A stretch of 64,000 bases of DNA from an uncultured Gammaproteobacteria bacterium (GTDB taxonomy: Bacteria > Patescibacteriota > Patescibacteriia > Magasanikbacterales > UBA922). The notes beneath the pieces were generated by a model, which searched no databases, was not told where the DNA came from, and saw only the letters and a program-made list of their open reading frames with translations. Shown piece by piece: positions 1 to 64,000 of this stretch (positions are counted from its first letter, which is position 1; the number at the start of each line of letters is the position of its first letter). The DNA lies in the NCBI GenBank assembly GCA_964566225.1, contig CAZMHV010000001.1, positions 85,963 to 149,962 on the forward strand, read 5' to 3'. Position numbers and translations under genes: made by a program.

Positions 1-2444
1 ATTTTGTAAATTATGCGAAGTCACAGGGTATTGTGGAAACCACTCGTGGATCCGCCGCAGGTTCCCTCGTTTCGTATGTGATGGGAATCACAACTGTGGA
101 TCCAATTCGATTTAAACTTCCATTTGAACGTTTCCTCAATCCATTTCGTCCAAGTGCACCAGATGTCGATACGGACTTTGCCGATGACCGACGTGACGAA
201 ATGATTAAGTATGTGACAGACAAATACGGCGCAGACAAAGTGGCACAAATCATTACGTTTGGAACCATGGCAGCGCGTGCCAGTGTGCGTGATGTTGGTC
301 GTGCGCTTGGGTTTGCGTATAGTTTTTGTGACCAGGTTTCCAAGCTCATCCCTATGGGTGCGCAGGGTTTCCCCATGACCATTGAACGCGCGCTCAAAGA
401 AGAACCTGATCTCAAAAAATTGTATGATTCAAATGCTGATGTAAAACGTTTGCTCGACCTTGCTCGAAAAGTGGAAGGCTGTGCACGTCATACGTCTATT
501 CATGCGGCTGGTGTGGTGATTGCACCGAGTAATCTTACTGACTTTACTCCTGTGCAGTACGAAGTTGGTGGAACTCGTTTGACCACGCAGTATGAAATGA
601 AATCCGTTGAAGCGGCCGGAGTTTTGAAAAACGATTTTCTCGGAATTCGTAATCTTTCTATCCTCGGAAAAGCCGTGGAGATTGTACAAAAAACAACTGG
701 TGAAAAAATTGATATTTATACACTCCCACTTGATGACAAAAAAACATTTGAAATGCTCTCACGAGGTGAAACCATGGGTACGTTTCAGCTGGGTGGAAGT
801 GGCATGACTCGTTGGCTCAAAGAACTTCGCCCTACCAACATTGATGATATCATGGCTATGGTAGCGCTCTACCGTCCAGGTCCGATGGAATCTATTCCCG
901 AATATATTAAACGCAAATATAATCCTGAAACAGTAAAATATTTGGATCCACGACTCGAAGAAATTTTAAAAGCATCGTTTGGACTTTTGGTGTACCAGGA
1001 TGACGTTATGTTAACCGCGATCAAACTCGCAGGATACGACTGGATGGATGCCGACAAATTTCGTAAAGCCATGGGTAAAAAAATTCCCGAAGAAATGGCC
1101 AAGCAAAAAGAACAATTTTATAAAGGCTGTAAAGAATACGGCCATGTGCCTAAAGAAATTATTGATGAACTGTGGACTGCCATTGAACCATTTGCAGCGT
1201 ATGGGTTCAACAAAGCGCATGCTGCGAGTTATGGAATTGTGGCGTATCAAACTTCGTACATGAAAGCGCATTACCCTGTGCAATACATGACTGCGGTTTT
1301 GCAGGCCGAAGCAGGGGACGCAGACAAAGTGGCACCAATTGTGCATGAGTGTATGCGCATTGGCATTGAAGTATTGCCTCCTGACGTGAATGAAAGTTTC
1401 CGTAACTTTGCCATGGTTTCAAAGCCTGGTGAAAAGGGGAGAATTCGTTTTGGACTCACAGCCATTAAAAATGTCGGTGAACATATTTGTAATGAAATTT
1501 ACGAAGAGCGCAAAAAAAATGGACCATACAAAAGTATGGAAGATTTGCTTGAGCGCGTGCAGGACAAAGATTTGAACAAAAAATCTGTGGAGAGTTTGGC
1601 GCAGTGTGGAGCACTCGATTGTTTTGGCATTGATCGAGCCACACTTCTCGCAAGTACTGAACAGATTCTCGGATACTCACGTCGCAACAAAGAACAAAAT
1701 GAAACCAAACAAGATTCACTGTTTGGCGCGCTCGACATGGGACTTTCCAAAAAGATCTCTTACCAAAATGCTACACCTGCAACCATGGAGCAAAAACTCA
1801 AATGGGAAAAAACACTTCTCAATATTTATGTTTCTTCACACCCATTTGCACCCTACGAACCTGCGTTCAAAGGTGTAACTGTGCCACTTGCAGAAATTGA
1901 AAATGCACCGCGTGATTCATGGGTCATTGTGGGTGGCGTCATTGATGCGGCGACCAAAAAAATTACCAAAAAAGGTGACATTATGATGTTTGTGACACTC
2001 GAAGATAAAAGTGGCAACATGGAATTACTCGTGTTCCCCAAGACCTACCAAGTAACCCAAGCTCTGTGGGTTCCGGGAAATTGTATTTGCGTTGTGGGTA
2101 AAACTCCCAAAGAAGAAGGCGACAACAAAATTTTTGTCGAAAATGCGTACGTGATTGATAAAACAAATGCCGCCGAAGTAGCGCGCAGAGTTTCCATTGG
2201 CAAAGCACCAACCGAAGCACCACAAAAAGAAAAAATTGTTTCCATTCAAGTGACCAAAGAAGATTTACAACTCCACGCAGATGAACTCAAAAAGATTTTT
2301 GCAGATCACCCCGGAGAATTTCAAGTATTTATTAAAGTAAATGGCAATACCATTCGTGCTACCACACCAATTGATTGGAATGAAGAAGTAGAAAAGAAAA
2401 TTGCAGATGTGATTGGTGATGGCAAGACACAGGTGTTTCAATAA
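1..2444 (+). CDS. dnaE: DNA polymerase III alpha subunit, C-terminal part (5' end truncated by the window edge)
   Basis: The 803-aa translation carries the DnaE fingers, beta-binding and OB-fold region (motifs such as AARASVRDVGRALG and GFNKAHAASYG). The ORF is open to the window start. Confidence 0.9.
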   Translation, partial: FVNYAKSQGIVETTRGSAAGSLVSYVMGITTVDPIRFKLPFERFLNPFRPSAPDVDTDFADDRRDEMIKYVTDKYGADKVAQIITFGTMAARASVRDVGRALGFAYSFCDQVSKLIPMGAQGFPMTIERALKEEPDLKKLYDSNADVKRLLDLARKVEGCARHTSIHAAGVVIAPSNLTDFTPVQYEVGGTRLTTQYEMKSVEAAGVLKNDFLGIRNLSILGKAVEIVQKTTGEKIDIYTLPLDDKKTFEMLSRGETMGTFQLGGSGMTRWLKELRPTNIDDIMAMVALYRPGPMESIPEYIKRKYNPETVKYLDPRLEEILKASFGLLVYQDDVMLTAIKLAGYDWMDADKFRKAMGKKIPEEMAKQKEQFYKGCKEYGHVPKEIIDELWTAIEPFAAYGFNKAHAASYGIVAYQTSYMKAHYPVQYMTAVLQAEAGDADKVAPIVHECMRIGIEVLPPDVNESFRNFAMVSKPGEKGRIRFGLTAIKNVGEHICNEIYEERKKNGPYKSMEDLLERVQDKDLNKKSVESLAQCGALDCFGIDRATLLASTEQILGYSRRNKEQNETKQDSLFGALDMGLSKKISYQNATPATMEQKLKWEKTLLNIYVSSHPFAPYEPAFKGVTVPLAEIENAPRDSWVIVGGVIDAATKKITKKGDIMMFVTLEDKSGNMELLVFPKTYQVTQALWVPGNCICVVGKTPKEEGDNKIFVENAYVIDKTNAAEVARRVSIGKAPTEAPQKEKIVSIQVTKEDLQLHADELKKIFADHPGEFQVFIKVNGNTIRATTPIDWNEEVEKKIADVIGDGKTQVFQ

Positions 2445-2469
2445 AAATACATATTTCAGAATCAACAGA

Positions 2470-2497
2470 AAACCCCTTTGAAAAGAAGGGGTTTTTC
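2470..2497 (+). terminator. Rho-independent terminator after dnaE
   Basis: Perfect inverted repeat aaacccctt / aaggggttt followed by a T-run, immediately 3' of the dnaE stop. Confidence 0.6.
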
Positions 2498-2499
2498 TA

Positions 2500-2528
2500 T
2501 TGACTTTTTTATAAAATTGTGCTATACT
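2500..2528 (+). promoter_or_regulatory. Sigma70-like promoter TTGACT-17-TATACT driving the high-GC ATPase gene
   Basis: TTGACT at 2500-2505, a 17-nt spacer, then TATACT at 2523-2528. It lies about 40 nt upstream of the ATG at 2571, which has a GGGGGGA Shine-Dalgarno. Confidence 0.5.
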
Positions 2529-2570
2529 CTCGACAATTTATCCACGGACGTCCACACAAGGGGGGACCGA

Positions 2571-3170
2571 ATGAGTATTCCTGTGGTTGCTTTCACGGGC
2601 GCGCCTTGCGGAGGCAAGAGCATGGCCGTAGAGGCGATTCGGCAGCAGTTTGCCGGCAAGGTCGTAGTGGTGCCAGAAATGGCCTCCACCATCCTCGCAG
2701 GCTTTCCGCTGCCTGGTCGGGACCTCGAGTGGTCCTCGGAGTGGCAAGATTGCCTTCAAAGGACCATCCTGCGTGCGCAGCTCGAAGCTGAGGAGGCATG
2801 GCGCGCTGCAGCCATTCACCAGAATGCCAAGATCATTCTGTGTGATCGGGGAGTTCTCGATGGGGCAGCCTATCGGGGTGTGAGTGCTCAGCAGTTCTGC
2901 GTTGAATTCGGCATTGATCTCAACGAGGTGCATGCCCGCTACACGGGGGTTTTGCACCTCCAGTCGCTGGCTGAATTTTCGCCCGAACTCTATACCGCGA
3001 ACATGGCCTCGAACCCTCACCGGTTTGAGAGTGCTGCTCGCGCTCAGGAGCTCGATCGGGCGCTTCTGTTGGCCTGGAGGGGCCATTCGAATCACGAGTT
3101 CATTCCGGCAGATGCCAGTATTGGACGAAAGCTCGACCAAGTCGTCGAATTCGTCCAGCATCTCATCTGA
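2571..3170 (+). CDS. P-loop NTPase, AAA_28-like putative kinase/ATPase, in a high-GC cassette
   Basis: Walker A motif AFTGAPCGGKS at the N-terminus. Codons are GC3-rich, unlike the flanks. The longer ORF from 2478 would run through the promoter and AT-rich DNA, so the ATG at 2571 with its SD is preferred. Confidence 0.6.
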   Translation: MSIPVVAFTGAPCGGKSMAVEAIRQQFAGKVVVVPEMASTILAGFPLPGRDLEWSSEWQDCLQRTILRAQLEAEEAWRAAAIHQNAKIILCDRGVLDGAAYRGVSAQQFCVEFGIDLNEVHARYTGVLHLQSLAEFSPELYTANMASNPHRFESAARAQELDRALLLAWRGHSNHEFIPADASIGRKLDQVVEFVQHLI

Positions 3171-3193
3171 ATAGAGGAACGTCCTCGCGGCCT

Positions 3194-3216
3194 GGGGGTG
3201 TCCGTCAACACCCCCC
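3194..3216 (+). terminator. GC-rich hairpin (ggggtgt...acacccc) after the high-GC ATPase gene
   Basis: Inverted repeat 24 nt after the stop. It has no T-tract, which is the style seen in high-GC organisms. Confidence 0.4.
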
Positions 3217-3235
3217 TTCCAATCTTACTCAACAA

Positions 3236-3272
3236 AAAAGAGACACGTTACAGGTCTCTTTTCTTTTTTTTC
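3236..3272. terminator. Bidirectional intrinsic terminator (agagacacgttacaggtctct flanked by A/T runs)
   Basis: Hairpin with an A-run on its 5' side and a T-run on its 3' side. It sits between the converging high-GC ATPase gene (+) and tsaD (-). Confidence 0.55.
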
Positions 3273-3276
3273 TAAT

Positions 3277-4347
3277 CTATTCACCCAGCTCCCACTGCGG
3301 ATCCGCTTTCACATCCTTCCAAGAAATAAATTCTTTTTTTACGGCCTTATAATATCCAGCAATCGCAATCATGGTCGCATTATCCATGGAGTACTTTGAT
3401 TCTGGAATCAAAAATTTGGTACCAGGAAATTGCTCGTCCACTGCCTGCTGCAACGTCTCACGCAATTTTTTGTTGGCACTCACACCACCACCCAGCACAA
3501 TAGTTTTGGGTTTGTATTCTGCTGCCGCGCGCATAGTTTTAATTACCAGCACATCAATAATTGCTTGTTCAAATGATGCACAAAAATCATTGATGGTAGG
3601 GGACTGTGGCGTCACTCCAAATACTCCTGCAGGCAAATTCAAAGCATTGGTATTCACTGCACTCAACTGATTATCTCGCAGCCAATACAAAGCAGCAGTT
3701 TTGAGTCCAGAAAAACTAAAGTCATAGTGAGCGTCCTTCATCATCGGTCGTGGAAATTGAATCGCACTGGTTTTTCCTTCCATTGCAAACTTTGAAATTT
3801 TTGGTCCACCTGGATAATCAAACCCAAGAAGTTTCGCAGCTTTATCAAAACATTCACCAGCGGCATCATCTACCGTCTTACCAATTTTTTCATATTCCCC
3901 CTGACTTTTCATGACAATCAATTCTGTATGTCCACCTGAAACAATGAGTCCCAAAGCAGGGAATTCAATTTTTGCATTGTTACTATTCAGCTCAACCGAA
4001 TGTATATGCCCCTCAATATGGTTGACGCCCACCATGGGCACATCCCACAAATACGATAATGTTTTGGCTGCATCCACGCCAACGAGCAGCGCAGTCATGA
4101 GCCCTGGCCCACTCGTCACTGCAATCACATCAGGCTTCTCTTGTCCAGCCATCACTTCTTCAACGAGAGGCACAATAAACTCTGCATGCGCGCGAGCCGC
4201 CACTTCTGGCACCACACCACCATATTTTTTGTGAATTTCAATTTGGCTCGCAGTTTTTTCGGCAAGCACAACAAAGCCCACTTCAGAGGCTTCAAGAAGA
4301 GAAACTGATGTGTCGTCGCACGATGATTCAATGCCGAGTATTTTCAT
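3277..4347 (-). CDS. tsaD: tRNA N6-adenosine threonylcarbamoyltransferase TsaD (Kae1/Gcp family)
   Basis: 356 aa with the MKILGIESSCDDTSV N-terminus and the two His metal site (HIEGH). Full-length ASKHA-fold match. Confidence 0.9.
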   Translation of the reverse strand: MKILGIESSCDDTSVSLLEASEVGFVVLAEKTASQIEIHKKYGGVVPEVAARAHAEFIVPLVEEVMAGQEKPDVIAVTSGPGLMTALLVGVDAAKTLSYLWDVPMVGVNHIEGHIHSVELNSNNAKIEFPALGLIVSGGHTELIVMKSQGEYEKIGKTVDDAAGECFDKAAKLLGFDYPGGPKISKFAMEGKTSAIQFPRPMMKDAHYDFSFSGLKTAALYWLRDNQLSAVNTNALNLPAGVFGVTPQSPTINDFCASFEQAIIDVLVIKTMRAAAEYKPKTIVLGGGVSANKKLRETLQQAVDEQFPGTKFLIPESKYSMDNATMIAIAGYYKAVKKEFISWKDVKADPQWELGE

Positions 4348-4411
4348 AAGTATAAATTTGGCTTATTTAAAGCCATTTAATCACAAAAAAATAAAAAATG
4401 CAAGAAAACAA

Positions 4412-4438
4412 AAAACAGTCCATATTTTGAACTGTTTT
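4412..4438. terminator. Hairpin terminator (aaaacagtcc...gaactgtttt) downstream of the ASCH gene
   Basis: Inverted repeat with flanking A/T runs, immediately beyond the stop of the minus-strand gene at 4446. Confidence 0.45.
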
Positions 4439-4445
4439 TATTATA

Positions 4446-4775
4446 TTAATTTTTTGGTGTAATTTTTATTCCCACTACTCCATACGTTAGCTCATCTTCT
4501 TTAGTATAAAATTTATAATAAATTTCGAGTGCCTCTTCAATCGTATTTTTATCTGGAATGACATTTTCTAAACCTGTTTGTTCAATCATTTCTCGAAAGC
4601 TTGAATAAATATTTTTTTCCAAAACTGTGTATTCGACCAAGTCATTAATTTTTAAAATATCTCCAACTTGTAATTCAAAAAATTTTCCTTTGTTGAGACG
4701 TCCCTCGACTGTTTTTTTCCCAGCGAGTATCTGACTGAAATAGGGTTCCTGAATATTAATTTCGATTTTTTTCAT
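4446..4775 (-). CDS. ASCH-domain protein, PUA-like RNA-binding fold (YqfB-like)
   Basis: 109 aa carrying the ASCH signature GKKTVEGR (G-x-K-x-x-E-x-R). The codon usage is AT-rich, matching the host backbone. Confidence 0.7.
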   Translation of the reverse strand: MKKIEINIQEPYFSQILAGKKTVEGRLNKGKFFELQVGDILKINDLVEYTVLEKNIYSSFREMIEQTGLENVIPDKNTIEEALEIYYKFYTKEDELTYGVVGIKITPKN

Positions 4776-4800
4776 AGTATTATTTTAGTAGTATAGCTCT

Positions 4801-4857
4801 GTTTTCAACTCATGAAAAATTTGAGTTCAAAACGGAGCTGGAGTGTGTGGACTCCAG
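4801..4857 (-). terminator. Two tandem hairpins between the GNAT-ASCH gene stop and the ASCH gene
   Basis: gttttcaactcatgaaaaatttgagttcaaaac at 4801-4833 and ctggagtgtgtggactccag at 4838-4857, both inverted repeats just 3' of the minus-strand stop at 4901. Confidence 0.4.
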
Positions 4858-4900
4858 ACCCCCCCTTTCATTTTGTTTGTTCGGCCACACCCGATCTAGG

Positions 4901-6241
4901 TCATCGCATCCTGGGCTCCACCTCCAGAACGTATACCCCGAGACGCTCCTTCTCGGGAGGGTAGATCGTCGTCAGGACTTCGAGCACCTGCGCTTTGACT
5001 TGGCCAGGCACGATTTTGCCCGCGTCTTCCACCTCGAGCATCGACTCGAAGCTGTCATACCGGCGAATCGCACGGACGGTGATGATCCCCGAGGCATCAT
5101 TCGTCTCGAGTTGGATACGTTCACCCGCCCGGATGCTCCGGATGTTGTCGTAGCCGACTCGTACTTCGAGTGTCTTCCTTCCCGACATGATGTCGAGGTA
5201 GAAGCGCCGTTTGACTCGCATCGTTCTTGGCATGATGTCCTCCAGGTAGTAGCCCCATTGCTGGGTGCTGTAGTCTTCGTGGTAGGCCGCGGGCATCATC
5301 GCATCGAGGGACCATCCCCTGCGTTGCAGGACGATAGTTTCCGCGACCGTTGGGACGAGGTGTGTGTAGAGTTTTCTCCCGTACGGCCTCAGATAGTTCG
5401 GCAAGTCAGTGAGCATCGCCGCAAAAGCGTCGGGGTCACTGGCCACACAGGGCATGAGCTTGATGGGCTGCCCCTTTTTGGGAGTAGCCCCTGCCACACC
5501 ACGCACAGTGTTGGTGAGGTCAACAGCGACGAAGATCAGTTTGAACTTGAGGTTCACTTCTCCTGTGCTGCGACGCCTATATCCTTCAAAGAGGGCATCC
5601 ACCCACTGTCGATCGACTCCGCGGAAGTAGTTTGGAAACGTCCCGTCGAGGATCAGCCGATAGACTCCATCGCGGTGGTGCTCTTCGAATGGCAGTACCG
5701 AAATGCTTCGGTTATCCGGCATTTCCTCATCCACTTCTGTTGTGGAGAGGGTTTTGTAGAGCATCATCTCTGTCACTCCGGGTTTGTAGTGACTCTGAGA
5801 TCGCCCTGCGGGGATGTATCCTTTCTTTCTGAAGAAGGAAATTGCCGAATGGTTCTGTTCTGCCACGGTACAGTAGATTTGCCTTGCTCCACGCTCTCTC
5901 GCGTACTGTTCGGCATGTGCCGTCAGTTCACTTCCACAGCCGTTCTGGGCTTGGAATGCGGGAGCGATGATGAGTGGGCTGATTTTCCAGGTGCCCTGTC
6001 GTTTTCGGACGATGTGAATCATCCCGATTTGGGTCGTACCGTCCACGAGGATGAACATCCTCTGCTCGGCAGAGAAGTGTCCTACGTGATCTTTACCTCC
6101 ACAGATGTGCGTCTCGAAGATCCGAGCCGCATGCGCACGGTGGTCGCCATCGTAGTACGGGGCCAGGGCGTTATCCATGAGGTCTGAGACGAACTGGAAG
6201 TCTGTCTCTTGAGCTTCGCGAATTTTTCGTCCTTCTGACAT
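4901..6241 (-). CDS. Three-domain protein: N-terminal GNAT acetyltransferase, central unknown domain, C-terminal ASCH domain (high-GC cassette)
   Basis: The N-terminal ~165 aa carry the GNAT acetyl-CoA motif (QAQNGCGSEL, then ARERGARQIYCTV). The C-terminal ~110 aa carry the ASCH motif SGRKTLEVR and a YqfB-like end (GVYVLEVEP). GC3 is strongly elevated. The mirror ORF on the plus strand (4847..6187) is a compositional shadow. Confidence 0.7.
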   Translation of the reverse strand: MSEGRKIREAQETDFQFVSDLMDNALAPYYDGDHRAHAARIFETHICGGKDHVGHFSAEQRMFILVDGTTQIGMIHIVRKRQGTWKISPLIIAPAFQAQNGCGSELTAHAEQYARERGARQIYCTVAEQNHSAISFFRKKGYIPAGRSQSHYKPGVTEMMLYKTLSTTEVDEEMPDNRSISVLPFEEHHRDGVYRLILDGTFPNYFRGVDRQWVDALFEGYRRRSTGEVNLKFKLIFVAVDLTNTVRGVAGATPKKGQPIKLMPCVASDPDAFAAMLTDLPNYLRPYGRKLYTHLVPTVAETIVLQRRGWSLDAMMPAAYHEDYSTQQWGYYLEDIMPRTMRVKRRFYLDIMSGRKTLEVRVGYDNIRSIRAGERIQLETNDASGIITVRAIRRYDSFESMLEVEDAGKIVPGQVKAQVLEVLTTIYPPEKERLGVYVLEVEPRMR

Positions 6242-6486
6242 TTGGAGCCTTTCTTGGGGTTATGCGAAGAAACGAAATTGTACCCTCATGCTGGGATTAG
6301 CAAATTGGGTTGCCACAGGATAACACCTTGTCAACGGAATGTCAATTTCTCATAGGATTGTTTCAAAATAAAACAATGAATGAAAGGCATCTCACTCATT
6401 GTTACAATTTACAGATGTGAGAGTAAATGGTATCTTATAATAAAAATAATATATTCATTTAAAAAATACCCATAAATATAGGTTAT

Positions 6487-6936
6487 ATGGATTTTATTCG
6501 AAGAATGTTTCGCGGTGATCGATCATTAGATCAAAAGTCACTAATCCCACCAGAAGTAACACAATACAATTTTGATGCTGCTTTAGAAAGATTAAAAACA
6601 GTTGAAGATTTTGAAAGAAATCAGCGAGATGCTTTTGAACTCTATCGAAAATTGACCGGTTATGAAAAGAGTTATGAAGATGTGTTGCGTGAACTTGAGA
6701 GAGGCTTTGCTGGTGATAATGAAACAGTTTATAGAATTTCTGGATCGAGTGTACGAGCGAGATTGTTATTCGAAAAAATAGAGCAAAGTCGAATCAGCGA
6801 GGATCCTCTGTATAATGGTAGTAATGTGCCAATGGTGGCTGATGCTGATAAATTTTTTTTACCTGCATATCATGACTTAGTTCAAAAGTTTTTAAAAGCA
6901 GGGATTGTGATAAAATTTCAAGGACGCGCTCGGTGA
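6487..6936 (+). CDS. Hypothetical protein (149 aa)
   Basis: Intact AT-rich ORF followed by a hairpin terminator. No recognisable motif. Confidence 0.4.
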   Translation: MDFIRRMFRGDRSLDQKSLIPPEVTQYNFDAALERLKTVEDFERNQRDAFELYRKLTGYEKSYEDVLRELERGFAGDNETVYRISGSSVRARLLFEKIEQSRISEDPLYNGSNVPMVADADKFFLPAYHDLVQKFLKAGIVIKFQGRAR

Positions 6937-6942
6937 TAAAAA

Positions 6943-6968
6943 AACTTCCCTTAAGAGGAAGTTTTTTA
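6943..6968 (+). terminator. Rho-independent terminator (aacttcc cttaaga ggaagtt + T-run)
   Basis: Inverted repeat plus T-tract directly after the stop at 6936. Confidence 0.55.
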
Positions 6969-7071
6969 CTGAGTAGAATTTTATTGTTGAAGGTGTTCTT
7001 GAAGCATTTAAGTCAGCTCTTTTGTTGTAAATGTTACGTTATGATTCACTCCAACTAAATGCGCATAATTT

Positions 7072-7332
7072 TTATTCTGCAAGAGATGCTTCTACACTCT
7101 GTACCAATTCTGCGTGAGGTAATTTATAACCTTCCATTTTGAGTACAAGATTTTGTACGTAATCAGGGGCACTGTTAACTGACGTATCTCCTTTTAGAAT
7201 TTCTAAAAGAGTTTTTAAATCTGCTTTAGCTTCTCTTTTTAAATCTTCATCTAAGCGTCTTTTCGCAGATTCTGGACTTTCTGGGGGTACTTTAAATGTC
7301 ATTGCAGCATCAAATGGATGTTCTATACTCAT
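7072..7332 (-). CDS. Hypothetical small protein (86 aa)
   Basis: Only the part of ORF 7072..7551 that does not overlap the tRNA can be coding. The start is taken at MSIEHPFD. Confidence 0.3.
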   Translation of the reverse strand: MSIEHPFDAAMTFKVPPESPESAKRRLDEDLKREAKADLKTLLEILKGDTSVNSAPDYVQNLVLKMEGYKLPHAELVQSVEASLAE

Positions 7333-7397
7333 ATTTTTAAAATTTAAGAATAATATTAAATAGAGTTTTGTTGTATAAACAAAGTTTTTAATTGTTG

Positions 7398-7469
7398 TAG
7401 CACCACGGGGAATCGAACCCCGATTTGGTGGATGAGAACCACCTGTCCTAACCATTAGACGATGATGCC
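7398..7469 (-). tRNA. tRNA-Glu (anticodon CUC)
   Basis: The reverse complement folds as a cloverleaf. It has a 7-bp acceptor stem (GGCATCA/TGGTGCT, two G-U pairs), a GTCTAATGGTTAGGAC D-arm, an anticodon stem GGTGG/CCACC with loop TTCTCAT, and a GGGGTTCGATTCCCC T-arm. No CCA is encoded. Confidence 0.7.
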
Positions 7470-7507
7470 GTATGTGGGGGAAAGTATACGGTTTTTTATC
7501 TTGTTTG

Positions 7508-7888
7508 TCAATGTTTTTTCTTGTTTTTTGAAAGACGAAAAACAATATCAATGAGTTTAAAAATCACCCATACAAAAGGTGAAAAAACAGTAAAAATTAT
7601 ATTTACTATTTTATTAAGAAGAGAAAATTCTCTTTCAAATGGAGTATCTCTATTTAAGACAAAGTCTGTCTCTCTAAAGAGTTTTTCAATCGTTTCTGGA
7701 GTTATAAAACGGACATCGTATACTATTTCAATTTTTTCATCATGAATTTCTACAGAAATATCGGGTAGTAACGAATTTACAAAAGAAAAAAGTTTATTTC
7801 TGTCATATGGGGGAGAAATTTTGTAACACACGAATTTTTTATTTTTATTGGGAAGAGTAATAAAAAACATAAAATAATATAGAGACAC
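7508..7888 (-). CDS. Hypothetical protein (126 aa) with a C-terminal hydrophobic segment
   Basis: AT-rich ORF with no recognisable domain. Confidence 0.35.
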   Translation of the reverse strand: MSLYYFMFFITLPNKNKKFVCYKISPPYDRNKLFSFVNSLLPDISVEIHDEKIEIVYDVRFITPETIEKLFRETDFVLNRDTPFEREFSLLNKIVNIIFTVFSPFVWVIFKLIDIVFRLSKNKKKH

Positions 7889-7892
7889 GCTT

Positions 7893-7937
7893 GCTGGGTT
7901 GGTGAACAGTACTATGAAGTTTGTTCACCAACCCAGC
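7893..7937 (-). terminator. Perfect 16-bp-stem hairpin (gctgggttggtgaaca...tgttcaccaacccagc) 3' of the high-GC lipoprotein gene
   Basis: 16-bp perfect inverted repeat with a 13-nt loop, 25 nt downstream of the minus-strand stop at 7962. It is GC-rich and has no T-tract. Confidence 0.5.
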
Positions 7938-7961
7938 TGAAAGGAAAACGACGAGCCTCAC

Positions 7962-8672
7962 TCAGATGGCGAGGCCGACCATCACCACCGGTGCCGCGAT
8001 TTCCGAGATGACGGCCGCCGTTGCAGCACCAACACCCACGGCCACAGCGATGTTGTAGATGTTGTCTCTCACCCATCGCACGGACGGAGGCTCACACATG
8101 CAGAGGCTGAAAGGTATCACACTCTCGTACACACCGAAGCAGAGTCGTCCGTTCTGTCTGTACTTCATGAAGTGGATGTCGAACACCTGGCGGAAGTTTC
8201 CAGCACGGTTGCTCCCGTAGTTGAGTCGGATCGCGTAGTAGTCCGCGGTCCGAGTACACACGGGGAAGTCGTGCCTTCCTCCCGAGGATGTCAGCCTGTA
8301 TTGCCCGACGGCGACGTCGAGGGGGGACTTCACTTCCGTATACGACAGCGGCTCTGTGGACGTTTCTTCTCTGAAGAGGTTGTCCAGCTCGGTGCTGATG
8401 TTCGGGCCGAAGCTGTACACGATGGTGTAGCCGTTGTTCGAAGCCCAATCGGTCAGACTGGGCAGGTAGGACTTGAAGTCCTCCAGCGTGTTGAACTCGA
8501 TCTTGTCCGGGAGCGTCGCCCTGAACTCACCGTTGGTGTCGGTGTCCACCTCGATGAGGTAGGTCTGCTCCGCCGTGCTGGAGGAGTCGTCGTGGGTGCT
8601 GGCCGAGGAGGGGTTGATCCGCTGCTCACAACCGAGCAAGCACAGAATCGCAAACAACAGTTTGAATTTCAT
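7962..8672 (-). CDS. Lipoprotein of unknown function (high-GC cassette)
   Basis: N-terminus MKFKLLFAILCLLGC has a lipobox LLGC. It is followed by a Ser/Thr/Asp-rich linker and a C-terminal Gly/Ala/Val-rich hydrophobic tail. GC3 is strongly elevated, and the antisense ORFs 8172..8756 and 8092..8448 are shadows. Confidence 0.55.
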   Translation of the reverse strand: MKFKLLFAILCLLGCEQRINPSSASTHDDSSSTAEQTYLIEVDTDTNGEFRATLPDKIEFNTLEDFKSYLPSLTDWASNNGYTIVYSFGPNISTELDNLFREETSTEPLSYTEVKSPLDVAVGQYRLTSSGGRHDFPVCTRTADYYAIRLNYGSNRAGNFRQVFDIHFMKYRQNGRLCFGVYESVIPFSLCMCEPPSVRWVRDNIYNIAVAVGVGAATAAVISEIAAPVVMVGLAI

Positions 8673-8844
8673 GGTTGGACTCTCTCTGTGGGTTGGGGTA
8701 CCTGTTGGAGTACTCAATTTGCGGGGTATTCGATAGATTTTCCTTTCGTTGAATAATTTTGAATGGCCAATGGACACAACATGTGTCCATGAGCACAATG
8801 TCTATAAATAATCATATCATAAGTTTAGATTTTTACAAAAATAA

Positions 8845-8872
8845 AAAAACACCCCATTTGAGCGGGGTGTTT
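8845..8872. terminator. Hairpin terminator (acaccccatttgagcggggtgt) after hup
   Basis: Inverted repeat with flanking A/T runs, just beyond the minus-strand stop at 8882. Confidence 0.5.
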
Positions 8873-8881
8873 TGGCAGAAT

Positions 8882-9196
8882 TTAGGCAGCTGCAACAGTT
8901 TTTTTCTTCAAAATATCTTTCAAACCTTTTCCAGCTTTGAATTTTGGTACCGTCACTGGAGGAATTTGAATTTTTTCTGTTGGGTTTTGTGGGTTGACAC
9001 CAACGCGTCCTGCGCGAGTTTTGGCACTAAATTGTCCAAAACCAGCAATGTTTACTGAGCCACCTTGTTTGAGGGTCATCATGGTGATGTCTACAAATGC
9101 TTCGAGCATGGCTTCGGCTTCTTTTTTGTTCATGCCTACTTTGTCAGCGACAGCCTGAGCAAGAAGGGCTTTGTTGAGATGGAGTTGATTTTCCAT
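8882..9196 (-). CDS. hup: HU family DNA-binding protein
   Basis: HU/IHF arm motifs GFGQFSAKTRAGRVGVNPQNPTEKIQIP. Start chosen at MENQ; a TTG start at 9217 is also possible. Confidence 0.85.
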   Translation of the reverse strand: MENQLHLNKALLAQAVADKVGMNKKEAEAMLEAFVDITMMTLKQGGSVNIAGFGQFSAKTRAGRVGVNPQNPTEKIQIPPVTVPKFKAGKGLKDILKKKTVAAA

Positions 9197-9298
9197 AAAT
9201 ACAATTGTTAAAAACAAATGGGTATATGGCTATACTACACCAAAGTAAAATTATTGTCAATAGAGCCAATTCAGTCAAAAGCATTTCAGATAAAAATA

Positions 9299-9327
9299 AA
9301 AAACCCGGTCAGGTGACCGGGTTTTTG
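9299..9327. terminator. Hairpin terminator (aacccggtcaggtgaccgggtt) after rny
   Basis: Inverted repeat with A-run and T-run flanks, beyond the minus-strand stop at 9335. Confidence 0.5.
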
Positions 9328-9334
9328 AAATTTT

Positions 9335-10852
9335 TTATCGTGCGTATTCAATGACTCTATTTTCGCGAATTACCATGACTTTAATTTCACCAGGGTATTG
9401 CAATTCACTTTCAATTTTGCGAGCAATATCTTTGGCCAAGTTATATGATTGGTAATCATCAATCTGGTTTGGATCTACAAATACACGAATTTCACGACCA
9501 GCTTGAATGGCATACACTTTGTCCACGCCAGGAAAGTCTTTGGCTGTTTTTTCCAAATCTTCCAAACGTCCTACGTATTGTTCATAGGTATCTCGGCGAG
9601 CACCAACACGTGAAGCAGAAATAGCATCTCCGGCCATGACAATTTTGGTGAGGAGGAGTGGTGGGTTGGTATCGTGGTGAGTGAGTGCCACTTGGGCAGT
9701 ATCTTCATCGAGATTAAATTTTTTCAAAATAGTATAACCAATTTGGGTGTGCGCGCCTTGTGTTTCATGGTCAATGGCTTTTCCAATGTCATGAAAAAAT
9801 CCTGCGCGGCGGGCTTTGGCTGGATCAACACCGAGTTCTTCGGCCATGAGAGCAGAAAGGTATCCAACTTCCATAGAGTGGTTCAGTACGTTTTGACCAT
9901 AACTGGTGCGGTATTTCAAGCGTCCTACAATAGAGATAAGTTTAGGATCAAGCCCGACAATTCCCATTTTGTGAACGGTTTCATCACCAACTTTTTTAAT
10001 ATCTATGGCCATGTCACGCTTGGCTTCTTCGGCGTATTCTTCAATCTTGGCAGGTTGAATACGACCATCAGCAATAAGTTTTTCAATAGTAAGTTGACAC
10101 ACACGGCGGCGGATAGGGGAGAAACTTGAGATAAGCAAAATTTCTGGAGTTTCGTCAATAATAAGTTCACATCCAGTGAGCTTTTCAATCGTCTTGATAT
10201 TGCGGCCTTCTTTTCCAATAATTCTTCCTTTCATTTCTTCACTAGGAAGAGTGATGGAGGTAGAAGTAGTTTCAGCAGCGTGGTTGCAGGCAGTACGTTG
10301 CATGGCATTAATCACGAGTTCTTTGGCCTTGTTTCGTACTTCTTCAGACATTTCGTCGTCAATTTTCATCATGCGGTGTACCAAGTCGTCTTTGGAACTT
10401 TCTTCTATTTTGGCAAACAGTTCATTGCGGGCTTGTTCTGCAGTATACCCAGAAATAACTTCCAATTTGGTCATTGCCTGTGCTTTGGCTTCTTCTACTT
10501 TGGCTTTTACTTCATGAACTTGCTGAACTTTTTCTTCGAGTTTGGTTTTTTTGTCTTCAAATTCTGTAATTTTTTGATCAAACATGGACTCGCGTTGTTC
10601 GAGTCTTTTTTGAAGCTGCTGCATTTCTGTGCGGCGGCGTTCTTCTTCTTTTTTGGCTTCATCAATCACTTGAATAGCCTTTTCTTTCGCACTCAAAACA
10701 ATTTCTTGTTCTTTGTTTTTGGCTTCCAACAATTTTTTCTCTGCCAGGGCTTCAATAGAGTTGGCTTGTTTTTGTGCTTGCTGTTTACGGAGCACATACC
10801 CAATGCCAAGCCCTGCACCCAAGGCAAGGAGAGCTATAATAGCATTTAACAT
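9335..10852 (-). CDS. rny: Ribonuclease Y
   Basis: N-terminal TM helix, a coiled-coil region, a KH domain (GRIIGKEGRNIK) and an HD domain (FHDIGK). Confidence 0.9.
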   Translation of the reverse strand: MLNAIIALLALGAGLGIGYVLRKQQAQKQANSIEALAEKKLLEAKNKEQEIVLSAKEKAIQVIDEAKKEEERRRTEMQQLQKRLEQRESMFDQKITEFEDKKTKLEEKVQQVHEVKAKVEEAKAQAMTKLEVISGYTAEQARNELFAKIEESSKDDLVHRMMKIDDEMSEEVRNKAKELVINAMQRTACNHAAETTSTSITLPSEEMKGRIIGKEGRNIKTIEKLTGCELIIDETPEILLISSFSPIRRRVCQLTIEKLIADGRIQPAKIEEYAEEAKRDMAIDIKKVGDETVHKMGIVGLDPKLISIVGRLKYRTSYGQNVLNHSMEVGYLSALMAEELGVDPAKARRAGFFHDIGKAIDHETQGAHTQIGYTILKKFNLDEDTAQVALTHHDTNPPLLLTKIVMAGDAISASRVGARRDTYEQYVGRLEDLEKTAKDFPGVDKVYAIQAGREIRVFVDPNQIDDYQSYNLAKDIARKIESELQYPGEIKVMVIRENRVIEYAR

Positions 10853-11111
10853 AATAAAAAAACTCTTAAAAATTACTCTTCAAGAGTCGCAGAAAAAAGG
10901 CAAGATATATACAAAGAATTTCCACTCCAAAGAGGGAATTATCGATGTTTACTGTTTGTTACGAGAGATGAAAAGGAAAATGATACGAATGGAACGGAAT
11001 TGGTCATACACAGACTTTTCTTTCATTCTTGAAAACACCTTGCCAAAAGTTTCCTGGCGATGCTCAGACGAATAATCTTTTTGTGAATAAGATATTAACG
11101 TGGGCTATTTT

Positions 11112-11172
11112 AGCAGATTTTGGTCTTTTTGTCAAAAATCTGCTTGCCAAAAATACAAATTTCATCTAAAAT
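11112..11172 (+). promoter_or_regulatory. Candidate promoter (TTGCCA-17-TAAAAT) overlapped by an 11-bp inverted repeat, upstream of the flippase gene
   Basis: agcagattttg at 11112-11122 and caaaaatctgct at 11132-11143 form a perfect inverted repeat. The -35 at 11144-11149 and -10 at 11167-11172 sit 11 nt before the ATG at 11184. Confidence 0.35.
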
Positions 11173-11183
11173 AGGGGAAAACT

Positions 11184-12614
11184 ATGTCCCATTCTGTTGC
11201 CAAAAATGCTGCGTTCATGACTGTTGCCTCTATTGCCCAAAAGGTCATTTCTTTTGTGTACTTTACTCTTATTGCTCGTTCTATTGGGGTAGAAGGAACA
11301 GGGAAGTACTTTTTGGCACTTTCATTTACTACAATTTTTGTAGTTTTTGTTGACCTTGGGTTTACCAATGTGCTGGTTCGCGAAGCAGCGAGAGTTCGAG
11401 AACATATTCAAAAATATGTTTCAACTATTTTGTCAGTAAAGCTGGTACTTGGTCTTTTGGCGTATGTTGCTGTCTTTTTGGTCAGTAAAAAATTATATCC
11501 TGATACAGAACTTCGTTTCATGATTTTACTCTCTGGTATTACCATGCTGTTTGATTCCTTTAACCTTACGGTATATGGTGTGCTCAGGGCTATTGGAGAT
11601 TTACGTTTTGAATCTTTGTCTATTACCTTTTCACAATTTGCTTCCCTTATTTTGGGAAGTATTTTTCTTTTTTTTCATTTGCCACTTATTTTTCTTATTT
11701 TGGCTTTTACCATTCCAAGTGCGCTCAATGCGATCTATGCAAGTTATACAGTGTTTCATCGATATCAGGTAACAGCTGTTCCACGGTTTGATGCCCCCAC
11801 TTTTGTGTGGCTTTCCAAAATTACAATTCCTTTTGCTTTGGCAGCTATTTTTGCTCGGGTGTATGGATATATTGATACATTGCTCCTTGGTCACTTTCTT
11901 GGTTCGGAGGCTGTTGGATTTTATAGCACTCCATACAAAATTACTTTTGCATTTCAGTTTATTCCTTTGGCACTCACCGCCGCACTCTACCCACGCCTCA
12001 GTGAATACTTTGTGCACCACAAAGAAAAATTCGCCACAGTTTTGGTGGACTCACTCAAGTATTTGTTGATTGTTGCTGTGCCTATTGCTATTGGTATTGC
12101 TGTGCTTGCACGTCCCATTATTGTGTTGCTCTACAAAGAAGCTTTTTTGCCTTCAGTTTTGCCTTTGCAAATTCTTATTATAAGTCTTATCTTTTCTTTT
12201 GCGAGTTTTCCTGTGGGAGCTGCCTTGAATGCGGGTAATAAACAGGTGACACAAACTACTATTGTGGGTCTGGTTATGGTGATCAATATCATTATGAATG
12301 TGATTTTGATTCCAAAGACTGGTGTGGTAGGGGCAGCTGTTTCTGCTCTTATTGGGAATATTTTGTTGACCGTTATTGGATACTGTTTTTTGTATACGAT
12401 TGTTACTGTCAATCACAAAAAGTTTTTTTTCACCAGTGCCAAGGTTTTGTTGTCTGGAATTATGATGGGACTGGTGGTGTATTTGGTGAGTGATATGTTC
12501 AATTTGGTCAGTGCTATTGTATCTGGTGCTTTTGTGTATACTGGTTTTATTTTGCTGTTTCGTTGTATTACCGTTCCAGAACTTCAAGAGGCTTTTCGTC
12601 TTCTCAAAAAATAA
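11184..12614 (+). CDS. Polysaccharide/oligosaccharide flippase (Wzx/MOP superfamily)
   Basis: 476 aa, polytopic throughout. The N-terminus is of the polysaccharide-biosynthesis-protein type (VAKNAAFMTVASIAQKVISFVY...IARSIGVEGTGKY). Confidence 0.65.
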   Translation: MSHSVAKNAAFMTVASIAQKVISFVYFTLIARSIGVEGTGKYFLALSFTTIFVVFVDLGFTNVLVREAARVREHIQKYVSTILSVKLVLGLLAYVAVFLVSKKLYPDTELRFMILLSGITMLFDSFNLTVYGVLRAIGDLRFESLSITFSQFASLILGSIFLFFHLPLIFLILAFTIPSALNAIYASYTVFHRYQVTAVPRFDAPTFVWLSKITIPFALAAIFARVYGYIDTLLLGHFLGSEAVGFYSTPYKITFAFQFIPLALTAALYPRLSEYFVHHKEKFATVLVDSLKYLLIVAVPIAIGIAVLARPIIVLLYKEAFLPSVLPLQILIISLIFSFASFPVGAALNAGNKQVTQTTIVGLVMVINIIMNVILIPKTGVVGAAVSALIGNILLTVIGYCFLYTIVTVNHKKFFFTSAKVLLSGIMMGLVVYLVSDMFNLVSAIVSGAFVYTGFILLFRCITVPELQEAFRLLKK

Positions 12615-12624
12615 TTTTTTTTGC

Positions 12625-12650
12625 TTGACAGTGAGCAAAAATTTTGATAC
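12625..12650 (+). promoter_or_regulatory. Possible promoter (TTGACA with a weak -10) upstream of the high-GC unknown gene
   Basis: TTGACA at 12625-12630. The -10 is poor (gataca/tacacc). The gene start is TTG at 12724, preceded by a GGAGGAG SD. Confidence 0.25.
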
Positions 12651-12723
12651 ACCATTTGGTAGTGAATGGTGTTTTAACCGTGCCTTCTCATACACAAAGA
12701 AGGCCACTACCATGGAGGAGTGA

Positions 12724-13818
12724 TTGCGAAATCCGCGTCCCATTCAAGTGATGCGTGTTTTTTCTGAACCTGACAAGCCCCTGGAGATTCAGTTCTCCGA
12801 CGTCTTGCCGGGAACCAAGTTCGAGAGCTGGCAGTGGATGGTGTTCACTGGTCAGCTCGGTGTGGCTCGTGAAGTGGGGGACAACGGTCAACCCGTTACG
12901 TTCTTCGCTGTCAAGACCTATGATCTCGATGTGGTGCGCAATGGCAAGCGCATGTACTTCAAGTTTCATGCTCCCAAGGGCATCGAGGACCTGCCGCCCC
13001 TCTTTGTGGAGGCTCATGCGGACACGCGTGTGGTCTCTGACGTCGATGGTCCGAAGGAGGTCACGTCGTTCACACACTGCCTCTGTGCGAGTGTGTGGCT
13101 GCTTTCTTCTTCGGCCAGTGTGGTCGTCTCCGAGAATCGTCTCCGGCAGCGTGCCCACGAAGCTCGGGTCGTCACCGAGCATGCACAGGCAGTCCAGGCG
13201 ATGCGTGATCGTGTAGGCACGCTCACTCCAATGCAGCTGGCTCCCTACATGCAGCTGTGGGGTCAGTTCAAAGGCAAAAAGACCTCGGATTCTGCCAAGC
13301 AGCAGATCGTGCGTCAGGCCATTGGTGCCTGGGCACGGGCTCAGGGTATGCATGAAACCGAGAGTCTGCTCGAGGCAGTCGGTGACCAGCTCTCTGATCT
13401 CGTGAAGGGCCTCACGGATTACTACCAGGAGTACATCTCCGTCGACACGAACGGGCAGAACAAGGATACTCTCACCAAGCTGCTGCGTGCACATCTGCGG
13501 CCGCTTCTCGAAGATCTGCATCATCCGCTGCAAGATCACCATGTCGATGGCATTGTGTCTTGTCTCGTCTCCAACGGTCGGTTCCCTCGCCGGTTTCGCC
13601 GTATGGTGGGTGACGAGATGCACTCGGTGATGGTGGCGGTGAATCGGGCGATGAAACGGGAGTTGGTCTCTGCTGCACCTGCAGCACAATCAACTGCGCC
13701 CGAGGAGAAAGCAACTCCTCCTCGGCCTGTCGCCGCACGCAGGGGAGGGGGCATTCGTCTCAATCCGAAGAGACTCCCTGGTCTCAGGCGGGACACAGCA
13801 CCTCCCCAAGGCGGCTGA
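12724..13818 (+). CDS. Hypothetical protein, 364 aa (high-GC cassette inside the polysaccharide cluster)
   Basis: TTG start with a strong SD (GGAGGAG, 5 nt upstream). Codons are GC3-rich and the composition is balanced. The antisense ORF 12688..13689 is His/Arg-rich and looks like a shadow. No recognisable domain. Confidence 0.55.
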   Translation: MRNPRPIQVMRVFSEPDKPLEIQFSDVLPGTKFESWQWMVFTGQLGVAREVGDNGQPVTFFAVKTYDLDVVRNGKRMYFKFHAPKGIEDLPPLFVEAHADTRVVSDVDGPKEVTSFTHCLCASVWLLSSSASVVVSENRLRQRAHEARVVTEHAQAVQAMRDRVGTLTPMQLAPYMQLWGQFKGKKTSDSAKQQIVRQAIGAWARAQGMHETESLLEAVGDQLSDLVKGLTDYYQEYISVDTNGQNKDTLTKLLRAHLRPLLEDLHHPLQDHHVDGIVSCLVSNGRFPRRFRRMVGDEMHSVMVAVNRAMKRELVSAAPAAQSTAPEEKATPPRPVAARRGGGIRLNPKRLPGLRRDTAPPQGG

Positions 13819-13835
13819 CCACCGCCATTCACATC

Positions 13836-13852
13836 TGCCCCCTGGAGGGGGA
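13836..13852 (+). terminator. GC hairpin (ccccctggaggggg) after the high-GC unknown gene
   Basis: Short perfect inverted repeat about 20 nt after the stop, with no T-tract. Confidence 0.3.
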
Positions 13853-14027
13853 GCAGGACTGCAAGGGGGTAGTTCACTACCTCCGGTTCGCCAAGATTCT
13901 TATGTTAGGAATTTTGGCGAATTTTTTTTCTAGACCAGAGGGGCGGGACGTGATAGAATATGGATACAAAATTATTTATTGTCTATCTGCCTTGCTTCGT
14001 AAGTCAGATACACTCCTTCGTTTATCT

Positions 14028-15164
14028 ATGAAAAAGACATTGGTCATCTCTCTTGAATACCCACCACAGGTTGGTGGCATCGCTACGTTTGTGGATGCCC
14101 TCTCGTCAGCACTGGAACCCGAAAAAACAGTGGTGCTGGCGCCACCACACAAAGAAGCCAAAGAATGGGATGAACAAATGTATTACAAAGTGATTCGTCG
14201 GCCATTTTATTATAGTTTTTTTTGGCCTCGTTGGCTCAAGCTCTACTTTGAAGTCAAAAAAATTGTGAAGCAAGAAAAAATTGAACTGATTATGCTGCAC
14301 CACATTTTGCCAGTTGGCTATGTGGCCTATATGATCAAAAAGAAATTCAATATTCCTTATATTATTTTTTCACATGGTACAGATATTGCGTACGCTGCCG
14401 CAGACAAAAGCAAAAGAAAAAAGGCCCATGTGGTTGCTCGTGGTGCTTTGCAAATCATTACCAATAGTGAATCACTCAAAAAACGTACCATCGATGCTTT
14501 TCCCGATATAGCAGATAAGACAACTGTTTTGTATCCGTGTCCAGATGAAGATTTCATGACGCCTCCTCCTGCAGACGAACTTGAAAAAATGAAAGAGCAG
14601 CTTGCGCTTGAAGGCAAAAAAGTTATTCTCACGATTTCTCGTCTGGCCGAAGGCAAAGGATTTCCACTGCTTATTCGTGTCATGAGTGAAATCTTCAAAA
14701 CAGTTCCACACCTCGTCTGGATTATTGTGGGTGATGGTCAAAAGAAAAATGAAATTATTGAAGATATTCGCAGAAATAATTTGCAAAATGTGGTTCGCTT
14801 TATTGGTGAAGTACCACATGCTAATCTCAAACACTATTATTATTTGGCAGATTTATTTATTTTGCTTACACATCCAGATCCCAAAGGAACCGAAGAAGGT
14901 TTGGGTCTGGTATTTTTGGAGGCTTCTGCTGCAGGACTCCCTATTATTGCGGGACGCAGTGGTGGAGTAGAAGAAGGTGTATTGCATGGTCAAACAGGAC
15001 TCGTAGTTGATGCGTATCAGGGGGTAGAAATTGTGAGTGCTGTGTCACGTATGCTCAATGATAAAGAGTTTGCACAGGGTCTTGGTAAAAATGCGCAAGT
15101 GAGAATTCAAAAAGAATTCAATTGGTACGAGCAACTCAAAAAAATCGTACAGTGGCTCTACTAG
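14028..15164 (+). CDS. Glycosyltransferase family 1 (GT4)
   Basis: EGLGLVFLEASAAGLPIIAGRSGG, the E-x7-E GT4 motif. Start chosen at MKKTLVISLEYPP. Confidence 0.8.
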   Translation: MKKTLVISLEYPPQVGGIATFVDALSSALEPEKTVVLAPPHKEAKEWDEQMYYKVIRRPFYYSFFWPRWLKLYFEVKKIVKQEKIELIMLHHILPVGYVAYMIKKKFNIPYIIFSHGTDIAYAAADKSKRKKAHVVARGALQIITNSESLKKRTIDAFPDIADKTTVLYPCPDEDFMTPPPADELEKMKEQLALEGKKVILTISRLAEGKGFPLLIRVMSEIFKTVPHLVWIIVGDGQKKNEIIEDIRRNNLQNVVRFIGEVPHANLKHYYYLADLFILLTHPDPKGTEEGLGLVFLEASAAGLPIIAGRSGGVEEGVLHGQTGLVVDAYQGVEIVSAVSRMLNDKEFAQGLGKNAQVRIQKEFNWYEQLKKIVQWLY

Positions 15165-15165
15165 T

Positions 15166-15885
15166 ATGCGCCCACTCACGAGTATTATTATTCCAGTGTA
15201 CAATCGTCAAAAAGAATTGATGCTCAGTTTGGATTCTATCGTAAAACAAACGTATCGACCACTCGAAGTTATTATTGTAGACGATGGAAGTGATGAAAAA
15301 GTTGAAACAAAAAAACAAGAAATAATAACAATTCTTCAAGGTATTCCAGTTCAATTGGTACGACAAAAAAATGCAGGCGCACCCGCTGCACGCAATCATG
15401 GCTTTGACCTTTCAAATGGTGAGTTTGTACTTTTCTGGGACGCAGATACTCTTGGCAATACTGATATGGTTCAAAAGATGTTTGAGGCGTTGGAGCAAAA
15501 TTCAGATGCTGCTTTTGCGTATAGTAATCATATTCATGCTGGCAAAATTACGTTTCGAGCACGTCCCTTTGATGTGACAGAACTCAAAAAAACAAATTAT
15601 ATCAATACCACGAGTTTGATCCGTCGAAATGATTTTTGTCGTTTTGATGAAACATTGAAACGCTTTCAGGATTGGGATTTGTTTCTCACTTTGAGTGAAC
15701 ACGGCAAGAAGGGAATTTGGATTGATGAAGTCCTCTATACCTCGGTGCAAACCAAGGGTGGCATTAGTTATTGGCTTCCTTCGTTTGCCTATAGATTTCC
15801 ATGGAAGTATATGCCGTTTTTTTACAAAAAAGTAAAGGCCTACGAAGAGGCCAAAAAAATTATTGCACACAAACATTTGTTCTAA
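15166..15885 (+). CDS. Glycosyltransferase family 2
   Basis: IIIPVYNRQKELMLSLDSIVKQTY...VIIVDDGSDE, the GT-A fold signature. Confidence 0.8.
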   Translation: MRPLTSIIIPVYNRQKELMLSLDSIVKQTYRPLEVIIVDDGSDEKVETKKQEIITILQGIPVQLVRQKNAGAPAARNHGFDLSNGEFVLFWDADTLGNTDMVQKMFEALEQNSDAAFAYSNHIHAGKITFRARPFDVTELKKTNYINTTSLIRRNDFCRFDETLKRFQDWDLFLTLSEHGKKGIWIDEVLYTSVQTKGGISYWLPSFAYRFPWKYMPFFYKKVKAYEEAKKIIAHKHLF

Positions 15886-15892
15886 AGAGGTA

Positions 15893-17347
15893 TCACACAG
15901 CATTGGTACCTCTTTTGTTTTGGAGGTATACCATGAGAAACACAAAGTACAAAATTCCAAATCCCTGAAAGAGTGCCGGAGTAGTAAGGTTCATCACAAA
16001 TAGTGACACTCCACCTGCCGTGAGTCCACGCAGGATGGATTGTTCAACCGTTGACTCGTGGGTGAATTTTTTTTGTAGCAAAAAAAGTATTCTCATCAGG
16101 AAAAAAAGAAATATACTGGTGCCCACAATTCCAAGTTCTGCAATGAGTTCCAGGTATCCCCAGTCAAACTGTGTGCGAGTCACAGGTAAGTGGGTTACCG
16201 GATCAATGTAGGTAACTGTGGTAGCGAGTCCTGATCCAATCCATGGGTGTTGTCGAATCGTACCCATGGCATTATTCAAAATACGAATTCGTGTGTTGCC
16301 ACTTATTTCAGAAATTGGAGTTGTGGCGCCCTGTACACGATTTTGGAGCAGACTCAGTCCAAACGAGTTTCCACGACTGGCCAAAAAATAGAGGGAACAA
16401 AAACAAACAAAAAAACTTACCAGTACCCCAGTGCTTATGGTAAGCCAATTTTTGAAATTATTTTTGTGTACCAGTGCCAGTAGTCCCACGCCAACAGCCA
16501 AAAAATAAATACGTGAAAAGTTGAGTGCCAAAATAAGACAGCAACACAGTACCCCAATCCACCATTTTTTATTTTTTGTATTACTCACAAGTAAAGAGGC
16601 ACAAACCAGCAAAATTGGTACTATAAAAATATGTTCTGGCAACACAATACGAAAAAAATTGTCTCCAAGGTCAGTAATTTTTCCTCCGGCACTGTTTCGA
16701 AACCAGTGGTAATAGGTGTTTTGCAGTACTCCAATGTGGGTACTATACAAAAAAAAGCTCAAGAGTGAAAACAAAGTAGAGGAGATAACAAATGTTTGCA
16801 GGAGTAGAGGAAAACTTTTGTTCAAACGTGGAAAAAATTCAAGTGCAGGAAAGAGAAGAAATAAAAATCCATACATGAGGGCATCTTGGATGATGGCAGG
16901 AGTTTCATGACCAAGTTTCCATCCTTGGAGCAGAGCAAATCCTACAACACAGAATACGGCGAAGACATATTTTTTGAGGAGTGGGTGAAGTTCAAAATTA
17001 ATTTTTTTTGTTTGTATTCTTTGAGTGAGCCACCACAAAGCAAAAATTCCAAGGAGCCACGTTCTGAGCAAGAGTCCTTGAAACTCAAAAAAATGCCCAC
17101 CACTTCCGAGCAAGAGCTCGCTTATCAAAATTGTCCAGCCAAGAGTAATATTTTTTTTACAAAGAGAAAAAAAAGAAACAACCAAAAACGCACCAATGCT
17201 TTGGTTGATCACGGAGTGATGGTAGGTGAAAAGAGAAATGGCACGAAACAAAATAAATGCACAAAGAACAAAAATTGAGATTTTTTCTTTGACAAAAAAT
17301 TGTTGGAGTGCAGTAAAAAAAGGTTTTTTCAAAAAGGAAACAGGCAT
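15893..17347 (-). CDS. O-antigen ligase/polymerase family membrane protein (Wzy_C-like)
   Basis: 484 aa, polytopic, with a periplasmic loop carrying HPWIGSGLATT (compare the HP-x-G-x-G-x-G-x-F motif of Wzy_C). Confidence 0.55.
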   Translation of the reverse strand: MPVSFLKKPFFTALQQFFVKEKISIFVLCAFILFRAISLFTYHHSVINQSIGAFLVVSFFSLCKKNITLGWTILISELLLGSGGHFFEFQGLLLRTWLLGIFALWWLTQRIQTKKINFELHPLLKKYVFAVFCVVGFALLQGWKLGHETPAIIQDALMYGFLFLLFPALEFFPRLNKSFPLLLQTFVISSTLFSLLSFFLYSTHIGVLQNTYYHWFRNSAGGKITDLGDNFFRIVLPEHIFIVPILLVCASLLVSNTKNKKWWIGVLCCCLILALNFSRIYFLAVGVGLLALVHKNNFKNWLTISTGVLVSFFVCFCSLYFLASRGNSFGLSLLQNRVQGATTPISEISGNTRIRILNNAMGTIRQHPWIGSGLATTVTYIDPVTHLPVTRTQFDWGYLELIAELGIVGTSIFLFFLMRILFLLQKKFTHESTVEQSILRGLTAGGVSLFVMNLTTPALFQGFGILYFVFLMVYLQNKRGTNAV

Positions 17348-17362
17348 AGTTTTGTGGAGCGG

Positions 17363-18283
17363 TTAGTTGAGAGTATCGCCCACAAAATTTTGGTATCCAC
17401 TCAAAAATGCTTTGGCATCCACTGCAGTTTTGCCTTCAAGTTGGAGTGTTCGTATTTCGACTGATCCGGTTGTACATCCAATGTACAATTTTCCATTTTG
17501 TGAAATTACTTGTCCGGGCAGTGCCGTAACATCACTTGGTCGCACGTCAGTAAGCTTGAGTCGTTTTTCTCCCCACATGGTCCACAGACCTGGCCATGGA
17601 GTGAGACCTCGATACTGATTGTATACTTCCTGTGCCGATTTTTTCCAGTCTACTCTGCCGTTTTCACGAGTAAGAAGTGTGGTGAGCGTTGCCTCTGCGT
17701 TGTTTTGTGGTTGTTTTTCAAGTGTTCCATCAATGTATAAAGGTATGGCTTCAAGCAGTGCTTTTGCGCCAATTTTGGCCAAGCGAGCATCAAGTTCAAG
17801 GTATGTTTCATCTGAAAGAATATCAATTTCTTTTTGGAGGAGTATTGGTCCTGTGTCCATTCCTTCATCCATTTGCATTATGGTGACTCCTGTTTTTGTT
17901 TCGCCATGCCACAAGGCAAACTGAATTGGCGATGCTCCACGGTATTTGGGCAAAAGAGATGTGTGTACATTGAGGGTGCCAAATTGTGGTGCATCAATAA
18001 TTGATTTTGGAATAATGCGACCATACTGAGCCACCACACTGAGGTCACCTGTCACGGATTCAAAATCAAAATTTTTGAGTGAAGCTGGTTGTGATACAGG
18101 AATATTGTATTTGTCTGCCAAAACTTTGACTGGTGGGGGAGTGAGCACTTGTTTGCGACCTACTGGTTCATCAGGCTGTGTCACCACATGTGCCACTTCA
18201 ATAAACGGAGCATCAATGAGTGCTTGCAAAATTGTAACGGCAAATTGGTGTGTGCCAAAAAAGGTAATTTTTGTTTTGTTCAT
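17363..18283 (-). CDS. fmt: Methionyl-tRNA formyltransferase
   Basis: N-terminus KITFFGTHQFAVTILQAL. The formyltransferase core and the C-terminal tRNA-binding domain are both present. Confidence 0.9.
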   Translation of the reverse strand: MNKTKITFFGTHQFAVTILQALIDAPFIEVAHVVTQPDEPVGRKQVLTPPPVKVLADKYNIPVSQPASLKNFDFESVTGDLSVVAQYGRIIPKSIIDAPQFGTLNVHTSLLPKYRGASPIQFALWHGETKTGVTIMQMDEGMDTGPILLQKEIDILSDETYLELDARLAKIGAKALLEAIPLYIDGTLEKQPQNNAEATLTTLLTRENGRVDWKKSAQEVYNQYRGLTPWPGLWTMWGEKRLKLTDVRPSDVTALPGQVISQNGKLYIGCTTGSVEIRTLQLEGKTAVDAKAFLSGYQNFVGDTLN

Positions 18284-18317
18284 ATTCAGATTGTTCTACA
18301 ATAAAGAGAGATATATT

Positions 18318-18340
18318 TCAATCTCTCCTTGTATACCTTT
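18318..18340. promoter_or_regulatory. Inverted repeat GAGAGAT-N8-ATCTCTC, a candidate operator between fmt and the PadR-like gene
   Basis: 7-8 bp arms with an 8-nt spacer, the geometry of a dimeric winged-helix operator. It lies between divergently oriented genes. Confidence 0.3.
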
Positions 18341-18411
18341 ATCCTATCACAAAAAAGAAACCCTTTCAAGCTAAAAAATTGCTTGATTTCAGTACAATTT
18401 TTTCAAATCTC

Positions 18412-18439
18412 TTGACAAAATATGGGTGAAGAATATACT
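18412..18439 (+). promoter_or_regulatory. Sigma70-like promoter TTGACA-16-TATACT driving the PadR-like gene
   Basis: TTGACA at 18412-18417 and TATACT at 18434-18439, followed by an AGGGGAAAG SD and the ATG at 18475. Confidence 0.5.
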
Positions 18440-18474
18440 TGTTCTACTTTCAAACCAAGGCAGGGGAAAGTTTG

Positions 18475-18783
18475 ATGAGTATCGAGGTGGGGACACTGAT
18501 CCTCTGTGCTCTCACTTCTGGAGAGCGCACGCTTGCTGATTTGATGGAGATTCTTCTGAAGCTGAGTCGTGGCATGCAGGCGTTTTCACCTGCGGCGATC
18601 AATATTCAGCTTCTAGAGTGGAAGAACGCCGGCTTCATCGAGTATGAGGCCAGAAATCCGCTCACCGGGTCCATAGCCAAGCTGAAACCTGAGGGAAGGC
18701 ACTACCTGCTCAAGTCACCCGAGATGGTGTTCGTGCGTACTGCACTGAACCGCCTCGCCGAGGAGAATCAAGGCGAGACCTAG
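18475..18783 (+). CDS. Small winged-helix transcriptional regulator, PadR-like (high-GC cassette between def and fmt)
   Basis: 102 aa. GERTLADLMEIL...SRG...SPAAINIQLLEWKNAGFIEYE fits the PadR pattern (recognition helix followed by a wing and the L-x-x-L-E-x-x-G-x-I motif). GC3 is elevated. Confidence 0.45.
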   Translation: MSIEVGTLILCALTSGERTLADLMEILLKLSRGMQAFSPAAINIQLLEWKNAGFIEYEARNPLTGSIAKLKPEGRHYLLKSPEMVFVRTALNRLAEENQGET

Positions 18784-18808
18784 GCGTTCCCCCTCGAACG
18801 TCGTCAAG

Positions 18809-18835
18809 TGAGACCTGTCCACCGTGTGGGCAGGT
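18809..18835 (+). terminator. GC hairpin (gacctgtccac cgt gtgggcaggtc) after the PadR-like gene
   Basis: 11-bp inverted repeat with one mismatch, 25 nt after the stop. Confidence 0.35.
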
Positions 18836-18854
18836 CAATGTGTTTTTAAACAAA

Positions 18855-18881
18855 AAAGTCTGTTATTCGTACAGACTTTTT
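18855..18881. terminator. Bidirectional terminator (agtctgttattcgtacagact with flanking A/T runs) at the 3' end of def
   Basis: Inverted repeat with an A-run upstream and a T-run downstream, abutting the def stop at 18882. Confidence 0.45.
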
Positions 18882-19394
18882 TTAATCCACATCGTATATG
18901 TCTATGGCTTTGTCAATAAAGAGTATACCATCGAGGTGGTCGACTTCGTGTTGAATAACACGGGCAAAGAATTTTTTGGCTACAAAGTTGAGGGGGTTTC
19001 CATGTTCGTCCATGGCATTGACTTGGATTTCAGTGTAACGTTTTACCTTGCCATATTGTTTGGGAACAGACAGACATCCTTCGGTATCCCAGGCAGTTTT
19101 TTTGCTCAGGCGTTCCCATACTGGGTTGACCAGTACTAAGTCTTTGGTTGCTTTGGATTTTTTTTTGGATTCACCTGGTCGTTCATCCATGTGCACGGCT
19201 TCTTTGCCAATTACACAAACACGAATATTGTGTCCTACTTGTGGTGCAGCGAGGCCAATGCCGTCGTCCCCATACATGGTAGGAATCATATCACGAATAA
19301 GTTTTTGAACATTGTTTGATAACAAAACATCACGATCAATTTCTACTGATCGCTCTCGTAAACTTGGTGTAGGGAGTTTGACGATGGGTGACAT
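18882..19394 (-). CDS. def: Peptide deformylase
   Basis: All three PDF motifs are present: GIGLAAPQ, GCLSVP and QHEVDHLDG. Confidence 0.9.
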   Translation of the reverse strand: MSPIVKLPTPSLRERSVEIDRDVLLSNNVQKLIRDMIPTMYGDDGIGLAAPQVGHNIRVCVIGKEAVHMDERPGESKKKSKATKDLVLVNPVWERLSKKTAWDTEGCLSVPKQYGKVKRYTEIQVNAMDEHGNPLNFVAKKFFARVIQHEVDHLDGILFIDKAIDIYDVD

Positions 19395-19395
19395 A

Positions 19396-21300
19396 CTAAG
19401 GATGTAACAGGGTGTTTGGGTTCAAATCAATTTTCCAACCATTTGGGATATGTGAGTGTAGTTCTAATACAATTTCTTGCCAATTTTTTGCTTCAATTTT
19501 CATTATTATACCATACCACCAACGCCCACGGAAATATTTTGGTTGCATTTCAATTGGGTCAGTGAGTATAGCCTGTTTTTCATATTTTGTCAACACAACT
19601 TCCATCGCACGTTTGACTTTTTTTGCTTCATATAGAGAATTTTGAGCATCTTCTGCACCATAAAAGTATCGTACCAAAAATCCATATGGGGGGTAGTGAA
19701 GTCCTTGTCGACTACTCAAATTTGTCCGATAAAACCGATCTGGTTGAGAGAGAGATTTTATGAGCAGCTGTTTGGTATCCCAGGTTTGAATAATATATTG
19801 ACTTTGGGGTGCACGAATATACTGGAGTTCTTGAATCAGATCCCAGGCATATTCTGAGGCTTTGAATTCGGGCAAAGAAACTTGCCGATCAAGATCAAGC
19901 ATGACAATGCATGAAGTTTTTGTAGGGTCTATATACTCAAACGCTTTTTCTGTGCCAATAATCACCTTGGGCACAGGAGTATTTGGCAACTCGTTTTTAT
20001 CAATTTCTTGTTCTCCTTCAATTCGGAGAATCTGTTTTTGACTTCCTTTGAGAAGTTCTTTTACTCTTTTTTCGACACTTTCTGTCCCTACTCCTTTGAA
20101 CTCCAGGACCACACTCCCACATTGGTTACACGAGAGGGGAACAGGTTTTTGAATTTTGCAGTAATGACAAGACAAAATTTTTTGATCCGCATGATATACA
20201 AAAGGGAGTGAGCAGGTAGGACATTTTTCTTCATAACGACAATCTTTACAAATCATAACAGAACCCGCACCTTTACGGTTGATAAACAAAAAAATATCTC
20301 CGGGTGAGTTTTGTACCAAGGTTTCCACTTCTTCACACAGTGGTGACAGATTCCCTGCTTTTCGTTCGTCACGCATGTCTTTGATTCGTGGTAAAAAGTT
20401 TTTATTAATACTGGTAAATTGGAGAGTTTGCTCTGCATTGGTATTGGCATACCCGCCCTTGTATAGACGATAATAACTCTCCATACTTGGACAATAGCTC
20501 ATGTGAATTTCCGTGGCTCCACTATACTGTGCTATGAGTGGAGTAATATCTTTGATATGAAAACGAGGAGCTTGGTCAGCATTTTTGTGTTCCTTGTGAT
20601 GTTCATAGTCTACAATAATGGTATCAAGTTGCATGAGCGGCAAAAAGGCACCACTTCGAGTAGAGAGAACAATATTTTTTTCTTTATTTCGTATGGCCGT
20701 CCAAATTTTTCGTTGTTCTATTGTTTTGAGCTCACCATGCCAAAACACGGTTTGCTTTTGCATTTCTTTGGGCAAAAAGTCAAATACTGTTTGGAGGTAT
20801 TGTTTTTCGGGAACAAAAATAATGGTCTGACCGTGTATGGACTCAACAATACATTGTTGGTGTTGGAGAGTATTTGAATATTTTTTGTAGAGAGGAAGTT
20901 GTCTCTGGTGTGAACGAGTTGGCAAGGGGGGGACAGATAACTGCGCTGTGGTACGCGGCGTCAAGGAAGGCAGTGCATTTTCACACAGAGTAGAAAGGGC
21001 TACTCCATAGAGTTGGCTTACTTGTTTCAAAAATACAAGGTATTCGCGGGATAAAAATGGTTGTGGAAAAATAATTTGAGAAATTGGTTTTATTTTTGTT
21101 TTTTCTAAGGTATCAGTTTGTTCAAGCGAAAAAATAATCCCCAAGGTTTGGGAATTTCGAAAGGGAATTTGTACGAGTTGCCCAACTTGAAGAGTTTCCT
21201 TCAGTTCAGGCGGCACCAGGTACGTAAAAGTATCAAACGCCTTGGGGAGTCGACGTAGGAGTATGAGAGAAGCCAGCACAGTTTGTATGTTAAAAAACAA
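19396..21300 (-). CDS. priA: Primosomal protein N' (PriA), apparently lacking the Walker A motif
   Basis: Cys-rich zinc-binding insert CKDCRYEEKCPTCSLPFVYHADQKILSCHYCKIQKPVPLSCNQCGS. Motif-II-like LSTRSGAFLP...IIVDYEHH. No GxGKT motif found by eye. Confidence 0.7.
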   Translation of the reverse strand: MFFNIQTVLASLILLRRLPKAFDTFTYLVPPELKETLQVGQLVQIPFRNSQTLGIIFSLEQTDTLEKTKIKPISQIIFPQPFLSREYLVFLKQVSQLYGVALSTLCENALPSLTPRTTAQLSVPPLPTRSHQRQLPLYKKYSNTLQHQQCIVESIHGQTIIFVPEKQYLQTVFDFLPKEMQKQTVFWHGELKTIEQRKIWTAIRNKEKNIVLSTRSGAFLPLMQLDTIIVDYEHHKEHKNADQAPRFHIKDITPLIAQYSGATEIHMSYCPSMESYYRLYKGGYANTNAEQTLQFTSINKNFLPRIKDMRDERKAGNLSPLCEEVETLVQNSPGDIFLFINRKGAGSVMICKDCRYEEKCPTCSLPFVYHADQKILSCHYCKIQKPVPLSCNQCGSVVLEFKGVGTESVEKRVKELLKGSQKQILRIEGEQEIDKNELPNTPVPKVIIGTEKAFEYIDPTKTSCIVMLDLDRQVSLPEFKASEYAWDLIQELQYIRAPQSQYIIQTWDTKQLLIKSLSQPDRFYRTNLSSRQGLHYPPYGFLVRYFYGAEDAQNSLYEAKKVKRAMEVVLTKYEKQAILTDPIEMQPKYFRGRWWYGIIMKIEAKNWQEIVLELHSHIPNGWKIDLNPNTLLHP

Positions 21301-22078
21301 AATGTCCTGTGAGGTATCCTACACCAAAAGGAGCTTCGTAGCAAAGGCGTTTAAATTTGAAGTCAACATTTTTCAAAATTCCAAGCAGTATAAGCAGTGA
21401 TCGGTAGCCACATTCTTCGGCTTTGGCAATCATATCTGGGTTCATTTGAGCAATTCCGAGGGTGTTTCTCGTTTCCAAGAGTGCTATCAACTCTTCGTCA
21501 AATTTTTTTCCTTCGAGACGAAATCCTCCAGGTACTTTTTCATTCAAATGGTGTGAGAGATCTCCCGAGGCAATAACGGCTACTCGTTTGTCTGTACTCA
21601 TAATAACTTCTTTCATGAGTTCTCCAAAGTCCAAGTGTTCTTTGGGGCTGAGTTTGCTATATCCGACGGGAACAATTTTAAAGTTTTCCAAATGTGAAGT
21701 GAGCAGTGAAAGTGGAACACTGGCACCATAGCTGAGTGATGGTTCACTAATAAGGCGAAGTGGAAATGCATGGTTGTTGCCCGCATGACTGAGCTTGGCT
21801 GCAAAGTCTGGACTGCCTTTCCAATTGAATGTGGTAAGTACATCACCAAATCGTTCAAAACGAGCTGTAAAATCTGTATAAGCGTTAATCACAAATGCAT
21901 CTGGGTAAATACCTTCGTGGGGAGAGATAACCAAAATAATTTGTGGTTTGGTCAAATACAGTTCTTGTTCAAGTTCCAAAAATGCTTGTTTGGTCTGGCT
22001 CAGTTCGTTTATATCTTTTCCAATGTTTGGGAGCAAAATTGGAGGGTGGGGTGTAATCGCAGCAAAAGTGAGTGACAT
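21290..22078 (-). CDS. Class III extradiol dioxygenase (LigB/DODA, MEMO-like) family protein
   Basis: N-terminus AITPHPPILLP...VISPHEG has the DODA/YgiD pattern. 262 aa. Overlaps priA by 11 nt. Confidence 0.45.
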   Translation of the reverse strand: MSLTFAAITPHPPILLPNIGKDINELSQTKQAFLELEQELYLTKPQIILVISPHEGIYPDAFVINAYTDFTARFERFGDVLTTFNWKGSPDFAAKLSHAGNNHAFPLRLISEPSLSYGASVPLSLLTSHLENFKIVPVGYSKLSPKEHLDFGELMKEVIMSTDKRVAVIASGDLSHHLNEKVPGGFRLEGKKFDEELIALLETRNTLGIAQMNPDMIAKAEECGYRSLLILLGILKNVDFKFKRLCYEAPFGVGYLTGHFVF

Positions 22079-22081
22079 AGT

Positions 22082-24364
22082 TTAAAAATTTTCCATAGCC
22101 CATCGTGCAATCTTTTCTGGCTCATCAAAGCGATGTGCGTAGTCAGGATTACCCATGGTAATAATAACAAATTTCTTTTTATCAGATTTTCTTTCAACCA
22201 CCATGGCAAGACCTGCGCCTGCTTCGTCAAGGTACCCAGTTTTACTGGTAAGGATCGTAAATGGGAGGCCTGCTTTGTTCATGAGTAAGTTACTGTTTTC
22301 ATCAAAGTGATTTGGTTTTCCATCTTTATCAAGTTTTTCACTGTACTGGTAACTTTTTGCTCCCAAAAATTGTTTTAAGTCCAGTAGGTCAGATGCTCGA
22401 GAAAAAATCTTGAGGTATTCTCGGGCAGTACTTACATTACCAACATCCTCTCCTGTCACATCTACAAATTTTGTTTTCGCAAGTCCAAATGTTTTTACTT
22501 GGGTATTCATTCGTTTAATAAATGCAGATTCGTTTTTTTCAACACTGTCTACCAACATTCGTGACGCTGTATTGATAGAGGATACCAGCATCGCAGACAT
22601 GAGATCTTGATTGGTAATTTTTTCACCACTGGCTACACGAAAAGTTCCATAGGTAGCTTTGTGTTCGGCTGGTGTGTAGGTAACGGTTCGAGTCATTTTT
22701 ATGCCTTCTTGTTCCAGTCGATAGGCTGTCATAACTTTGGTAAAAGAAGCAAGTGGTCTTACAAAGTCAATATTTTTGCCTGCCAAAACTTTTTGTGTGC
22801 CAAAGTCTGCTACCAAGTATGTCTCTACTGGTGTGGTAAATTGTTTCCCCACAAAGCTCAAATCTTTTTCAGGTGTTGTAATCATTTTTTGTCCTGAGTC
22901 ACCGCTTGGTGTTTCATCTCCACTCACTGTTATGGGAACGGTATTGGGTGTGTTTGAAGAAGGTGAAGTGGCAACCATGTTGTCACGTAAAAATATACTC
23001 TGTCCTGTTTTGTGATAGATACCAGTTATAACATCAACGGGAATGACGTTTTTGAATGAAAGCCCCCATCCAACAAACGCTTCGTAACTAATATGACGTT
23101 TTTGTCCATGTTCAATGAAATAAATTTCTGGTGATCCTTCAATTTGGATAAGCGTACCATCTTGAAACAAAATAGGGTCACCCAAAGTAAGTGTGTGCAA
23201 ATAGCTAATAGGTTTTTTTGTTTCAGTTAGTCCTGGATACTGTGTACGAGCAATCGCATTGTGCATAATAGGACGGTATATTCCGTCTTTTACAAAGTAG
23301 AGTTGATTGTTTTCTTGAATACGAACAAGTTCTCCGACTGGTGCCGATGTTTCTGTGGTAATGATACTGCCTGTTTGGAGTCCCACAAGGTCGGCGTCTT
23401 GTACTTGTAAAATTTCATCCGGATTATATCCAAGTTTTCGGACAACTTCAAAACTTGCAAATGGGTGAAGTGTATCGTAATCAAGTAAGTAATAATTTTC
23501 ACCATTTTTTAAGAGTGAATAGTTTGGCAGAGAAATAGGTTCAAGGGTACTATAACGAATAAGCTCAGACTCAGGAGCATTGATAATGAGATTTGGGTTA
23601 TAACGACTTGAAAGTGCGGCCATGCTATTGAATGGACGTTTTTTTCCATCTTGAATAAGGTAAACAGTATTATTGACTACTGATTTTACCAAAGTTCCAT
23701 CAGGGAATACTTGGTCAAACCATTTTTGCCACAGTTTCCAAAAATTTTGGTTTCCTTGGATATGTGGTGTATACGTATACAAAAAAGCAGTGGCCTGTGT
23801 GGCAGGAACAACGGTTTGTCCATCAATGTTATATGAAGTATTTGATCGTTTAATCCAACTTTGGGAAGGTACATTGTCATAATACCAGCGCATAATACCT
23901 GCCGCACTATCAACCTGATTTCCTAAACCTCGGTATTTTTGAATTTTTGGGTCGTCCATGGAGCAGGCATCACACACACCGTATCCGGTGGCCCAGTCAA
24001 GTTGTTTTTGTGTAGGATTGTCTTCGGTGATGAGACTTTGTTCTTTTTGGAGTTTTACCAGTAAATATTTTGGGTTTATTTTATAATTTTGTGCAGCTTC
24101 TTGAATAATTTTTGCTGTACTTTTGGGTATGCCGTCTTTGTCTGGGGTTTGAATTCTGCCAATATAGCTTCGGTGATCATTTAAAAATGCCTGGATGTCT
24201 CCTTCGTTCATGCACTGCCAGTTTTGCATTTCATCGTCACTAATAATGAAGTTTGGATTAAAGTCGGCCGCTGCTGCCAAGGCAAGAGACGGAGAAAGAA
24301 GAGAGAGTATTGATAAAAAAATTATCGAAGTTTTGGTTCGGTAGTTCATAAAGTATAAGATCAC
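22082..24364 (-). CDS. Secreted serine-type D-Ala-D-Ala carboxypeptidase (peptidase S11) with a ~450-aa N-terminal extension
   Basis: Signal peptide present. The C-terminal third has the SxxK (ASFTKVMTAY), SxN-like and KTG (LTSKTGY) motifs. Confidence 0.7.
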   Translation of the reverse strand: MILYFMNYRTKTSIIFLSILSLLSPSLALAAAADFNPNFIISDDEMQNWQCMNEGDIQAFLNDHRSYIGRIQTPDKDGIPKSTAKIIQEAAQNYKINPKYLLVKLQKEQSLITEDNPTQKQLDWATGYGVCDACSMDDPKIQKYRGLGNQVDSAAGIMRWYYDNVPSQSWIKRSNTSYNIDGQTVVPATQATAFLYTYTPHIQGNQNFWKLWQKWFDQVFPDGTLVKSVVNNTVYLIQDGKKRPFNSMAALSSRYNPNLIINAPESELIRYSTLEPISLPNYSLLKNGENYYLLDYDTLHPFASFEVVRKLGYNPDEILQVQDADLVGLQTGSIITTETSAPVGELVRIQENNQLYFVKDGIYRPIMHNAIARTQYPGLTETKKPISYLHTLTLGDPILFQDGTLIQIEGSPEIYFIEHGQKRHISYEAFVGWGLSFKNVIPVDVITGIYHKTGQSIFLRDNMVATSPSSNTPNTVPITVSGDETPSGDSGQKMITTPEKDLSFVGKQFTTPVETYLVADFGTQKVLAGKNIDFVRPLASFTKVMTAYRLEQEGIKMTRTVTYTPAEHKATYGTFRVASGEKITNQDLMSAMLVSSINTASRMLVDSVEKNESAFIKRMNTQVKTFGLAKTKFVDVTGEDVGNVSTAREYLKIFSRASDLLDLKQFLGAKSYQYSEKLDKDGKPNHFDENSNLLMNKAGLPFTILTSKTGYLDEAGAGLAMVVERKSDKKKFVIITMGNPDYAHRFDEPEKIARWAMENF

Positions 24365-24567
24365 AAAATGTAAAGTTAGTATACCATATTGTGACGTTTG
24401 TCAAAAGTTTTTCTTTCTCTCGGTAAACAGATCTTTTTTATGTTGATTTTTAGCGTATTTTTCACTATACTCGCAATTGCGCACAATCCTGGTAGGTGTT
24501 TGGAAGTTTGACAAAGCAATGAAGGTTGCTTTTTTTGTTTGTTTTTGCTAAAATACTTTATATATCT

Positions 24568-25239
24568 ATGGCTGGAACTCTCTCTATTGTCGCCACTCCC
24601 ATTGGGAATTTGGGTGACATAACACTGCGCGCACTTGAAACACTGAAAAGTGTTGATTTTATTTTGTGTGAAGATACTCGCAATACCCAAAAGCTTCTCA
24701 ATCATTTTGATATCAAAACTCCAACCCTGAGTTATCACCAGCATAGTGATTTTAAACGAATACAAGAAATTGAAGCACTCCTTGAAGAAGGAAAAAATTT
24801 GGCACTGGTGACGGACGCAGGCACACCAGGAATATCAGACCCAGGAAATTTATTAATTGAAGAACTTACAAAAAATCAAAAACAAGTAAATATTGTCTCT
24901 GTCCCAGGTGCTTCTGCGGTAGTGGCCGCACTATCTCTGTCTGGGTTTGCAACCGACAAATTTCTTTTTCTTGGGTTTCCTCCTCACAAAAATAAAAGAC
25001 AAAAATTTTTTCAAACCGTGGCACAGAGTGAGTACACGGTAGCTTTTTATGAATCCAATCATCGTATTGCCAAAGCCTTACAAAGTTTGTCTGAACTTTT
25101 GTCAGAAGATCGGCAAGTATGTGTCTGCCGAGAAATTACCAAAGCTTTTGAAAGTACCTACCGTGGAACCATGTCACAAATTTTAGCCATGAAAATTCCC
25201 GAAAAAGGAGAATTTGTGGTACTGGTAAAAGGAAAATAA
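24568..25239 (+). CDS. rsmI: 16S rRNA (cytidine1402-2'-O)-methyltransferase
   Basis: GTLSIVATPIGNLGDITLRALETLKSVDFILCEDTR, the tetrapyrrole-methylase-fold RsmI signature. Start chosen at MAGTL. Confidence 0.85.
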   Translation: MAGTLSIVATPIGNLGDITLRALETLKSVDFILCEDTRNTQKLLNHFDIKTPTLSYHQHSDFKRIQEIEALLEEGKNLALVTDAGTPGISDPGNLLIEELTKNQKQVNIVSVPGASAVVAALSLSGFATDKFLFLGFPPHKNKRQKFFQTVAQSEYTVAFYESNHRIAKALQSLSELLSEDRQVCVCREITKAFESTYRGTMSQILAMKIPEKGEFVVLVKGK

Positions 25240-25249
25240 GTTGTACAGA

Positions 25250-25353
25250 GGACTAAGAATATTTTATTTTTTCAATTTTGATCACCACCCGCGGCGCGGG
25301 CGGTGGTCGAAGACCCCGTTTCAAAAATTGAAAAAATAAAATATTCTTAGTCC
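25250..25353. repeat. Palindromic repeat element, copy A: 31-bp perfect AT-rich inverted arms around a 42-bp GC-rich core
   Basis: Arms ggactaagaatattttattttttcaattttg / caaaaattgaaaaaataaaatattcttagtcc. Core atcaccacccgcggcgcgggcggtggtcgaagaccccgtttc. The core and inner arms recur in reverse orientation at 29391..29501. Confidence 0.8.
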
Positions 25354-25386
25354 GTTGACTTAAAAATAATTTACAGTAAAAATACA

Positions 25387-26901
25387 TTGCAATCTCACAA
25401 AAAACATATGCTCAGTGACTACACAAAATACAGACTCTTTGAAATCTTTCCCGGTTTCACGGTCTGGCTCACCCTCCTTGGCGCGATTGCTTTGTCATTT
25501 TTGAAACCACTCTGGATGATTTATTTTGTTATTATTTTTGATATCTACTGGGTTCTCAAAGCCGTCAATTATTCTTTTTATCTGGTGCTTTCTTGGTTTC
25601 GTTTTAAATTGGTACGCAGTGAAAATTGGAAGCACCGTATACAAAGTGAAGAAGTCGGTAAAAATTTAAAACACATTATTTTTATTACTTTGTACAACGA
25701 ACCTTGGGAAGTAGCTGAACCAAGTATTGCCGCTATGGCAGATGCAGTGTATGACAAAGAAAAATTTGTGGTGGTGATTGCAGGTGAAGCTCGCAAAGAA
25801 GATAATTTCCACGATGTATACAATAGAGCTCACCAAAAATTTGGTGATAAGTTTCATGCTATTTTAGGCACACTGCATCCGGCAACACTGGAGGGAGAAA
25901 TTCCAGGCAAAGCATCAAACCTCCATTTTTCTGAAAAAGAAGTGAATGAATATATTGAGCAGCAAGGTTGGGATAAAACAGAAGTCATTGCTACTATTTT
26001 TGATACCGATGCTATTTGTCACGAACAGTATTTTGCATATTTGGCATACGTATATTCACATCATCCAAATCCAACCAAAAGTTCGTATCAACCAATTCCA
26101 TTTTACAACAACAATTTGTGGGAGTCTGGTCCTATACTTCGTATCATGTCTTTTGGTACCAGTTTTTGGAAAATGGTCTCACTCTCTCGTCAAGATTCAC
26201 TTCATACTTTCTCGTCATATTCAATTAGTTGGCAGGCCCTTTGTGATATTGGATTTCACGACAAAACCGTGATTGGTGAAGATGCTCGTTTGTTTTATCA
26301 ATGTCAACTCAGGTACGATGGCAACTATCAAGTAACCCCATTGTATTTGCCAGTGTTCATGGACACGGTGCGTGACGATAAATGGTGGAAGAGTCTCACC
26401 AATCTGTACGTACAGCAACGTCGCTGGGCCTATGGCGTTGAGCAAATTCCTTTTTTGCTCTGGAATTTTTACAAAAAAAATACCAAAATGAGTTTTTGGA
26501 AAAAACTCAAATGGGGATTCAATGAGTGGGAGAGTAAGTGGTCCTGGTGTTGTTCTGTACTTCTCATTACTATTTTGGGTCGTTTGCCACTGTGGCTGGC
26601 ACCTGAATCTATTCGTGAGACCACATTGTTTTTCAATGCGCCACATGTACTGCAGGTACTCATGAATATTGCCATGTCTGCACTCTTTTTGTCTGTGACA
26701 TTTAGTTTACTGCTCATGCCAGTGAAACCCAAAAGTTACCCAAATTATTATTATATATTTGTTGTATTGCAGTGGCTGCTTATGCCTATTTCACTCGTGT
26801 TCATGGGAGCCTTTCCAGCGATTGATGCGGTGACACGGCTTATGCTTGGTAGATACTTGGGATATAAAGTCGCTCAAAAAAGTAGAGTTACTATTACCTA
26901 A
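25387..26901 (+). CDS. Membrane-integrated processive glycosyltransferase family 2 (cellulose/hyaluronan-synthase-like)
   Basis: N-terminal TM helices, a cytoplasmic GT-A domain, a QQRRW (Q-x-x-R-W) motif, then further TM helices. 504 aa. Confidence 0.6.
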   Translation: MQSHKKHMLSDYTKYRLFEIFPGFTVWLTLLGAIALSFLKPLWMIYFVIIFDIYWVLKAVNYSFYLVLSWFRFKLVRSENWKHRIQSEEVGKNLKHIIFITLYNEPWEVAEPSIAAMADAVYDKEKFVVVIAGEARKEDNFHDVYNRAHQKFGDKFHAILGTLHPATLEGEIPGKASNLHFSEKEVNEYIEQQGWDKTEVIATIFDTDAICHEQYFAYLAYVYSHHPNPTKSSYQPIPFYNNNLWESGPILRIMSFGTSFWKMVSLSRQDSLHTFSSYSISWQALCDIGFHDKTVIGEDARLFYQCQLRYDGNYQVTPLYLPVFMDTVRDDKWWKSLTNLYVQQRRWAYGVEQIPFLLWNFYKKNTKMSFWKKLKWGFNEWESKWSWCCSVLLITILGRLPLWLAPESIRETTLFFNAPHVLQVLMNIAMSALFLSVTFSLLLMPVKPKSYPNYYYIFVVLQWLLMPISLVFMGAFPAIDAVTRLMLGRYLGYKVAQKSRVTIT

Positions 26902-26907
26902 TTTACT

Positions 26908-28353
26908 ATGTTTCGTAAACCTTGGGTGTATATTGCGTTGTGTTTTGTCATCATTATCATTGGCATTGTTGTGTTTGTTCGCCAAACCACACCCAAACAA
27001 ATTTTCAACTTACCTCTGGTCAAAGAAACTTTGGTCAAAAAAACAGGTCCGACGAAAAAAGCTTTGGTAGATTTGCTTCCAACTTTTTTGGGATTTGAAA
27101 AACCCAAAACATATTTGGTATTGTTTGAAAATAATACAGAACTTCGTCCAGGTGGCGGATTTATTGGGACGTATGCTTTGGTGAATGTTGATAACGGAAG
27201 TATTCATCCGCTTGTTGTTGAAGGCACTGAGTCACTCGATAATAGAGTCAAAGATCAAGTCACCGCAATACCTCCAAAAATTATTCAAGAAAAACTTGGC
27301 TTGGGGAAGTGGTATTTTCGTGATAGTAATTGGTCACCAGATTTTGTAGAAAGTTCCAAAAAGGCTTTGGAATTTTATGCTGCCGAAAATGGTCAGTCAG
27401 CCCAAGATATTGATGCGGTGATAGCACTGACTCCTACGGTTCTTGAAGAACTTCTCAAAATAACTGGCCCTATTACGGTGCAAGGGGTTGAATTTAACGC
27501 AAAAAATGTAGTGAATAGACTTGAGTATGAAGTAGAATTTGGTTTTGAACACAAAGGTATTGATTTTGCCAATAGAAAGCAAATTATAGAACCATTTTTT
27601 CATGCAGTGCTCAAAAAAGTTGCACCGGATGCCTTGCTTCATACGAGCAAGTATATGGATTTGTTTGACACTTTGGCCAAACAAAAACAGATTTTGGTAT
27701 ATTTCAAAGATACTGGTATCCAAAAAACCATGCAGGAATATGGATGGACAGGGGATGTCAAAGCAGTAGATGGAGATTTTGTGATGTGGGTAGATGCGAA
27801 CCTGGGTGCACTCAAAACAGATCAGGTGATGCAAAGAAATTTACAGTATATGGTTCAACCCGTTGATGAAAAAAATTCTGAATTTGTGGCTCATGCCAAA
27901 ATGCAATATATGCATACTGGTGTTTATGATAAATTTACCAGTCGTTATCGTACCTATGCTCGTGTTTATGTACCACTCGGAAGTGTGCTCAAGGAAGTAA
28001 ATACTGTTCAAAATAATGGTCAAAAAACTCGTTTGACTACTATTGATCAAGGATTTGAAGTAGGCAAACAATGGTATGGTGTATTTATTACCATTGAACC
28101 AAAAGAAAATAAAGAACTGGAATTTGTGTATACACTCCCACCACGGGTGACGAGTCAAATACATGGCCGTACGTATACACTTTTGGTTCAAAAACAAGCA
28201 GGGCTTACTGACGCCCGATTGACGCTTAGGTTGAATTTTGGTACTAATATTACGTCAGCTAGTCCAGCAGAAGAACAAAAAGAGTGGGGGAATGCTGTTT
28301 ATAATAAAGCTATGAATTTTGACACTGATCAGAAGTTTGAAGTGAAAATGTAA
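26908..28353 (+). CDS. DUF4012-like protein (N-terminal TM anchor, conserved LRPGGGFIGTY motif)
   Basis: The ELRPGGGFIGTYALV motif shortly after a single N-terminal TM helix is characteristic of DUF4012. 481 aa. Confidence 0.5.
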   Translation: MFRKPWVYIALCFVIIIIGIVVFVRQTTPKQIFNLPLVKETLVKKTGPTKKALVDLLPTFLGFEKPKTYLVLFENNTELRPGGGFIGTYALVNVDNGSIHPLVVEGTESLDNRVKDQVTAIPPKIIQEKLGLGKWYFRDSNWSPDFVESSKKALEFYAAENGQSAQDIDAVIALTPTVLEELLKITGPITVQGVEFNAKNVVNRLEYEVEFGFEHKGIDFANRKQIIEPFFHAVLKKVAPDALLHTSKYMDLFDTLAKQKQILVYFKDTGIQKTMQEYGWTGDVKAVDGDFVMWVDANLGALKTDQVMQRNLQYMVQPVDEKNSEFVAHAKMQYMHTGVYDKFTSRYRTYARVYVPLGSVLKEVNTVQNNGQKTRLTTIDQGFEVGKQWYGVFITIEPKENKELEFVYTLPPRVTSQIHGRTYTLLVQKQAGLTDARLTLRLNFGTNITSASPAEEQKEWGNAVYNKAMNFDTDQKFEVKM

Positions 28354-28357
28354 TGAA

Positions 28358-29374
28358 TTGCAGCGTATGTTTATTAAAAAGGTCGCCATTGACCTCGGTA
28401 CAACCAATGTTCTCGTGTATGTTCCCAAAAGGGGTATTGTCATCAACGAACCATCAGTCGTTGCTATCTCCAAAGAAGATGGTAAGGTTTTGGCCGTTGG
28501 TATTGAAGCCAAAGAAATGATTGGGCGTACCCCAGACACTATCGTTGCAGAGCGCCCACTCAAAGATGGTGTGATTGCTAACTATCGTACCACCGAAGCC
28601 ATGCTTCGTTATTTTATCAACAAAGCCTTGGGGGGCATGAGACTGTTTCGTCCAGAAGTAATGATTGCTGTGCCTGCTGGTATTACTTCTACTGAACGCC
28701 GTGCTGTAATTGATGCTGCTATGGCTGCAGGGGCTCGTGCTGCGTATATTATCAAAGAACCAGTCGTTTCTGCTATTGGTGCAGATATTCCAATTGGGAG
28801 TGCCTCTGGCCACATGATTATTGATATTGGTGGTGGCACTGCCGAAATTGCCGTTATTTCTCTCGGAGGTATTGTGTCATGGGGCTCGGTGCGTATTGGT
28901 GGCACACGATTTGATGTTTCTATTGCTGAGTATATTCGTCGTAAATATGGGCTTGCTATTGGAGACAGATCAAGTGAAGAAGTAAAAATTCGAGTTGGTT
29001 CTGCTATGTATATGGATGAACCACTTGCCATGGATGTCAAGGGACGTGATGTGATTACTGGGCTTCCGAGGACCGTAACGATTACTTCCGATGATACCAC
29101 CGAAGCACTGCAACATGATTTAGAAGGATTGGTAGAAGCCATCAAAGAAGTCTTGCACAAAACTCCACCAGAGTTGTCGGCTGATGTGATGGACAAAGGT
29201 ATTATTATGGCTGGTGGCAGTAGTCAGCTTCGCAATTTGGATGAACTTATTGCGCATGCTACTGGAGTTGCTTGTTATGTGGCCGATGAACCACTTTTGT
29301 GTGTTGCCAAAGGAACTGGTATTGCGCTTGAAAATTTGGAAAACTATAAGCGCAGTATTATGTCGACACGTTAG
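28358..29374 (+). CDS. mreB: Rod shape-determining protein MreB
   Basis: Actin-fold motifs IDLGTTNVLVYV, DIGGGTAEIAV and MAGGSSQLRNLDELI. The true start may be at MFIKK (28367). Confidence 0.9.
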   Translation: MQRMFIKKVAIDLGTTNVLVYVPKRGIVINEPSVVAISKEDGKVLAVGIEAKEMIGRTPDTIVAERPLKDGVIANYRTTEAMLRYFINKALGGMRLFRPEVMIAVPAGITSTERRAVIDAAMAAGARAAYIIKEPVVSAIGADIPIGSASGHMIIDIGGGTAEIAVISLGGIVSWGSVRIGGTRFDVSIAEYIRRKYGLAIGDRSSEEVKIRVGSAMYMDEPLAMDVKGRDVITGLPRTVTITSDDTTEALQHDLEGLVEAIKEVLHKTPPELSADVMDKGIIMAGGSSQLRNLDELIAHATGVACYVADEPLLCVAKGTGIALENLENYKRSIMSTR

Positions 29375-29390
29375 AGGATCTGATCTCGTA

Positions 29391-29501
29391 CTTGACGACG
29401 CAGTAAGTTTATTTTTTCAATTTTGAAACGGGGTCTTCGACCGCCGCCCGCGCCGCGGGTGGTGATCAAAATTGAAAAAATAAACTTACTGCGTCGTCAA
29501 G
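29391..29501. repeat. Palindromic repeat element, copy B: 35-bp perfect inverted arms with the same GC-rich core as copy A, in reverse orientation
   Basis: Arms cttgacgacgcagtaagtttattttttcaattttg and its perfect reverse complement. Core aaacggggtcttcgaccgccgcccgcgccgcgggtggtgat, which is the reverse complement of the copy A core with a single mismatch. Confidence 0.8.
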
Positions 29502-29515
29502 TCTAAAATTTTAAT

Positions 29516-30106
29516 ATGATTTCTCTCTCTGCACAAAGTATTCTTCATACCAAAACTGGTGATTGGAAAATTCTCGTCTATACAGAAGAAAAAAAGTTAG
29601 AACATGTGGCTCTTATAAAAGGTGTGGTAGAGCCTGGGAGTACCCCACTCGTGCGTGTTCATTCAGAATGTTTGACTGGTGACACACTGGGTTCACTGCA
29701 CTGTGATTGTGGTGAGCAAAAAGAAGCTGCACTTCAAAGAATTGCCACAGAAGGGAGTGGTATTTTTTTGTATATGCGCCAAGAAGGTAGAGGAATTGGT
29801 CTTGCCAGTAAAATTCAGGCATATGAGTTGCAGCGAGTAGAAGGACTCGATACCGTAGAAGCGAATTTGAAACTCGGGCGTGAGGCAGACGAACGGTGTT
29901 ATTTGCCGGCGTCTTTGATGCTCCAAGATTTAGGAATTACCTCTGTGCGATTACTGACCAATAATCCTGATAAAAAAGTTGGGCTTGAACAACATGGTAT
30001 GATGGTGACTGAACTTGTGCCCACTGAAGTATTTCCAAATGAAATAAACAAAAAATATTTGGAGACCAAGAAAAATAAGATGGGACATATTTTGAAGAAT
30101 GTGTAA
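29516..30106 (+). CDS. ribA: GTP cyclohydrolase II
   Basis: Zinc site CLTGDTLGSLHCDCG and the catalytic region YMRQEGRGIGL. Confidence 0.85.
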   Translation: MISLSAQSILHTKTGDWKILVYTEEKKLEHVALIKGVVEPGSTPLVRVHSECLTGDTLGSLHCDCGEQKEAALQRIATEGSGIFLYMRQEGRGIGLASKIQAYELQRVEGLDTVEANLKLGREADERCYLPASLMLQDLGITSVRLLTNNPDKKVGLEQHGMMVTELVPTEVFPNEINKKYLETKKNKMGHILKNV

Positions 30107-30140
30107 GATTTTTTAACCCTATTATTTAAATTTTTTACTT

Positions 30141-32468
30141 ATGCCAGAAGGTTTTCACCGCGAAGGCCAACCCATGGATGTTACTTTTTCAAGTTCTTTT
30201 TCTGATAATCGTGACGATAGTCCAAAGTCAGCTGAAACTTGGTTGAATCAAGAGAAAACTTTACATGAACAAGAGAATGTTGGTGGACCAGAAACAGGTT
30301 TAAATTTTGTAGATGAAGTGCGAGATGTTGTGGTACGAGGAGAAAAAAGAAAGATGCGACAACAAGGACTTTTTGATAGATTAAAAACGCATTCTCTCAT
30401 GCTTGCTTCTGCTCTCGGTATAAGTGCAGGATCTTTTGCTATGCTTGATTCAGAAACGAGAAATAGTGTCGTTGAAAAGGCTCAAGAACTTATGGCTGTG
30501 GCACAATTTGGGGATAAAGAACAGCAAGAACTTGCGGCACAAGCAAAGCAAGCACTTTCAAAAGATTTAAAAGATATGCAACGTGAAGGCAGTGATGAAC
30601 AATCAGAAGTTGAAAGAAGAAAACAGCTCATTGATGTACATATGAAAGTGTTGGAACTCAAAGGGGGTGTCTCACACGAAGAAACAACTCGAACAAAAGA
30701 ATACATCGAACGACTGGTAACAAAGTATCAGAAGATGAAGAGAGAAGGTTTTGGAAATCACCAAAATTACAAAGAAAAGATGTTTTCTGACCTTTTTGAA
30801 TTATCCAAAGAAACAGGACGTTATGAACCAGGCAAAGCAAGAATTTCTTCTATTGCCAATGATGGAGTAGGGAACTGTGAAGCAAAAGCATTGCTTCGTC
30901 GTCTCGTAGTACCATTTGTGTATCCCGAAAGTGAACTCAAATTTCAGCATTTTGGGCCAGGAGAAAAGACTTCGCCAGATCAAGGTGCTACTGAGAATGC
31001 CGGTCATGTGCGTATGATTATGAGAATTGAAAAAAATTGGTACGCACTTGAAGATGGTGTACCACAAAAACTTGCTCCAAATGATTTGGTAGGAACACTT
31101 ATTACAGATATTGATGTATTTGAAAAATCACTGCTGGGTGAACATGTTGGTGGCAAGCCAGTAAAAAGTGAAGGAGCTGTGGCTCGGGAGTCGACCGCAA
31201 AGACCAATAGTTTATTTGATCTTCAATTTGACACTCCACCAACACGGTCTTTGCCCGGTGGTATTTCGCAAACCGAAACTCTGCAAGAATTTAACAAACG
31301 TCAAAGACTCGAATATACCGCTGCAGGTCAAACTCTGGATCCCGAGAATTTACCTCCGCTCAAAGTGTATATTGGTGAAACACTTGAAGATGTTTCTGCA
31401 CAAATGGGTGGTGGAGAAAAAAAAGAAGATATGCTAAAGCCAGAAGATCCACATGAACTTCCTGAAGACAGGAAGATGAGGGCAATGATTGATGGTGTGT
31501 TGGATTTATCTGGGAAGAACGTATTTTATGATCTTTCTGCTTTGCATGGGGTTGAACTGAAAGCAATATATGGAGGTTATTTCGGAATACGTGGAAAAGT
31601 CGCTGACAAGTATGCACAAGAATTTACAGCACATTTTTCAAAGGTTCCAGAAATCAGTCTGAGTGTAATAGATAAAAGTAGTCAATCCGTAGCTGATGCT
31701 TTCGAAACACTAAAAGATTTAAGTGTGACTCGTCTCGACGGAACAAAAACAGATCTCAATTTTTTGAGGGGCAAAGATACTCTCAAAAGATTTTCTTTGA
31801 TTGGAACAAATGGTACGGTTGATCTTGAACCTCTTGGTGGACATCAGTTAGAAAGTTTGAGATTATCAAATCATGTAACGAAAGAAGGTTTCAAAAATTT
31901 GATTGCCGTTGATACGAGTATGCTTAAGGCTGTATCAATAGATACAATTTTAGTGAATCAAGAAATTGAAAAGTTTATTGCAGGAATATCAGGTGCCAGG
32001 GAATTTCAGCTCAATTTTGAAACTCAAGAAGGTAAAAATTTTAAAATTTTTGATTCTGTAAATGAGTTAAAAACAAAAAATCTTGAAAGATTTACTCTCA
32101 CCATGCTTGAGCGTCCAATTCAAGGGGAATTTACTTTTGATTTGACAAAAATTTCATCGCAACCACTCACAAATTTGGAACTTTGGGGTATTTCGGCAGA
32201 GCGCCTTGAAGCCCTTGAAGGTATGCCATTAGAAAATTTGACTCTAGAAATAAATTGTGAAACCACGGACATCTCTCCACTCAAAAAGCTTCCAAAATTA
32301 CAAAATTTGGAGATTATTTGTAATGGAGAAATTTCTTCAGAGGTTGGGAATTTTGTTCAGTCGCTTCCTGTGAGAGAAAAAAGGGTGAGAAAAGTTGGTG
32401 ACGGTGTTGACGATGACCAAGATTATCTTACACAAAGGAAACTCGGTGTGAGGCCAGCGGGTGAATAA
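30141..32468 (+). CDS. Large hypothetical protein (775 aa) with a C-terminal internalin-type leucine-rich repeat region
   Basis: No signal peptide. The N-terminal ~200 aa are charged and predicted coiled-coil. The C-terminal ~250 aa contain LRR units such as LENLTLEINCETTDISPLKKLPKLQNLEI. Confidence 0.6.
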   Translation: MPEGFHREGQPMDVTFSSSFSDNRDDSPKSAETWLNQEKTLHEQENVGGPETGLNFVDEVRDVVVRGEKRKMRQQGLFDRLKTHSLMLASALGISAGSFAMLDSETRNSVVEKAQELMAVAQFGDKEQQELAAQAKQALSKDLKDMQREGSDEQSEVERRKQLIDVHMKVLELKGGVSHEETTRTKEYIERLVTKYQKMKREGFGNHQNYKEKMFSDLFELSKETGRYEPGKARISSIANDGVGNCEAKALLRRLVVPFVYPESELKFQHFGPGEKTSPDQGATENAGHVRMIMRIEKNWYALEDGVPQKLAPNDLVGTLITDIDVFEKSLLGEHVGGKPVKSEGAVARESTAKTNSLFDLQFDTPPTRSLPGGISQTETLQEFNKRQRLEYTAAGQTLDPENLPPLKVYIGETLEDVSAQMGGGEKKEDMLKPEDPHELPEDRKMRAMIDGVLDLSGKNVFYDLSALHGVELKAIYGGYFGIRGKVADKYAQEFTAHFSKVPEISLSVIDKSSQSVADAFETLKDLSVTRLDGTKTDLNFLRGKDTLKRFSLIGTNGTVDLEPLGGHQLESLRLSNHVTKEGFKNLIAVDTSMLKAVSIDTILVNQEIEKFIAGISGAREFQLNFETQEGKNFKIFDSVNELKTKNLERFTLTMLERPIQGEFTFDLTKISSQPLTNLELWGISAERLEALEGMPLENLTLEINCETTDISPLKKLPKLQNLEIICNGEISSEVGNFVQSLPVREKRVRKVGDGVDDDQDYLTQRKLGVRPAGE

Positions 32469-33612
32469 TTTTTTAGAGAAAGACTTTATTCAAACTATGC
32501 AACAAAAATTTTTTGAACACGCTCTGCAGCTCGCCCAAAAAGCCTTGGGCCATACTTCACCAAATCCATGTGTGGGTGCTGTTGTGGTAAAAAATGGTGA
32601 AATTATTGGTGAGGGGTATCACAAAAAAGCGGGGAGTAAACATGCCGAAGTCGTGGCTATTGAAAATGCCGTCCGCAATGGTTTTTCTGTGGAAGGAGCC
32701 GATGTCTATGTCACGCTCGAGCCCTGTTGTCATGTTGGCAAAACTTCAGCTTGTACTGAACTTCTCATCAATTCCAAAATCAAACGCGTTTTTGTGGGCA
32801 TGAAAGATCCATTTAAACTAGTGAATGGTGGTGGTATCAAAGTATTGAAACGTGCGGGCGTTGAAGTAGAAGTATTACCCAAGTATCAAGATTTGACTGA
32901 ACAAATTCGTTTTATCAATCAGCCATTTATCAAATGGGCGCTTACAGGTTTACCCTATGTCACTTTGAAAGCTGCCGTTAGTCTTGATGGACGTATTGCT
33001 ACGCGTACCAACGACTCCAAATGGATCACGAGTGACGAAGCACGTATTGATTCCAAACGTGAACGAAGCATGTGTGATGCCGTACTTGTGGGCAGTGGCA
33101 CAGCCAAAAAAGATAATCCAGAGCTGGCACCACACGGAAAGTTTACAGAAAAACAACTCAAAAGAATTTTGATTGATCCAGATTTGTCTACACCACTGTC
33201 ATTTCAAATATTTCGTGACAGCAATGTATTTGTAGCGACCACACATCGGGCTGACAAAGAAAAACAAGCAGAATTTGCGACTAAAAATATTCCGGTCGAA
33301 CCACTCGGTGTAGAAAAAATTGAAATTAAACATTTACTCCAGCATCTTGGCAAAATCGGCGTGCAACACCTATTTGTGGAGGGTGGCAGCAGTGTGCACG
33401 GCTCATTTTTTGACGAAGCCATTTACGATCCACTCGTTATTGATCGCATTGTCTGGTACATTGCTCCCAAATTCATCGGTGGCCGTGAAGCCATTTGTTC
33501 TATTAGTGGCACAGGCATTGAAAAAATCACACAGGCACGGAGTATGGAAAATGTGCGTACTGAGCTGGTGGGGCCGGATATTAAGGTGAGTGGGTATTTG
33601 AATGTGTATTAA
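32461..33612 (+). CDS. ribD: Bifunctional riboflavin biosynthesis deaminase/reductase RibD
   Basis: CMP/dCMP deaminase zinc motif HAEVVAI...TLEPCCHVGKT, followed by a C-terminal RibD reductase domain. The true start is probably at MQQKFF (32497). Confidence 0.85.
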   Translation: MNNFLEKDFIQTMQQKFFEHALQLAQKALGHTSPNPCVGAVVVKNGEIIGEGYHKKAGSKHAEVVAIENAVRNGFSVEGADVYVTLEPCCHVGKTSACTELLINSKIKRVFVGMKDPFKLVNGGGIKVLKRAGVEVEVLPKYQDLTEQIRFINQPFIKWALTGLPYVTLKAAVSLDGRIATRTNDSKWITSDEARIDSKRERSMCDAVLVGSGTAKKDNPELAPHGKFTEKQLKRILIDPDLSTPLSFQIFRDSNVFVATTHRADKEKQAEFATKNIPVEPLGVEKIEIKHLLQHLGKIGVQHLFVEGGSSVHGSFFDEAIYDPLVIDRIVWYIAPKFIGGREAICSISGTGIEKITQARSMENVRTELVGPDIKVSGYLNVY

Positions 33613-33694
33613 ATTGTCTAAAATAAGCCATTTTTGACAAAAAATCAACTTTTATATATACTATAAATATAGTTTATATATTAAATTCATATAT

Positions 33695-33943
33695 ATGTCA
33701 GTAGTTAATTTTGCGATCTCGAAACCTCTTGAGGTAAAAATCAATAAAGTTATCAAAAAAGAAGGCTTTGCTAGTAAAGCAGAATTTTTTCGGTTTGCTG
33801 CAATGAACTATATCAGTCGTTTTCGTGAAGACATTTCTCAAGAAGAATTTGAAGAGTCAGCCCGAGAATTTAAAAGTTCCATCGAAAAAGCTGTAGCTAA
33901 GAAAAAATTTCCATCACTCGAAGATCAACTGTCTGATTTATAA
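33695..33943 (+). CDS. Ribbon-helix-helix (CopG/ParD-like) antitoxin
   Basis: 82 aa. The beta-alpha-alpha pattern AISKPLEVKINKVIKKEGFASKAEFFRFAAMNYI is typical of RHH. It ends 5 nt before the downstream toxin gene. Confidence 0.55.
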   Translation: MSVVNFAISKPLEVKINKVIKKEGFASKAEFFRFAAMNYISRFREDISQEEFEESAREFKSSIEKAVAKKKFPSLEDQLSDL

Positions 33944-33948
33944 ATAGT

Positions 33949-34281
33949 ATGTACCAATTTGTTGTCCCTGAGTATTTTAGGAAACAAATAAAAAAGTACG
34001 TAAAAAAACATCGCTCACTTTTGGGTGATGTTATTTTTTGTCTAAAAAATTTTGATCCGGAGAGTCATACAAATTTAGGTGAAGACGTTTATAAAATTCG
34101 GCTCATGGTATCAGATATGAAAAAAGGGAAAAGAAACTCTTTTCGGCTCATCGTTGTTCTTGTTCGTCACAAAGATACATTAATCCCACTCACTCTCTAC
34201 TATAAAGGTGATCAAGATTCAATTTCTAAAAGAGAAATTCAAGAACATTTTAAATTTGTCATGAGGGAACTTTTATTTTAG
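33949..34281 (+). CDS. RelE/ParE-superfamily toxin (HigB/YafQ-like)
   Basis: 110 aa. The C-terminal half YKIRL...GKRNSFRLIVVLVRHKDTLIPLTLYYKG matches the RelE/ParE beta-sheet core. Immediately follows the RHH gene. Confidence 0.5.
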   Translation: MYQFVVPEYFRKQIKKYVKKHRSLLGDVIFCLKNFDPESHTNLGEDVYKIRLMVSDMKKGKRNSFRLIVVLVRHKDTLIPLTLYYKGDQDSISKREIQEHFKFVMRELLF

Positions 34282-34282
34282 T

Positions 34283-34714
34283 ATGTTTTACACCCAACCC
34301 CCCGAAAACTTCACCCCAGACTTTCAAGTCGTTGGCTGTTACCCCGAATACAACGGCAAGTTATTGTTTTTGCTTCGTCACCCGAGCAAGGTACAGGGCA
34401 ACACATGGTGTGTGCCAGGAGGAAAAGTAGATGAAGGCGAAACGTTGGAGCAAGCAACACTTCGTGAACTCACCGAAGAAAGTGGAATTGTGGCTGCACC
34501 ACAAGACGTGAAATTTTTTCAAACCGTTTATAAAGTGACACCAGAGTTTCGTTACACATTTAGTATTTTTTCACTCAAACTTGATTCTCTTCGTGACATT
34601 ACCATTAGTCCAACTGAACATACCAAGTATATGTGGGTGACACTTGAAGAAGCGTTGCAAATGACGTTGATTGAGGACGAAGATAAATGTTTACAGTTGT
34701 TATATAAACTATGA
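34283..34714 (+). CDS. NUDIX hydrolase
   Basis: Nudix box GGKVDEGETLEQATLRELTEESGI (GX5EX7REUXEEXGU). Confidence 0.85.
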   Translation: MFYTQPPENFTPDFQVVGCYPEYNGKLLFLLRHPSKVQGNTWCVPGGKVDEGETLEQATLRELTEESGIVAAPQDVKFFQTVYKVTPEFRYTFSIFSLKLDSLRDITISPTEHTKYMWVTLEEALQMTLIEDEDKCLQLLYKL

Positions 34715-35325
34715 TTACTACCATTTTTTTTGATCTCGACGGGGTACTCACTACCAAAAATAATGGGAGCCTTACCACCTGTGAGTACATCAGCACGCAA
34801 ACAGGCATTCCTTTAGAAAAAGTTTTATCTTCTTTTCGAGGGGAATTTTCCAAACAAGTTTCTTTTGGTGAGAGGACCGATGAAGAATTTTGGCCACTCT
34901 TTTGTGAAGCACTGGGTGTTTCATTGCCACTTACACTTTTAGACGAAGCTTACAAAAGTACTCCACAAAATGAAAGTATGTTTGCTCTCGCTTGTGAACT
35001 CAAAAAAAAATACAAGATTGGTCTTATTACTGATAATGGTCGTAGAAGAATGGAAGTCCTCGGTAGTATCTGGAATTTTAAAGAGTTGTTTGATAGTATT
35101 ACTACATCCTATGATGTCGCGGCATTCAAAGATAATGAAAAGATTTTTCAACTCGCTTTGGAACGATTGCAGGTTTCTGCTGATGAAACAGTTTTTATAG
35201 ATAACGGTGAAAAAAATTTAGTTATCCCTGCACAAATGGGTTTCAAAACGTATTATTTTGATGAAACAAAAAATGATATCGAAAGTCTCACTACGCAGTT
35301 GCGAGATTGGGGAGTAAACATATAA
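34711..35325 (+). CDS. HAD-superfamily hydrolase (subfamily IA-like)
   Basis: Motif I FFDLDGVL at the N-terminus and a motif IV aspartate region near the C-terminus. Overlaps the NUDIX gene by 4 nt. Confidence 0.75.
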   Translation: MITTIFFDLDGVLTTKNNGSLTTCEYISTQTGIPLEKVLSSFRGEFSKQVSFGERTDEEFWPLFCEALGVSLPLTLLDEAYKSTPQNESMFALACELKKKYKIGLITDNGRRRMEVLGSIWNFKELFDSITTSYDVAAFKDNEKIFQLALERLQVSADETVFIDNGEKNLVIPAQMGFKTYYFDETKNDIESLTTQLRDWGVNI

Positions 35326-35328
35326 TCT

Positions 35329-36441
35329 ATGACCATCGGCATCGACGCATCGCGCGCTAACCATATTCAAAAAACCGGCGTAGAATGGTACGCGTATTTT
35401 GTCATACAAAATTTGAAAAAAATTCTTCCGGCAGAAGTGGAGGTGGTGCTCTATTCAGAAGTTCCTCTTCAAGGTGAACTCGCCATACTGCCACCAAACT
35501 GGTCTTCCAAAGTATTGCGTTGGCCACCAAAGCGTTTGTGGACACAGTTTCGTATGAGTTATGAAATGCTTGTACACGCACCAGATGTGCTGTTTATTCC
35601 AGCACACGTATTTCCTCTTATCCATCCCAAAAAAACGGTCATGACTGTGCATGATATTGCGGCTGTACAGTTTCCAGAGAGTTATAATTGGTTTGAACGT
35701 TGGTACTCTACGTGGACTGCCAAGTATGCTGTAAAAAAATTGTGGCAGGTGATTGTACCAAGTCGATTTACTCAAGATGAACTCTGTTCGCTCACACCAT
35801 CAAAAAATATTGTTGTGGTGCACAATGGGTATGATGAAAAGTTTTTGCAACCAGTTTCTACGGACCATAAAATTGAAATTTTTACCAAATACAATATTAC
35901 GGACCAGTACTTGCTGAGCATTGGACGACTCGAAGAAAAAAAGAATACCTACCGAATTATTGAAGCATTTGATCACATAAAAAAACAATCAGAATACAAA
36001 AATTTTCAACTTGTACTGGTTGGTCAACCTGGTTTTGGTTATGAAAAAGTAACAGAGGCCTTGGCCAAGAGTCCTCATGCCAAAGATATTATTCAGCTGG
36101 GTTGGACTGTCAAAGAAGATTTGCCGGCACTGATGCAAGGTGCAGAGGTGTTTGTCTTCCCGAGTTTGTATGAAGGATTTGGTATTCCTGTACTCGAAGC
36201 ATTTGCAAGTCATACACCCGTGGTGGTTTCCAAGGGAAGTTGTCTTGAAGAAGTAGCGGGTGGAGCCAGTGTAGTAGTAGATCCACACAGCAGTGAGAGC
36301 ATTGCTGAGGGTATAGGGCGTCTTCTCCAAGATAAACTGTATCGTGAACAAAAAGTGAACAGTGGTACCATTCGAGTGAAGGATTTTTCTTGGTATACCT
36401 GTGCTGCTCGTATTGCTACTGTTTTGCTCAAAAACCAATAA
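35329..36441 (+). CDS. Glycosyltransferase family 1 (GT4)
   Basis: EGFGIPVLEAFASHTPVVVSKGS, the GT4 E-x7-E motif. Confidence 0.8.
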   Translation: MTIGIDASRANHIQKTGVEWYAYFVIQNLKKILPAEVEVVLYSEVPLQGELAILPPNWSSKVLRWPPKRLWTQFRMSYEMLVHAPDVLFIPAHVFPLIHPKKTVMTVHDIAAVQFPESYNWFERWYSTWTAKYAVKKLWQVIVPSRFTQDELCSLTPSKNIVVVHNGYDEKFLQPVSTDHKIEIFTKYNITDQYLLSIGRLEEKKNTYRIIEAFDHIKKQSEYKNFQLVLVGQPGFGYEKVTEALAKSPHAKDIIQLGWTVKEDLPALMQGAEVFVFPSLYEGFGIPVLEAFASHTPVVVSKGSCLEEVAGGASVVVDPHSSESIAEGIGRLLQDKLYREQKVNSGTIRVKDFSWYTCAARIATVLLKNQ

Positions 36442-36459
36442 TATGGTATTCTATAGCAT

Positions 36460-37290
36460 ATGATTGAAACGTCTGCCAATGAGAAATACGAACAGTTCTT
36501 TACTGATCTCATGAAAAGGGGACTGCTCTCTCATGCATACTGTTTGGTTGGTACCAAAAGTTCCAATATTCGTGAGTTTGCCTTTGCCATAGCGACTCAA
36601 TTGCTCAGTACTGCATCAGATCGTCTGCAAATTCATCCAGATTTTTTATGGGTGCAGCAAGAAATGAATGAAAAAACTGGCAAGACCAAACGTGATATTG
36701 ATATTGAACAAATTAAACAGGTTCGTCAGTTTAGCATGGGTCGTCCATTTCAAGCACAGCACAAAGTAGTTGTTATTGACGAGGCCGAAAAAATGAATGC
36801 GCATTCGGCCAATGCACTGCTCAAAACCCTGGAGGAACCCAAAGGACATACGGTATTATTTTTGCTTACCGAAGACGAAACACAACTTTTGCCTACGATT
36901 CGTTCGCGTGCACAAGTAGTGTATTTGCCATCACCGGTACCGCATGTTTTTGAAAATTCACTGGTAGAACAATTTATCAATCTTTTTGGTGAACCACTCT
37001 ATAAAAAACTTCAAGGAGTAGAAGAATTGTTTGGTGATAAAAAAGATAGTGTGGCAACACGAGAAAATTTGCAAAATATTTTGGATGTATGGGAAGTAGT
37101 GAATAGAGACTATTTGTTGCTGAGTCTTGGTCAGAGTGATAAGTGTGTGCATCAGATTGATGTCTCAAAAAAGTATGGAGCATCTGTATTTATAAATATT
37201 GATAAAAAAATTCGACAAGCAAAAAAATATTTAGAACAAAATATACATCCACGGCTCCTGATTGAACAAATTTTACTTTCAATTCCTTAA
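36460..37290 (+). CDS. holB: DNA polymerase III delta' subunit
   Basis: Clamp-loader AAA+-like fold with HAYCLVG in place of a functional Walker A and a VVIDEAEKMN box. Confidence 0.65.
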   Translation: MIETSANEKYEQFFTDLMKRGLLSHAYCLVGTKSSNIREFAFAIATQLLSTASDRLQIHPDFLWVQQEMNEKTGKTKRDIDIEQIKQVRQFSMGRPFQAQHKVVVIDEAEKMNAHSANALLKTLEEPKGHTVLFLLTEDETQLLPTIRSRAQVVYLPSPVPHVFENSLVEQFINLFGEPLYKKLQGVEELFGDKKDSVATRENLQNILDVWEVVNRDYLLLSLGQSDKCVHQIDVSKKYGASVFINIDKKIRQAKKYLEQNIHPRLLIEQILLSIP

Positions 37291-37341
37291 ATCAATTTAT
37301 TTGTTTTTTCTTTTTTACAGAAAAAACACAACATTTTTTCT

Positions 37342-38424
37342 ATGCAGAAAAAAATTCTTGTCTCTACCCTTATGCTGGGAACATTGCTCTTTACTGGAGC
37401 GGGTTGTTCTTTGGGTGGAAGTAGTTCGGCCCCAACCACTACTGGTCCAGCTGGTATATTTACTTCATCTGATAAAGGTGAAACGTGGAAACAGTCATCA
37501 GTATTCCCAACGGTTGATGGTGTCAAAAGTCTCCAAACCGTGAGTGCGTATGAGTTTATCAATGACCCACTTGATAGTAATACATTTTATTGGGCTTCTC
37601 GTGGAAATGGTTTATTTTATACCACCGATGGTGCTGTGAGTTGGAACCGAGCCCCTGCCCCACTCAACACTGGATTTATCTATAGTGTTGCTGTGCATCC
37701 ACAAGATCACTGTACTGTGTATGCCAGTATTGGCAAAAATGTCTATCGTAGTACAGACTGTTTGCGTTCATGGAGTGAAGTCTATCGTGAAGATCGTACC
37801 GACAGTGTAAGAGCCATTGTTATCAATCCATTTACTCCATTTCAAGTATCTTTGGTCAAAGGAAGTGGAGATATTTTGCAAAGTAACGACGCGGGTGTAA
37901 GTTGGACCGTCCTCGCTAGACTCAAAAAATCAGTGTATACCATGGTAGCCGATCCACAAAAAGAAGGACGTTACTATATGGCTACTGCGACCAATGGGTT
38001 GTTTCGTTCTGATGATGGTGCAAAAACATGGACAGACTTGAGTAAAGCACTCCGTAAATTTCCTGGTGCTCTGACCTATAGAGATATGACCGTTTATACT
38101 GCCAAAGAAGATACCGTCTATTGGATTTCTACCTATGGTATTTTGCGATCTGAAGACGCTGGACAAACTTGGACTCCATTTCAATTGATTACCCCTCCAG
38201 GAAGTGCCAAAATTTACGCTTTTGGAGTGAATCCAAAAAATGAAAAGGAAATTTACTATACAGCAACCATTGGAACACGTTCCAGTTTCTATAAGAGTAT
38301 CAATGGTGGCCAAAATTGGATTACCAAAAAACTTCCTTCTGGACAGATTCCAACCGTCATTCGACTTGACCCAAAGAAGGAAAGTGTAGTATATTTGGGT
38401 TTCACTATCCCCCCACAAAAATAA
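37342..38424 (+). CDS. Lipoprotein with six BNR/Asp-box repeats (Ycf48/sialidase-like beta-propeller)
   Basis: Lipobox LFTGAGC. Six S-x-D-x-G-x-T-W repeats: SSDKGETW, TTDGAVSW, SNDAGVSW, SDDGAKTW, SEDAGQTW, SINGGQNW. Confidence 0.7.
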   Translation: MQKKILVSTLMLGTLLFTGAGCSLGGSSSAPTTTGPAGIFTSSDKGETWKQSSVFPTVDGVKSLQTVSAYEFINDPLDSNTFYWASRGNGLFYTTDGAVSWNRAPAPLNTGFIYSVAVHPQDHCTVYASIGKNVYRSTDCLRSWSEVYREDRTDSVRAIVINPFTPFQVSLVKGSGDILQSNDAGVSWTVLARLKKSVYTMVADPQKEGRYYMATATNGLFRSDDGAKTWTDLSKALRKFPGALTYRDMTVYTAKEDTVYWISTYGILRSEDAGQTWTPFQLITPPGSAKIYAFGVNPKNEKEIYYTATIGTRSSFYKSINGGQNWITKKLPSGQIPTVIRLDPKKESVVYLGFTIPPQK

Positions 38425-38514
38425 AAGCTTTGAGACAACACGTCTTCAGCCTGCCTCTTTTGGCAGGTTGATGCGTCTCATCTATTCAAACTATTGGGGT
38501 TAATTTATTCAAAT

Positions 38515-39054
38515 ATGCAGCACAAACAAGAATTCGAAAAAGCGATTGAACATTTTAAGCAAGATATTTCATCTTTGCGTACTGGTCGTGCGACTCCTGC
38601 CATAGTAGAAGATATACCTGTTGAAGCGTATGGTATTCGACAGGCACTCAAGTCTGTGGCGAGTATTTCAGTAGCCGATGCCAAGACCCTCAACATTGAC
38701 CCATGGGACAAAAGTCTTATGCAGGCAGTGGAAACAGGTCTTCGAAATTCTCCGCTCGGCATCAACCCAGTCAACGATGGTAAATTAATTCGTTTGCCTT
38801 TGCCTGATTTGACCGCAGAACGTCGCGCTGACCTCATCAAGGTACTTCACCAAAAATCCGAAGCAGCTCGCATTGTGATGCGTAAAATTCGTGAAGATGC
38901 TCGCACCGAAGTAGAAATGGCTGCTGAAGCCAAAGAAATGGGAGAAGACGAAAAATTTAAAATGTTTGATGAAATCGAAAAGTTGGTGAAAGAATACAAT
39001 GAAAAGATTAAATTGATTGCGGAAGATAAAGAGAAGGAAATTAATACGATTTAA
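38515..39054 (+). CDS. frr: Ribosome recycling factor
   Basis: Full-length RRF match (HFKQDISSLRTGRATPAIVEDIPVEAYG...). Start at MQHKQ; an alternative start is at 38494. Confidence 0.9.
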   Translation: MQHKQEFEKAIEHFKQDISSLRTGRATPAIVEDIPVEAYGIRQALKSVASISVADAKTLNIDPWDKSLMQAVETGLRNSPLGINPVNDGKLIRLPLPDLTAERRADLIKVLHQKSEAARIVMRKIREDARTEVEMAAEAKEMGEDEKFKMFDEIEKLVKEYNEKIKLIAEDKEKEINTI

Positions 39055-39058
39055 AATG

Positions 39059-39098
39059 ATGAAGCCCCGGGCAATTGCTCGGGGCTTCTGCTTTTTAG
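39059..39098 (+). terminator. Rho-independent terminator after frr (gaagccccg...cggggcttc + T-run)
   Basis: 9-bp GC-rich inverted repeat followed by tgcttttt. Confidence 0.65.
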
Positions 39099-39308
39099 CT
39101 TGACATTCATGAAGAGATGTTTTATAGTGAAAGTATCAAGCCGTGAAGCAGGGTGGCACCTGTGGAGTTTGATAGACATTTTTGCAAAGAGTGTTCTCGA
39201 TATTTCGGGAAAACTTGGGTGGAACCTCCAGTCATATGACCGGACCCAAGACCTTTACCAAAGGGTCTTTTTAATTACTTTAAAATTTGTTATAATTAAG
39301 CAAATTCT

Positions 39309-40679
39309 ATGGATACTATTTCAATGGACAATATAATCTCACTGTGCAAACGCCGCGGATTCATTTTTCCGGGTAGTGAAATTTATGGGGGACTTGCAAA
39401 CTCATGGGACTACGGTCCTTTGGGTGCCCAATTGCGCAAAAATATTAAAGATTTTTGGTGGAAAAAAATGGTAGAAGAACGCGAAGACATGGTTGGTTTT
39501 GATGGAGCCATTATGATGAATCCACGCGTGTGGGAAGCTTCTGGACACGTTGCAACCTTCAATGATCCAATGGTTGAAGATGTAAAAAATCACAAACGCT
39601 ACCGTGCCGATCATTTGCTCGAAGAACATGGTGTGAACCCAACTGGAATGACCCTCGAGCAAATGGGGGAAGCCCTCAAAGAAAACAAAATCAAAAGTGC
39701 TGATGGTAATGAACTCTCTAGCCCACGCAAATTCAACATGATGTTTCAAACCGTAATTGGTGCGGTGCAAGAAGAGGGAAGTACGGTGTACCTGCGTCCA
39801 GAAACTGCGCAGGCCATGTTTGTGAATTTCAAAAATGTTGCCATGACTTCACGCAAACGTTTGCCTTTTGGAATTGCACAAGTAGGAAAAGCATTTCGTA
39901 ATGAAATTACTCCAGGAAATTTTGTGTTCCGCACACTCGAGTTCGAGCAAATGGAAATTGAATATTTTCTCGAAGAAAAAGATTGGGAAGTATTGTTTGA
40001 ACAATGGATTGCTTCCATGGAAAGTTTTGCTACAGAAATTGGACTTGATACATCGAAACTTCATCGATTTGAAGTGCCTGATGAAGATCGAGCACATTAT
40101 TCCAAACGTACCATTGACTTCATGTTTGACTTTCCATTTGGAAACAAAGAATTGTGGGGACTCGCATATCGTGGGAATTTTGATTTGACTCAGCACCAAG
40201 AATTTTCCAAACAAAATCTTGAATTTACTGACCCCGACGATAACAAACGAAAAATTTTGCCTCATGTGATTGAACCTTCACAAGGTGTTGATCGAACGCT
40301 CCTCGCCATGCTGGTGAGTGCATACCACGAAGAAACCGTCAGTGAAGGTGATGTGCGCGTGGTGCTCAAATTTGCACCTCACATGGCTCCATACCACATT
40401 GCTGTACTTCCGCTTATGAAAAAAGATGGTCTTGCAGAAAAAGGAAAAGAACTTTTTAAAGATTTGCTCAAAGACTTCCGTGTGGAATACGATGATGCTG
40501 GAAGTATTGGAAAACGTTACCGCCGCCAAGACGAAATTGGTACGCCATTTTGTGTGACGGTTGATTATGATACATTCACTGATAATGCAGTGACAGTGCG
40601 TGATCGTGACAGTATGACACAAGAACGAGTGAAACTTGAGAATATAAAAAATTATTTACAACAAAAATTTGGTAAATAA
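39309..40679 (+). CDS. glyQS: Glycine--tRNA ligase, class II, dimeric
   Basis: FIFPGSEIYGGLANSWDYGPLG N-terminus, class II motifs 2 and 3, and a C-terminal anticodon-binding domain. Confidence 0.9.
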   Translation: MDTISMDNIISLCKRRGFIFPGSEIYGGLANSWDYGPLGAQLRKNIKDFWWKKMVEEREDMVGFDGAIMMNPRVWEASGHVATFNDPMVEDVKNHKRYRADHLLEEHGVNPTGMTLEQMGEALKENKIKSADGNELSSPRKFNMMFQTVIGAVQEEGSTVYLRPETAQAMFVNFKNVAMTSRKRLPFGIAQVGKAFRNEITPGNFVFRTLEFEQMEIEYFLEEKDWEVLFEQWIASMESFATEIGLDTSKLHRFEVPDEDRAHYSKRTIDFMFDFPFGNKELWGLAYRGNFDLTQHQEFSKQNLEFTDPDDNKRKILPHVIEPSQGVDRTLLAMLVSAYHEETVSEGDVRVVLKFAPHMAPYHIAVLPLMKKDGLAEKGKELFKDLLKDFRVEYDDAGSIGKRYRRQDEIGTPFCVTVDYDTFTDNAVTVRDRDSMTQERVKLENIKNYLQQKFGK

Positions 40680-40681
40680 AT

Positions 40682-41938
40682 ATGTTCGAACAATACCAAC
40701 TCAAAAACAAAGCCAACGTCATCCTCGTTCCTCAACGTGACACTCAGTCCACCACATTTTTGGTGATGTACCCAGTGGGCTCTCGCTATGAAAGTCAAAA
40801 AATGAGTGGCGTGTCTCACTACATTGAGCACCTCATGTTCAAGGGAACTAAAAAAAGAAAAAATACATTGACTCTGACTCGTGAAATTGATCGACTGGGA
40901 GCCGAATACAATGCGTTTACGGGTAAAGAATCAACTGGTTACTATATCAAGGTAGATGTCAAATACACTGAAATTGCTCTCGACATTCTTTCTGACATGC
41001 TCTTTAATTCTACCTTTGATCCCAAAGAAATGGAAAAAGAAAAGCCAGTGATTGTCGAAGAACTCCGCATGTATCGTGACAATCCAATGATGAATATTGA
41101 TAGTGTATTTGAACAAAACATGTTTGCTGGGGCACTTGGCCGAGATATTGGTGGCACAGATGCACATGTGATGGGATTCAAACGTGATGATGTGTTGGCA
41201 TTCAAAAATAAATACTACCATCCGGGTGCCATGACCATTATTGTGGCAGGAAAAATTGATGAAAAAATCAAACACTTAGTAGAAACATATTTTGCTGCAG
41301 AAAAAGCTGGTAAAAAATCAGCATTACACTTGGAACCAGCAGAACTTTGTTCATCCAAAAAGGCAGACCGAATTGTGGTACAGCAAAAGCAAACTGATCA
41401 GGCACAACTTATGCTCGGGTTTCCTGGATTCAATCACACGGCTGATGAAAATTCTGCTGTGTCTGTGCTCAACACCATTTTTGGTGGCTCTATGAGTTCA
41501 CGACTTTTTATTCAGGTGCGTGAACGCAGGGGACTGGCCTACATGGTACGCAGTGGTTCAGATCATTATCGTGACATGGGATATGTGTATGTTCGCGCGG
41601 GCCTCGAAGCCAAAAATATCAACAAGGCCATTGGAGTGATTCACGATGAAATGGAAAAAATTATCAAAAAAGGTGTGACCAAGCGTGAACTTGAAGATGC
41701 CAAAACACATATTCGTGGAAGTGTGACACTTTCGTTTGAAGATTCAAGTACACAGGCAAATTGGTATGCACGTCAGGCCCTCTTTCAACCCGTGATCAAA
41801 ACTCCAGAACAAGAATTGAGAGAGATTGAAGCGGTTACTTTGAGTGATGTTCAGTCCATTGCCAAAAAGATTTTTGATTGGAATAAACTTCGTGTGGGCG
41901 TTATTGGTGATATTGAAAAAGAGAAGATTATTTTTTAG
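40682..41938 (+). CDS. M16-family zinc peptidase (insulinase/pitrilysin-like)
   Basis: Inverted zinc motif HYIEHLMFKGT (HxxEH) and a second M16_C-like half. Confidence 0.85.
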   Translation: MFEQYQLKNKANVILVPQRDTQSTTFLVMYPVGSRYESQKMSGVSHYIEHLMFKGTKKRKNTLTLTREIDRLGAEYNAFTGKESTGYYIKVDVKYTEIALDILSDMLFNSTFDPKEMEKEKPVIVEELRMYRDNPMMNIDSVFEQNMFAGALGRDIGGTDAHVMGFKRDDVLAFKNKYYHPGAMTIIVAGKIDEKIKHLVETYFAAEKAGKKSALHLEPAELCSSKKADRIVVQQKQTDQAQLMLGFPGFNHTADENSAVSVLNTIFGGSMSSRLFIQVRERRGLAYMVRSGSDHYRDMGYVYVRAGLEAKNINKAIGVIHDEMEKIIKKGVTKRELEDAKTHIRGSVTLSFEDSSTQANWYARQALFQPVIKTPEQELREIEAVTLSDVQSIAKKIFDWNKLRVGVIGDIEKEKIIF

Positions 41939-42093
41939 GTCTTTGTTACTTGCAATCTTTGATGTGACTTTGCTCGTATTTTTGTAATAATTAGCTATAT
42001 AGAGCAATTTTTTTCATAAAATCATATCAACAAATAAAAAAAATAAATCAGTGAAAATACTATCTTGACTCTATTTGATTTTTGATGTAAAAT

Positions 42094-42354
42094 ATGGCGG
42101 AAAATCCACTAAAAAAAGCGACAGATAGAAAATATTGGATATTTTCTCTTAAAATTATAGGAGACTTTGGGGTAACTTTGGCCTTGCCAGTGGTTGTTTT
42201 TTCTTCCATTGGACAGCGTCTTGATGCACGATTTTCGTCTTCTCCATGGTTTACTGTGATCGGTTTTGCACTGGCTGCAGTTCTGTCGGCACAACTTATT
42301 TATAAAAAAACAAAAAAATACGCCAAACAATACGAGGATATAGATAAAAAATAA
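42094..42354 (+). CDS. atpZ: ATP synthase protein I/AtpZ-like small membrane protein
   Basis: 86 aa with two TM helices and a basic tail, immediately upstream of atpB. Confidence 0.5.
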   Translation: MAENPLKKATDRKYWIFSLKIIGDFGVTLALPVVVFSSIGQRLDARFSSSPWFTVIGFALAAVLSAQLIYKKTKKYAKQYEDIDKK

Positions 42355-42377
42355 TCTGGCGTTGAATACAATTTTTT

Positions 42378-43169
42378 ATGGCAGAAATTCATATTCCAAC
42401 ACTCGCACCTGAAGTTATCACCCACATTGGACCTTTTGATATTACCAATACTATTATTAACTCTTGGATTGCCATTGCTATTTTATTGGTGATTGGAATC
42501 TTGATTACCAAAAACGCACGTCTTCGTCCAGGTAAATTGCAAAATGCGTTTGAATTTTTTGTTGAATCACTCCTTGGATATTTTGACCAAGTAACTGGAA
42601 GCCGAGAAAAGAGTCGTAAATTTCTTCCTCTGGTTGGTTCTGTCTTCTTTTTTATTCTTCTTTCCAACTGGCTTGGATTGCTTCCTGGAACAGGAAGTTT
42701 GCTTTCTGGTCACTCACCAGTACTTCGTCCAGCCAATACTGACTTGAACCTCACTGTGGCCATGGCACTGGTGTCTGTGTTAACGTCTCACTTGGTTGGC
42801 CTTGCTTCTATTGGATTTTTTGCACATGCCAACAAATTTATCCAAATTGGAACATTTTTCAAAAGTTTGACCAAAGGTCCGGTTGCCATTTTTACCGCAA
42901 TCGTAGAGATTCTTGTGGGTATTATTGAACTTATTGGTGAAGCAGCAAAAGTACTTTCCTTGTCTCTTCGTTTATTTGGAAATGTATTTGCCGGAGAAGT
43001 GCTTATTTCTGTGATTGGTGCACTTGTAGGAGTGTTTGTGCCTGCTCCATTTATGCTGCTTGAAATTTTGGTTGGTCTCATTCAAGCCGCAGTATTTACC
43101 ATGCTCACTCTTGTGTACTTAACGGTCATGTCCGAGGCTCCACATGGAAGTGAAGACGAAAAACACTAA
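42378..43169 (+). CDS. atpB: F0F1 ATP synthase subunit a
   Basis: Conserved Arg-containing TM4 motif (LSLSLRLFGN) and five TM helices. Confidence 0.9.
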   Translation: MAEIHIPTLAPEVITHIGPFDITNTIINSWIAIAILLVIGILITKNARLRPGKLQNAFEFFVESLLGYFDQVTGSREKSRKFLPLVGSVFFFILLSNWLGLLPGTGSLLSGHSPVLRPANTDLNLTVAMALVSVLTSHLVGLASIGFFAHANKFIQIGTFFKSLTKGPVAIFTAIVEILVGIIELIGEAAKVLSLSLRLFGNVFAGEVLISVIGALVGVFVPAPFMLLEILVGLIQAAVFTMLTLVYLTVMSEAPHGSEDEKH

Positions 43170-43186
43170 TTCGAGAAATTATCTGA

Positions 43187-43300
43187 AGTTCAAATTTGAG
43201 ATATGAGTTCTGGCGAACATCGCGAAGGCGCCGTTCGACAGGGCTAATATCTCAAAGTTGAACGCCAGTGCCAAAGTGCACACCAATCGGCGTTCAACAA
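43187..43300. repeat. Two adjacent palindromic structures in the atpB-atpE spacer
   Basis: Arms gttcaaatttgagatat / atatctcaaagttgaac enclose a GC-rich core (ggcgaacatcgcgaaggcgccgttcgac). A second 10-bp perfect inverted repeat, gttgaacgcc...ggcgttcaac, follows immediately. Confidence 0.5.
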
Positions 43301-43387
43301 AACAGATATTATTTATTCAACGATGGAACAGACGAGGTAAAAAATTTCCCCTTTACCCCTCGAGCCAAGTACATCTGTAATGTTTAG

Positions 43388-43612
<225 letters not shown>

Positions 43613-43674
43613 ATTTCAAAGTCAGATCTTTCGAGGTCTGACCCACAAAAGTTATTTCTAGAATTAGATTCTGT

Positions 43675-44226
43675 ATGTCACAAGCTATTGAAAAAGAAGT
43701 TCAAGAACACACAACCGAAGCATCTGGTGATGCGGGTGTTCTTTCAACACTTGGATTAAATGTGGGTCAATTTGCTTCCCAGCTTTTTAACTTTGCACTT
43801 GTCCTGTGTATTGTTTGGTTTTTGATTTTAAAACCACTTACCAAAAAACTTGATGAACGAAGAAAAATTATTGATGAGTCACTTGACCATGCCAAAGAAG
43901 TAGAAACGAATTTACTCATGAGTCAACAAAAATTTGACGAAACGATTGAAAAGGCCAAGAGTGAATCAAGTGCCATTATCCAAAAAGCACATGACGAAGC
44001 AGAAAAAATGTCTACAGACATGAAAGAAAAAACCAAAAAAGAACTTGCCGACCTTATTGAAAAAGCCAAGAAAGTTGTTGCCAATGAAAAAGAAGAAATG
44101 CGTGCAGAACTTCGCAAAGAAACAGTTGAATTGGTGGTGCTCACTGCAGAAAAAATTCTCGGCCAAAAACTCGATGGCAAAAAAGACGAAGAATTTATTC
44201 GTGATATTTTGAAGTCAGTGAAATAA
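43675..44226 (+). CDS. atpF: F0F1 ATP synthase subunit b
   Basis: Single N-terminal TM helix followed by a long charged coiled-coil. Confidence 0.85.
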   Translation: MSQAIEKEVQEHTTEASGDAGVLSTLGLNVGQFASQLFNFALVLCIVWFLILKPLTKKLDERRKIIDESLDHAKEVETNLLMSQQKFDETIEKAKSESSAIIQKAHDEAEKMSTDMKEKTKKELADLIEKAKKVVANEKEEMRAELRKETVELVVLTAEKILGQKLDGKKDEEFIRDILKSVK

Positions 44227-44228
44227 AT

Positions 44229-44615
44229 ATGCCAAAAAAATTATCAGCCAATCAATACGCCAAAGTTCTCTACGAAGTGACCCAAGGTTTGCAAGGGGAA
44301 TCTTTGAGCAAAGCAATTTCTGAATTCACCATTCTTGTCCGCAAAAATCAAGCTTGGAAAAGAATGGCAGAAATTGTGGAAGCATTTCAAAAATATGCAC
44401 GCAAGCAAGAAGGTTGGGTAGAACTTCACGTAACATCAGCCCACGAGCTTTCCGAAAAAATGATTGAAGAAATTAGCAAGCAATTTGGTGGCAAGGCAGA
44501 TGTAACGGTTGCCGAGGATGCAAAGCTCATTGGTGGAATCAAAGTGCAAACTGATAATAAAATTTTTGATGCGAGTGTAAAAACACAACTTCAAAAAATG
44601 AAAGAAACTTTATAA
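44229..44615 (+). CDS. atpH: F0F1 ATP synthase subunit delta (short form)
   Basis: 128 aa OSCP-like protein, placed between atpF and atpA. Confidence 0.7.
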   Translation: MPKKLSANQYAKVLYEVTQGLQGESLSKAISEFTILVRKNQAWKRMAEIVEAFQKYARKQEGWVELHVTSAHELSEKMIEEISKQFGGKADVTVAEDAKLIGGIKVQTDNKIFDASVKTQLQKMKETL

Positions 44616-44626
44616 CTTAATACCGT

Positions 44627-46120
44627 ATGTCATACACAGATCAAGTCGTTGAACTTTTGAAAAAAAATATCGCTTCATTTGAAAAAACCGCTGACGTTGA
44701 AGAAGTCGGTACGGTTATTGAAGTAAAAGATGGTATTGCTCGCATGAGTGGCCTTGAAAAATGTCAGGCACAAGAAATGTTGGAATTCCCAGGTGGTACT
44801 CTTGGTATTGCTTTGAATCTCGAAGAAGAAACCGTTGGTGCGGTTATTCTCGGTGCCTACAAACATATTAAAGAAGGCGACACCGTAAAACGCACTGGCA
44901 AGATTATGTCTATCCCAGTCGGTGACGCCATGATCGGCCGCGTGGTGAATGCGCTTGGACAAGAAATTGATGGCAAAGGCCCAATTAAAACCAAAGACTT
45001 TTATCCAGTAGAACGTGTGGCACCGGGCGTTATTACTCGTCAGGGTGTCAATCGTCCAATGCAAACTGGTATCAAAGCCATTGATGCACTTATCCCAGTT
45101 GGACGTGGACAGCGTGAACTTATCATTGGAGATCGTCAAACTGGTAAAACAGCGATTGCGATTGACGCCATCATCAACCAAAAAGGCCAAAACATGATTT
45201 GTGTATACGTGGCTATTGGTCAAAAAGAATCCAAAGTTGCTCGTCTTGCAGCCAAGCTCCGCGAAGCTGGTGCTATGGACTACACCATTATCGTTTCTGC
45301 TGGTGCTTCTGAACCAGCTCCAATGTCATACCTCGCTCCATACGCTGGTGTCACACTTGCTGAATTTTTTGCAGACAAAGGAATGGATGTGCTCGTTATT
45401 TACGATGATTTGACTCGTCAAGCTTGGGCATACCGTGAAATGTCATTGCTTCTTCGCCGTCCACCAGGACGTGAAGCGTACCCAGGTGACGTATTCTATT
45501 TGCACTCACGTTTGCTTGAACGCGCATGTAACCTCAACAAAGAACATGGTGGTGGTTCTATTACCGCGCTTCCAATTATTGAAACACAAGCCGGAGATAT
45601 TTCTGCCTACATTCCAACCAACGTAATTTCTATTACTGATGGTCAGATCTTCCTTGAAACAGATTTGTTTTTCCGTGGTATTCGTCCAGCCCTCAACGTT
45701 GGTCTCTCTGTATCACGTGTAGGAGGTTCTGCTCAAACCAAACCAATGAAAAAAGTTGCCGGAAGTATGAAACTTGCGCTTGCGCAATTCCGTGAACTCG
45801 AAGCGTTCTCACAATTTAGTAGTGATCTTGATCCTGAAACCAAGAAACAAATTGAACGTGGTCGCCGCTTAACAGAACTTTTGAAACAACCTCAATATTC
45901 ACCATATGCAGTAGAAGACCAAGTGCTTTCTATTTATGCTGCAGGCAAAGGATACTTTGATGATGTTGCGCTCGATATGGTACGCGATGCTGAAACCAAA
46001 ATGATTGCCTTCATGAAAAAAACTCGTTCTGTACTTATGGAACGAATTGCCAAAGGTGAATGGGGTGATGAAGTAGAATCTGAACTCAAAGCTGGAATCG
46101 AAGAATTTAAAAAAGCCTAA
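44627..46120 (+). CDS. atpA: F0F1 ATP synthase subunit alpha
   Basis: Walker A GDRQTGKT and the full alpha-subunit architecture. Confidence 0.95.
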
Positions 46121-46128
46121 CTTATACT

Positions 46129-47076
46129 ATGGCAGTATCAGGAAAAGCAATTAAAACTCGTATCAAATCAGTCAAGAACACCAAAAAAATGACGAAAGCC
46201 ATGGAAATGGTGTCTGCTGCCAAGATGCGCAAAGCAGTTTCTGCAGCTCTTTCAACCAGAGAGTATGCTTTGCTGTCACGTGAACTCTTGAACAATCTCT
46301 CAAAAATGCAAAAGAAGCAAGTTGCCCTTTTGCAAATGCGTCCAGTTCAAAAAATGCTCGTGGTAATGATTACATCAAACCGTGGGCTCTGTGGAAGTTT
46401 CAATGCCAATATTTTGAAAAAAGCTTCCCAGCTTTTGAAAAATACAGACAATGTAGCAACTCACCGAATGGCTGGTGGCAAAGAAATTGCTCCAAACCAA
46501 AATGTTGAAATCGATATTTTGGGAATTGGAAAAAAGAGTGCTTTGTTTGCCAAAAAATTTGGATATAATCTTACCAATGTTTTTGATCACCTCAGTGACA
46601 AACCTTCGTTTGAAAATGTGTTATCCATTACTCATTTGGTAACAGATGCTTTTGTACAAAAAAAATACGACAAAGTTGTTGTGGTATACACTGATTACAA
46701 ATCACCACTGGTGCAAGAAGTAAAAGTACGTCAGTTATTGCCAGTTTCAGAAGTTGATCTTGAAAAAATGATCACAGGAACAACCGGTGAAATTGAACCA
46801 CAATCAGGGAATTCACTCGAAGGATATATTTTTGAACCAAACGTACAAAGTATCCTGACCGATGTCCTTCCTCGATTGGTGGAGATTCAACTCTATCAAG
46901 CCGTACTTGAATCAGCAGCCAGTGAACACAGTGCCCGCATGCTTGCCATGAAAAATGCCAGTACCGCAGCCGGAGAAATGATTGATGCGCTGACCCTTGA
47001 ATTCAACAAAGCCCGCCAAGCAGCGATTACTCGTGAAATTAGTGAAATCGTTGGTGGTGCAGCGGCACTTGAATAA
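46129..47076 (+). CDS. atpG: F0F1 ATP synthase subunit gamma
   Basis: MAVSGKAIKTRIKSVKNTKKMTKAMEMVSAAKMRKA N-terminus and the C-terminal conserved helix. Confidence 0.9.
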   Translation: MAVSGKAIKTRIKSVKNTKKMTKAMEMVSAAKMRKAVSAALSTREYALLSRELLNNLSKMQKKQVALLQMRPVQKMLVVMITSNRGLCGSFNANILKKASQLLKNTDNVATHRMAGGKEIAPNQNVEIDILGIGKKSALFAKKFGYNLTNVFDHLSDKPSFENVLSITHLVTDAFVQKKYDKVVVVYTDYKSPLVQEVKVRQLLPVSEVDLEKMITGTTGEIEPQSGNSLEGYIFEPNVQSILTDVLPRLVEIQLYQAVLESAASEHSARMLAMKNASTAAGEMIDALTLEFNKARQAAITREISEIVGGAAALE

Positions 47077-47101
47077 TTTATTTTGCATAAAAGCTATTTA
47101 A

Positions 47102-48484
<1,383 letters not shown>

Positions 48485-48508
48485 ATTTCACTTTGAAAAA
48501 TAATAATT

Positions 48509-48931
48509 ATGTTACTCAAAATCGTCACTCCAGACGGCATCACCTATGAAAATGAAATCGATCAGGTTTCCGTTTCAACACAAAAAGGTGAAATTACTAT
48601 CTTGCCAAAACATATTCCACTGGTTTCTGTACTGAAAGCAGGGGAGATTCGTATCCTCAAAGCAGGCGAAGAAATTGATATGGCAGTGTCAACTGGAGTT
48701 TTGGAAGTGCGACCAAATAATCAAATTTATATTTTGGCCGACACCGCAGAACGTGCAGAGCACATTGATTTGGAACGCGCCGAAGCTTCACGCCAGCGCG
48801 CCGAAGAGCTCATGGCACAAAAACAATCACTCGAAGATGTACAATTTGCAAGATTGCAAGCAAAAATGGAAAAAGAATTGGCACGTTTGCGTGTAGGAAA
48901 AAAATATCGCAAACTCCCTCCACAAAATTAA
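48509..48931 (+). CDS. atpC: F0F1 ATP synthase subunit epsilon
   Basis: N-terminal beta-sandwich followed by a C-terminal helical hairpin. Confidence 0.85.
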   Translation: MLLKIVTPDGITYENEIDQVSVSTQKGEITILPKHIPLVSVLKAGEIRILKAGEEIDMAVSTGVLEVRPNNQIYILADTAERAEHIDLERAEASRQRAEELMAQKQSLEDVQFARLQAKMEKELARLRVGKKYRKLPPQN

Positions 48932-48949
48932 TAACAAGGTGTATACTAA

Positions 48950-48985
48950 AGCCCTGGGAATTCCCGGGGCTTTATTTTTTACATA
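48950..48985 (+). terminator. Rho-independent terminator after the atp operon (agccctggg aattc ccggggct + T-run)
   Basis: Inverted repeat followed by ttatttttt. Confidence 0.65.
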
Positions 48986-48994
48986 CATGAAACT

Positions 48995-50632
48995 ATGCAG
49001 AATGTGATGAAAAACATAAAAGAAAATTGGAAATCAGGGATAACCGTGTCACTGGTTTCATTACCACTCTCGATTTCTCTTGCCGTAGCGGCCAATGCCA
49101 CACCAGTCATGGGTGTTATCACTGCTATTTGGGCAGGAATTTTTGCAGCTATCCTTGGTGGAAGTCACTTTAACATTGTGGGACCAACAGGTGCACTTTC
49201 TGGACTCTTGGCTACGTATGCAATTTTATATGGAGTGGGCGTACTTCCATTACTTGCTGTGCTCAGTGGTATTATTATTCTTTTATTTTTTGTATTTCAC
49301 ATCGACCGATATATTGTTTTTATTCCTTCAAGTGTTGTTCATGGATTTACACTGGGTGTTGCCTTTATCATTGCACTCAATCAGCTCAATTTTGCGCTTG
49401 GGCTCAAAGGTTTGACCGTTCATGAGAAATTTTTTGAAAATGTTTTAGAGTCTTTGAAACATCTGAGCCAAACAAGTTTTGTGGCTGTTGGTTTATTTAG
49501 TATTTCACTCATTGTTCTTCTTTTATTTACCAAGTTTGTCAAAAAAATTCCAGGAGCTATTGTGATTGCTTTTGTGGGTATCATACTCGGTATGCTGACT
49601 TCCAACGGAATACTCAATTTTCCACTCCAAACTTTGGCCACAAAATTTGGTGAACTTCATCCCACACTTGCGGCCTTGCCACACTTTACGAGTAGCATGG
49701 TAAACATGGATGTGCTCAAAGCTGCTTTTGCTGTGGCACTCATTGCAATTTTGGAAACCCTCATTTCTGGCAAGATCGCTGATGGTATGACCAAAACAAA
49801 ATTTGATCAAAGAAAAGAAGTGATGGGACTTGGTATTGCCAATATATTTTCTGGTATTTGTGGAGGAATCCCAGCCACGGCTGCACTTGCTCGTACCGCA
49901 CTGAACATCAAAAGCGGTGCCACTCATCGCACATCAGGTATCATCAATGCCCTCATGGTTGCCGTGATCGCGTTATTTTTGCTTCCGACCTTCAAGTACC
50001 TTCCACTTCCTATTGTAGCGGCTATTTTGGTGCATGTGGCCATCCGTATGATTGAAGCGGAACATTATAGCCACATGTTCAAACATGATCGATTTGCCTT
50101 TGGACTTTCACTCGTGGTGGCCCTCGTTACTATTGTGGAGGATCCAATTATCGGTATTTTGCTCGGTGCCACGGTTGCACTGCTGTATTTCGTGAATCAA
50201 CTGTCCAAAGCACAAACTGAAATCACCGTGAACAAAAATAAAAAAGTTGTGAGTCGGGTAGTGGGGGACGATGTGAGTCAAATTGAAAAGCTCAAAGGTG
50301 ATGTATTGGTCTATCGTTTTGCGGGACAAATGACCTATGTCAATGCACAGTCGCATATTCAGATGCTCAGACAAATAAAACATGCCAAAACATTGGTTCT
50401 GAGTTTTCGAAATCTTTTTTATATTGATGTGGATGGCATGGATAGTCTCGAAGAAATCATTGACGAACTCATGCAAAAAGATATGGACGTGGTATTGACC
50501 GGTGTGAGTCAAAATATTCTCCCTCAATTTATAAAAACAAAATGGTTCAAGGATCTTCAAAAGAAAGAAAAGGTATTTGAAAGCACTAGTAGTGCACTTA
50601 AAGAAATGGGATTTCACATACCAACTGCATAA
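48995..50632 (+). CDS. SulP-family anion transporter with a C-terminal STAS domain
   Basis: SulP TM core with a C-terminal STAS-like domain. 545 aa. Confidence 0.85.
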   Translation: MQNVMKNIKENWKSGITVSLVSLPLSISLAVAANATPVMGVITAIWAGIFAAILGGSHFNIVGPTGALSGLLATYAILYGVGVLPLLAVLSGIIILLFFVFHIDRYIVFIPSSVVHGFTLGVAFIIALNQLNFALGLKGLTVHEKFFENVLESLKHLSQTSFVAVGLFSISLIVLLLFTKFVKKIPGAIVIAFVGIILGMLTSNGILNFPLQTLATKFGELHPTLAALPHFTSSMVNMDVLKAAFAVALIAILETLISGKIADGMTKTKFDQRKEVMGLGIANIFSGICGGIPATAALARTALNIKSGATHRTSGIINALMVAVIALFLLPTFKYLPLPIVAAILVHVAIRMIEAEHYSHMFKHDRFAFGLSLVVALVTIVEDPIIGILLGATVALLYFVNQLSKAQTEITVNKNKKVVSRVVGDDVSQIEKLKGDVLVYRFAGQMTYVNAQSHIQMLRQIKHAKTLVLSFRNLFYIDVDGMDSLEEIIDELMQKDMDVVLTGVSQNILPQFIKTKWFKDLQKKEKVFESTSSALKEMGFHIPTA

Positions 50633-50703
50633 AAAATTATCCCCATTGAAATTTTATACAATACGATTTATAATTATTTATAGTTATTCTTAATTTATTT
50701 TCT

Positions 50704-50787
50704 ATGCAATGTGATGGATGCACTCAAGAATTTGAAGCCGTTTGTGGCAAATGTTTTATGTGTGATGCTTGCTGCAATTGTCAGTAG
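50704..50787 (+). CDS. Hypothetical 27-aa Cys-rich micro-protein (MQCDGCTQEFEAVCGKCFMCDACCNCQ)
   Basis: ATG-to-stop ORF found manually, below the ORF-track size cut-off. 8 Cys in 27 residues. It lies 100 nt upstream of the ABC exporter and has no obvious SD, though SD sequences are weak throughout this genome. Confidence 0.25.
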   Translation: MQCDGCTQEFEAVCGKCFMCDACCNCQ

Positions 50788-50893
50788 CACGAATACAAAG
50801 CACAATTGAAAGAAAAGGTCGCCCTGTGCGGCTTTTTTCTTTTCAAAATCACTTTTTTCTGTTACTATAGGAGAAATATTTGAACTATTTTGT

Positions 50894-52657
50894 ATGAAAC
50901 GTAAAACTCGTCTTACTATAAAAATATTTCTTGCACATGCTTGGAGATATAAGTCTGCCCTTATTTTCTTACTTTTGTGTATTGTTGCAGGAAGTATTAC
51001 GAACCTCACTATTCCATTTTATTATAAAAAGTTCTTTGACATTCTTTCGCAAGGTCCTTTTTCAGGTGATCGAGCCATGACGCTTCTTTCTGTCTTATGG
51101 ATGATTGCTCTTTTGCAAGTAGTTCAGTGGTTTATTTGGCGTGTTTCAGGGTTTATTGCCAACTATTTTCACCCTCGAGTTATTGCGGACTTGGCCAATA
51201 CGTGTTTTGCCTATTTACAAAGACATTCATTTTCCTTTTTCAATAATAGTTTTACTGGCTCACTGGTCAAAAGAGTAAAGAGTTTTTATCGAGCATTTGA
51301 CTCTATTGCTGAGCGTATTTTTTGGCAGTTGTTCACTTTGATAATCAATGTGACGTTCATTATGATTGTTCTGTTCAAAAAAGATATCGTGCTCGGTCTT
51401 ATTATGGCAGCATGGCTTCTTGTTTTTACCACAGCCAATTGGTTTCTCACCAACTACAAAATGAAATTTGAGCTACAAAAAAGTGAACTCGAATCAACGG
51501 CTAGTGGAATTTTGGCAGATACTATTACCAATCAATCCAATGTCAAACTCTTTAATGGCTATCAAAGAGAAGTGAACTTTTTTGGAGAGGCCATGGAAAA
51601 AGTGCGAAAAATTTCTAAATTTACCTATGACTTAGACAGTATTGCTGACGGTGTTCAGGGATTGCTTACCATTGCCCTTGAAATTGGTATGCTCTACTAT
51701 GCTATTTTGCTGTGGAAACAAGGGCAACTTTCTCTCGGTGATTTTGTTCTTATCCAAACCTTTTTGTTGCAAATTATCAATCATATTTGGGACTTTGGTC
51801 GCATGATTCGCAGTATTTATACAAACTTGGCCGAAGCAGAAGAAATGACTGAAATATTGGATACACCGCATGAAATACAAAATGCACCGGGTGCCAAAGA
51901 TTTGTATGTAAAAAATGGGCAGATCCAATTCAAAGATGTAGATTTTCACTATCATAGTACCAGACCTGTACTCAAAAATTTTAACTTGACCATTGCTCCC
52001 AAAGAAAGAGTTGCTTTGGTAGGACATTCAGGAGCGGGTAAATCTACGGTGATACGTATTTTACTTCGTATGCATGATGTGAGTAAAGGCAGTATTCTTA
52101 TTGACGGTAAAAAAATCTCATCGGTAACACAAGAAAGCCTCTGGCATAATGTTTCACTGGTACCACAAGAGTCAATATTATTTCATCGAACACTCCTTGA
52201 AAATATTCGTTATGGCAGACCAGAAGCAACCGACGAAGAGGTCATTGAAGCTTCGAAACTTGCGCACTGTCACGAATTCATTGACAGTTTGCCAGAGAAA
52301 TATAAGACGTATGTGGGCGAGCGTGGAATTAAACTTTCCGGTGGTGAACGTCAACGTGTGGCTATTGCTCGTGCTATTCTTTGTAACAGTCCAATTTTAG
52401 TTCTGGACGAAGCCACTTCTAGTCTCGACTCTGAATCAGAGATGTATATTCAGCAAGCACTTGAAAATCTCATGAAAAACAAAACTGTTATTGTCATTGC
52501 ACACCGTTTGTCAACCATTATGAAAATGGATCGAATTGTAGTCATGGATCAAGGCAGTGTTATTGAACAGGGAACTCACAAAGAATTGTTGACCAAAAAA
52601 TCTGGTATGTACAAACAGTTATGGGACTTGCAGGTAGGGGGATTTATTACTGAATAG
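50894..52657 (+). CDS. ABC transporter, fused permease/ATP-binding exporter (MsbA-like)
   Basis: Six N-terminal TM helices. Walker A GHSGAGKST, signature LSGGERQR and Walker B LVLDEATS. Confidence 0.9.
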   Translation: MKRKTRLTIKIFLAHAWRYKSALIFLLLCIVAGSITNLTIPFYYKKFFDILSQGPFSGDRAMTLLSVLWMIALLQVVQWFIWRVSGFIANYFHPRVIADLANTCFAYLQRHSFSFFNNSFTGSLVKRVKSFYRAFDSIAERIFWQLFTLIINVTFIMIVLFKKDIVLGLIMAAWLLVFTTANWFLTNYKMKFELQKSELESTASGILADTITNQSNVKLFNGYQREVNFFGEAMEKVRKISKFTYDLDSIADGVQGLLTIALEIGMLYYAILLWKQGQLSLGDFVLIQTFLLQIINHIWDFGRMIRSIYTNLAEAEEMTEILDTPHEIQNAPGAKDLYVKNGQIQFKDVDFHYHSTRPVLKNFNLTIAPKERVALVGHSGAGKSTVIRILLRMHDVSKGSILIDGKKISSVTQESLWHNVSLVPQESILFHRTLLENIRYGRPEATDEEVIEASKLAHCHEFIDSLPEKYKTYVGERGIKLSGGERQRVAIARAILCNSPILVLDEATSSLDSESEMYIQQALENLMKNKTVIVIAHRLSTIMKMDRIVVMDQGSVIEQGTHKELLTKKSGMYKQLWDLQVGGFITE

Positions 52658-52751
52658 TTTTTCGCATATATGCATTGCTGCGCAATCCATATAGGCTCAT
52701 TCGCTCAGGAATAGAAATGTAAGCATTTTCATTCCTTCACTCATTTCGCAT

Positions 52752-53453
52752 ATGAAATTACATAGGTTTATTGATAATTTTGACTTGAAACAAAAAGAAA
52801 TTACTATTACACCGTTTGAAATAGTCCATCAACTCACTCATGTGCTTCGTATAAAAAAAGGAGATCACCTAATTTTGTGTGATGGTGAAGGGAGTGAAGC
52901 TGAAGTTGAAATTGTGGATGTTGGTAAAACAGAGTTGCATGCAAAAGTTTGTAAACTGCATACGAGTATTGTTGAACCACGACATCAAGTAACTTTATAT
53001 GCTGCAATTATCAAAGGTGAGCATTTTGAGTTACTTGCCGAAAAAGCAGTTGAAGTAGGTGTCCACCGTATAGTACCTATTATTACTGCACGCACAGTCA
53101 AGTTGAATCTCAAACTTGATCGTATTCAAAAAATTATGAAAGAAGCGGCGGAACAGTCTGGCCGGGGGAGAGTCCCTGTCATTGATGAACCTCTTTCATT
53201 TAAAGAAGCCCTGGAAGAAAGTAAGGAAAATGATAAGAACTTTTTTTGTGACTTTTCCTCTACATCCTATTCATCTGCTCTTGTAAGTGATGTGGTAAAA
53301 ATTGGTTGTTTTGTTGGTCCAGAAGGTGGTTGGGATGACAAAGAGCGAGAACTCGCAACAAATAAATCTTTGGTACCAATAAGTTTAGGAAATTTTGTTT
53401 TTCGTGCAGAAACAGCAGGCATTATTGTGTCATATCTTTTTTGTCAGGAGTGA
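52752..53453 (+). CDS. rsmE: 16S rRNA (uracil1498-N3)-methyltransferase
   Basis: PUA-like N-terminal domain followed by the SPOUT knot region (GPEGGWDDKE). Confidence 0.8.
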   Translation: MKLHRFIDNFDLKQKEITITPFEIVHQLTHVLRIKKGDHLILCDGEGSEAEVEIVDVGKTELHAKVCKLHTSIVEPRHQVTLYAAIIKGEHFELLAEKAVEVGVHRIVPIITARTVKLNLKLDRIQKIMKEAAEQSGRGRVPVIDEPLSFKEALEESKENDKNFFCDFSSTSYSSALVSDVVKIGCFVGPEGGWDDKERELATNKSLVPISLGNFVFRAETAGIIVSYLFCQE

Positions 53454-53492
53454 GAAAATATGATATTATATATCTATATTTTTTAGTTTATT

Positions 53493-54140
53493 ATGAATAA
53501 AAAACCTTCATTTGTTTTATTGGTACTGGTATTTATTTTTTTACTGAGTCCAAGTATCGCCTTAGCGACTCCTCTTACTGGTGCCAATACTGATGTTGGT
53601 AAATATTTTAAATATGAAGTCGGAGATTTTTATTATGAAGATGATACTACCGATGCAAATGATGCTGACTCATCAAATACTGTTGCCACAAGTGGTTCTG
53701 ATGTAAACTGGTCAGATAATGGTAATACAAAGCATATCAGTATTGGGCATCTTACTTCTAAATTTACAAAAGTATATTTTAATGTAACTGGTACATCAAA
53801 TGATGGGGCTTCTGATTTAGGTATAAAATATTGGAATGGCTCATCTTGGGCAGACTTAACTTTGGATTCTCAAACACATCCATTTAATTCTACAGGTATT
53901 AATTCAATAAGTTTTAGTGCTCCATCAGATTGGGCTACAACCAGTGTAGGTGGAAGTACCGGGTATTATATTCGATTGCAAGGGACTGGTTTTGTAAATG
54001 CAACCGTAATTCAAGTTTCACTCTATATCGCCCCTGTCGTTTCTACTCCAGAATTTTCTGATTTTCTTTCTATTATAATTCTTGTTGGTGCCATCTATTT
54101 TATTCATCAAAAAATTCAAACTGGAAAAAGTTTTGCATAA
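53493..54140 (+). CDS. Secreted hypothetical protein with a PEF/PEP-CTERM-like C-terminal tail
   Basis: Signal peptide MNKKPSFVLLVLVFIFLLSPSIALA, a Ser/Thr/Gly/Asn-rich body, and a C-terminus TPEF-SDFLSIIILVGAIYFI-HQKIQTGK (motif, then a TM helix, then a basic cluster). Confidence 0.55.
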   Translation: MNKKPSFVLLVLVFIFLLSPSIALATPLTGANTDVGKYFKYEVGDFYYEDDTTDANDADSSNTVATSGSDVNWSDNGNTKHISIGHLTSKFTKVYFNVTGTSNDGASDLGIKYWNGSSWADLTLDSQTHPFNSTGINSISFSAPSDWATTSVGGSTGYYIRLQGTGFVNATVIQVSLYIAPVVSTPEFSDFLSIIILVGAIYFIHQKIQTGKSFA

Positions 54141-54191
54141 TCCATTCTGAATTCGCTGTCATAATATTAAAAACATATTGTAAATAACAAT

Positions 54192-55382
54192 ATGAAAATA
54201 AAACAAGTTTATCTCGGTACTTGGTTTCAAAGGACTTCTCTTCATCTCAAAGAATTGTTCCAATTTTTAAAGTACAAAAAGTTTGCGGTTGAACTCGATA
54301 AAAAACGAATGGAACACCTTTGGGAGAGTTTAAAAATAAAAGAAGTTGAATTTATTGGCAACAATGAATTTGATGAAGTTGTTGCTTATTGTCGGAATGT
54401 TATACTGTCTGTAACAGAGGATGGTATTATTCTCCTTACTACCGAAGAAAAAGATATAAAAAAAGCAAAAAAAATATTGGAATCTTTTTATACTGAGTTT
54501 TTGGCACCTGCGCTTACTTTTTTGTTTAGTAAAGGTGCACCACTTCCCAAGATACTTGATCAGGCAAGTGCGAGCTATCCACTCTTGTGTGTGACAGAAG
54601 GAGCCAAAGAGCGAGATATATTGAAATTGTACGAACAAAATAATGATGAACTTATCACTCGGCTGCAAGGAGGTCATTTGCAAGTTTGTTTGGGTGATGA
54701 GATAAGTATTTTTCAAATAGAAAAACCTCGCAAATTTTCTGTGGAACATACGCGAGAGTTGCTCCATTATGTTACTTTTTTTCGAGAATTTGAAAAACAG
54801 CTCAAAAAATATTTATTTCTTCACCGCACCATGTGGGAAGAAATAACTGCTATTCGTGAAGCCGAAGAAATGCTTTACAAAGATTTTCCACGTATTCGAG
54901 AACAAATTTTGCTGCATATGAAAACGCTTTCCTTTGTCAAAGCACGCCTTGCGCAAATGAAAGATATTATGCAGGAACGTGAACATACCATTGATCCGCA
55001 TATTAAAGAAGAACTCAAAAGTTTGGGATTGTTGAAATTTGATCATCTAATTGCGAATCAAAAATATATTACGCACTTGTGGCAAATGACTATTGAATAT
55101 GTAAAGAGTAGTCTGTCATTGCTCGAGTCATTGTACCAAGAAAATACCCAAAAAGAATTGAACGCTATCAAATTTATTACGTTTGGGGCACTGGTCACAG
55201 GTTTTTTTGGTATGAACATTGCTTTTCCGTGGGAAGATCGTTGGCTTGATGCCAAGTGGAGTTCGGTGGTGGTTATTTTTATTATCTTATCACTGATGCT
55301 GAGTTTCTATTATATTTTGAAAATTGCCATTTACAACCGAAATTTTTTGGTGAGCAAAAGAAAGTCGCTTCACGACGAATAA
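54192..55382 (+). CDS. corA: CorA-family divalent cation transporter
   Basis: C-terminal two TM helices with the GMN motif (FFGMNIAFPWED). The N-terminal cytoplasmic domain is divergent. Confidence 0.7.
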   Translation: MKIKQVYLGTWFQRTSLHLKELFQFLKYKKFAVELDKKRMEHLWESLKIKEVEFIGNNEFDEVVAYCRNVILSVTEDGIILLTTEEKDIKKAKKILESFYTEFLAPALTFLFSKGAPLPKILDQASASYPLLCVTEGAKERDILKLYEQNNDELITRLQGGHLQVCLGDEISIFQIEKPRKFSVEHTRELLHYVTFFREFEKQLKKYLFLHRTMWEEITAIREAEEMLYKDFPRIREQILLHMKTLSFVKARLAQMKDIMQEREHTIDPHIKEELKSLGLLKFDHLIANQKYITHLWQMTIEYVKSSLSLLESLYQENTQKELNAIKFITFGALVTGFFGMNIAFPWEDRWLDAKWSSVVVIFIILSLMLSFYYILKIAIYNRNFLVSKRKSLHDE

Positions 55383-55586
55383 TTTGTTTGAAAATGAACA
55401 AGGCCACGGCGCATTGAGTAGATTGCTCGCGCCGTGGTTTTTTTGTCTAAAATAAGCAAAAAACCATATATTATGCTGGGTTATGCCAAAACTTTGACAA
55501 AAAACCTCTTTTCGTGTATACTTATGACTTCTATTACCCACCAGAGCCTTGGCAAAGGAGGGTGAATTAACCCCTTGAGATTTTGT

Positions 55587-57380
55587 ATGCAAATCCGCAA
55601 CATCGCGATTATTGCGCACGTAGACCACGGCAAGACCACCTTGACCGATGCTTTGATGCGCCAAACTGGTATGGTGACTGATGCCACCGTGAGTATGGAC
55701 AGTAATGCCCTCGAGCAAGAACGTGGTATTACTATTTATGCCAAAAATGCTTCTCTTTTTTATAAAGATACCAAAATTAACATTGTAGATACTCCAGGCC
55801 ACGCAGACTTTGGATCTGAAGTTGAACGTGTACTTCGTTCTATTGATTCCGTATTGCTCATTGTCGATGCACAAGAAGGTCCAATGCCTCAAACTAAATT
55901 TGTTTTGAAAAAATCTTTGGAACTTGGTCTCAAACCAATTGTGGTCATTAACAAAATTGATAAACCTGCTGCTCAACCAGATGTTGTGCACGATCAAGTA
56001 CTCGAACTTTTCATGGATCTTGGAGCCAACGACGAACAGCTCAACTTCAAAACCGTGTATGCCATTGGTAAACTTGGTGTTGCCAAATTGAAACTCACCG
56101 ATGAATCAGACAACTTAAATCCACTGCTCGATACCATTCTCGAACACGTGCCACCAGCTCCTGCTGATACCACGGTTCCTTTCCGCATGCAACCATTTAA
56201 CCTTGGCTACGACAACTTTCTTGGTCGTATGGCTGTTGGTCGTATTTACGAGGGAGTTGTGAAAGTTGGTGATAAGGTAATTGTGAAGCAACCAACTGGT
56301 GAAACACGAAATGGTTCAATTACCAAAATTTATAACTTTAAAGGAACGAGTAAACAAGAAGTTCCACAAGCTGAAGCAGGGGATATTGTGATGATTGCCG
56401 GACTTCCAGACATTTATATTGGTGAAACTATTTGTCAAAACGCTGCTCAAGAAGCACTCCCAGCGATTAAAGTTGATGAACCAACTATTTCTTTGAGCTT
56501 TCTTGTCAACAGTTCACCATTTGCCGGCAAAGAAGGAAAATTTGTAACTAACCGTCAAATCAAAGAACGTCTTGAAAAAGAATTGGAAGTAAACGTAGGA
56601 CTCAAGATCGACTTTTCTCCGATTGATCACTATAAAGTTTTTGGACGTGGTGAAATGCACATTGCGATTTTGCTTGAAAACATGCGTCGTGAAGGATTTG
56701 AATTGCAAGTGTCTCAACCACAAGTAATTATCAAAGAAGAAAATGGTGAAAAATTGGAACCATTTGAAGAAGCCACTGTTGACGTTCCAACTGAATACAT
56801 GGGTGTGGTGATTGAAAAAATGAGTAAGCGCAAAGGAACCATGACTCACATGAATTCGACAGGCAACATGACTCGTATTATTTTTGAAATTCCAACTCGT
56901 GGACTTCTCGGTTACCGTGGTGACTTTATCATGGATACTCGTGGTGAAGGAATTTTGGCCTCACGTGTGATTGGATTCAAACCATATGTAGGAACTATTG
57001 AAAAACGTTCAGTAGGCTCAATGATTTCTATGGTAACTGGTAAAGCGCTTGGATATTCACTCTGGAATTTGCAAGACCGTGGAACTTTGTACATTGGACC
57101 AAACATTGATGTGTACGAAGGTATGGTGATTGGAAACACTGCCAAAGGTGAAGAAATGGGCGTGAACCCAATCAAAGGTAAGCAGCTCACCAACATGCGT
57201 GCTTCTGGTTCTGACGAAGCGTTGACTCTTACTCCACCACTCGAACTTTCACTCGAACGTGGTATGGAACTCATGACTGAAGATGAATACCTCGAAATTA
57301 CTCCAATGAGTATTCGTTTGCGTAAGATGTACCTCACTGAAGCCGATCGTGTACGCGCCGGACGAACAAAAAAATCATAA
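55587..57380 (+). CDS. typA: Translational GTPase TypA/BipA
   Basis: G-domain [13 protein letters not shown]...DTPGHADF...NKID, plus the BipA-specific C-terminal domain. Confidence 0.9.
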
Positions 57381-57385
57381 TTAAA

Positions 57386-57421
57386 ACAAAAGCCCGCTGA
57401 TGAAACAGTGGGCTTTTGTAT
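57386..57421 (+). terminator. Terminator after typA (aaagcccgctg...cagtgggcttt + T-run)
   Basis: Inverted repeat with one mismatch, followed by a T-tract. Confidence 0.55.
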
Positions 57422-57503
57422 TCGTCAATTTTTTTGCTCAATGTTGACGAATTCTCTAGTTGTGGTAAGCTAAACATATATCAATTTATTATTAACTCTT
57501 TGT

Positions 57504-58004
57504 ATGGAACACCAAACACCAGAAAAACAAAAAACATCTGCCAAGGATTTCTTCTTGCATTTGCTCTCAATTGTGACACTCTATGTGAGTGCTATAGGTC
57601 TTGGAACCGTGTTGTTTCAAGTTATCAATTTATACATCCCAGATGTGGTTGGAAACAGTTATGATTATTATCCATCGGTTACCAATATTAAAGATACGCT
57701 TCGCAATGCGCTTTCACTTGTAATTGTATTTTTTCCTGTATATCTTGGTACGGTTATGTACCTTTCCAAAATGTATGCACACGAGCCACACAAACGTGAC
57801 CTTCGTGTTCGCAAATGGCTTATTTATTTTACACTGTTTGCTGCTATCATTATTATTTTATCATCACTTGCATCTCTTGTTCATACACTTTTGGGTGGAG
57901 AACTTACCAGTCGATTTGTTTTGAAAGTGCTCACTATTATGGGAATCTCTGCGGGAGTGCTGGGTTACTATGGTATGGATATCAAAAAACACGGAACAGA
58001 ATAA
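57504..58004 (+). CDS. Membrane protein, DUF5671-like
   Basis: 166 aa with four TM helices. Composition and topology match the CPR-typical DUF5671 family, but this is a low-confidence recall. Confidence 0.4.
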   Translation: MEHQTPEKQKTSAKDFFLHLLSIVTLYVSAIGLGTVLFQVINLYIPDVVGNSYDYYPSVTNIKDTLRNALSLVIVFFPVYLGTVMYLSKMYAHEPHKRDLRVRKWLIYFTLFAAIIIILSSLASLVHTLLGGELTSRFVLKVLTIMGISAGVLGYYGMDIKKHGTE

Positions 58005-58031
58005 TCCTTCAGAGTTTAATACAAAATTTAT

Positions 58032-58502
58032 ATGAAATATTTTTTTACTGCGTGTATTGTTTTTGTTGTATTTGCCCTAGGAGTTGGTTTGTATTTTTCG
58101 GGCACACCTGGCAGTGCACGCGCCGAACGTCTTGATGACGTACGCGTTTCAAACTTGGCAAGTATCCAAAATTCGATTTTGAGTTTTTATTCGTCTCAAA
58201 AGAAATTGCCTACAACCATGAGTGAAGTAGTCAAAATTGAAGTAGCCAATTTTTATACTGACCCAGAAACAAAAGTACTCTACGAATATACTAAAAAAAG
58301 TGATACAGAATTTTCACTCTGTGCTACGTTTGCCCGAGAAAGCATGCAAGAGAGCAGTCAATATCCCTACTATTATTCCGAAGCACAAATTTCTGGCATT
58401 GTTGGCAACAACAGTTGGAAGCATGCTGCTGGACGTGTATGTTTTGACAGAGTTGTCGATCCTCGACTTGTTGTGCCTTCACTGATGCCTGTGAAAGGGT
58501 AA
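58032..58502 (+). CDS. Hypothetical protein with an N-terminal TM anchor
   Basis: 156 aa with a single N-terminal hydrophobic helix followed by a soluble domain. Confidence 0.4.
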   Translation: MKYFFTACIVFVVFALGVGLYFSGTPGSARAERLDDVRVSNLASIQNSILSFYSSQKKLPTTMSEVVKIEVANFYTDPETKVLYEYTKKSDTEFSLCATFARESMQESSQYPYYYSEAQISGIVGNNSWKHAAGRVCFDRVVDPRLVVPSLMPVKG

Positions 58503-58514
58503 TTTAATTCCTGT

Positions 58515-59378
58515 ATGATCTCAATTCCAACAAAATCTGCTGGGAGTTTTTCTTTGCCTGTTTTAGGACTTGGCACCTGGCAAATGGGGGGGCGAACAGA
58601 AGTTGATGTAAATAACGATGATAATCGAGATGTACTGGGTATTATAAATGCTGTTAAACAAGGCATCACCCATATTGATACAGCCGAAAAGTATGCTGCT
58701 GGACATACCGAAGAAATTGTTGCTCAAGCACTTCAAAAACTTGAGAGACAACAAATTTTTTTGACCAGTAAAGTTGGTTCAGAAAAATTGAAGTATGATG
58801 ATTTAATTCGTTCGTGCCAAGAAAGTTTACAAAGATTGCAAACCAAGTACCTAGATTTATTTCTTATTCATGGATATAGTAAAACCGGCATAGCTCTGTC
58901 TGAATCCATGAGAGCCATGGACTTTCTTCTCGAAAATGAAATGGTCAAAAATATTGGGGTGTGCAACTTTCACATTCCGTATTTGCAAGAAGCCATGGCT
59001 GCGACCAAATATAAAATTGTAAATAATCAAATTCATTATAGCTTGATTGCTCGAGGCTATGAAGAAAATGGAACGCTGGATTTCTGCGAAAAAAATAATA
59101 TTTTGGTGACAGCATATCGACCCACGGCAAAAGGGGAGTTGGCGCAAAGCGGAAATGCAATTCTCGATGAACTTTCATTCAAATATAAAAAAACACCCGT
59201 GCAAATTGCTATCAATTGGGTGCTCAGTAAACCAAATGTGGTGACGATTGTAAAAACTTCTGATTCAGCGCATTTGCAAGAAGATCTGGGTGCGCTGGGG
59301 TGGAAACTGGAGAAAGAAGATGAAGAACGACTGGATAGAGATTTTGAGAGAGGGGAGACAATTTTACTTCCCACATAA
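58515..59378 (+). CDS. Aldo/keto reductase
   Basis: LPVLGLGTWQMGG N-terminus, catalytic tetrad context (D...Y...K...H) and the IDTAEKYA motif. Confidence 0.85.
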   Translation: MISIPTKSAGSFSLPVLGLGTWQMGGRTEVDVNNDDNRDVLGIINAVKQGITHIDTAEKYAAGHTEEIVAQALQKLERQQIFLTSKVGSEKLKYDDLIRSCQESLQRLQTKYLDLFLIHGYSKTGIALSESMRAMDFLLENEMVKNIGVCNFHIPYLQEAMAATKYKIVNNQIHYSLIARGYEENGTLDFCEKNNILVTAYRPTAKGELAQSGNAILDELSFKYKKTPVQIAINWVLSKPNVVTIVKTSDSAHLQEDLGALGWKLEKEDEERLDRDFERGETILLPT

Positions 59379-59385
59379 AACAAAA

Positions 59386-59446
59386 AACCACCTGGGCCTC
59401 CCCTCAATCTCTCAAAGAGAAACTAAGGGCAGTTTCAGGTGGTTTT
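59386..59446. terminator. Long-loop hairpin with 12-bp arms (aaaaaccacctg...caggtggttttt), possible bidirectional terminator
   Basis: 12-bp perfect inverted repeat enclosing a 34-nt loop that holds a small internal hairpin. A/T runs on both sides. Confidence 0.35.
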
Positions 59447-59657
59447 TTTCTCTGCCCGCTCAAAGGTATGAGCTAGGTGAAGAGAAAAGGGACAATGGCT
59501 GCCAGAAGCAGCGCACTGCCGAGGAGCGCAAAAAACTCAGGGAGAGTAATTTTTTTCATCGCATTCCTTCAAATACTTTGTTTGATCTTGTATAACACGT
59601 ATCCTTGCTTTTGTCAATTCTTTTTGGTACCATCAATACGTATGAATTTATTCTAAA

Positions 59658-62588
59658 ATGTCTCAAAAACCTCTCAACCAAGCCCAAAAACAGGCTGTCG
59701 AATACACCGACGGCCCTCTTTTGATTGTCGCAGGAGCAGGGACAGGGAAAACAACGGTTATTACAGAAAAAATCCTTTATTTGATTGAAGAGAAAAAGGT
59801 AGATCCGGCCAACATCCTCGCCCTCACCTTCACCGAAAAAGCAGCCAAAGAAATGGAAGAGCGTGTAGAGTCAATGCTTGGCCTTGGTATTTATGACATG
59901 CATATTTCCACTTTTCATGCTTTTTGTCAGGAAATGCTCGAAGAATATGGACTGGAGGTTGGACTTCCAAATCAGTTCAAACTCATGACTGATACCGATG
60001 CTTGGTTGCTCATGCGCGAATATATTTATAATTTTGATCTTGATTATTACCGACCACTTGGCAACCCAACTCGCCATGTTCATGAAATGCTCAAGCACTT
60101 TAGTAAGTGCAAAGACGAACTCATTACGCCAGCGCAGTATTTGGAGTATGCGGAAAATTTGAAACTTGATGGTGACGATGTGCATACTGAAGAGAGGAAT
60201 AAATATATTGAAATTGCCAACGCGTATCACAAATATAATCAATTGCTGCTTGATAATAGTGCACTCGACTTTGGTGATTTGATTTTTTATACCATTAAAC
60301 TTATTCAAGAACGGCCTTCTGTCAAAAAGAAATTTCAGGACAGATTCAAATATATTTTGGTAGATGAGTTTCAAGATGTGAACTGGGCGCAGTATGTGCT
60401 CACTCGCTTGCTATCGCAGCAGGCTCAGCTGACGGTGGTGGGGGACGATGATCAATCAATTTATGCATTCCGGGGCGCCTCTGTCTCCAACATTCTTCGT
60501 TTTCAAGAAGATTTTTCAAATGCCAAAAATATTGTGCTCAATGAAAACTATCGTTCAGGCCAAGAAGTGCTCGATATTGCTTATACTTCAATTCAAAACA
60601 ACAATCCAGATCGCTTGGAAGTGAAACTTCAAATTGATAAAAAATTGCAGTCACTCGGCGCAATTCAAAAATCTGAGGTGCAACATGTGCATGCCCCCAC
60701 ACTCGACGACGAAGTAAAATCAGTGGTTCAAGAAATTATCACACTCAAACAAGAAAATCCCGAAACTGTGTGGGACGACTTTGCTATTTTGGTGCGTGCC
60801 AACAGTCATGCCGAGCCATTTATCCGTGGACTTCAAAATGCGGGTATTCCGTACGAATTTTTGGCAGCAGTAGGTCTGTTTAAACAACCCATTGTCATGG
60901 ATGCGATCAATTTTTTTAAGGTTGTTGATTATCACCATGACTCACCAGCCATGTATCGTGTACTGCGCATGCCTTGTTTGCAATTTTCTGAGGAGGATAT
61001 GCAAAAGGTGACCAGCACTGCCAAACAGAAAACTCTTTCTTACTATGAAATTATAAAACGTGCGGCAGAGTTTCACTTGTCACCCGAGGGCATTGAGGTT
61101 GGTAATAAAATTATTGGTCTCATTCAAGAAACTGTCCAAAAAGCCAGAACCGAAAAACCATCCAAACTTTTGCATCACTTCTTTGAAGAAAGTGGTTGTT
61201 CCAAATACCTTATTCAAAAAGAATCAGAGGGCGATAGTACTATTATTCATCAAGTGCACCACTTGCAACAATTTTTTGAAATGCTTGCACGCTACGAAGA
61301 AAATACTCCAGATGCTCACCTGAAAGGATTTTTGGAACAATACAACTACATTCTCGAAGCTGGTGACGAAGGCCGTATGTTTCAGCCAAGTGACACCCCA
61401 GACTCAGTTAACATTATGACCATTCATGGTTCAAAGGGGCTCGAGTTCAAGTATGTTTTTATCGTCAATATGGTGGAAGACCGGTTTCCTACACGCCGAC
61501 GTGGTGAAGCCATTGAACTTCCAGAAGATTTAATCAACGAAAAATTGCCAGAGGGGGATTATCACCTCCAAGAAGAACGTCGTTTGTTTTACGTAGCCAT
61601 GACTCGTGCCAAAGAGCGATTGTATTTTACCAGTGGCAAAAATTACGGGGGAGTGCGAGAAAAAAAACTGAGTCGATTTCTTACTGAACTTGGATACAGC
61701 GATGAATCTACACAAACCTCAAAAGTAAATGATATCCAATTTGTCTCACCTACAATACTCGTTGAACACAAATCTTCGTATCAAATCCCCAAAACATATT
61801 CTTTTTCTCAAATCCAAACCTACGAAGCTTGTCCCTACCGTTACAAACTTGCTAACATTATTAAAATTCCAACCAAGAGTACTGCCAGTTTTAGTTTTGG
61901 GACAAGCATGCATAGCACTCTACAAAAATTTTATCAGCAAGTAAAAGACTTGAATGAACACAAACAAGCAAACCTATTTGATATATCGTCGTCAGTAACA
62001 GAGATACCAACTGGAGTAAAAGTTCCATCATTTGAGGATCTCATGAAACTCTACGAAGAAAATTTTATCACTGACTGGTACAAAGATAAACACCAACGCG
62101 AAGAGTACTTCAAAAATGGCAAAGATATTCTCAAAACATTTTACAAAGCGCACGAAAATAACTGGCGTGTCCCTGTGGCACTCGAAAGTTCTTTCAAAAT
62201 ACAAATAGGTGATTATGTGCTCAAGGGTCGTATTGACCGTATTGATAAATTGATTGATAATACACTTGAAATCATTGACTACAAAACGGGAAAGAGCAAA
62301 GAAAAGCTTACCAGTGACGATAAACAGCAGCTCCTCATTTACCAAATAGTGGCCGAAACTATTCCAGCCTATAAAAATCTTGGAGAAGTGAGCAAGCTGA
62401 CATTTTATTATCTCAATGATAATATACAAACATCCTTTGTCGGCACAGACAAAGAACTTGAAAAGCTTAGAGACAAAATTACGAGTACTCTCGACCATAT
62501 CAAACAAGGAGATTTTGCCCCGGCACCAAATCCTGTTATTTGTGCCAACTGTGACTATCGTGATATTTGTGAATATAGAATGCTGTAA
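59658..62588 (+). CDS. UvrD/PcrA-family helicase fused to a C-terminal PD-(D/E)xK nuclease domain with a Cys cluster (AddA/AddB-like)
   Basis: Walker A AGAGTGKTT, helicase motifs (DEFQD, VGDDDQSIY) and the C-terminal IDYKTGK...CANCDYRDICEY. Confidence 0.8.
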   Translation: MSQKPLNQAQKQAVEYTDGPLLIVAGAGTGKTTVITEKILYLIEEKKVDPANILALTFTEKAAKEMEERVESMLGLGIYDMHISTFHAFCQEMLEEYGLEVGLPNQFKLMTDTDAWLLMREYIYNFDLDYYRPLGNPTRHVHEMLKHFSKCKDELITPAQYLEYAENLKLDGDDVHTEERNKYIEIANAYHKYNQLLLDNSALDFGDLIFYTIKLIQERPSVKKKFQDRFKYILVDEFQDVNWAQYVLTRLLSQQAQLTVVGDDDQSIYAFRGASVSNILRFQEDFSNAKNIVLNENYRSGQEVLDIAYTSIQNNNPDRLEVKLQIDKKLQSLGAIQKSEVQHVHAPTLDDEVKSVVQEIITLKQENPETVWDDFAILVRANSHAEPFIRGLQNAGIPYEFLAAVGLFKQPIVMDAINFFKVVDYHHDSPAMYRVLRMPCLQFSEEDMQKVTSTAKQKTLSYYEIIKRAAEFHLSPEGIEVGNKIIGLIQETVQKARTEKPSKLLHHFFEESGCSKYLIQKESEGDSTIIHQVHHLQQFFEMLARYEENTPDAHLKGFLEQYNYILEAGDEGRMFQPSDTPDSVNIMTIHGSKGLEFKYVFIVNMVEDRFPTRRRGEAIELPEDLINEKLPEGDYHLQEERRLFYVAMTRAKERLYFTSGKNYGGVREKKLSRFLTELGYSDESTQTSKVNDIQFVSPTILVEHKSSYQIPKTYSFSQIQTYEACPYRYKLANIIKIPTKSTASFSFGTSMHSTLQKFYQQVKDLNEHKQANLFDISSSVTEIPTGVKVPSFEDLMKLYEENFITDWYKDKHQREEYFKNGKDILKTFYKAHENNWRVPVALESSFKIQIGDYVLKGRIDRIDKLIDNTLEIIDYKTGKSKEKLTSDDKQQLLIYQIVAETIPAYKNLGEVSKLTFYYLNDNIQTSFVGTDKELEKLRDKITSTLDHIKQGDFAPAPNPVICANCDYRDICEYRML

Positions 62589-62591
62589 ACT

Positions 62592-62888
62592 ATGCCGTTT
62601 TCTTCCATGGCCGATGCGCTCAAAAGTAAAATGGGTACCCAGTCACCACTCCGGGTACAAGTTGAAACTGCTCTTTTGATACAAGCTGCAGAAAAAGCCT
62701 TTCAAGAATTGTTTGGTGAAGAGACCAAACACCTCAAGGTGCTCTATCTCAAAAACCGAACTCTTACGATTACCTGTCACAGTTCTGTCGTTGCCCAAGA
62801 AATTAGGCTGAATCAAGCCAAAATAATCGAAAAATTGAACCAGAGTTTCCCTGGTGCCGGTATAGACCGTATTCGTTACCTCAGCTAA
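62592..62888 (+). CDS. dciA: DciA/DUF721-family protein (putative replicative helicase loader)
   Basis: 98 aa. LKNRTLTITCHSSVVAQEIRLNQAKIIEKLN...IDRIRY matches the DUF721 consensus (tLtv.v.ssawaqeL......i...LN.....i..irf). Confidence 0.55.
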   Translation: MPFSSMADALKSKMGTQSPLRVQVETALLIQAAEKAFQELFGEETKHLKVLYLKNRTLTITCHSSVVAQEIRLNQAKIIEKLNQSFPGAGIDRIRYLS

Positions 62889-62894
62889 CTTGAT

Positions 62895-63317
62895 TTGCAG
62901 GCCAAAATAGGCTACAATTTGTACACTATGAACCTCAGACAATACTTGAGTATTATGGTACTCGCCACGCTTTTATGCCTTTCAGCTTGGGGAATTGTTT
63001 TGTTTAACATTGATCCAGAGCGTGATAGTAATATTGGCCATATATTTTTTTACATTACATTGTTTTTTTCCCTGGTAGGGACGATTTCTTTGCTTAATTT
63101 TGGGTTGTATCGAATGGTCACCAAATCAGATTATCCGTTGTTCCGTTTGGTTCAAAAAAGTTTTCGAAATGGTATGATTGGTTCGACCTTAGTGATTTGT
63201 ATGCTCTGGTTACAAGTATTACATATTTTAAATATTTGGACTGGGGCCATGTTTATTATTTTATTTCTTTCTATTGCGTTTTTTAAACTGTCTACTCGTT
63301 CACACGAAAAATCTTAA
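62895..63317 (+). CDS. Hypothetical membrane protein (140 aa, four TM helices)
   Basis: Hydrophobic ORF with no recognisable motif. Confidence 0.4.
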   Translation: MQAKIGYNLYTMNLRQYLSIMVLATLLCLSAWGIVLFNIDPERDSNIGHIFFYITLFFSLVGTISLLNFGLYRMVTKSDYPLFRLVQKSFRNGMIGSTLVICMLWLQVLHILNIWTGAMFIILFLSIAFFKLSTRSHEKS

Positions 63318-63323
63318 ATAGCT

Positions 63324-64000
63324 ATGAGACAATCACACTTGTTTGGAAAAACTGTACGCGAAACTCCAAAAGATGTTGGAAACAAAAGTACCGAGTATTT
63401 ACTTCGGGGGAGTTTTATTGCTGAATCTGTTGCTGGAAGATATTACATGCTGCCACTCGGTATGCGAGTGCAAGATAAAATTATGAAAGTGGTTGAAGAA
63501 GAAATGAATGCGACTGGCGCTCAAAAAATGATTACTCCAACACTCCATCCACTCGAACTTTGGAAAGAAACCAATCGAACTTCATCGGCTGGTTTTGAAC
63601 TCATGAAAGTAGTTGATCGCAGAGGTGGCGAATTTGCTATTGGTGGAACGGCCGAAGAAATGTTTGTTGATCTTGTTCGCAAATATACCATCAGTTATAA
63701 AGATTTGCCTTTTACACTCTATCAATTTTCTCAAAAATTTCGTGATGAAATGCGTGCTCGAGGAGGGCTTTTGCGTGTGCGTGAGTTTATGATGAAAGAT
63801 GCGTACTCATTTCATGCAAATGAATCTGATTTTCGTAAAGAGTATGAAAGTATGTGGAAAGCGTATTCACGTATTTTTACTCGGCTTGGACTGAGAACCC
63901 TGGTAGCTGAATCTGACAATGGATATATTGGAGGTGAATACTGTCACGAATTTATTGTCGAGTCAGAAGTAGGGGAAAGTAAAATTCTCGCAACAGAAGA
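63324..64000 (+). CDS. proS: Proline--tRNA ligase, N-terminal part (3' end truncated by the window edge)
   Basis: Manual translation from the ATG at 63324 gives MRQSHLFGKTVRETPKDV...GYIGGEYCHEF. Class II motifs are present and the ORF is open to the window end. Confidence 0.8.
   Translation, partial: MRQSHLFGKTVRETPKDVGNKSTEYLLRGSFIAESVAGRYYMLPLGMRVQDKIMKVVEEEMNATGAQKMITPTLHPLELWKETNRTSSAGFELMKVVDRRGGEFAIGGTAEEMFVDLVRKYTISYKDLPFTLYQFSQKFRDEMRARGGLLRVREFMMKDAYSFHANESDFRKEYESMWKAYSRIFTRLGLRTLVAESDNGYIGGEYCHEFIVESEVGESKILATE

Follow-up and report, generated by a model that had tools for sequence, protein, structure and literature searches.

Flexible genomic islands, which Rodriguez-Valera and colleagues reportedly divide into 'replacement' and 'additive' types, occupy fixed slots between core genes or beside tRNA genes; their contents differ by strain, and surface-exposed products are typical. 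The five genes analyzed here (I1 to I5), which lie in a 64 kb window (the whole stretch of DNA under study) of a small Magasanikbacteria (CPR) genome, resemble these islands in that I3 encodes a lipoprotein and I4 lies within a polysaccharide cluster, but each is one gene long rather than many kilobases, the tRNA slot has no adjoining integrase, and the genomes compared belong to different species or genera rather than to strains of a single species. In bacteria, DNA of foreign origin is usually more AT-rich than the host genome, whereas these islands are GC-richer. Integron cassettes are likewise single-gene units of foreign composition with unrelated functions; however, they are promoter-less, bounded by attC sites and arranged in tandem beside an integrase, whereas the islands are dispersed, each with a promoter of the native type, and neither an attC-like repeat nor an integrase occurs at them. 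Phage 'morons' also are single genes with their own promoter and terminator, inserted between conserved genes and often different in composition, but the islands sit among chromosomal core genes, not in a prophage, and searches of viral contigs and PHROGs gave no match for I3, I4 or I5. The single-gene islets of Patescibacteria (PMC12455944) share with the islands an atypical composition, sporadic distribution, mostly unknown functions, no need for mobility genes, and exchange that is apparently mostly within the phylum. Unlike these islets, two of the islands are conserved in position across deeply diverged relatives, and their GC3 has not been ameliorated as expected.

The five islands are real flexible genes, ordinary members of the accessory gene pool of this Magasanikbacteria clade, that run from the organism's own promoters. 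They are not a coordinated system. Nor are they five fresh imports from one donor, given that at least two of them are found at the same positions in relatives. The genes and their associated elements are:

I1 promoter, 2500..2528, plus strand: host-type sigma-70, TTGACT-17-TATACT with a TG extension, aligning with the corresponding segment of the relatives L092 and L175
I1, 2571..3170, plus strand: 199-aa P-loop AAA_28 protein (Pfam PF13521, 66.6 bits)
I1 hairpin, 3192..3216, plus strand: GGGGGTGT-loop-ACACCCCC, GC-rich, without a T-tract (-23 kcal/mol, z = -2.7)
ASCH gene, 4446..4775, minus strand: stand-alone, 109 aa, 29% GC (Pfam PF04266), the AT-rich partner of I2
I2, 4901..6241, minus strand: 446-aa GNAT-ASCH fusion (Pfam GNAT and ASCH)
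I2 module promoter and leader, 6242..6412, minus strand: TTGACA-17-TATCCT at 6345-6317
tRNA-Glu(CTC), 7397..7469, minus strand: bounds a hypervariable slot together with tsaD
I3 hairpin, 7888..7937, minus strand: 16-bp perfect stem (-33.6 kcal/mol, z = -5.75)
I3, 7962..8672, minus strand: 236-aa lipoprotein of an uncharacterized family, with a C-terminal membrane helix
I4, 12724..13818, plus strand: 364 aa (TTG start) or 355 aa (ATG start at 12751), inside the polysaccharide cluster
I5 promoter, 18412..18439, plus strand: host-type, TTGACA-16-TATACT
I5, 18475..18783, plus strand: 102 aa, inserted between def and fmt in antiparallel orientation; may be a small winged-helix (PadR-like) regulator
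I5 hairpin, 18812..18836, plus strand: z = -4.25, followed by a short T run

A scan of the 64 kb (40.6% GC overall, sliding-window median 40%) with a 300-nt sliding window and a threshold of 52% GC identifies exactly five tracts of 55-59% GC (2451-3300, 4801-6300, 7851-8800, 12651-14000 and 18451-18850), all inside the first 19 kb. Maximum-likelihood change points set the island limits at 2542-3216, 4833-6337, 7882-8651, 12702-13892 and 18483-18836, with 55-59% GC inside and 31-42% in the flanks; each island is one transcription unit, and its limits run from just past the -10 box to the hairpin. The GC content of the island genes is 0.547-0.585 compared to 0.393 +/- 0.037 for 49 backbone genes (maximum 0.451; z = 4.2-5.2), and their GC3 is 0.64-0.81 compared to 0.17-0.40. 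Pooled island codon usage correlates with that of an ordinary high-GC genome (RSCU r = 0.75, the reference being a contig of uniformly 60-65% GC that bears an I1 homologue) but not with the backbone (r = -0.12). The preliminary description of five GC-rich single genes with G/C-ending codons in the style of high-GC organisms amid an AT-rich backbone is borne out by these values, and family searches confirm the backbone genes that it named (dnaE, tsaD, rny, fmt and def); HU, priA, a flippase, glycosyltransferases and Wzy are also identified. The GC shift affects all codon positions in I1 (58% GC; GC1/2/3 of 0.67/0.44/0.64) and I4 (58.5%; 0.67/0.44/0.65), and chiefly third positions in I2 (56%; 0.60/0.41/0.67), I3 (58%; 0.51/0.43/0.81) and I5 (55%; GC3 of 0.67).

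The promoter pattern TTGAC(A/T)-N16-18-TATACT occurs 6 times in the window compared to 0.06 expected and also serves tRNA-Glu, def and two distant backbone genes. This promoter type is the host's own and not island-specific, so that TATACT promoters do occur at at least two islands (I1 and I5), as first reported, but are not the unusual cassette signature they were taken for; the promoter matches at I2 and I3 are weaker. The 3' hairpins have fold z values from -1.7 to -5.8. GC-rich hairpins without a T-tract, described at the outset for all islands, are found at I1, I2 and I3 but not at I5, with its short T run, or at I4, where the terminator is canonical and has a T-tract. L092 and L175 share the I1 hairpin, which shows compensatory changes there.

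The I1 protein, correctly recognized from the start as a P-loop ATPase, resembles nucleoside or nucleotide kinases and is likely to be a salvage enzyme of this kind. L092 and L175 have orthologues of it in the same dnaE/tsaD slot (69% and 57% amino acid identity, respectively), both at 55-57% GC, with collinear gene order and alignable promoter and terminator; the best match outside the clade is 43% identical. The median GARP/FYMINK value of the family is 2.27 compared to 0.80 for the backbone. The I3 family, for which this median is 1.17, comprises 55 homologous clusters among 1.84 billion representatives. The I3 orthologue in L175 occupies the same HU/tRNA-Glu slot (51% amino acid identity, GC3 of 0.73), and the other relatives are at most 39% identical. 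The structure model of I3 (pLDDT 84) has no fold match, and the protein is likely to be a cell-envelope lipoprotein. In L179, with a genome of 32% GC, the I3 homologue has GC1 and GC2 that match the host but a GC3 of 0.71, opposite to the order in which amelioration is expected to proceed.

The I2 family, with 951 matches, has Magasanikbacteria as its nearest named members, and the Pfam matches agree with the original GNAT-ASCH assignment. The pair of I2 and the ASCH gene recurs in L091, where I2 is 92% identical at the amino acid level and lies in a different neighborhood, and in L084-L087. Together with the ASCH gene, I2 belongs to a mobile module of about 2 kb that has sharp homology ends (with L091, at about 4442 and, upstream, at the promoter and leader of 6242..6412) and is found in three different neighborhoods. 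Thus, the view that every island is one gene long holds for composition, but I2 is evolutionarily half of a two-gene module. The two proteins are likely to form an acyl-cytidine-type acetyltransferase/amidohydrolase pair. A homologue of I2 in a GC-rich Magasanikbacterium (GC1/2/3 of 0.58/0.38/0.87) displays the same GC3-only pattern as I2 and I3.

For I4, the start could be TTG 12724, close behind GGAGGAG, or ATG 12751 (the NCBI call). The only match to this protein among 5.8 billion proteins is I4 itself, and there is none in Pfam, NCBIfam, PHROGs, PADLOC, PDB sequences, viral contigs or plasmids. I5 similarly has no family match in Pfam, PADLOC, PHROGs and the other libraries searched and no homologue in the searched loci. 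Its structure model is weak (pLDDT 52) and the top Foldseek matches are PadR-family proteins (E about 0.05-0.1), so that the proposed PadR likeness finds no echo at the sequence level and a faint one in structure; the protein is possibly a small winged-helix regulator.

The convergent dnaE/tsaD pair is separated by a median of 103 bp in 49 relatives, and def and fmt lie about 40-220 bp apart in nearly all of 52 loci, which supports the claim that the islands interrupt conserved neighborhoods. The tsaD-dnaE interval measures 0.5-4.7 kb in 22 of the 49 relatives, and in six relatives it contains other GC-rich genes, among them uridine kinase or PRPP synthetase; in L164, the def/fmt gap is likewise occupied. 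The slot between tsaD and tRNA-Glu is empty in L092 and contains four genes in L175, and h149, I2 and ASCH in the window. No homologue of any of the five islands is encoded near tsaD in 80 reference relatives, in accord with the accessory status proposed for these genes, and none was found at 80 fmt-anchored relatives.

A possible, although rather unlikely, explanation of the persistent GC bias is that a continuing gene-specific force holds certain accessory families GC-rich, and especially GC3-rich, in AT-rich CPR genomes, so that the islands would be at a compositional equilibrium of their own rather than donor relics. Such a force could be selection acting on synonymous codons, either for mRNA stability or to withstand an AU-directed RNase or toxin; it could also be GC-biased gene conversion where recombination is frequent, or local AT->GC-biased mutation within the transcription unit, the very unit that the island limits follow. 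The I3 family retains a GC3 of 0.71-0.81 in each of three AT-rich genomes, with GC1 and GC2 following the host. Backbone 4-fold sites keep about 47% of the ancestral state per lineage, so that the GC4 of 0.72-0.78 in I3 would require an impossible ancestral GC4 of 1.07-1.20; for I3, this rules out that one ancestral acquisition was followed by neutral amelioration, and the GC3 of this family persists beyond the neutral limit. For I1, the required ancestral GC4 is 0.74-0.98, which is marginal. Island 4-fold sites are fully randomized between orthologues (24-33% identity) and are still GC-rich in every lineage, the 55%/27% GC contrast inside the module of I2 and ASCH is kept in three genomes, and substitution flux in I2 is balanced (28 vs 25) with a compositionally neutral outgroup, although the result varies with the outgroup. 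Against such a force, the shift in I1 and I4 extends to every codon position and to amino acid composition, as expected from true residence in a GC-rich genome, and highly expressed native genes show no comparable GC bias. The dN/dS is alike in I2 and ASCH (0.17 and 0.14), which argues against synonymous-site selection alone. Published effects of GC-biased gene conversion are small, and conversion tracts should run past gene ends. The orthologue comparisons available number only seven.

Five recent independent single-gene acquisitions of self-contained promoter/terminator cassettes from one similar high-GC donor, as envisaged in the preliminary description, would account for the similar overall GC of the five genes, their pooled codon usage, the GC-rich hairpins inside the islands, and the lack of orthologues of I4 and I5 in the relatives examined. 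We consider this scenario improbable, and for I1, I2 and I3 it is already contradicted. The preliminary description itself had named high-GC homologues at the same positions in relatives as contrary evidence, and these exist for I1 in L092 and L175 and for I3 in L175: the same slots, alignable promoters and equally high GC at 51-69% protein identity indicate that these genes were not recently acquired, the backbone synonymous sites of these relatives being near saturation. A common donor is further disfavored by the codon-position patterns, which differ among the islands, by pairwise RSCU correlations between islands of only 0.33-0.73, by promoters of the host's own type, by the absence of detectable homologues of I4, and by the failure to find a donor with close homologues among 5.8 billion proteins.

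That the five scattered genes act together as a dispersed module, for example in defense or regulation, seems very improbable. Their concentration within 19 kb (18 of the 57 genes; post hoc hypergeometric p about 0.002), the joint presence of I1 and I3 in L175, and the possible roles of I5 as a regulator and I1 as an ATPase are compatible with this idea, which had also been raised at the start. However, there is no match to a PADLOC or PHROGs system; L092 possesses I1 with an empty tsaD-tRNA-Glu interval, L175 has I1 and I3 without I2, I2 and ASCH are found in unrelated neighborhoods in L091 and L084, and the same slots hold the unrelated uridine kinase and PRPP synthetase genes in other relatives. 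Conserved co-occurrence is lacking because no homologue could be detected for I4, nor for I5 in the searches carried out; the partial evidence from sister genomes points to independent gain and loss of the five families. A chimeric joining of high-GC reads into a CPR contig, which the metagenomic origin of the assembly and the sharp compositional steps might suggest, is hardly credible given that separate Logan assemblies of two runs yield contigs (L001-L003) with 100% identity over the I1 and I2 junctions, L173 and L174 reproduce the I5 junctions at 100% identity (a 17.8 kb Logan contig should, by coordinate arithmetic, also cover I3 and I4), orthologous islands are present in three unrelated samples (L092, L175 and L091), and native promoters adjoin the islands.

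The origin that we favor takes as its starting point the directly observed composition, synteny, promoter type, accessory status, module boundaries and lineage-wide occurrence of these genes. They would have evolved in GC-richer genomes and entered AT-rich Magasanikbacteria as short pieces, each roughly one gene in length, perhaps through natural transformation or illegitimate recombination; their sources are likely to be GC3-rich Patescibacteria for I2, I3 and I5, and a GC-rich bacterium outside the CPR for I1 and perhaps I4. A GC-rich source is suggested by the codon usage of the islands, the GARP/FYMINK medians of the I1 and I3 families and the GC3-only pattern of the I2 homologue. For none of the islands, however, was a close GC-rich donor found, and the islands showed no integrase, transposase, target-site duplication or common boundary motif, and no signs of a plasmid, phage, integron or defense system. 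The pieces would have lodged in permissive slots beside tRNA-Glu and between core genes that are convergent or bounded by terminators (dnaE/tsaD, def/fmt, flippase/GT4) and come under native TTGACA...TATACT-type promoters. Vertical inheritance would have followed, the ancestor that the window organism shares with L092 and L175 already possessing I1 and I3, with fast evolution and only partial amelioration since. The genes, as seen for the I2 module, would also have moved to new positions or been exchanged one at a time by recombination with alleles of related lineages; the lower dS of I2 than of the adjacent ASCH gene (0.19 vs 0.76), at equal dN/dS, supports such replacement. Such allele replacement, for which I2 is the one demonstrated case, rescues the acquisition model and could be the reason for the lasting high GC3.

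Single-gene transfer is abundant in Patescibacteria and occurs mostly within the phylum (PMC12455944). Across 70 Magasanikbacteria loci, 41 of 953 ORFs (about 4%) are at least 10 GC points above their own backbone, and 80% of these outliers have no homologue in the other loci, compared to 32% of typical genes; conversely, AT-rich outliers are found in GC-richer Magasanikbacteria loci. On balance, the islands probably are flexible genes from GC-richer lineages that reside in permissive intergenic slots, where they are inherited and sometimes replaced.

The window (64 kb, 40.6% GC overall) comes from Candidatus Magasanikbacteria (Patescibacteria/CPR); among 185,579 reference species, the best matches of its TsaD protein are Magasanikbacteria MAGs with 59-66% identity. 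In a sliding-window scan with a threshold of 52% GC, exactly five tracts stand out, none of them beyond the first 19 kb, and change-point fitting assigns them 55-59% GC compared to 31-42% in the flanks. Each tract contains a single gene (hereinafter I1 to I5).

The five GC-rich islands: gene coordinates, strand, product and fitted tract
I1, 2571-3170, plus strand, AAA_28 P-loop protein; tract 2542-3216
I2, 4901-6241, minus strand, GNAT-ASCH fusion; tract 4833-6337
I3, 7962-8672, minus strand, predicted lipoprotein with a C-terminal membrane helix; tract 7882-8651
I4, 12724/12751-13818, plus strand, protein with no recognisable domain; tract 12702-13892
I5, 18475-18783, plus strand, 102 aa protein with no recognisable domain; tract 18483-18836

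Each island begins near the transcription start and ends at a stable hairpin past the stop codon (hairpin z from -1.7 to -5.8). The GC content of the island genes is 0.547-0.585, against 0.393 +/- 0.037 for 49 backbone genes (z = 4.2-5.2), and their GC3 is 0.64-0.81, against 0.17-0.40, so the preliminary description was correct in recognising five single-gene compositional outliers. The pooled codon usage of the islands correlates with that of the backbone at r = -0.12 (RSCU), with that of a uniformly 60-65% GC contig carrying an I1 homologue at r = 0.75, and with that of the islands of the closest relative, L175, at r = 0.83. Thus, both base composition and codon usage depart from those of the host, as is characteristic of horizontally acquired islets. 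High-expression codon bias is ruled out as the cause by the HU and ATP synthase genes (GC3 0.31-0.34), and so are overlapping antisense genes constraining synonymous sites, given that the antisense ORFs lack conservation in orthologues and do not depart from what synonymous shuffling predicts. The composition controls include the F-type ATP synthase operon (43675-48931) and an ordinary backbone gene for a 976-aa UvrD-type helicase fused to a PD-(D/E)XK nuclease (AddB-like; 59658-62588).

The islands fall into two classes, which is at odds with the single similar donor proposed previously. I1 and I4 are raised at all three codon positions (GC1/2/3 of 0.67/0.44/0.64-0.65) and their proteins show the amino acid composition of GC-rich proteomes (GARP/FYMINK 1.7 vs 0.8; the median for the wider I1 family is 2.27), a pattern that fits true ancestry in GC-rich bacteria. 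In I3, and largely also in I2 and I5, the GC1, GC2 and amino acid composition are host-like and GC3 is extreme, which is how GC-rich Magasanikbacteria differ from AT-rich ones; for example, the I2 homologue in the Magasanikbacteria locus L088 has GC1/2/3 of 0.58/0.38/0.87. The "GC-rich" Magasanikbacteria are themselves strong mosaics: in L088 (GWA2_56_11, 1-21332), gene GC3 ranges from 0.28 to 0.92, and in another relative's locus, L020, three of 17 genes are high outliers and six are low outliers.

An assembly artefact can be dismissed. The I1/tsaD/ASCH/I2 segment is 100% identical between the window and separately assembled Logan contigs of two runs (L001-L003), and the same holds for Wzy/fmt/I5/def/priA (L173 and L174); by coordinate arithmetic, one of these contigs, 17.8 kb long, should begin at window position 7434 and thus also cover I3 and I4. 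In addition, GC-rich homologous genes occupy the same places in assemblies of unrelated samples. Because the junctions are reproduced in contigs of two runs and orthologous islands exist in other samples, a chimera is ruled out.

The promoters do not set the islands apart either. The window has six copies of the motif TTGAC(A/T)-N16-18-TATACT, against 0.06 expected by chance, located upstream of I1, I5, tRNA-Glu, def and two distant backbone genes; therefore the -10 hexamer, previously taken as an unusual mark of foreign cassettes, is the organism's own strong-promoter type, and the motif is the host consensus promoter as opposed to an island-specific one. The I1 and tRNA-Glu promoters are kept in relatives. 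One of the six sites, a consensus TTGACA...TATACT promoter, lies about 290 bp upstream of a RelE-like toxin gene (110 aa, 31.5% GC) in the 33634-34281 region.

The neighbourhoods of the islands are conserved, as the preliminary description stated for dnaE-tsaD and def-fmt. The dnaE and tsaD genes are convergent and, in 49 relatives, separated by a median of 103 bp; this is the ancestral arrangement. In two closer relatives recovered through protein homologues, L092 and L175, an I1 orthologue is located exactly in this gap (69% and 57% amino acid identity, respectively; the flanking proteins are 75-81% identical to those of the window). The dnaE terminator, the I1 promoter and the post-I1 hairpin, which shows compensatory changes (GGGGGTGT...ACACCCCC vs GGAAGTGT...ACACTTCC), are alignable across the three genomes, and the I1 gene has 55-58% GC in all of them. 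Thus, I1 is older than their divergence.

The AAA_28 domain of I1 (PF13521) scores 66.6 bits over residues 6-179, above the Pfam gathering threshold of 27. The next-nearest matches (39-43% identity) include a uniformly GC-rich contig and proteins labelled Gemmataceae at NCBI; a weak thymidylate kinase-like PHROG match is also detected. In six relatives, the dnaE/tsaD slot holds other GC-rich genes, including those for uridine kinase and PRPP synthetase (L051, 4413-5048; L059, 13713-15577; L058, 12016-13095; L074, 11038-11751), which hints that nucleotide-salvage functions repeatedly lodge there. De novo nucleotide synthesis is generally absent from CPR bacteria. Given the kinase-like nature of this P-loop AAA_28 protein and the occupants of this slot elsewhere, a role of I1 in nucleotide salvage is plausible. 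The I1 carrier L092 also contains an AT-rich island, a HaeIII-type restriction endonuclease and DNA methylase pair (3242-5202, 30-36% GC). The contig L177 (1-12624), which encodes a 43%-identical I1 homologue, is another extreme mosaic with gene GC of 27-62% and also carries genes for a bAvd (DGR accessory) protein and a Csx3-like protein.

The history of I3 is similar. The order rny-HU-I3-tRNA-Glu is identical in L175 and the window, and the I3 promoter segment is alignable, less cleanly than that of I1; the I3 proteins are 51% identical compared to 90-91% for the flanking Rny and HU. The L175 gene has 59% GC and GC3 of 0.73. The presence of orthologues in the same slots of relatives contradicts a recent acquisition, at least for I1 and I3. 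A non-syntenic family member in a 32% GC genome (L179) has GC1/2/3 of 0.44/0.35/0.71 compared to 0.40/0.32/0.20 for its backbone, and family HMMs run against all fetched loci found no further I1 or I3 family members. The lipobox of I3 lies within MKFKLLFAILCLLGC, with Cys15 nearly invariant in a 38-member alignment, and a C-terminal hydrophobic helix is predicted. Thus, I3 is a predicted bacterial lipoprotein, apparently an envelope protein with invariant cysteines and a fold that has no solved relative. A 24-nt imperfect direct repeat (71%) brackets the gene (7884-7907 and 8678-8701), the only flank-to-flank repeat at any island, and probably reflects chance. Between I3 and the tRNA-Glu promoter, and overlapping the latter, there is a 126-aa ORF (7508-7888, 26% GC, no Pfam family match) seen in the window alone, an AT-rich counterpart of the GC-rich islands.

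The persistence of high GC3 can be compared with the decay expected after transfer. Between the window and L175, 42.5% of backbone 4-fold sites are identical compared to 26.4% expected at random, which under an F81-type model corresponds to a per-lineage retention of 0.47 (95% CI 0.40-0.53); the 4-fold sites of the islands themselves are at random identity (24-33%). With a backbone GC4 of 0.42, the I1 values of 0.68 and 0.57 require an ancestral GC4 of 0.74-0.98, which is just possible, and the I3 values of 0.78 and 0.72 require 1.07-1.20, which is impossible. Together with the GC3 of the L179 member, this shows that a single acquisition followed by decay fails for I3. Either the slot alleles would be replaced now and then by recombination with copies from GC3-rich relatives, or a gene-specific force would hold GC3 high.

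Replacement finds direct evidence in I2. Together with an adjoining AT-rich ASCH gene (4446-4775, 29% GC), I2 forms a module of about 2 kb, the homology of which with another relative's locus, L091, ends sharply at about 6412 and 4442. The pair, a GNAT-ASCH gene (about 445 aa) followed by a stand-alone ASCH gene (about 110 aa), is found in at least three different neighbourhoods, with the GC contrast kept each time.

I2-ASCH pairs: locus, coordinates and GC content of the two genes
Window, 4446-6241, 56/29%
L091, 366-2158, 55/27%
L084 (one of the loci L084-L087), 10001-11796, 49/30%

Between the window and L091, dS is 0.19 and dN 0.033 for I2, against 0.76 and 0.104 for the adjoining ASCH gene, at similar dN/dS (0.17 and 0.14, respectively). 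Such values are expected if I2, without its neighbour, traces back to a common ancestor about four-fold more recent; under selection on synonymous sites, the dN/dS of I2 would have risen, so these data speak for allele replacement. A polarised-substitution test for ongoing amelioration in I2, intended to separate replacement from a gene-specific force, is dominated by the composition of the outgroup (33:12 when a GC-rich outgroup is added, 28:25 for a neutral outgroup alone), and its ASCH control gives a mirror-image artefact. The two domains of I2 exceed the gathering thresholds (PF00583, 46.6 bits vs 20.7; PF04266, 34.3 bits vs 21.2), and its nearest named matches are from Magasanikbacteria. 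The GNAT-ASCH family yields 951 matches, with more than 50% identity across proteins labelled by source as Patescibacteria, archaeon and Acidobacteria. The stand-alone ASCH protein of the pair resembles the YqfB-type proteins, which hydrolyse N4-acetylcytidine (PMC6972931); by analogy, the pair may function in acyl-cytidine writing and erasure or in salvage.

The module occupies a hypervariable slot: tRNA-Glu directly follows tsaD in L092, the same interval contains four other genes in L175, three of them GC-rich, and in the window (4348-7396) it contains h149, I2 and the ASCH gene. The tRNA-Glu(CTC) region itself (7397-7511) carries a conserved TTGACA-17-TATACT promoter.

No sequence relatives of the remaining two islands were found in the collections searched. 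Among 5.8 billion proteins, the only match of I4 is itself, and there is none in Pfam, NCBIfam, PHROGs, PADLOC, PDB sequences, viral contigs or plasmids. I4 is immediately followed by a long, AT-rich hairpin of 18 bp with a T-tract (13885-13923), which overlaps the annotated ATG of the GT4 gene (13902); the true start of that gene may be further downstream. I5 splits def-fmt, a pair that in nearly all of 52 loci is adjacent, with a gap of about 40-220 bp; in L164, the closest relative found for def/fmt, the gap is 856 bp and contains two unrelated small ORFs with GC-rich patches. A metagenome scan anchored on fmt, aimed at the slots of I4 and I5, returned mostly distant bacteria; L164 alone was informative, and nothing comparable was returned for the polysaccharide cluster around I4. 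I5 has no family match in the Pfam, NCBIfam, PHROGs and PADLOC profile libraries and no PDB sequence match, and neither the viral-contig scan nor the 160 fetched loci revealed a relative. Its low-confidence structural model (pLDDT 52) has a winged-helix topology, and the top Foldseek matches, none of them significant (E 0.05-0.1, TM about 0.45), all belong to small regulators of the PadR family; a role of I5 as a small winged-helix regulator is possible.

Overall, the distribution of the islands is patchy, again as in acquired islets: they are absent from 80 tsaD-anchored and 80 fmt-anchored loci, yet I1 is found in L092 and L175, and I3 in L175. In 70 Magasanikbacteria loci, 41 of 953 ORFs are at least 10 GC points above the local backbone, and 80% of these outliers lack a homologue in any other locus, compared to 32% of compositionally typical genes. 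There is also an AT-rich tail (20 genes, 60% unique), GC-richer loci in turn carry AT-rich outliers, and five of the ten genes of L175 are GC-rich. Patescibacteria have been reported to exchange many single genes, mostly among themselves (PMC12455944).

The islands are bounded by no recognisable recombination site. There is no integrase or transposase in the region, and no convincing flanking repeats, shared inverted-repeat element or integron- or transposon-like boundaries are found at the islands; the only hallmark of mobility is that the slots of I2 and I3 adjoin tRNA-Glu. Unlike integron cassettes, which are promoter-less, tandem and associated with IntI and attI/attC, the islands are dispersed and possess their own promoters. 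A defence system or phage or plasmid cargo is without support: none of seven proteins matches a PADLOC model at E <= 0.01, PHROGs give generic acetyltransferase, ASCH and kinase matches only, IMG/VR viral-contig scans for I3, I4 and I5 yield nothing, and plasmid tblastn searches are negative for I3 and I4 and give just two matches, to distant chromid sequences, for I1.

Thus, the five islands consist of flexible genes of foreign-looking composition, located in permissive slots. Of the earlier interpretation, the accessory nature of these outliers and their placement in conserved neighbourhoods hold, and the one donor does not; nor is the origin recent, at least for I1 and I3. Transfer followed by vertical inheritance and allele replacement is the explanation that we favour, if by a modest degree. 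Appreciably less probable is a gene-specific force that keeps some accessory families of AT-rich Patescibacteria GC3-rich, 40-50 points above the host, such as synonymous-site or mRNA selection, GC-biased conversion at recombination-prone flexible loci, or a transcription-unit mutational bias; I3 is the clearest case for it, and perhaps I2, and the islands would then be in a compositional state that is stable and heritable, as opposed to retaining a fading signal of transfer. The remaining probability is shared by a single donor, an artefact and a dispersed functional system, the last of which is contradicted by the lack of coordination among the islands (no PADLOC match, inconsistent contents of L092 and L175).

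A literature search returned no description of positionally conserved GC-rich single genes in CPR genomes, and we found no description of the combination of positional conservation, native promoters, fast protein divergence and undecayed GC3. Compositional islands are routinely read as recent transfers, and in this case the shortcut leads to an incorrect history: two of the islands, with native promoters, are older than the split of genomes with nearly saturated synonymous sites, and the I3 family keeps extreme GC3 in three different AT-rich hosts. If a gene-specific force on GC3 is real, it would be an unusual exception to amelioration theory and would call for caution when transfer is detected from GC content, and the cleaning of metagenome bins by GC could discard such genes as contamination. 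If, as we favour, the islands reflect gene flow from GC-richer Patescibacteria, the reduced genomes of these episymbionts would renew flexible genes, including those for nucleotide-salvage enzymes, envelope proteins and regulators, one at a time, at fixed intergenic slots and without mobile-element machinery.

What the first reader, a model, noticed from the sequence alone, without database searches (positions are those of the whole stretch)
17363..19394. The conserved def-fmt pair is split by a high-GC PadR-like gene with its own consensus promoter and a candidate operator palindrome
priA-def-fmt is contiguous in most bacteria. Here a 600-bp insert lies between def and fmt. It contains a TTGACA-16-TATACT promoter, a 102-aa winged-helix (PadR-like) gene with a strong SD, and a GC hairpin terminator. 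A GAGAGAT-N8-ATCTCTC inverted repeat sits between the regulator gene and the fmt start, the right geometry for a dimeric wHTH operator. A bidirectional terminator now separates def from fmt. The insertion therefore probably uncouples fmt transcription from def and may place fmt under the control of the acquired regulator.
Basis: partly seen in the sequence, partly recalled or inferred. Interest (0 to 1): 0.55.

Follow-up and report, generated by a model that had tools for sequence, protein, structure and literature searches.

The report
Decayed regulator–toxin cassette splitting def–fmt
In this candidate-phyla-radiation bacterium the usually adjacent def and fmt genes are separated by the leftover of an accessory gene cassette: a small, GC-rich, probably DNA-binding orphan gene, its two-way promoter and a 32-base scrap of a lost Fic toxin gene. 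This is an ordinary kind of genome tinkering, and the proposed operator palindrome is that scrap.

Summary
The spacer holds a 102-aa ORF on the opposite strand (18475-18783; GC 0.55 against 0.41), a TTGACA-16-TATACT site, a GC hairpin, a bidirectional def terminator and the palindrome GAGAGAT-N8-ATCTCTC (18306-18327).

- **Acquisition holds.** Three relatives have def and fmt contiguous or 115 bp apart. Others carry unrelated AT-rich genes at this junction.
- **The key relative is L084 (fmt 74% identical).** At the same place it has a second GC-rich small ORF on the opposite strand and the same divergent promoter pair, followed by ficA-fic and then fmt.
- **The palindrome is a fic relic.** It is 29/32 identical to sequence inside that fic gene. 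It now sits in the likely fmt leader, just downstream of what was the fic-operon promoter.
- **"PadR-like" is unproven.** There is no Pfam hit. Only weak, mutually consistent winged-helix signals appear, and the structure model is poor (pLDDT 52).
- **The ORF is an orphan.** It occurs in two strains only, with dN/dS about 1.

Unexplained: the insert is 5-10 times less diverged than neighbouring synonymous sites, and its high GC3 persists. Control of fmt by the protein remains untested.

The parts
17363..18283 (-). fmt (methionyl-tRNA formyltransferase), 306 aa
   Evidence: Pfam Formyl_trans_N 2.2e-43 and Formyl_trans_C 1.2e-25. dN/dS against L003 is 0.12.
18300..18331 (-). 32-nt relic of a fic toxin gene. 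It contains the palindrome GAGAGAT-N8-ATCTCTC (arms 18306-18312 and 18321-18327). As RNA it forms a hairpin at the start of the likely fmt leader.
   Evidence: 29/32 identity to L084 about 5547-5578, inside the fic ORF 5392-5997. Score 49 against shuffles 18.8+-2.4, z 12.7. Leader hairpin folds at -13.6 kcal/mol, z -3.0. Unique in the window, 0.01 expected.
18329..18369 (-). Promoter-like site facing fmt: -35 TTGAAA (18369-18364), 17-nt spacer, TG-extended -10 TAGGAT (ends 18341), within a conserved block TTTTGTGATAGGATAAAGGTATACAA (18354-18329).
   Evidence: Found by the promoter scan. The same pair of hexamers, spacing and TG occurs in L084 upstream of ficA-fic. The block is 23/26 identical in L084 and unique in the window.
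18373..18403 (.). Perfect 9-nt inverted repeat AAAAAATTG-N13-CAATTTTTT between the two -35 boxes. It is an alternative operator candidate, or a pair of UP-like A/T tracts.
   Evidence: The perfect copy is unique. Matches with up to 2 mismatches: 4 against 0.48 expected. Not present in L084.
18412..18439 (+). Promoter-like site of the small ORF: TTGACA-16-TATACT.
   Evidence: Matches 11 of 12. Identical hexamers and spacing in L084. Hexamers are unchanged in L003, with 3 substitutions in the spacer.
18475..18783 (+). ORF102: GC-rich orphan gene, probably a small winged-helix DNA-binding protein.
   Evidence: GC1/2/3 is 0.57/0.40/0.67. Only itself and an 89% variant are found among 5.8e9 proteins. 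Weak winged-helix signals: HTH_5 E 0.07, TK0271 E 0.06, TcaR E 0.07 and TA0346 E 0.12. AlphaFold2 topology is H-H-H-b-b-H at pLDDT 52, and the top Foldseek hits are PadR family at E 0.05-0.5. dN/dS is 0.97.
18812..18836 (+). GC-rich hairpin downstream of ORF102 (terminator-like).
   Evidence: Terminator scan. Folds at -19.8 kcal/mol, z -4.2. One substitution in L003 (C to A at 18824), in the loop.
18852..18882 (.). Bidirectional terminator-like hairpin flanked by A and T runs. It abuts the def stop codon.
   Evidence: 12-nt perfect arms. Folds at -12.6 and -12.8 kcal/mol on the two strands, z -5.3 and -3.6. The only L003 substitution is in the loop.
18882..19394 (-). def (peptide deformylase), 170 aa
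   Evidence: Pfam Pep_deformylase 1.3e-47. dN/dS is 0.03.
19396..21300 (-). priA, 634 aa, directly upstream of def
   Evidence: Pfam PriA_3primeBD 3e-18 and Zn_ribbon_PriA.

Best explanation
The 598-bp spacer is the decayed remnant of an accessory cassette sitting at a variable def-fmt junction in a clade of Candidatus Magasanikbacteria-like Patescibacteria.

The fuller form survives in relative L084. It reads: def terminator, a small GC-rich winged-helix-like gene on the opposite strand, a back-to-back pair of sigma-70-type promoters, a ficA-like antitoxin, a Fic toxin (candidate defence gene), then fmt.

In the window's lineage two deletions removed ficA and fic. They left 32 nt of fic, and that piece happens to be the palindrome. 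The small gene, both promoters and the terminators were kept.

**Shown:** the anatomy; absence of the insert from other relatives; homology of the promoter block; the fic origin of the palindrome.

**Inferred:**
- fmt is now transcribed from the former fic-operon promoter, because def is followed by a terminator.
- The relic forms a 5'-terminal leader hairpin on the fmt transcript.
- The small protein is a dimeric winged-helix repressor or autoregulator of the divergent promoter pair. If it still works, it would affect fmt by binding in the promoter region rather than at the palindrome.
For: - **Synteny.** PBP-Memo-priA-def-fmt-Wzy-GT2 is conserved in 10 related contigs. The def-fmt junction has five states:
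  - contiguous or 115-bp gap: L085, L086, L091;
  - a roughly 170-aa AT-rich membrane-like gene: L087, L088, L092 and one JGI contig;
  - two AT-rich genes: L090;
  - small GC-rich ORF plus ficA-fic: L084;
  - small GC-rich ORF only: window and L003.
- **L084 small ORF.** It has a 95-99 aa opposite-strand ORF with GC3 0.80 at the same position.
- **L084 promoters.** It has the same TTGACA-16-TATACT and TTGAAA-17-TG-TAGTAT divergent pair, with block identity 23/26.
- **L084 Fic module.** Pfam Fic 1.4e-17, PADLOC PDC-S04 9e-54, motif HPFREGNGRTIR. The 49-aa upstream ORF carries SSKMEG, which fits the (S/T)xxxE(G/N) inhibitory motif as I recall it.
- **Palindrome origin.** 29/32 identical to fic-internal sequence, z 12.7, with no similarity to the L085 or L086 spacer.
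- **The two small proteins.** They align colinearly over their full length: SW score 42 against 25.5+-4.65, z 3.5, 24-25% identity. Neighbouring priA is only 43% identical between the same genomes.
- **Winged-helix signals.**
Against: - BLASTP finds no similarity between the two small proteins, so they may not be orthologues.
- ORF102 shows dN/dS 0.97 against L003. Function of the protein is therefore not demonstrated.
- High GC3 (0.67 and 0.80) persisting in both lineages is hard to reconcile with long vertical inheritance in a genome with GC3 about 0.35.
- The whole insert is only about 4% diverged from L003, while adjacent synonymous sites have dS 0.22-0.43. Simple vertical descent does not explain this.
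- No transcript data exist. The promoters and terminators are consensus matches only.
- Only one relative, L084, documents the fuller cassette.
Confidence: 0.55

Rival explanations
1. An acquired PadR-like dimeric regulator binds the GAGAGAT-N8-ATCTCTC palindrome and thereby places fmt under its control.
For: - The palindrome is unique and non-random and unchanged in L003.
- It lies about +5 to +28 from the predicted fmt transcription start. A bound repressor there could block RNA polymerase.
- The gene is arranged divergently to fmt.
- Fold matches to the PadR family are consistent, though weak.
Against: - The same sequence sits inside the fic coding region of L084, 300 bp from the promoter, next to a different small protein that is about 25% identical.
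- There is no Pfam PadR hit.
- The ATGT-N8-ACAT motif I recall for PadR and LmrR operators is absent from the spacer.
- The site does not overlap the regulator's own promoter.
- dN/dS is about 1.
Confidence: 0.12
2. ORF102 is a functionless orphan on its way to pseudogenisation, stranded when the fic operon it served was deleted. The only lasting effect of the cassette is that it donates a constitutive promoter and a leader hairpin to fmt.
For: - dN/dS is 0.97, with no frame showing purifying selection.
- 11 amino-acid changes occur in 102 residues between strains whose def differs at 3 nonsynonymous sites.
- There are no homologues anywhere else.
- GC3 is lower (0.67) than in the L084 counterpart (0.80), as expected for incipient amelioration.
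Against: - The ORF, its promoter hexamers, SD region and terminator stems are intact in both strains, with no indel in 598 bp.
- The predicted recognition helix and wing (aa 39-54, 56-66, 68-79) are unchanged. 7 of the 11 changes cluster in aa 18-34.
- The insert is far more conserved than neutral sites.
- With only 17 substitutions, dN/dS has little power.
Confidence: 0.3
3. The cassette is a small mobile or exchangeable unit. It was delivered to the def-fmt junction more recently than the window and L003 lineages split, or it was swapped between them. The GC-rich gene is replaced from a high-GC gene pool downstream of a fixed AT-rich promoter platform.
For: - The insert is about 4% diverged, against dS 0.22-0.43 in the immediately adjacent fmt and def codons. 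P<=0.002 for ORF synonymous sites and about 1e-16 for non-coding sites.
- Homology between the window and L084 ends at the -10 box. The downstream genes are barely alignable, yet both are GC-rich.
- The junction is occupied by different cargo in different relatives.
- The window carries four more single-gene high-GC islands.
Against: - No integrase, transposase, direct repeats or shared flank motifs occur at this or the other islands.
- No copy is found in viral, plasmid or metagenome collections.
- No low-divergence tract extends into the flanks, as homologous replacement would leave.
- The colinear weak similarity of the two small proteins fits descent.
Confidence: 0.15
4. The GC-rich stretch is not a protein gene but a structured non-coding RNA or another nucleotide-level element. 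This would explain uniform conservation without codon-position bias.
For: - Substitutions are equally frequent at synonymous and nonsynonymous sites, and the whole insert is conserved.
- GC-rich islands in AT-rich genomes are a classic non-coding RNA signature (general knowledge).
Against: - GC by codon position is clearly periodic, in both the window and L084, in the frame of the ORF.
- There is no Rfam match in the window except a tRNA.
- Helix-turn-helix-like sequence and predicted topology recur in both proteins.
- The other GC-rich islands encode recognisable Pfam domains.
Confidence: 0.03

Closest known systems
PadR family, short subfamily (LmrR of Lactococcus lactis, Rv3488, B. fragilis PadR-like, TA0346)
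   Same: About 100 aa. Predicted order is three helices, a two-stranded wing and a long C-terminal helix. These are the top Foldseek hits (TM 0.41-0.50) and one of the best PDB profile hits.
   Different: No Pfam PF03551 hit at E<=1. All matches are below significance, and the model has pLDDT 52. No ATGT-N8-ACAT-type site in the spacer.
MarR family winged-helix repressors (e.g. TcaR, 4fx0)
   Same: The best PDB profile match (E 0.07) aligns the recognition helix, wing and following helix. MarR genes are often divergently transcribed from their target, as here (general knowledge).
   Different: MarR proteins are about 140-150 aa with N- and C-terminal dimerisation helices. ORF102 is 102 aa. There is no Pfam MarR hit.
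Class I Fic toxin-antitoxin modules (VbhT/VbhA type) and the PADLOC candidate defence gene PDC-S04
   Same: The L084 cassette has a 49-aa ORF with the SxxxEG inhibitory motif followed by a Fic protein with HPFREGNGRTIR. The window keeps 32 nt of that fic gene.
   Different: The window has no fic or ficA ORF left. A separate, divergently transcribed winged-helix gene is not, to my knowledge, part of described FicTA modules.
Three-component toxin-antitoxin loci with a separate regulator (omega-epsilon-zeta, paaR-paaA-parE)
   Same: A dedicated small DNA-binding protein encoded next to an antitoxin-toxin pair, as in L084 (by analogy; general knowledge).
   Different: In those systems the regulator is co-directional and its role is demonstrated. 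Here it is divergent and untested.
Canonical def-fmt operon (E. coli def-fmt; priA-def-fmt in Firmicutes)
   Same: The same genes in the same order and on the same strand. Adjacency is seen in 57 of 77 genomes sampled here.
   Different: 598 bp with two terminator-like hairpins, an antisense gene and a new promoter are interposed.

Membership tests
PadR family (Pfam PF03551) | Significant match to the PadR profile | tested here: not met
   hmmscan against Pfam-A at E<=1 lists only HTH_5 (E 0.073) for ORF102. The L084 counterpart gives only GntR at E 0.078.
PadR family (Pfam PF03551) | Winged helix-turn-helix followed by C-terminal dimerisation helix or helices | tested here: inconclusive
   Two AlphaFold2 models give an H-H-H-b-b-H topology, but at pLDDT 52 and 44. 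The top Foldseek PDB hits are LmrR, Rv3488 and PadR-like proteins at E 0.05-0.5, with none at or below 0.001.
PadR family (Pfam PF03551) | Dimer binding to an inverted-repeat operator in its own or a neighbouring promoter | not testable with these tools
   Candidate inverted repeats exist at 18373-18403 and 18306-18327. The second is a fic relic. The ATGT-N8-ACAT motif is absent from the spacer.
Winged-helix DNA-binding superfamily (MarR/PadR/ArsR-like) | Sequence or profile similarity to known winged-helix regulators over the recognition helix and wing | tested here: inconclusive
   HTH_5 E 0.073. TK0271 family E 0.063. Profile A2 against PDB: TcaR 0.072, TA0346 0.12, 4fx0 0.53, all aligned on the same region. 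Each is sub-threshold, but they agree with one another.
Fic toxin gene | Intact ORF with the Fic domain and the HxFx(D/E)GNGRxxR motif | tested here: not met
   The window has only 32 nt homologous to fic. No Fic ORF lies between 18284 and 18474. L084 does have one: Pfam 1.4e-17, motif HPFREGNGRTIR.
def-fmt operon | def and fmt genes present, same strand, def upstream | tested here: met
   Pfam hits and coordinates.
def-fmt operon | Adjacent genes co-transcribed without an intervening terminator | tested here: not met
   A 598-bp gap with terminator-like hairpins at 18852-18882 and 18812-18836. Transcription itself was not measured. Relatives L085 and L086 also have a hairpin after def.
Mobile element or integron-like cassette | Recombinase gene, terminal or direct repeats, or shared recombination sites at the cassette borders | tested here: not met
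   No such ORF in the insert. No significant shared sequence among the flanks of the five GC-rich islands. No copies in viral, plasmid or metagenome collections.
Rfam RNA families | Covariance-model match at the gathering score | tested here: not met
   Only tRNA-Glu at 7397-7469 in the whole window.

The most novel reading that the evidence does not exclude
The def-fmt junction is one of several sites in this CPR genome where single GC-rich genes are captured, and perhaps exchanged, behind host-type AT-rich promoters. There are five such sites within 19 kb, and some of the genes have actinobacterial-looking relatives. High GC3 would be kept, and the whole cassette held at about 4% divergence, by an unknown nucleotide-level constraint or by recurrent gene flow from a high-GC partner organism. 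That partner could be the episymbiont's host. If so, these islands would record the host association, and ORF102 would represent a fast-evolving, host-derived regulator family.
Probability: 0.1. Interest if true: 0.7.

Novelty: new member of a known kind. Interest (0 to 1): 0.33.

Why it matters
The case shows how a core translation-related gene pair can be rewired by gain and partial loss of an accessory regulator-toxin cassette. fmt probably inherited a promoter and a leader hairpin that evolved for a Fic operon.

It is also a cautionary example. A neat palindrome next to a regulator gene can be a scrap of coding sequence. GC-rich orphan genes in AT-rich CPR genomes can be missed or called on the wrong strand, as happened in L084. 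That makes them look more unique in protein databases than they are.

Two observations may matter for understanding gene flow into ultra-small symbiotic bacteria, but they are not explained here. One is the series of GC-rich single-gene islands. The other is the anomalously low divergence of this insert.

Tried and rejected
- **Family assignment by sequence.** Pfam, NCBIfam, PHROGs and PADLOC gave nothing significant for ORF102.
- **Homologue searches.**
  - 5.8e9 clustered proteins, with the single sequence and with profile A2, returned only the protein itself and the L003 variant.
  - The exhaustive phmmer search of 1.8e9 representatives returned only EPTP-repeat proteins P0003 and P0004 (E 5e-6). 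Their score is the sum of 4-5 copies of one 39-residue repeat at 33-38% identity. I treat this as a chance resemblance inflated by repetition.
  - IMG/VR, JGI metagenomes, plasmids and phages gave nothing.
- **Conserved promoter block.** A metagenome scan for it gave one unrelated chance hit, L089.
- **Structure.** AlphaFold2 without a real alignment gave pLDDT 52 and 44. The L084 sequence could not be added.
- **GTDB species representatives.** The search with fmt returned only hits of 41-49% identity from other phyla. It served only for the def-fmt adjacency baseline.
- **Recombination tract.** dS in the fmt and def blocks abutting the insert is not reduced, so this was rejected as the cause of the low divergence.
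- **Shared flank motifs among the five GC-rich islands.** None found.
- **Non-coding RNA reading.** No Rfam hit, and clear codon periodicity.
- **Ancestral-spacer origin of the palindrome.** There is no significant similarity to L085 or L086. Only a 14-nt AGGGTTTCTTTTTT match to the def terminator arm appears, z 4.6.
Full report
**1. What is there**

On the minus strand the window reads priA (19396-21300), def (18882-19394), a 598-bp spacer (18284-18881), then fmt (17363-18283). All three genes have strong Pfam matches.

The spacer contains the following, given in plus-strand coordinates.
- **Palindrome:** GAGAGAT-N8-ATCTCTC at 18306-18327. It is unique in the window, with 0.01 matches expected by chance.
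- **Minus-strand promoter-like site facing fmt:** TTGAAA-17-TG-TAGGAT, 18369-18341.
- **Perfect inverted repeat:** AAAAAATTG-N13-CAATTTTTT, 18373-18403.
- **Plus-strand promoter-like site:** TTGACA-16-TATACT, 18412-18439, matching 11 of 12.
- **102-aa ORF on the plus strand:** 18475-18783, antisense to def and fmt.
- **GC hairpin:** 18812-18836, -19.8 kcal/mol.
- **Bidirectional hairpin:** A-run, hairpin, T-run at 18852-18882, abutting the def stop.

The ORF has GC 0.547 in a window of GC 0.407. Its GC at codon positions 1/2/3 is 0.57/0.40/0.67, while fmt and def have GC3 of 0.33 and 0.38. Two details need correcting: the gene lies on the opposite strand, and the Shine-Dalgarno (AGGGG, 8 nt upstream) is moderate rather than strong.

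**2. Organism and baseline**

The nearest named fmt homologues (55-60% identity) are from Candidatus Magasanikbacteria and other Patescibacteria. The genome is also in NCBI on a 325-kb contig.

Among 77 loci from diverse phyla fetched with fmt, def lies directly upstream on the same strand in 57. Adjacency is therefore the norm. The spacer is not an assembly artefact. It is identical in two further assemblies (L001, L002) and is present in a strain about 93% identical from an unrelated run (L003).

**3. Relatives show a variable junction**

The block PBP-Memo-priA-def-fmt-Wzy-GT2 is conserved in ten related contigs, but the def-fmt junction differs among them.

| State of the def-fmt junction | Contigs |
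|---|---|
| 114-115 bp gap | L085, L086 (fmt 67-68% identical) |
| def and fmt overlap by 4 nt | L091 |
| A roughly 170-aa AT-rich membrane-like gene | L087, L088, L092, one JGI contig |
| Two AT-rich genes of unknown function | L090 |
| 1288-bp insert (described in section 4) | L084 (fmt 74% identical) |
| GC-rich ORF only | window, L003 |

The insert is thus lineage-specific, and the junction is a recurrent landing place for accessory genes. The relatives without an insert already have a terminator-like hairpin after def. Partial uncoupling of fmt from def may therefore predate the insert.

**4. L084 explains the anatomy**

- **Order of elements.** After def, L084 has a 14-bp-arm palindromic terminator. 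A GC-rich stretch follows (0.59, GC3 0.80). The gene caller read this stretch on the def strand, but on the opposite strand it encodes a 95-99 aa protein with a helix-turn-helix-like pattern.
- **Promoters.** Next comes the same divergent promoter pair as in the window: TTGACA-16-TATACT and TTGAAA-17-TG-TAGTAT. A block is 23/26 identical to window 18329-18354.
- **Fic module.** Next is a 49-aa ORF carrying SSKMEG, which fits the (S/T)xxxE(G/N) Fic-antitoxin motif as I recall it. It is followed by a 201-aa Fic protein (Pfam 1.4e-17, motif HPFREGNGRTIR, PADLOC candidate defence family PDC-S04 9e-54), and then fmt.
- **Palindrome origin.** The window's palindrome region (18300-18331) is 29/32 identical to L084 about 5547-5578, inside the fic ORF at the codons for RQGEIEINLSLLF. 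The score is 49 against 18.8+-2.4 for shuffles, z 12.7. It has no significant similarity to the L085 or L086 spacer.

The simplest reading is that the window's lineage once had the L084-type cassette and lost ficA and fic by two deletions. What remained is a 32-nt piece of fic directly downstream of the former fic-operon promoter and 17 nt upstream of the fmt ATG.

**5. What the small ORF is**

No library assigns it. Among 5.8 billion clustered proteins it has only itself and the 89% L003 variant.

An exhaustive phmmer search adds only EPTP-repeat proteins. Their score comes from summing one short repeat, and I discount them.

Weak signals all point to a winged helix.
- HTH_5 at E 0.07.
- TK0271 activator family at E 0.06.
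- The profile against PDB gives TcaR (MarR family) 0.07, TA0346 (PadR-like) 0.12 and a MarR repressor 0.5, all aligned over the putative recognition helix and wing.
- AlphaFold2 gives the order H-H-H-b-b-H, but at pLDDT 52 and 44.
- Foldseek's top PDB hits are uniformly PadR-family proteins (LmrR, Rv3488) at E 0.05-0.5 and TM 0.41-0.50.

I therefore call it a probable small winged-helix protein. 'PadR-like' is a reasonable guess about its fold, but family membership failed the one sequence test available.

The L084 protein aligns with it colinearly (24-25% identity, SW z 3.5, p about 0.007). BLASTP sees nothing. Because priA is only 43% identical between these two genomes, distant orthology is plausible but unproven.

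**6. Evolutionary signals and what they do not explain**

Neighbouring genes, compared with L003, have dS 0.20-0.39 and dN/dS 0.03-0.15. ORF102 has dS 0.059, dN 0.057 and dN/dS 0.97, and no frame shows purifying selection.

Eleven of its 17 substitutions fall in 18527-18588, which gives 7 of the 11 amino-acid changes, at residues 18-34. The predicted recognition helix and wing are almost unchanged.

The non-coding parts are 97-98% identical. The low divergence stops at the insert borders: fmt codons 1-60 have dS 0.22 and def codons 115-171 have dS 0.43. It is highly significant, with P<=0.002 for ORF synonymous sites and about 1e-16 for non-coding sites.

None of the simple explanations fits all of this. 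Purifying selection on a protein does not. A recombination tract reaching into the flanks does not. Neutral decay does not.

A further puzzle is the high GC3 in both the window and L084. It sits next to an AT-rich, homologous promoter block, and it has persisted over a divergence at which amelioration should be complete. I record both as unexplained. They keep alive a rival in which the cassette, or just its GC-rich gene, is exchanged more recently than the host lineages split. However, I found no recombinase, repeats, shared flank motifs or external copies.

**7. How it most likely works**

*Shown*
- def is followed by a hairpin with a U-run.
- The ORF has its own near-consensus promoter and a GC hairpin.
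- A second promoter-like site with an extended -10 faces fmt and is conserved with L084, where it precedes ficA-fic.

*Inferred*
- fmt is transcribed from that promoter, starting near 18334.
- The fic relic then forms a hairpin at the very 5' end of the fmt leader (-13.6 kcal/mol, z -3.0). Such a hairpin could stabilise the mRNA or do nothing at all.
- The small protein, if active, acts on the divergent promoter pair.
- The inverted repeat between the two -35 boxes (18373-18403) is geometrically the better operator candidate. It could equally be a pair of UP-like A/T tracts.

Control of fmt by the protein through the palindrome is unlikely but not excluded, because the site would lie at about +5 to +28 of the fmt promoter.

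**8. Comparison with known systems, and verdict**

The pieces are all of known kinds.
- A small winged-helix regulator, closest in shape to short PadR proteins and to MarR.
- A class-I-like FicTA or candidate defence module, present in the relative L084.
- Intrinsic terminators and sigma-70-type promoters.
- HGT into Patescibacteria, including transcriptional regulators, is documented (PMC12455944).

What is particular here is the position inside the def-fmt pair, the decay series visible across relatives, the orphan status of the protein, and the compositional and divergence anomalies.

I rate it a new member of a known kind, of modest interest. The acquisition inference is correct. The operator inference is most likely wrong. 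The regulatory claim is untested.

Noticed in passing
window 2451-3300, 4801-6350, 7851-8800, 12651-14000, 18451-18900: Five single-gene islands of GC 0.55-0.63 lie in the first 19 kb of a window with GC 0.41, and none in the remaining 45 kb. They encode an AAA_28 ATPase (2478-3170 +), a GNAT+ASCH protein (4901-6241 -), a 278-aa protein of unknown function (7962-8798 -), a 364-aa protein of unknown function (12724-13818 +) and ORF102. All show coding-type GC1/2/3 periodicity and have their own hairpins. No flank sequence is shared among them.
   Followed up: partly
window 12724-13818 (+): The 364-aa GC-rich gene between the flippase and the GT4 glycosyltransferase is absent from relatives L084, L085, L086 and L088, where those two genes abut. 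L003 starts inside its 3' end (73/80 identical). It has no Pfam, NCBIfam or PADLOC family.
   Followed up: partly
window 4901-6241 (-) and 2478-3170 (+): In the plasmid collection, all 13 tblastn hits of the GNAT+ASCH protein are Actinobacteria (Streptomyces, Rhodococcus, Amycolatopsis, Prauserella; 23-37% identity). The best hit of the AAA_28 protein is Miltoncostaea. This is a weak lead to high-GC actinobacterial donors. The database is biased.
   Followed up: partly
L084 4787-5113 (+) versus 4799-5098 (-): In the GC-rich stretch of L084 the public gene call lies on the def strand (95-108 aa, no family). The opposite strand carries the helix-turn-helix-like ORF with GC3 0.80. Such wrong-strand calls hide these genes from protein databases and exaggerate the orphan status of ORF102.
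   Followed up: yes
window 18286-18321 (-): A possible 11-codon upstream ORF lies in the fmt leader: SD-like AAGGAG at 18330-18325, a TTG start only 3 nt later, peptide MKYISLYCRTI, and a stop TGA 2 nt before the fmt ATG. fmt itself has no obvious SD. This could mean translational coupling or nothing. L003 is identical here, so there is no evolutionary test.
   Followed up: no
window 18527-18588: A cluster of 11 substitutions in 62 nt lies between the window and L003 (7 amino-acid changes, residues 18-34 of ORF102). The rest of the 598-bp insert differs at only 13 positions. This is either a patch of diversifying change or a micro-conversion.
   Followed up: partly
window 18475-18783 versus P0003 and P0004: Residues 41-79 of ORF102 resemble single EPTP/EAR beta-propeller repeats (33-38% identity). 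This gives E 5e-6 in the 1.8e9-protein search only because 4-5 repeats add up. Probably chance.
   Followed up: yes
window 7397-7469 (-): tRNA-Glu (CTC) lies inside a mechanically listed 159-aa ORF (7072-7551 -). That ORF is therefore probably spurious, at least in its upstream (5') part.
   Followed up: no
L085 5894-5917, L086 equivalent, window 18350-18363: The 14-nt string AGGGTTTCTTTTTT is the right arm plus T-run of the def terminator in L085. It recurs in the window within the spacer of the fmt-facing promoter (z 4.6). The promoter may have been built partly from the ancestral def terminator.
   Followed up: partly
L084 8337-8576 and 9294-10454; L090 1434-2995 and 5376-5933: Other junctions of the same conserved gene block also vary between relatives. 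Examples are a CBU_0592-like gene, a 386-aa gene between GT2 and GT4, and extra genes after Wzy. Accessory insertions between core genes appear to be common in this clade.
   Followed up: no

Follow-up and report, generated by a model that had tools for sequence, protein, structure and literature searches.

A probable low-copy palindromic repeat at two junctions of a conserved operon in Candidatus Magasanikbacteria

Genes and palindromic elements at the locus

In the window, the whole 64-kb stretch of DNA that was analyzed, two palindromic elements, designated copies A and B, both sit between co-directional genes; the features on which the argument draws are as follows.

24568 to 25239, + strand: rsmI-like 16S rRNA methyltransferase gene (TP_methylase), upstream of copy A
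25250 to 25353, no strand assigned: copy A, palindromic element, core in + orientation
25255 to 25360, no strand assigned: site A presence/absence polymorphism of 106 nt, in the window and missing from a close relative (L020/L021)
25263 to 25335, + strand: conserved inner unit of copy A, comprising 19-nt AT-rich inner arms TTTATTTTTTCAATTTTGA and core GATCACCACCCGCGGCGCGGGCGGTGGTCGAAGACCCCGTTTC
25355 to 25383, + strand: weak sigma-70-like match (TTGACT-17-AAAAAT, 9/12)
25408 to 26901, + strand: gene for a GT-like membrane protein of 497 aa, first gene past copy A, probable start ATG at 25408
26908 to 28353, + strand: gene for a DUF4012 protein
28367 to 29374, + strand: mreB, 335 aa, upstream of copy B
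29390 to 29502, no strand assigned: copy B, palindromic element, core in - orientation
29516 to 30106, + strand: ribA (GTP cyclohydrolase II), downstream of copy B

The assignment of the gene past copy A to a GT2 synthase, made in the earlier note, found no backing in the window's own sequence, where the 504-aa product matched no Pfam family, and some in its orthologues, which gave a weak match to Glyco_trans_2_3 only. A domain search of open reading frames of at least 80 aa detected no transposase, integrase, Y1/HUH, or recombinase gene in the 64-kb window. The sigma-70-like match at 25355 to 25383 takes its -35 hexamer from the right end of the 106-nt insertion and does not exceed what chance would give in this region. 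In an Rfam scan of the window, one tRNA alone passed the gathering score.

Copy A is 104 bp long and consists of two 30-nt arms (25250 to 25279 and 25324 to 25353) that are 100% complementary and enclose an asymmetric, GC-rich center of 44 nt (25280 to 25323); copy B, at 113 bp, has 37-nt arms (29390 to 29426 and 29466 to 29502), also 100% complementary, around a 39-nt center (29427 to 29465). These values replace the arms of 31 to 35 bp and the copy B limits of 29391 and 29501 given in the earlier note, and the average GC content of the window is about 40%, against the ~38% given there for the genome. Neither copy contains an open reading frame, and both are noncoding. The description of two near-identical palindromes in inverted orientation held up well: the 73-nt inner unit at 25263 to 25335 is 95% complementary to 29412 to 29484, making copy B the reverse complement of copy A, and the GC-rich cores differ at a single position. 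A 36-nt core sequence occurs exactly twice in the window, with zero and one mismatch, and none of 100 shuffled sequences gave a match; the 19-nt inner arm is found at the four arm positions of these copies and nowhere else in the window, which holds no further copy of the element. A chance origin for 73 nt shared at 95% identity is excluded.

The elements, which the earlier note suggested folding, are predicted to form very stable hairpins whichever strand is folded (-56 to -75 kcal/mol; z = -11 to -14 versus dinucleotide shuffles). The palindromes are not assembly artifacts, because both arms of copy B are present in independent short-read assemblies (L006, L007, and L008) and a metagenome contig (L005) spans one whole copy.

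Filled and empty sites in relatives

The junction between rsmI and the GT-like gene measures 168 nt in the window and 2 to 12 nt in element-free relatives, and that between mreB and ribA measures 141 nt versus 1 to 26 nt. Among more distant relatives, six that keep this gene order have only 1 to 26 nt at these junctions: the lengths at A and B are 9 and 1 nt for L009, 2 and 21 nt for L012, and 6 and 1 nt for L017, and elsewhere the distance is 1 nt for L018/L019, 12 nt for L024, and, at site B, 26 nt for L016. Site A carries the element in the window and L022 but not in L020/L021, L009, L012, L017, or L024; site B carries it in the window, L014/L015, and L005 but not in L009, L012, or L016 to L019. 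The elements are insertions that are polymorphic in their presence, and both are specific to a lineage, since the junctions of the six relatives comprise 1 to 26 nt against 168 and 141 nt here.

These comparisons also bear on the proposition that the palindromes arose in place as ordinary intrinsic terminators, possibly bidirectional ones. In favor of this, they are strong hairpins directly past stop codons, but the sequences that follow them, GTTGACTT and CTAAAATT, contain no T-run, there is no T/U tract after either hairpin on either strand, and a terminator scan called neither. Independent origin in place leaves the sharing of the inner unit unexplained, and the sites lie in a tightly packed operon whose orthologous junctions in relatives carry no hairpin. 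We consider a terminator origin very improbable, and the view in the earlier note that the elements are MITE- or REP/BIME-like rather than terminators survives on the same grounds.

At site A, the 106-nt polymorphism is flanked by a 4-nt direct repeat, GACT (25251 to 25254 and 25357 to 25360), and the flanks of L020/L021, whose GT gene is 96% identical at the nucleotide level, align colinearly once exactly 25255 to 25360 is removed. The repeat may mark target-site duplication, or it may be microhomology left by a hairpin-stimulated deletion in L020, and it fits both equally; it therefore does not separate active transposition from a single old insertion with later loss and gene conversion. Copy B has no clear target-site duplication (ACT versus AGT in the window, ATT and ATT in L014/L015). 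Site A is filled in L022 although this relative is more distant, with a GT gene of 80% identity; its partial copy was recovered with an E value of 7e-07 against a covariance model, the visible half of the core differing at 1 of about 25 positions and the arm having diverged to roughly 70 to 75%. The mreB genes of the site B carriers L014/L015 and L005 are 93 to 94% identical at the nucleotide level. A further ~130 kb of relatives' loci yielded no copies other than those at orthologous sites. No members of the family beyond close relatives were found by exact-pattern scans of 185,579 species genomes (one 22-mer, single N allowed), of a metagenome collection (a different 22-mer), or of viral contigs (two patterns).

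It had been proposed that the GT-like, DUF4012, and MreB genes move as a composite block, or invert as a segment, between the inverted copies, and two 73-nt inverted repeats placed 4.1 kb apart are in principle substrates for homologous inversion. Every relative, however, including those that lack both elements, retains the order and orientation of rsmI, the GT-like gene, the DUF4012 gene, mreB, and ribA, and the enclosed genes are, by this comparison, ancestral and syntenic. Carriage of A and B is uncoupled (B only in L020 with L014/L015, A only in L016/L022), the independent same-strain assemblies L007 and L008 show the standard junction, no inversion appears in the junction-spanning assemblies L007, L014, and L020, the window encodes no recombinase, and an inverted block would have three genes of the operon running antisense to their promoter. 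Nor is the opposite orientation of A and B a sign of a composite element, because what sets it is the asymmetric core alone, the arms on either side being symmetric. On the assemblies compared, the mobilized or inverting block proposed earlier is scarcely credible.

Constrained center and changing arms

Across lineages, conservation of the core and inner arms far exceeds that of the distal arms and flanking spacers. An 18-mer, GGTCGAAGACCCCGTTTC, is invariant in copies A and B, L005, and L022, despite the GT genes of the window and L022 being only 80% identical, and the tip of a small hairpin within the core differs between the window (CCCGC/GCGGG) and L005 (CCCTC/GAGGG) by a substitution that is compensated on the opposite side of the stem. 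Divergence is rapid in the outer arms, but those of A, B, L005, and L022 are recognizably related, which makes them the fast-diverging distal parts of one ancestral long arm. L014/L015 carry TTTATTTTTTTT in the left arm and AAAAAAAATAAA in the right, complementary at 31 of 32 positions, where the window runs two bases shorter in both arms (TTTATTTTTT and AAAAAATAAA); both arms of a copy change jointly. A right arm of the A type with its flank, GTCCGTTGA, accompanies a core in + orientation in copy A of the window and in L022 and a core in - orientation in L005, and the occurrence of this arm beside either orientation fits inversion of the core. In L005 the arms pair imperfectly, and a segment of 9 to 14 nt is direct, not inverted; homogenization is therefore not universal, or the contig is partly misassembled.

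The earlier note raised the possibility that the outer arms derive from local palindromes or from the target sites, and in the model that follows from it only an inner unit of ~80 nt is mobile, the outer arms being made locally by insertion into existing hairpins or by fold-back copying of one flank to the other side. The outer arms of A and B are strongly different while each is perfectly self-complementary, the right arm of B in the window and in L014/L015 could be a copy of the left, given that the one in L005 at this site differs, and template switching is known to extend palindromes (PMC8604942). Against this, the closely related empty site A of L020 lacks AAGAATAT...ATATTCTT, contrary to the idea of target-derived arms, and the tight junctions of relatives offer no hairpin into which an element could have inserted. 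In addition, the A-type arm together with 5 nt past the palindrome (TCAACGGAC...GAATA) recurs in L005 and, diverged, in L022, and the outer arms would therefore travel or descend with the element. Local manufacture of the arms strikes us as quite unlikely.

The pattern of conservation could also be that of a selected functional module rather than of selfish DNA: a cis-acting RNA processing or stability element, such as an RNase III site that may uncouple upstream from downstream cistrons, or a DNA hairpin or cruciform to which a specific protein binds. The constrained center with its invariant 18-mer, the retention of the inner hairpin through compensated change, and the location of both copies within an operon, with very stable hairpins predicted on either strand, are in keeping with such a role. 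However, the core lies in opposite orientations relative to transcription at A and B, so that a function of the asymmetric core in the sense RNA would not be the same at both; pairing in the window's arms is Watson-Crick at 67 of 67 positions, with no G-T pair; the core folded alone is not better than shuffled sequence (z = -1 to -2.5); no Rfam family was matched, the element giving only subthreshold matches to generic hairpins (miRNA precursors); and most relatives possess the same operon without the element. On balance we regard this explanation as unlikely, and Watson-Crick-only arms fit a mechanism at the DNA level better than selection at the RNA level.

Affinities of the element and its probable nature

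Several families of small bacterial repeats invite comparison. ERIC/IRU elements of enterobacteria are ~127-bp palindromes in transcribed intergenic regions of operons, with the central inverted repeat best conserved; they are not known to have an associated transposase, and their presence at orthologous sites is patchy. The elements described here are alike in forming palindromes in operon gaps, in their best-conserved center, and in their patchy presence at orthologous sites, but they have no sequence similarity to ERIC, their arms are perfect over 30 to 37 bp where those of ERIC are imperfect, and the hosts are unrelated, this genome being one of the Candidate Phyla Radiation (CPR). The Correia elements of Neisseria (CREE/NEMIS) occur in tens to hundreds of copies, with well-conserved 26-bp terminal repeats, a TA target duplication, and an IHF site, in contrast to the two copies in 64 kb, the termini as the most variable part, and the absence of a TA duplication in our case. 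CREE are also noncoding, ~100 to 150 bp long, and intergenic, with terminal inverted repeats and a conserved core; they are cotranscribed with their neighbors, fold into long hairpins in the RNA, and can give rise to promoter-like hexamers at the termini (PMC2649163). Size, inverted arms, conserved core, intraoperon location, and the weak -35-like TTGACT at the right end constitute the resemblance. REPINs and REP/BIME elements, mobilized by REP-associated tyrosine transposases (RAYTs), are hairpin-forming intergenic repeats with a small GC-rich palindrome, common compensatory changes, and excision polymorphisms (PMC3116915). The arms of a REPIN are two conserved REP sequences separated by a variable spacer, the reverse of the conserved center and variable distal arms seen here; the window has no RAYT/Y1 transposase (Y1_Tnp) gene, and the copy number is apparently low. 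Classical MITEs, which are deletion derivatives of insertion sequences, are likewise small and noncoding, with terminal inverted repeats and with filled and empty orthologous sites, here at both A and B, and a possible direct repeat of 3 to 4 bp at site A may extend the likeness (PMC10969869). The termini of MITEs, though, are conserved and match those of a parent insertion sequence, whereas here they vary, no clear duplication marks copy B, and within the window no autonomous insertion sequence shares them. An integron attC site has conserved outer R''/R' core sites (RYYYAAC/GTTRRRY), a variable center, promoterless cassettes, and an adjacent intI. The palindromes are conserved centrally, not terminally, the window holds no integrase gene, and the genes on either side are housekeeping genes, conserved and fixed in their order.

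We suggest, with a probability of roughly 0.6, that A and B are two copies of a small, noncoding, low-copy palindromic repeat of ~105 to 115 bp, of the MITE/ERIC/Correia kind, which on present sequences appears to be confined to a narrow clade of Candidatus Magasanikbacteria (CPR). The repeat has entered a conserved cell-envelope operon of co-directional genes at two junctions that normally have almost no gap, rsmI|GT-like and mreB|ribA, and consists of a constrained center of ~80 nt, made up of the 19-nt AT-rich inner arms and an asymmetric GC-rich core of roughly 40 nt with its retained small hairpin, and of fast-evolving distal arms. Template switching between the arms of inverted repeats is documented to homogenize the arms and invert the spacer and is known to extend palindromes (PMC8604942). 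The distal arms are probably kept perfectly complementary by such a DNA-level process, one arm being copied from the other through replication template switching or intraelement gene conversion, and the same process, or recombination between arms, could flip the core; if the core can invert alone, its opposite orientation in A and B says nothing about composite structure. Spread may have depended on an enzyme provided in trans, with no gene in the window, or on copy-and-paste between sites. Lying inside an operon, the element would be cotranscribed, giving an RNA duplex of 30 to 37 bp that may serve as a processing or stability site as a side effect. Several aspects count against the palindromic repeat: only two copies are present in 64 kb, with a handful of orthologous copies elsewhere; the exact-pattern scans gave no members beyond close relatives; the window has no transposase, integrase, or Y1/HUH gene; conservation is lowest at the ends and highest in the center, opposite to the arrangement in classical MITEs; copy B has no clear target-site duplication and the GACT repeat at site A is ambiguous; and the arms of L005 pair imperfectly.

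There is, in addition, a small chance that the center, borne on a perfectly paired stem that evolves rapidly but in concert, represents a structure-recognized functional module specific to these CPR bacteria. If so, it may be the recognition hairpin of an undescribed HUH- or integrase-like mobilizing enzyme that targets operon junctions beside T/TAAAA; alternatively, it may be a domesticated intraoperon RNA-processing or insulator element under purifying selection.

The palindromic repeat and its operon

Homologues of MreB assign the window to Candidatus Magasanikbacteria, within the Candidate Phyla Radiation (CPR), where a narrow clade carries a MITE/ERIC-like palindromic repeat at two gene junctions of a conserved operon. 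Each of the two copies, A and B, lies between co-directional genes.

Features around the two copies, in window coordinates
minus strand, before the rsmI-like gene: PBP-like peptidase
24568-25239: rsmI-like methyltransferase, co-directional with the genes flanking the elements and followed by copy A
25250-25279 and 25324-25353: arms of copy A, perfect over 30 nt, around a 44-nt centre
25408-26901: 497-aa membrane protein whose orthologues are weakly GT2-like (the GT-like gene)
26908-28353: DUF4012 gene
28367-29374: mreB, followed by copy B
29390-29426 and 29466-29502: arms of copy B, perfect over 37 nt, around a 39-nt centre
29516-30106: ribA

An earlier note had described the copies as near-identical palindromes in inverted orientation, and on re-inspection its description of the sequence is borne out. 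Positions 29412-29484 are 95% complementary to the inner 73 nt of A (25263-25335), and B therefore contains the unit of A in reverse orientation; the 36-nt core, CACCACCCGCGGCGCGGGCGG[T/C]GGTCGAAGACCCCG, occurs twice in the window, with 0 and 1 mismatch, and in none of 100 shuffles. The 19-nt inner arm, TTTATTTTTTCAATTTTGA, was found across the window at the four arm positions only. Folding, which the note had proposed as a check, yields a single long hairpin from either strand (-56 to -75 kcal/mol, z = -11 to -14), and all 67 arm pairs in the window are Watson-Crick, with zero G-T. The palindromic structure is no assembly artefact: both arms of B are present in independent short-read assemblies (L006, L007 and L008), the contigs of which each break about 30 nt into an arm, the behaviour that k=31 graphs should show at a perfect palindrome, and a complete copy is spanned by L005, a metagenome contig from a relative. 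Ends about 30 nt into perfect arms are seen in the Logan (k=31) contigs L006, L007, L008, L014, L015 and L016, and such breakage inside the element helps to explain contig ends in the metagenome-assembled genomes of this group. The contig of another relative, L022, ends in the middle of the core, exactly at the point that distinguishes the hairpin tip of the window from that of L005, which hints at more than one copy or strain variant in that sample.

A covariance model trained on three copies found no further copies in the 64 kb and, across 24 loci, none besides the truncated copy in L022 (E = 7e-07). A weak structural match at 43190-43261 (E = 0.08) was rejected as a family copy, being an unrelated hairpin sequence; the 221-nt atpB-atpE spacer holds an imperfect palindrome at 43183-43268, with 41-nt arms that are 78% complementary and a 4-nt loop. 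A core 22-mer with a single N gave four matches across 185,579 species genomes, and these matches, confined to the 22-mer and located in genomes of 61-73% GC, were dismissed as chance. Scanning of a metagenome collection with a different 22-mer returned one orthologous contig, L005, and two pattern scans of viral contigs gave zero matches; exact-pattern scans of species genomes, metagenomes and viral contigs revealed no members beyond close relatives.

No T-run follows either copy and the terminator scan called neither, and the terminator reading was rejected on these grounds; the promoter scan gave nothing above chance, with TTGACT-17-AAAAAT just after A at chance level. Rfam searches of the whole window at gathering scores, and of copy A at an E-value threshold, returned generic hairpin matches only and no element family, so that assignment to an Rfam family was set aside. 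The attC reading fails a defining feature, and that of an RNA gene was rejected or down-weighted. Pfam and NCBIfam scans of practically every window ORF of 80 aa or more detected no transposase, integrase or Y1/HUH domain, and neither a REP-associated tyrosine transposase (RAYT) gene nor any other mobilizing enzyme was found in the window. Considered as guide- or spacer-like sequences, the outer arms matched nothing in the rest of the window. The 168-nt spacer that holds copy A had no blastn match among plasmids and phages.

Filled and empty junctions in relatives

Loci of relatives were fetched through MreB, RibA, RsmI and GT homologues, and gene order and orientation are identical in every one.

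Intergenic distances at the two junctions
Locus: site A (rsmI to GT-like gene); site B (mreB to ribA)
Window: 168 nt; 141 nt
L009: 9 nt; 1 nt
L012: 2 nt; 21 nt
L017: 6 nt; 1 nt
L018 and L019: outside contig coverage; 1 nt
L024: 12 nt; outside contig coverage
L016: contig starts within the spacer; 26 nt

The shortness of the orthologous junctions indicates that both elements are lineage-specific insertions into very tight operon junctions and, together with the conserved order and orientation, that the enclosed 4-kb block is ancestral and not imported. The suggestion in the earlier note that the copies mark a mobilized or invertible block of GT-like, DUF4012 and MreB genes is therefore not sustained: the block is neither mobilized nor demonstrably inverted by the element, and a composite transposon or invertible segment fails a defining feature, order and orientation being constant in the fetched loci. 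The interpretation given in the note is thus upheld in part: the element is a MITE/ERIC-like palindromic repeat that entered two operon junctions.

Among relatives, occupancy of one site does not go with occupancy of the other. Site B is filled in L014 and L015, which come from one sample, and in L005, the mreB genes of these loci having 93-94% nucleotide identity to that of the window. Site A is empty in L020 and L021, the former from the same sample as L014 and L015 and with a GT gene of 96% nucleotide identity; removal of 25255-25360 (106 nt) renders the window colinear with L020 through ...AGAGGACT continuing directly as TAAAAA(A)TAATTT..., with GACT repeats at 25251-25254 and 25357-25360 delimiting this polymorphic segment. 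Site A is filled in the more distant lineage of L022 (GT gene 80% identical), whose contig begins inside the core as GGGCGGCGGTCGAAGACCCCGTTTCAAAAATGAAAAAAAGAAATAATCTGAAAGCCGACGAT, followed by TTAAAAATAA...; with respect to the TTAAAAATAA flank, the element occupies the same place as in the window. L016, from a sister lineage of L022, has an arm-like, A-rich contig start at site A and an empty site B. L023 and L024, fetched via rsmI homologues, represent lineages other than that of L022; the L023 contig (Logan SRR22388034) ends 49 nt past the rsmI stop (3706-3754), inside GC-rich GTCATTGCGAGCGAAGCGAAGCAATCCC, which suggests a different repeat at the same rsmI-GT junction, and this junction may be an insertion hotspot.

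Other additions were seen in the window. Between ribA and ribD lies a 775-aa ORF (30141-32468) with a faint LRR_4 match only; the close relative L015 has a counterpart (782 aa), whereas in L009, L012 and L016-L019 ribD directly neighbours ribA and the ORF is lacking. It is a further lineage-specific insertion in this operon. In relatives ribD and a NUDIX gene are neighbours; here they are separated by a RelE-like toxin ORF (33949-34281) and its partner of 82 aa (33695-33943), so that 33695-34281 probably represents the insertion of a toxin-antitoxin pair. A GC content of 53-59%, against a background of about 39%, marks five single-gene islands (2478-3170, 4901-6241 on the minus strand, 7962-8798 on the minus strand, 12724-13818 and 18439-18783), which sit among the housekeeping genes dnaE, tsaD, RNase Y, murJ-like and fmt/def and look like horizontally acquired orphan genes; one of the five has a Pfam match (AAA_28). 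By eye, the minus-strand ORF at 4901-6241 looks as if it encodes a real protein, acetyltransferase-like with an ASCH-like end, its plus-strand partner being a shadow ORF, and the minus-strand ORF at 7962-8798 has a lipoprotein-like signal peptide.

Conserved centre, diverging arms and history

A, B, L005 and L022 all carry one 18-mer, GGTCGAAGACCCCGTTTC, without change; the visible half of the L022 core differs from A once, at the T/C position that separates A from B, and the inner arms show a few changes between copies. In the window the core mini-hairpin reads CCCGC-GGC-GCGGG; in L005 it reads CCCTC-CGCA-GAGGG, both sides having changed with the hairpin kept. Folding of the core on its own does not surpass that of shuffled GC-rich sequence (z = -1 to -2.5). 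We consider it improbable that selection maintains the centre as a structure-specific module for recognition or processing. The distal arms diverge fast and are still recognizably related.

Distal arms of the copies
A: GGACTAAGAATAT
L005: GGACGAATACTCT and TGACGAAGAG...
B: TGACGACGCAGTAAG
L022: GGCTTTCAGATTAT (complement of the visible arm)

The copy in the L022/L016 lineage has a diverged right arm, ATCGTCGGCTTTCAGATTATTTC..., and similarity between A and L005 runs 5 nt past the palindrome (TCAACGGAC). Because the distal arms are related across copies, they are diverged parts of one ancestral long arm and not the captured target sequence that the earlier note had suggested; outer-arm sequence is missing from the empty site A of L020. 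Changes in one arm of a copy are matched in the other: compared with the window, the left arm in L014 and L015 is longer by two T and the right arm by two A, and the visible arms are complementary at 31 of 32 positions. L005 is the exception, with imperfect arms and one 9-14-nt segment direct instead of inverted: within positions 1-130, CAAAGAGTA / AATACTCTTT(T)GTT stands in direct orientation on both sides, and one arm is near the A-type arm of the window despite its location at site B. This anomaly could reflect a local inversion, template switch or rearrangement, gene conversion by a further copy, or an unreliable, misassembled contig end. The comparison thus shows a repeated palindromic insertion that is polymorphic for presence and absence and combines a constrained centre with arms evolving in concert.

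We propose that a DNA-level process, the copying of one arm from the other, preserves the perfect complementarity of the arms; it would proceed through replication template switching between inverted-repeat arms or through intra-element conversion; template switching is known to homogenize inverted-repeat arms and to invert the spacer (PMC8604942). The A-type arm and its flank adjoin the core in the '+' orientation in window copy A and L022 and in the '-' orientation in L005, which the same arm-copying process would explain by inverting the core. With symmetric arms, only the core gives a copy its orientation, and the inverted arrangement of A and B is therefore no evidence for a composite structure. 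The inner arms of A and B are identical within the window, whereas those of orthologous copies in other lineages differ, which suggests that one site was recently copied to the other or that gene conversion has acted between them.

Two histories of site A are about equally well placed. The element may have inserted once, in a common ancestor of the window and L016/L022 clades, and its later loss from L020 would have been a slipped-strand deletion involving the GACT repeats that lie at the hairpin base; the identical position of the L022 element, and a right flank common to the window, L020, L022 and L016 and missing in outgroups, favour this course. Independent site-specific insertions with a 3-4-bp duplication are favoured by the clean GACT-bounded polymorphism, the resemblance between the right flanks of the two copies, (T/C)TAAAA(A)T, and the ATT/ATT around B in L014 and L015. 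Under either history, the element is, or was, duplicative DNA. Its position in the operon leads us to expect co-transcription and a 30-37-bp RNA duplex, a candidate processing site for which the Correia element is the closest precedent (PMC2649163).

Relation to known repeats

The closest likeness is to the palindromic intergenic repeats of the Correia (CREE) and ERIC types, which are also small, non-coding and located in transcribed spacers, with a conserved core. Classical MITEs show the reverse pattern, whereas here the termini are the most variable part, and no parent IS is known for the element; REPINs, whose conserved REP arms enclose a variable spacer (PMC3116915), are reversed in the same way, and no RAYT gene accompanies the element in the window. 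Since it has no sequence similarity to any named family, no parent IS, variable termini, no RAYT gene in the window and an apparently low copy number, membership in any such family cannot be demonstrated.

Proteobacteria, Neisseria and pneumococci are familiar hosts of small palindromic repeats; in the literature searched, we found no description of one in reduced CPR genomes. The analysis removes a more exciting but unsupported reading, that of a mobile or invertible MreB cell-shape block, and the concerted evolution of the arms around a constrained centre is of modest specialist interest. Through its filled and empty orthologous sites, conserved centre and jointly changing arms, the case provides a compact, datable example of a hairpin repeat that enters tight operon junctions, stays perfectly palindromic and can be lost.
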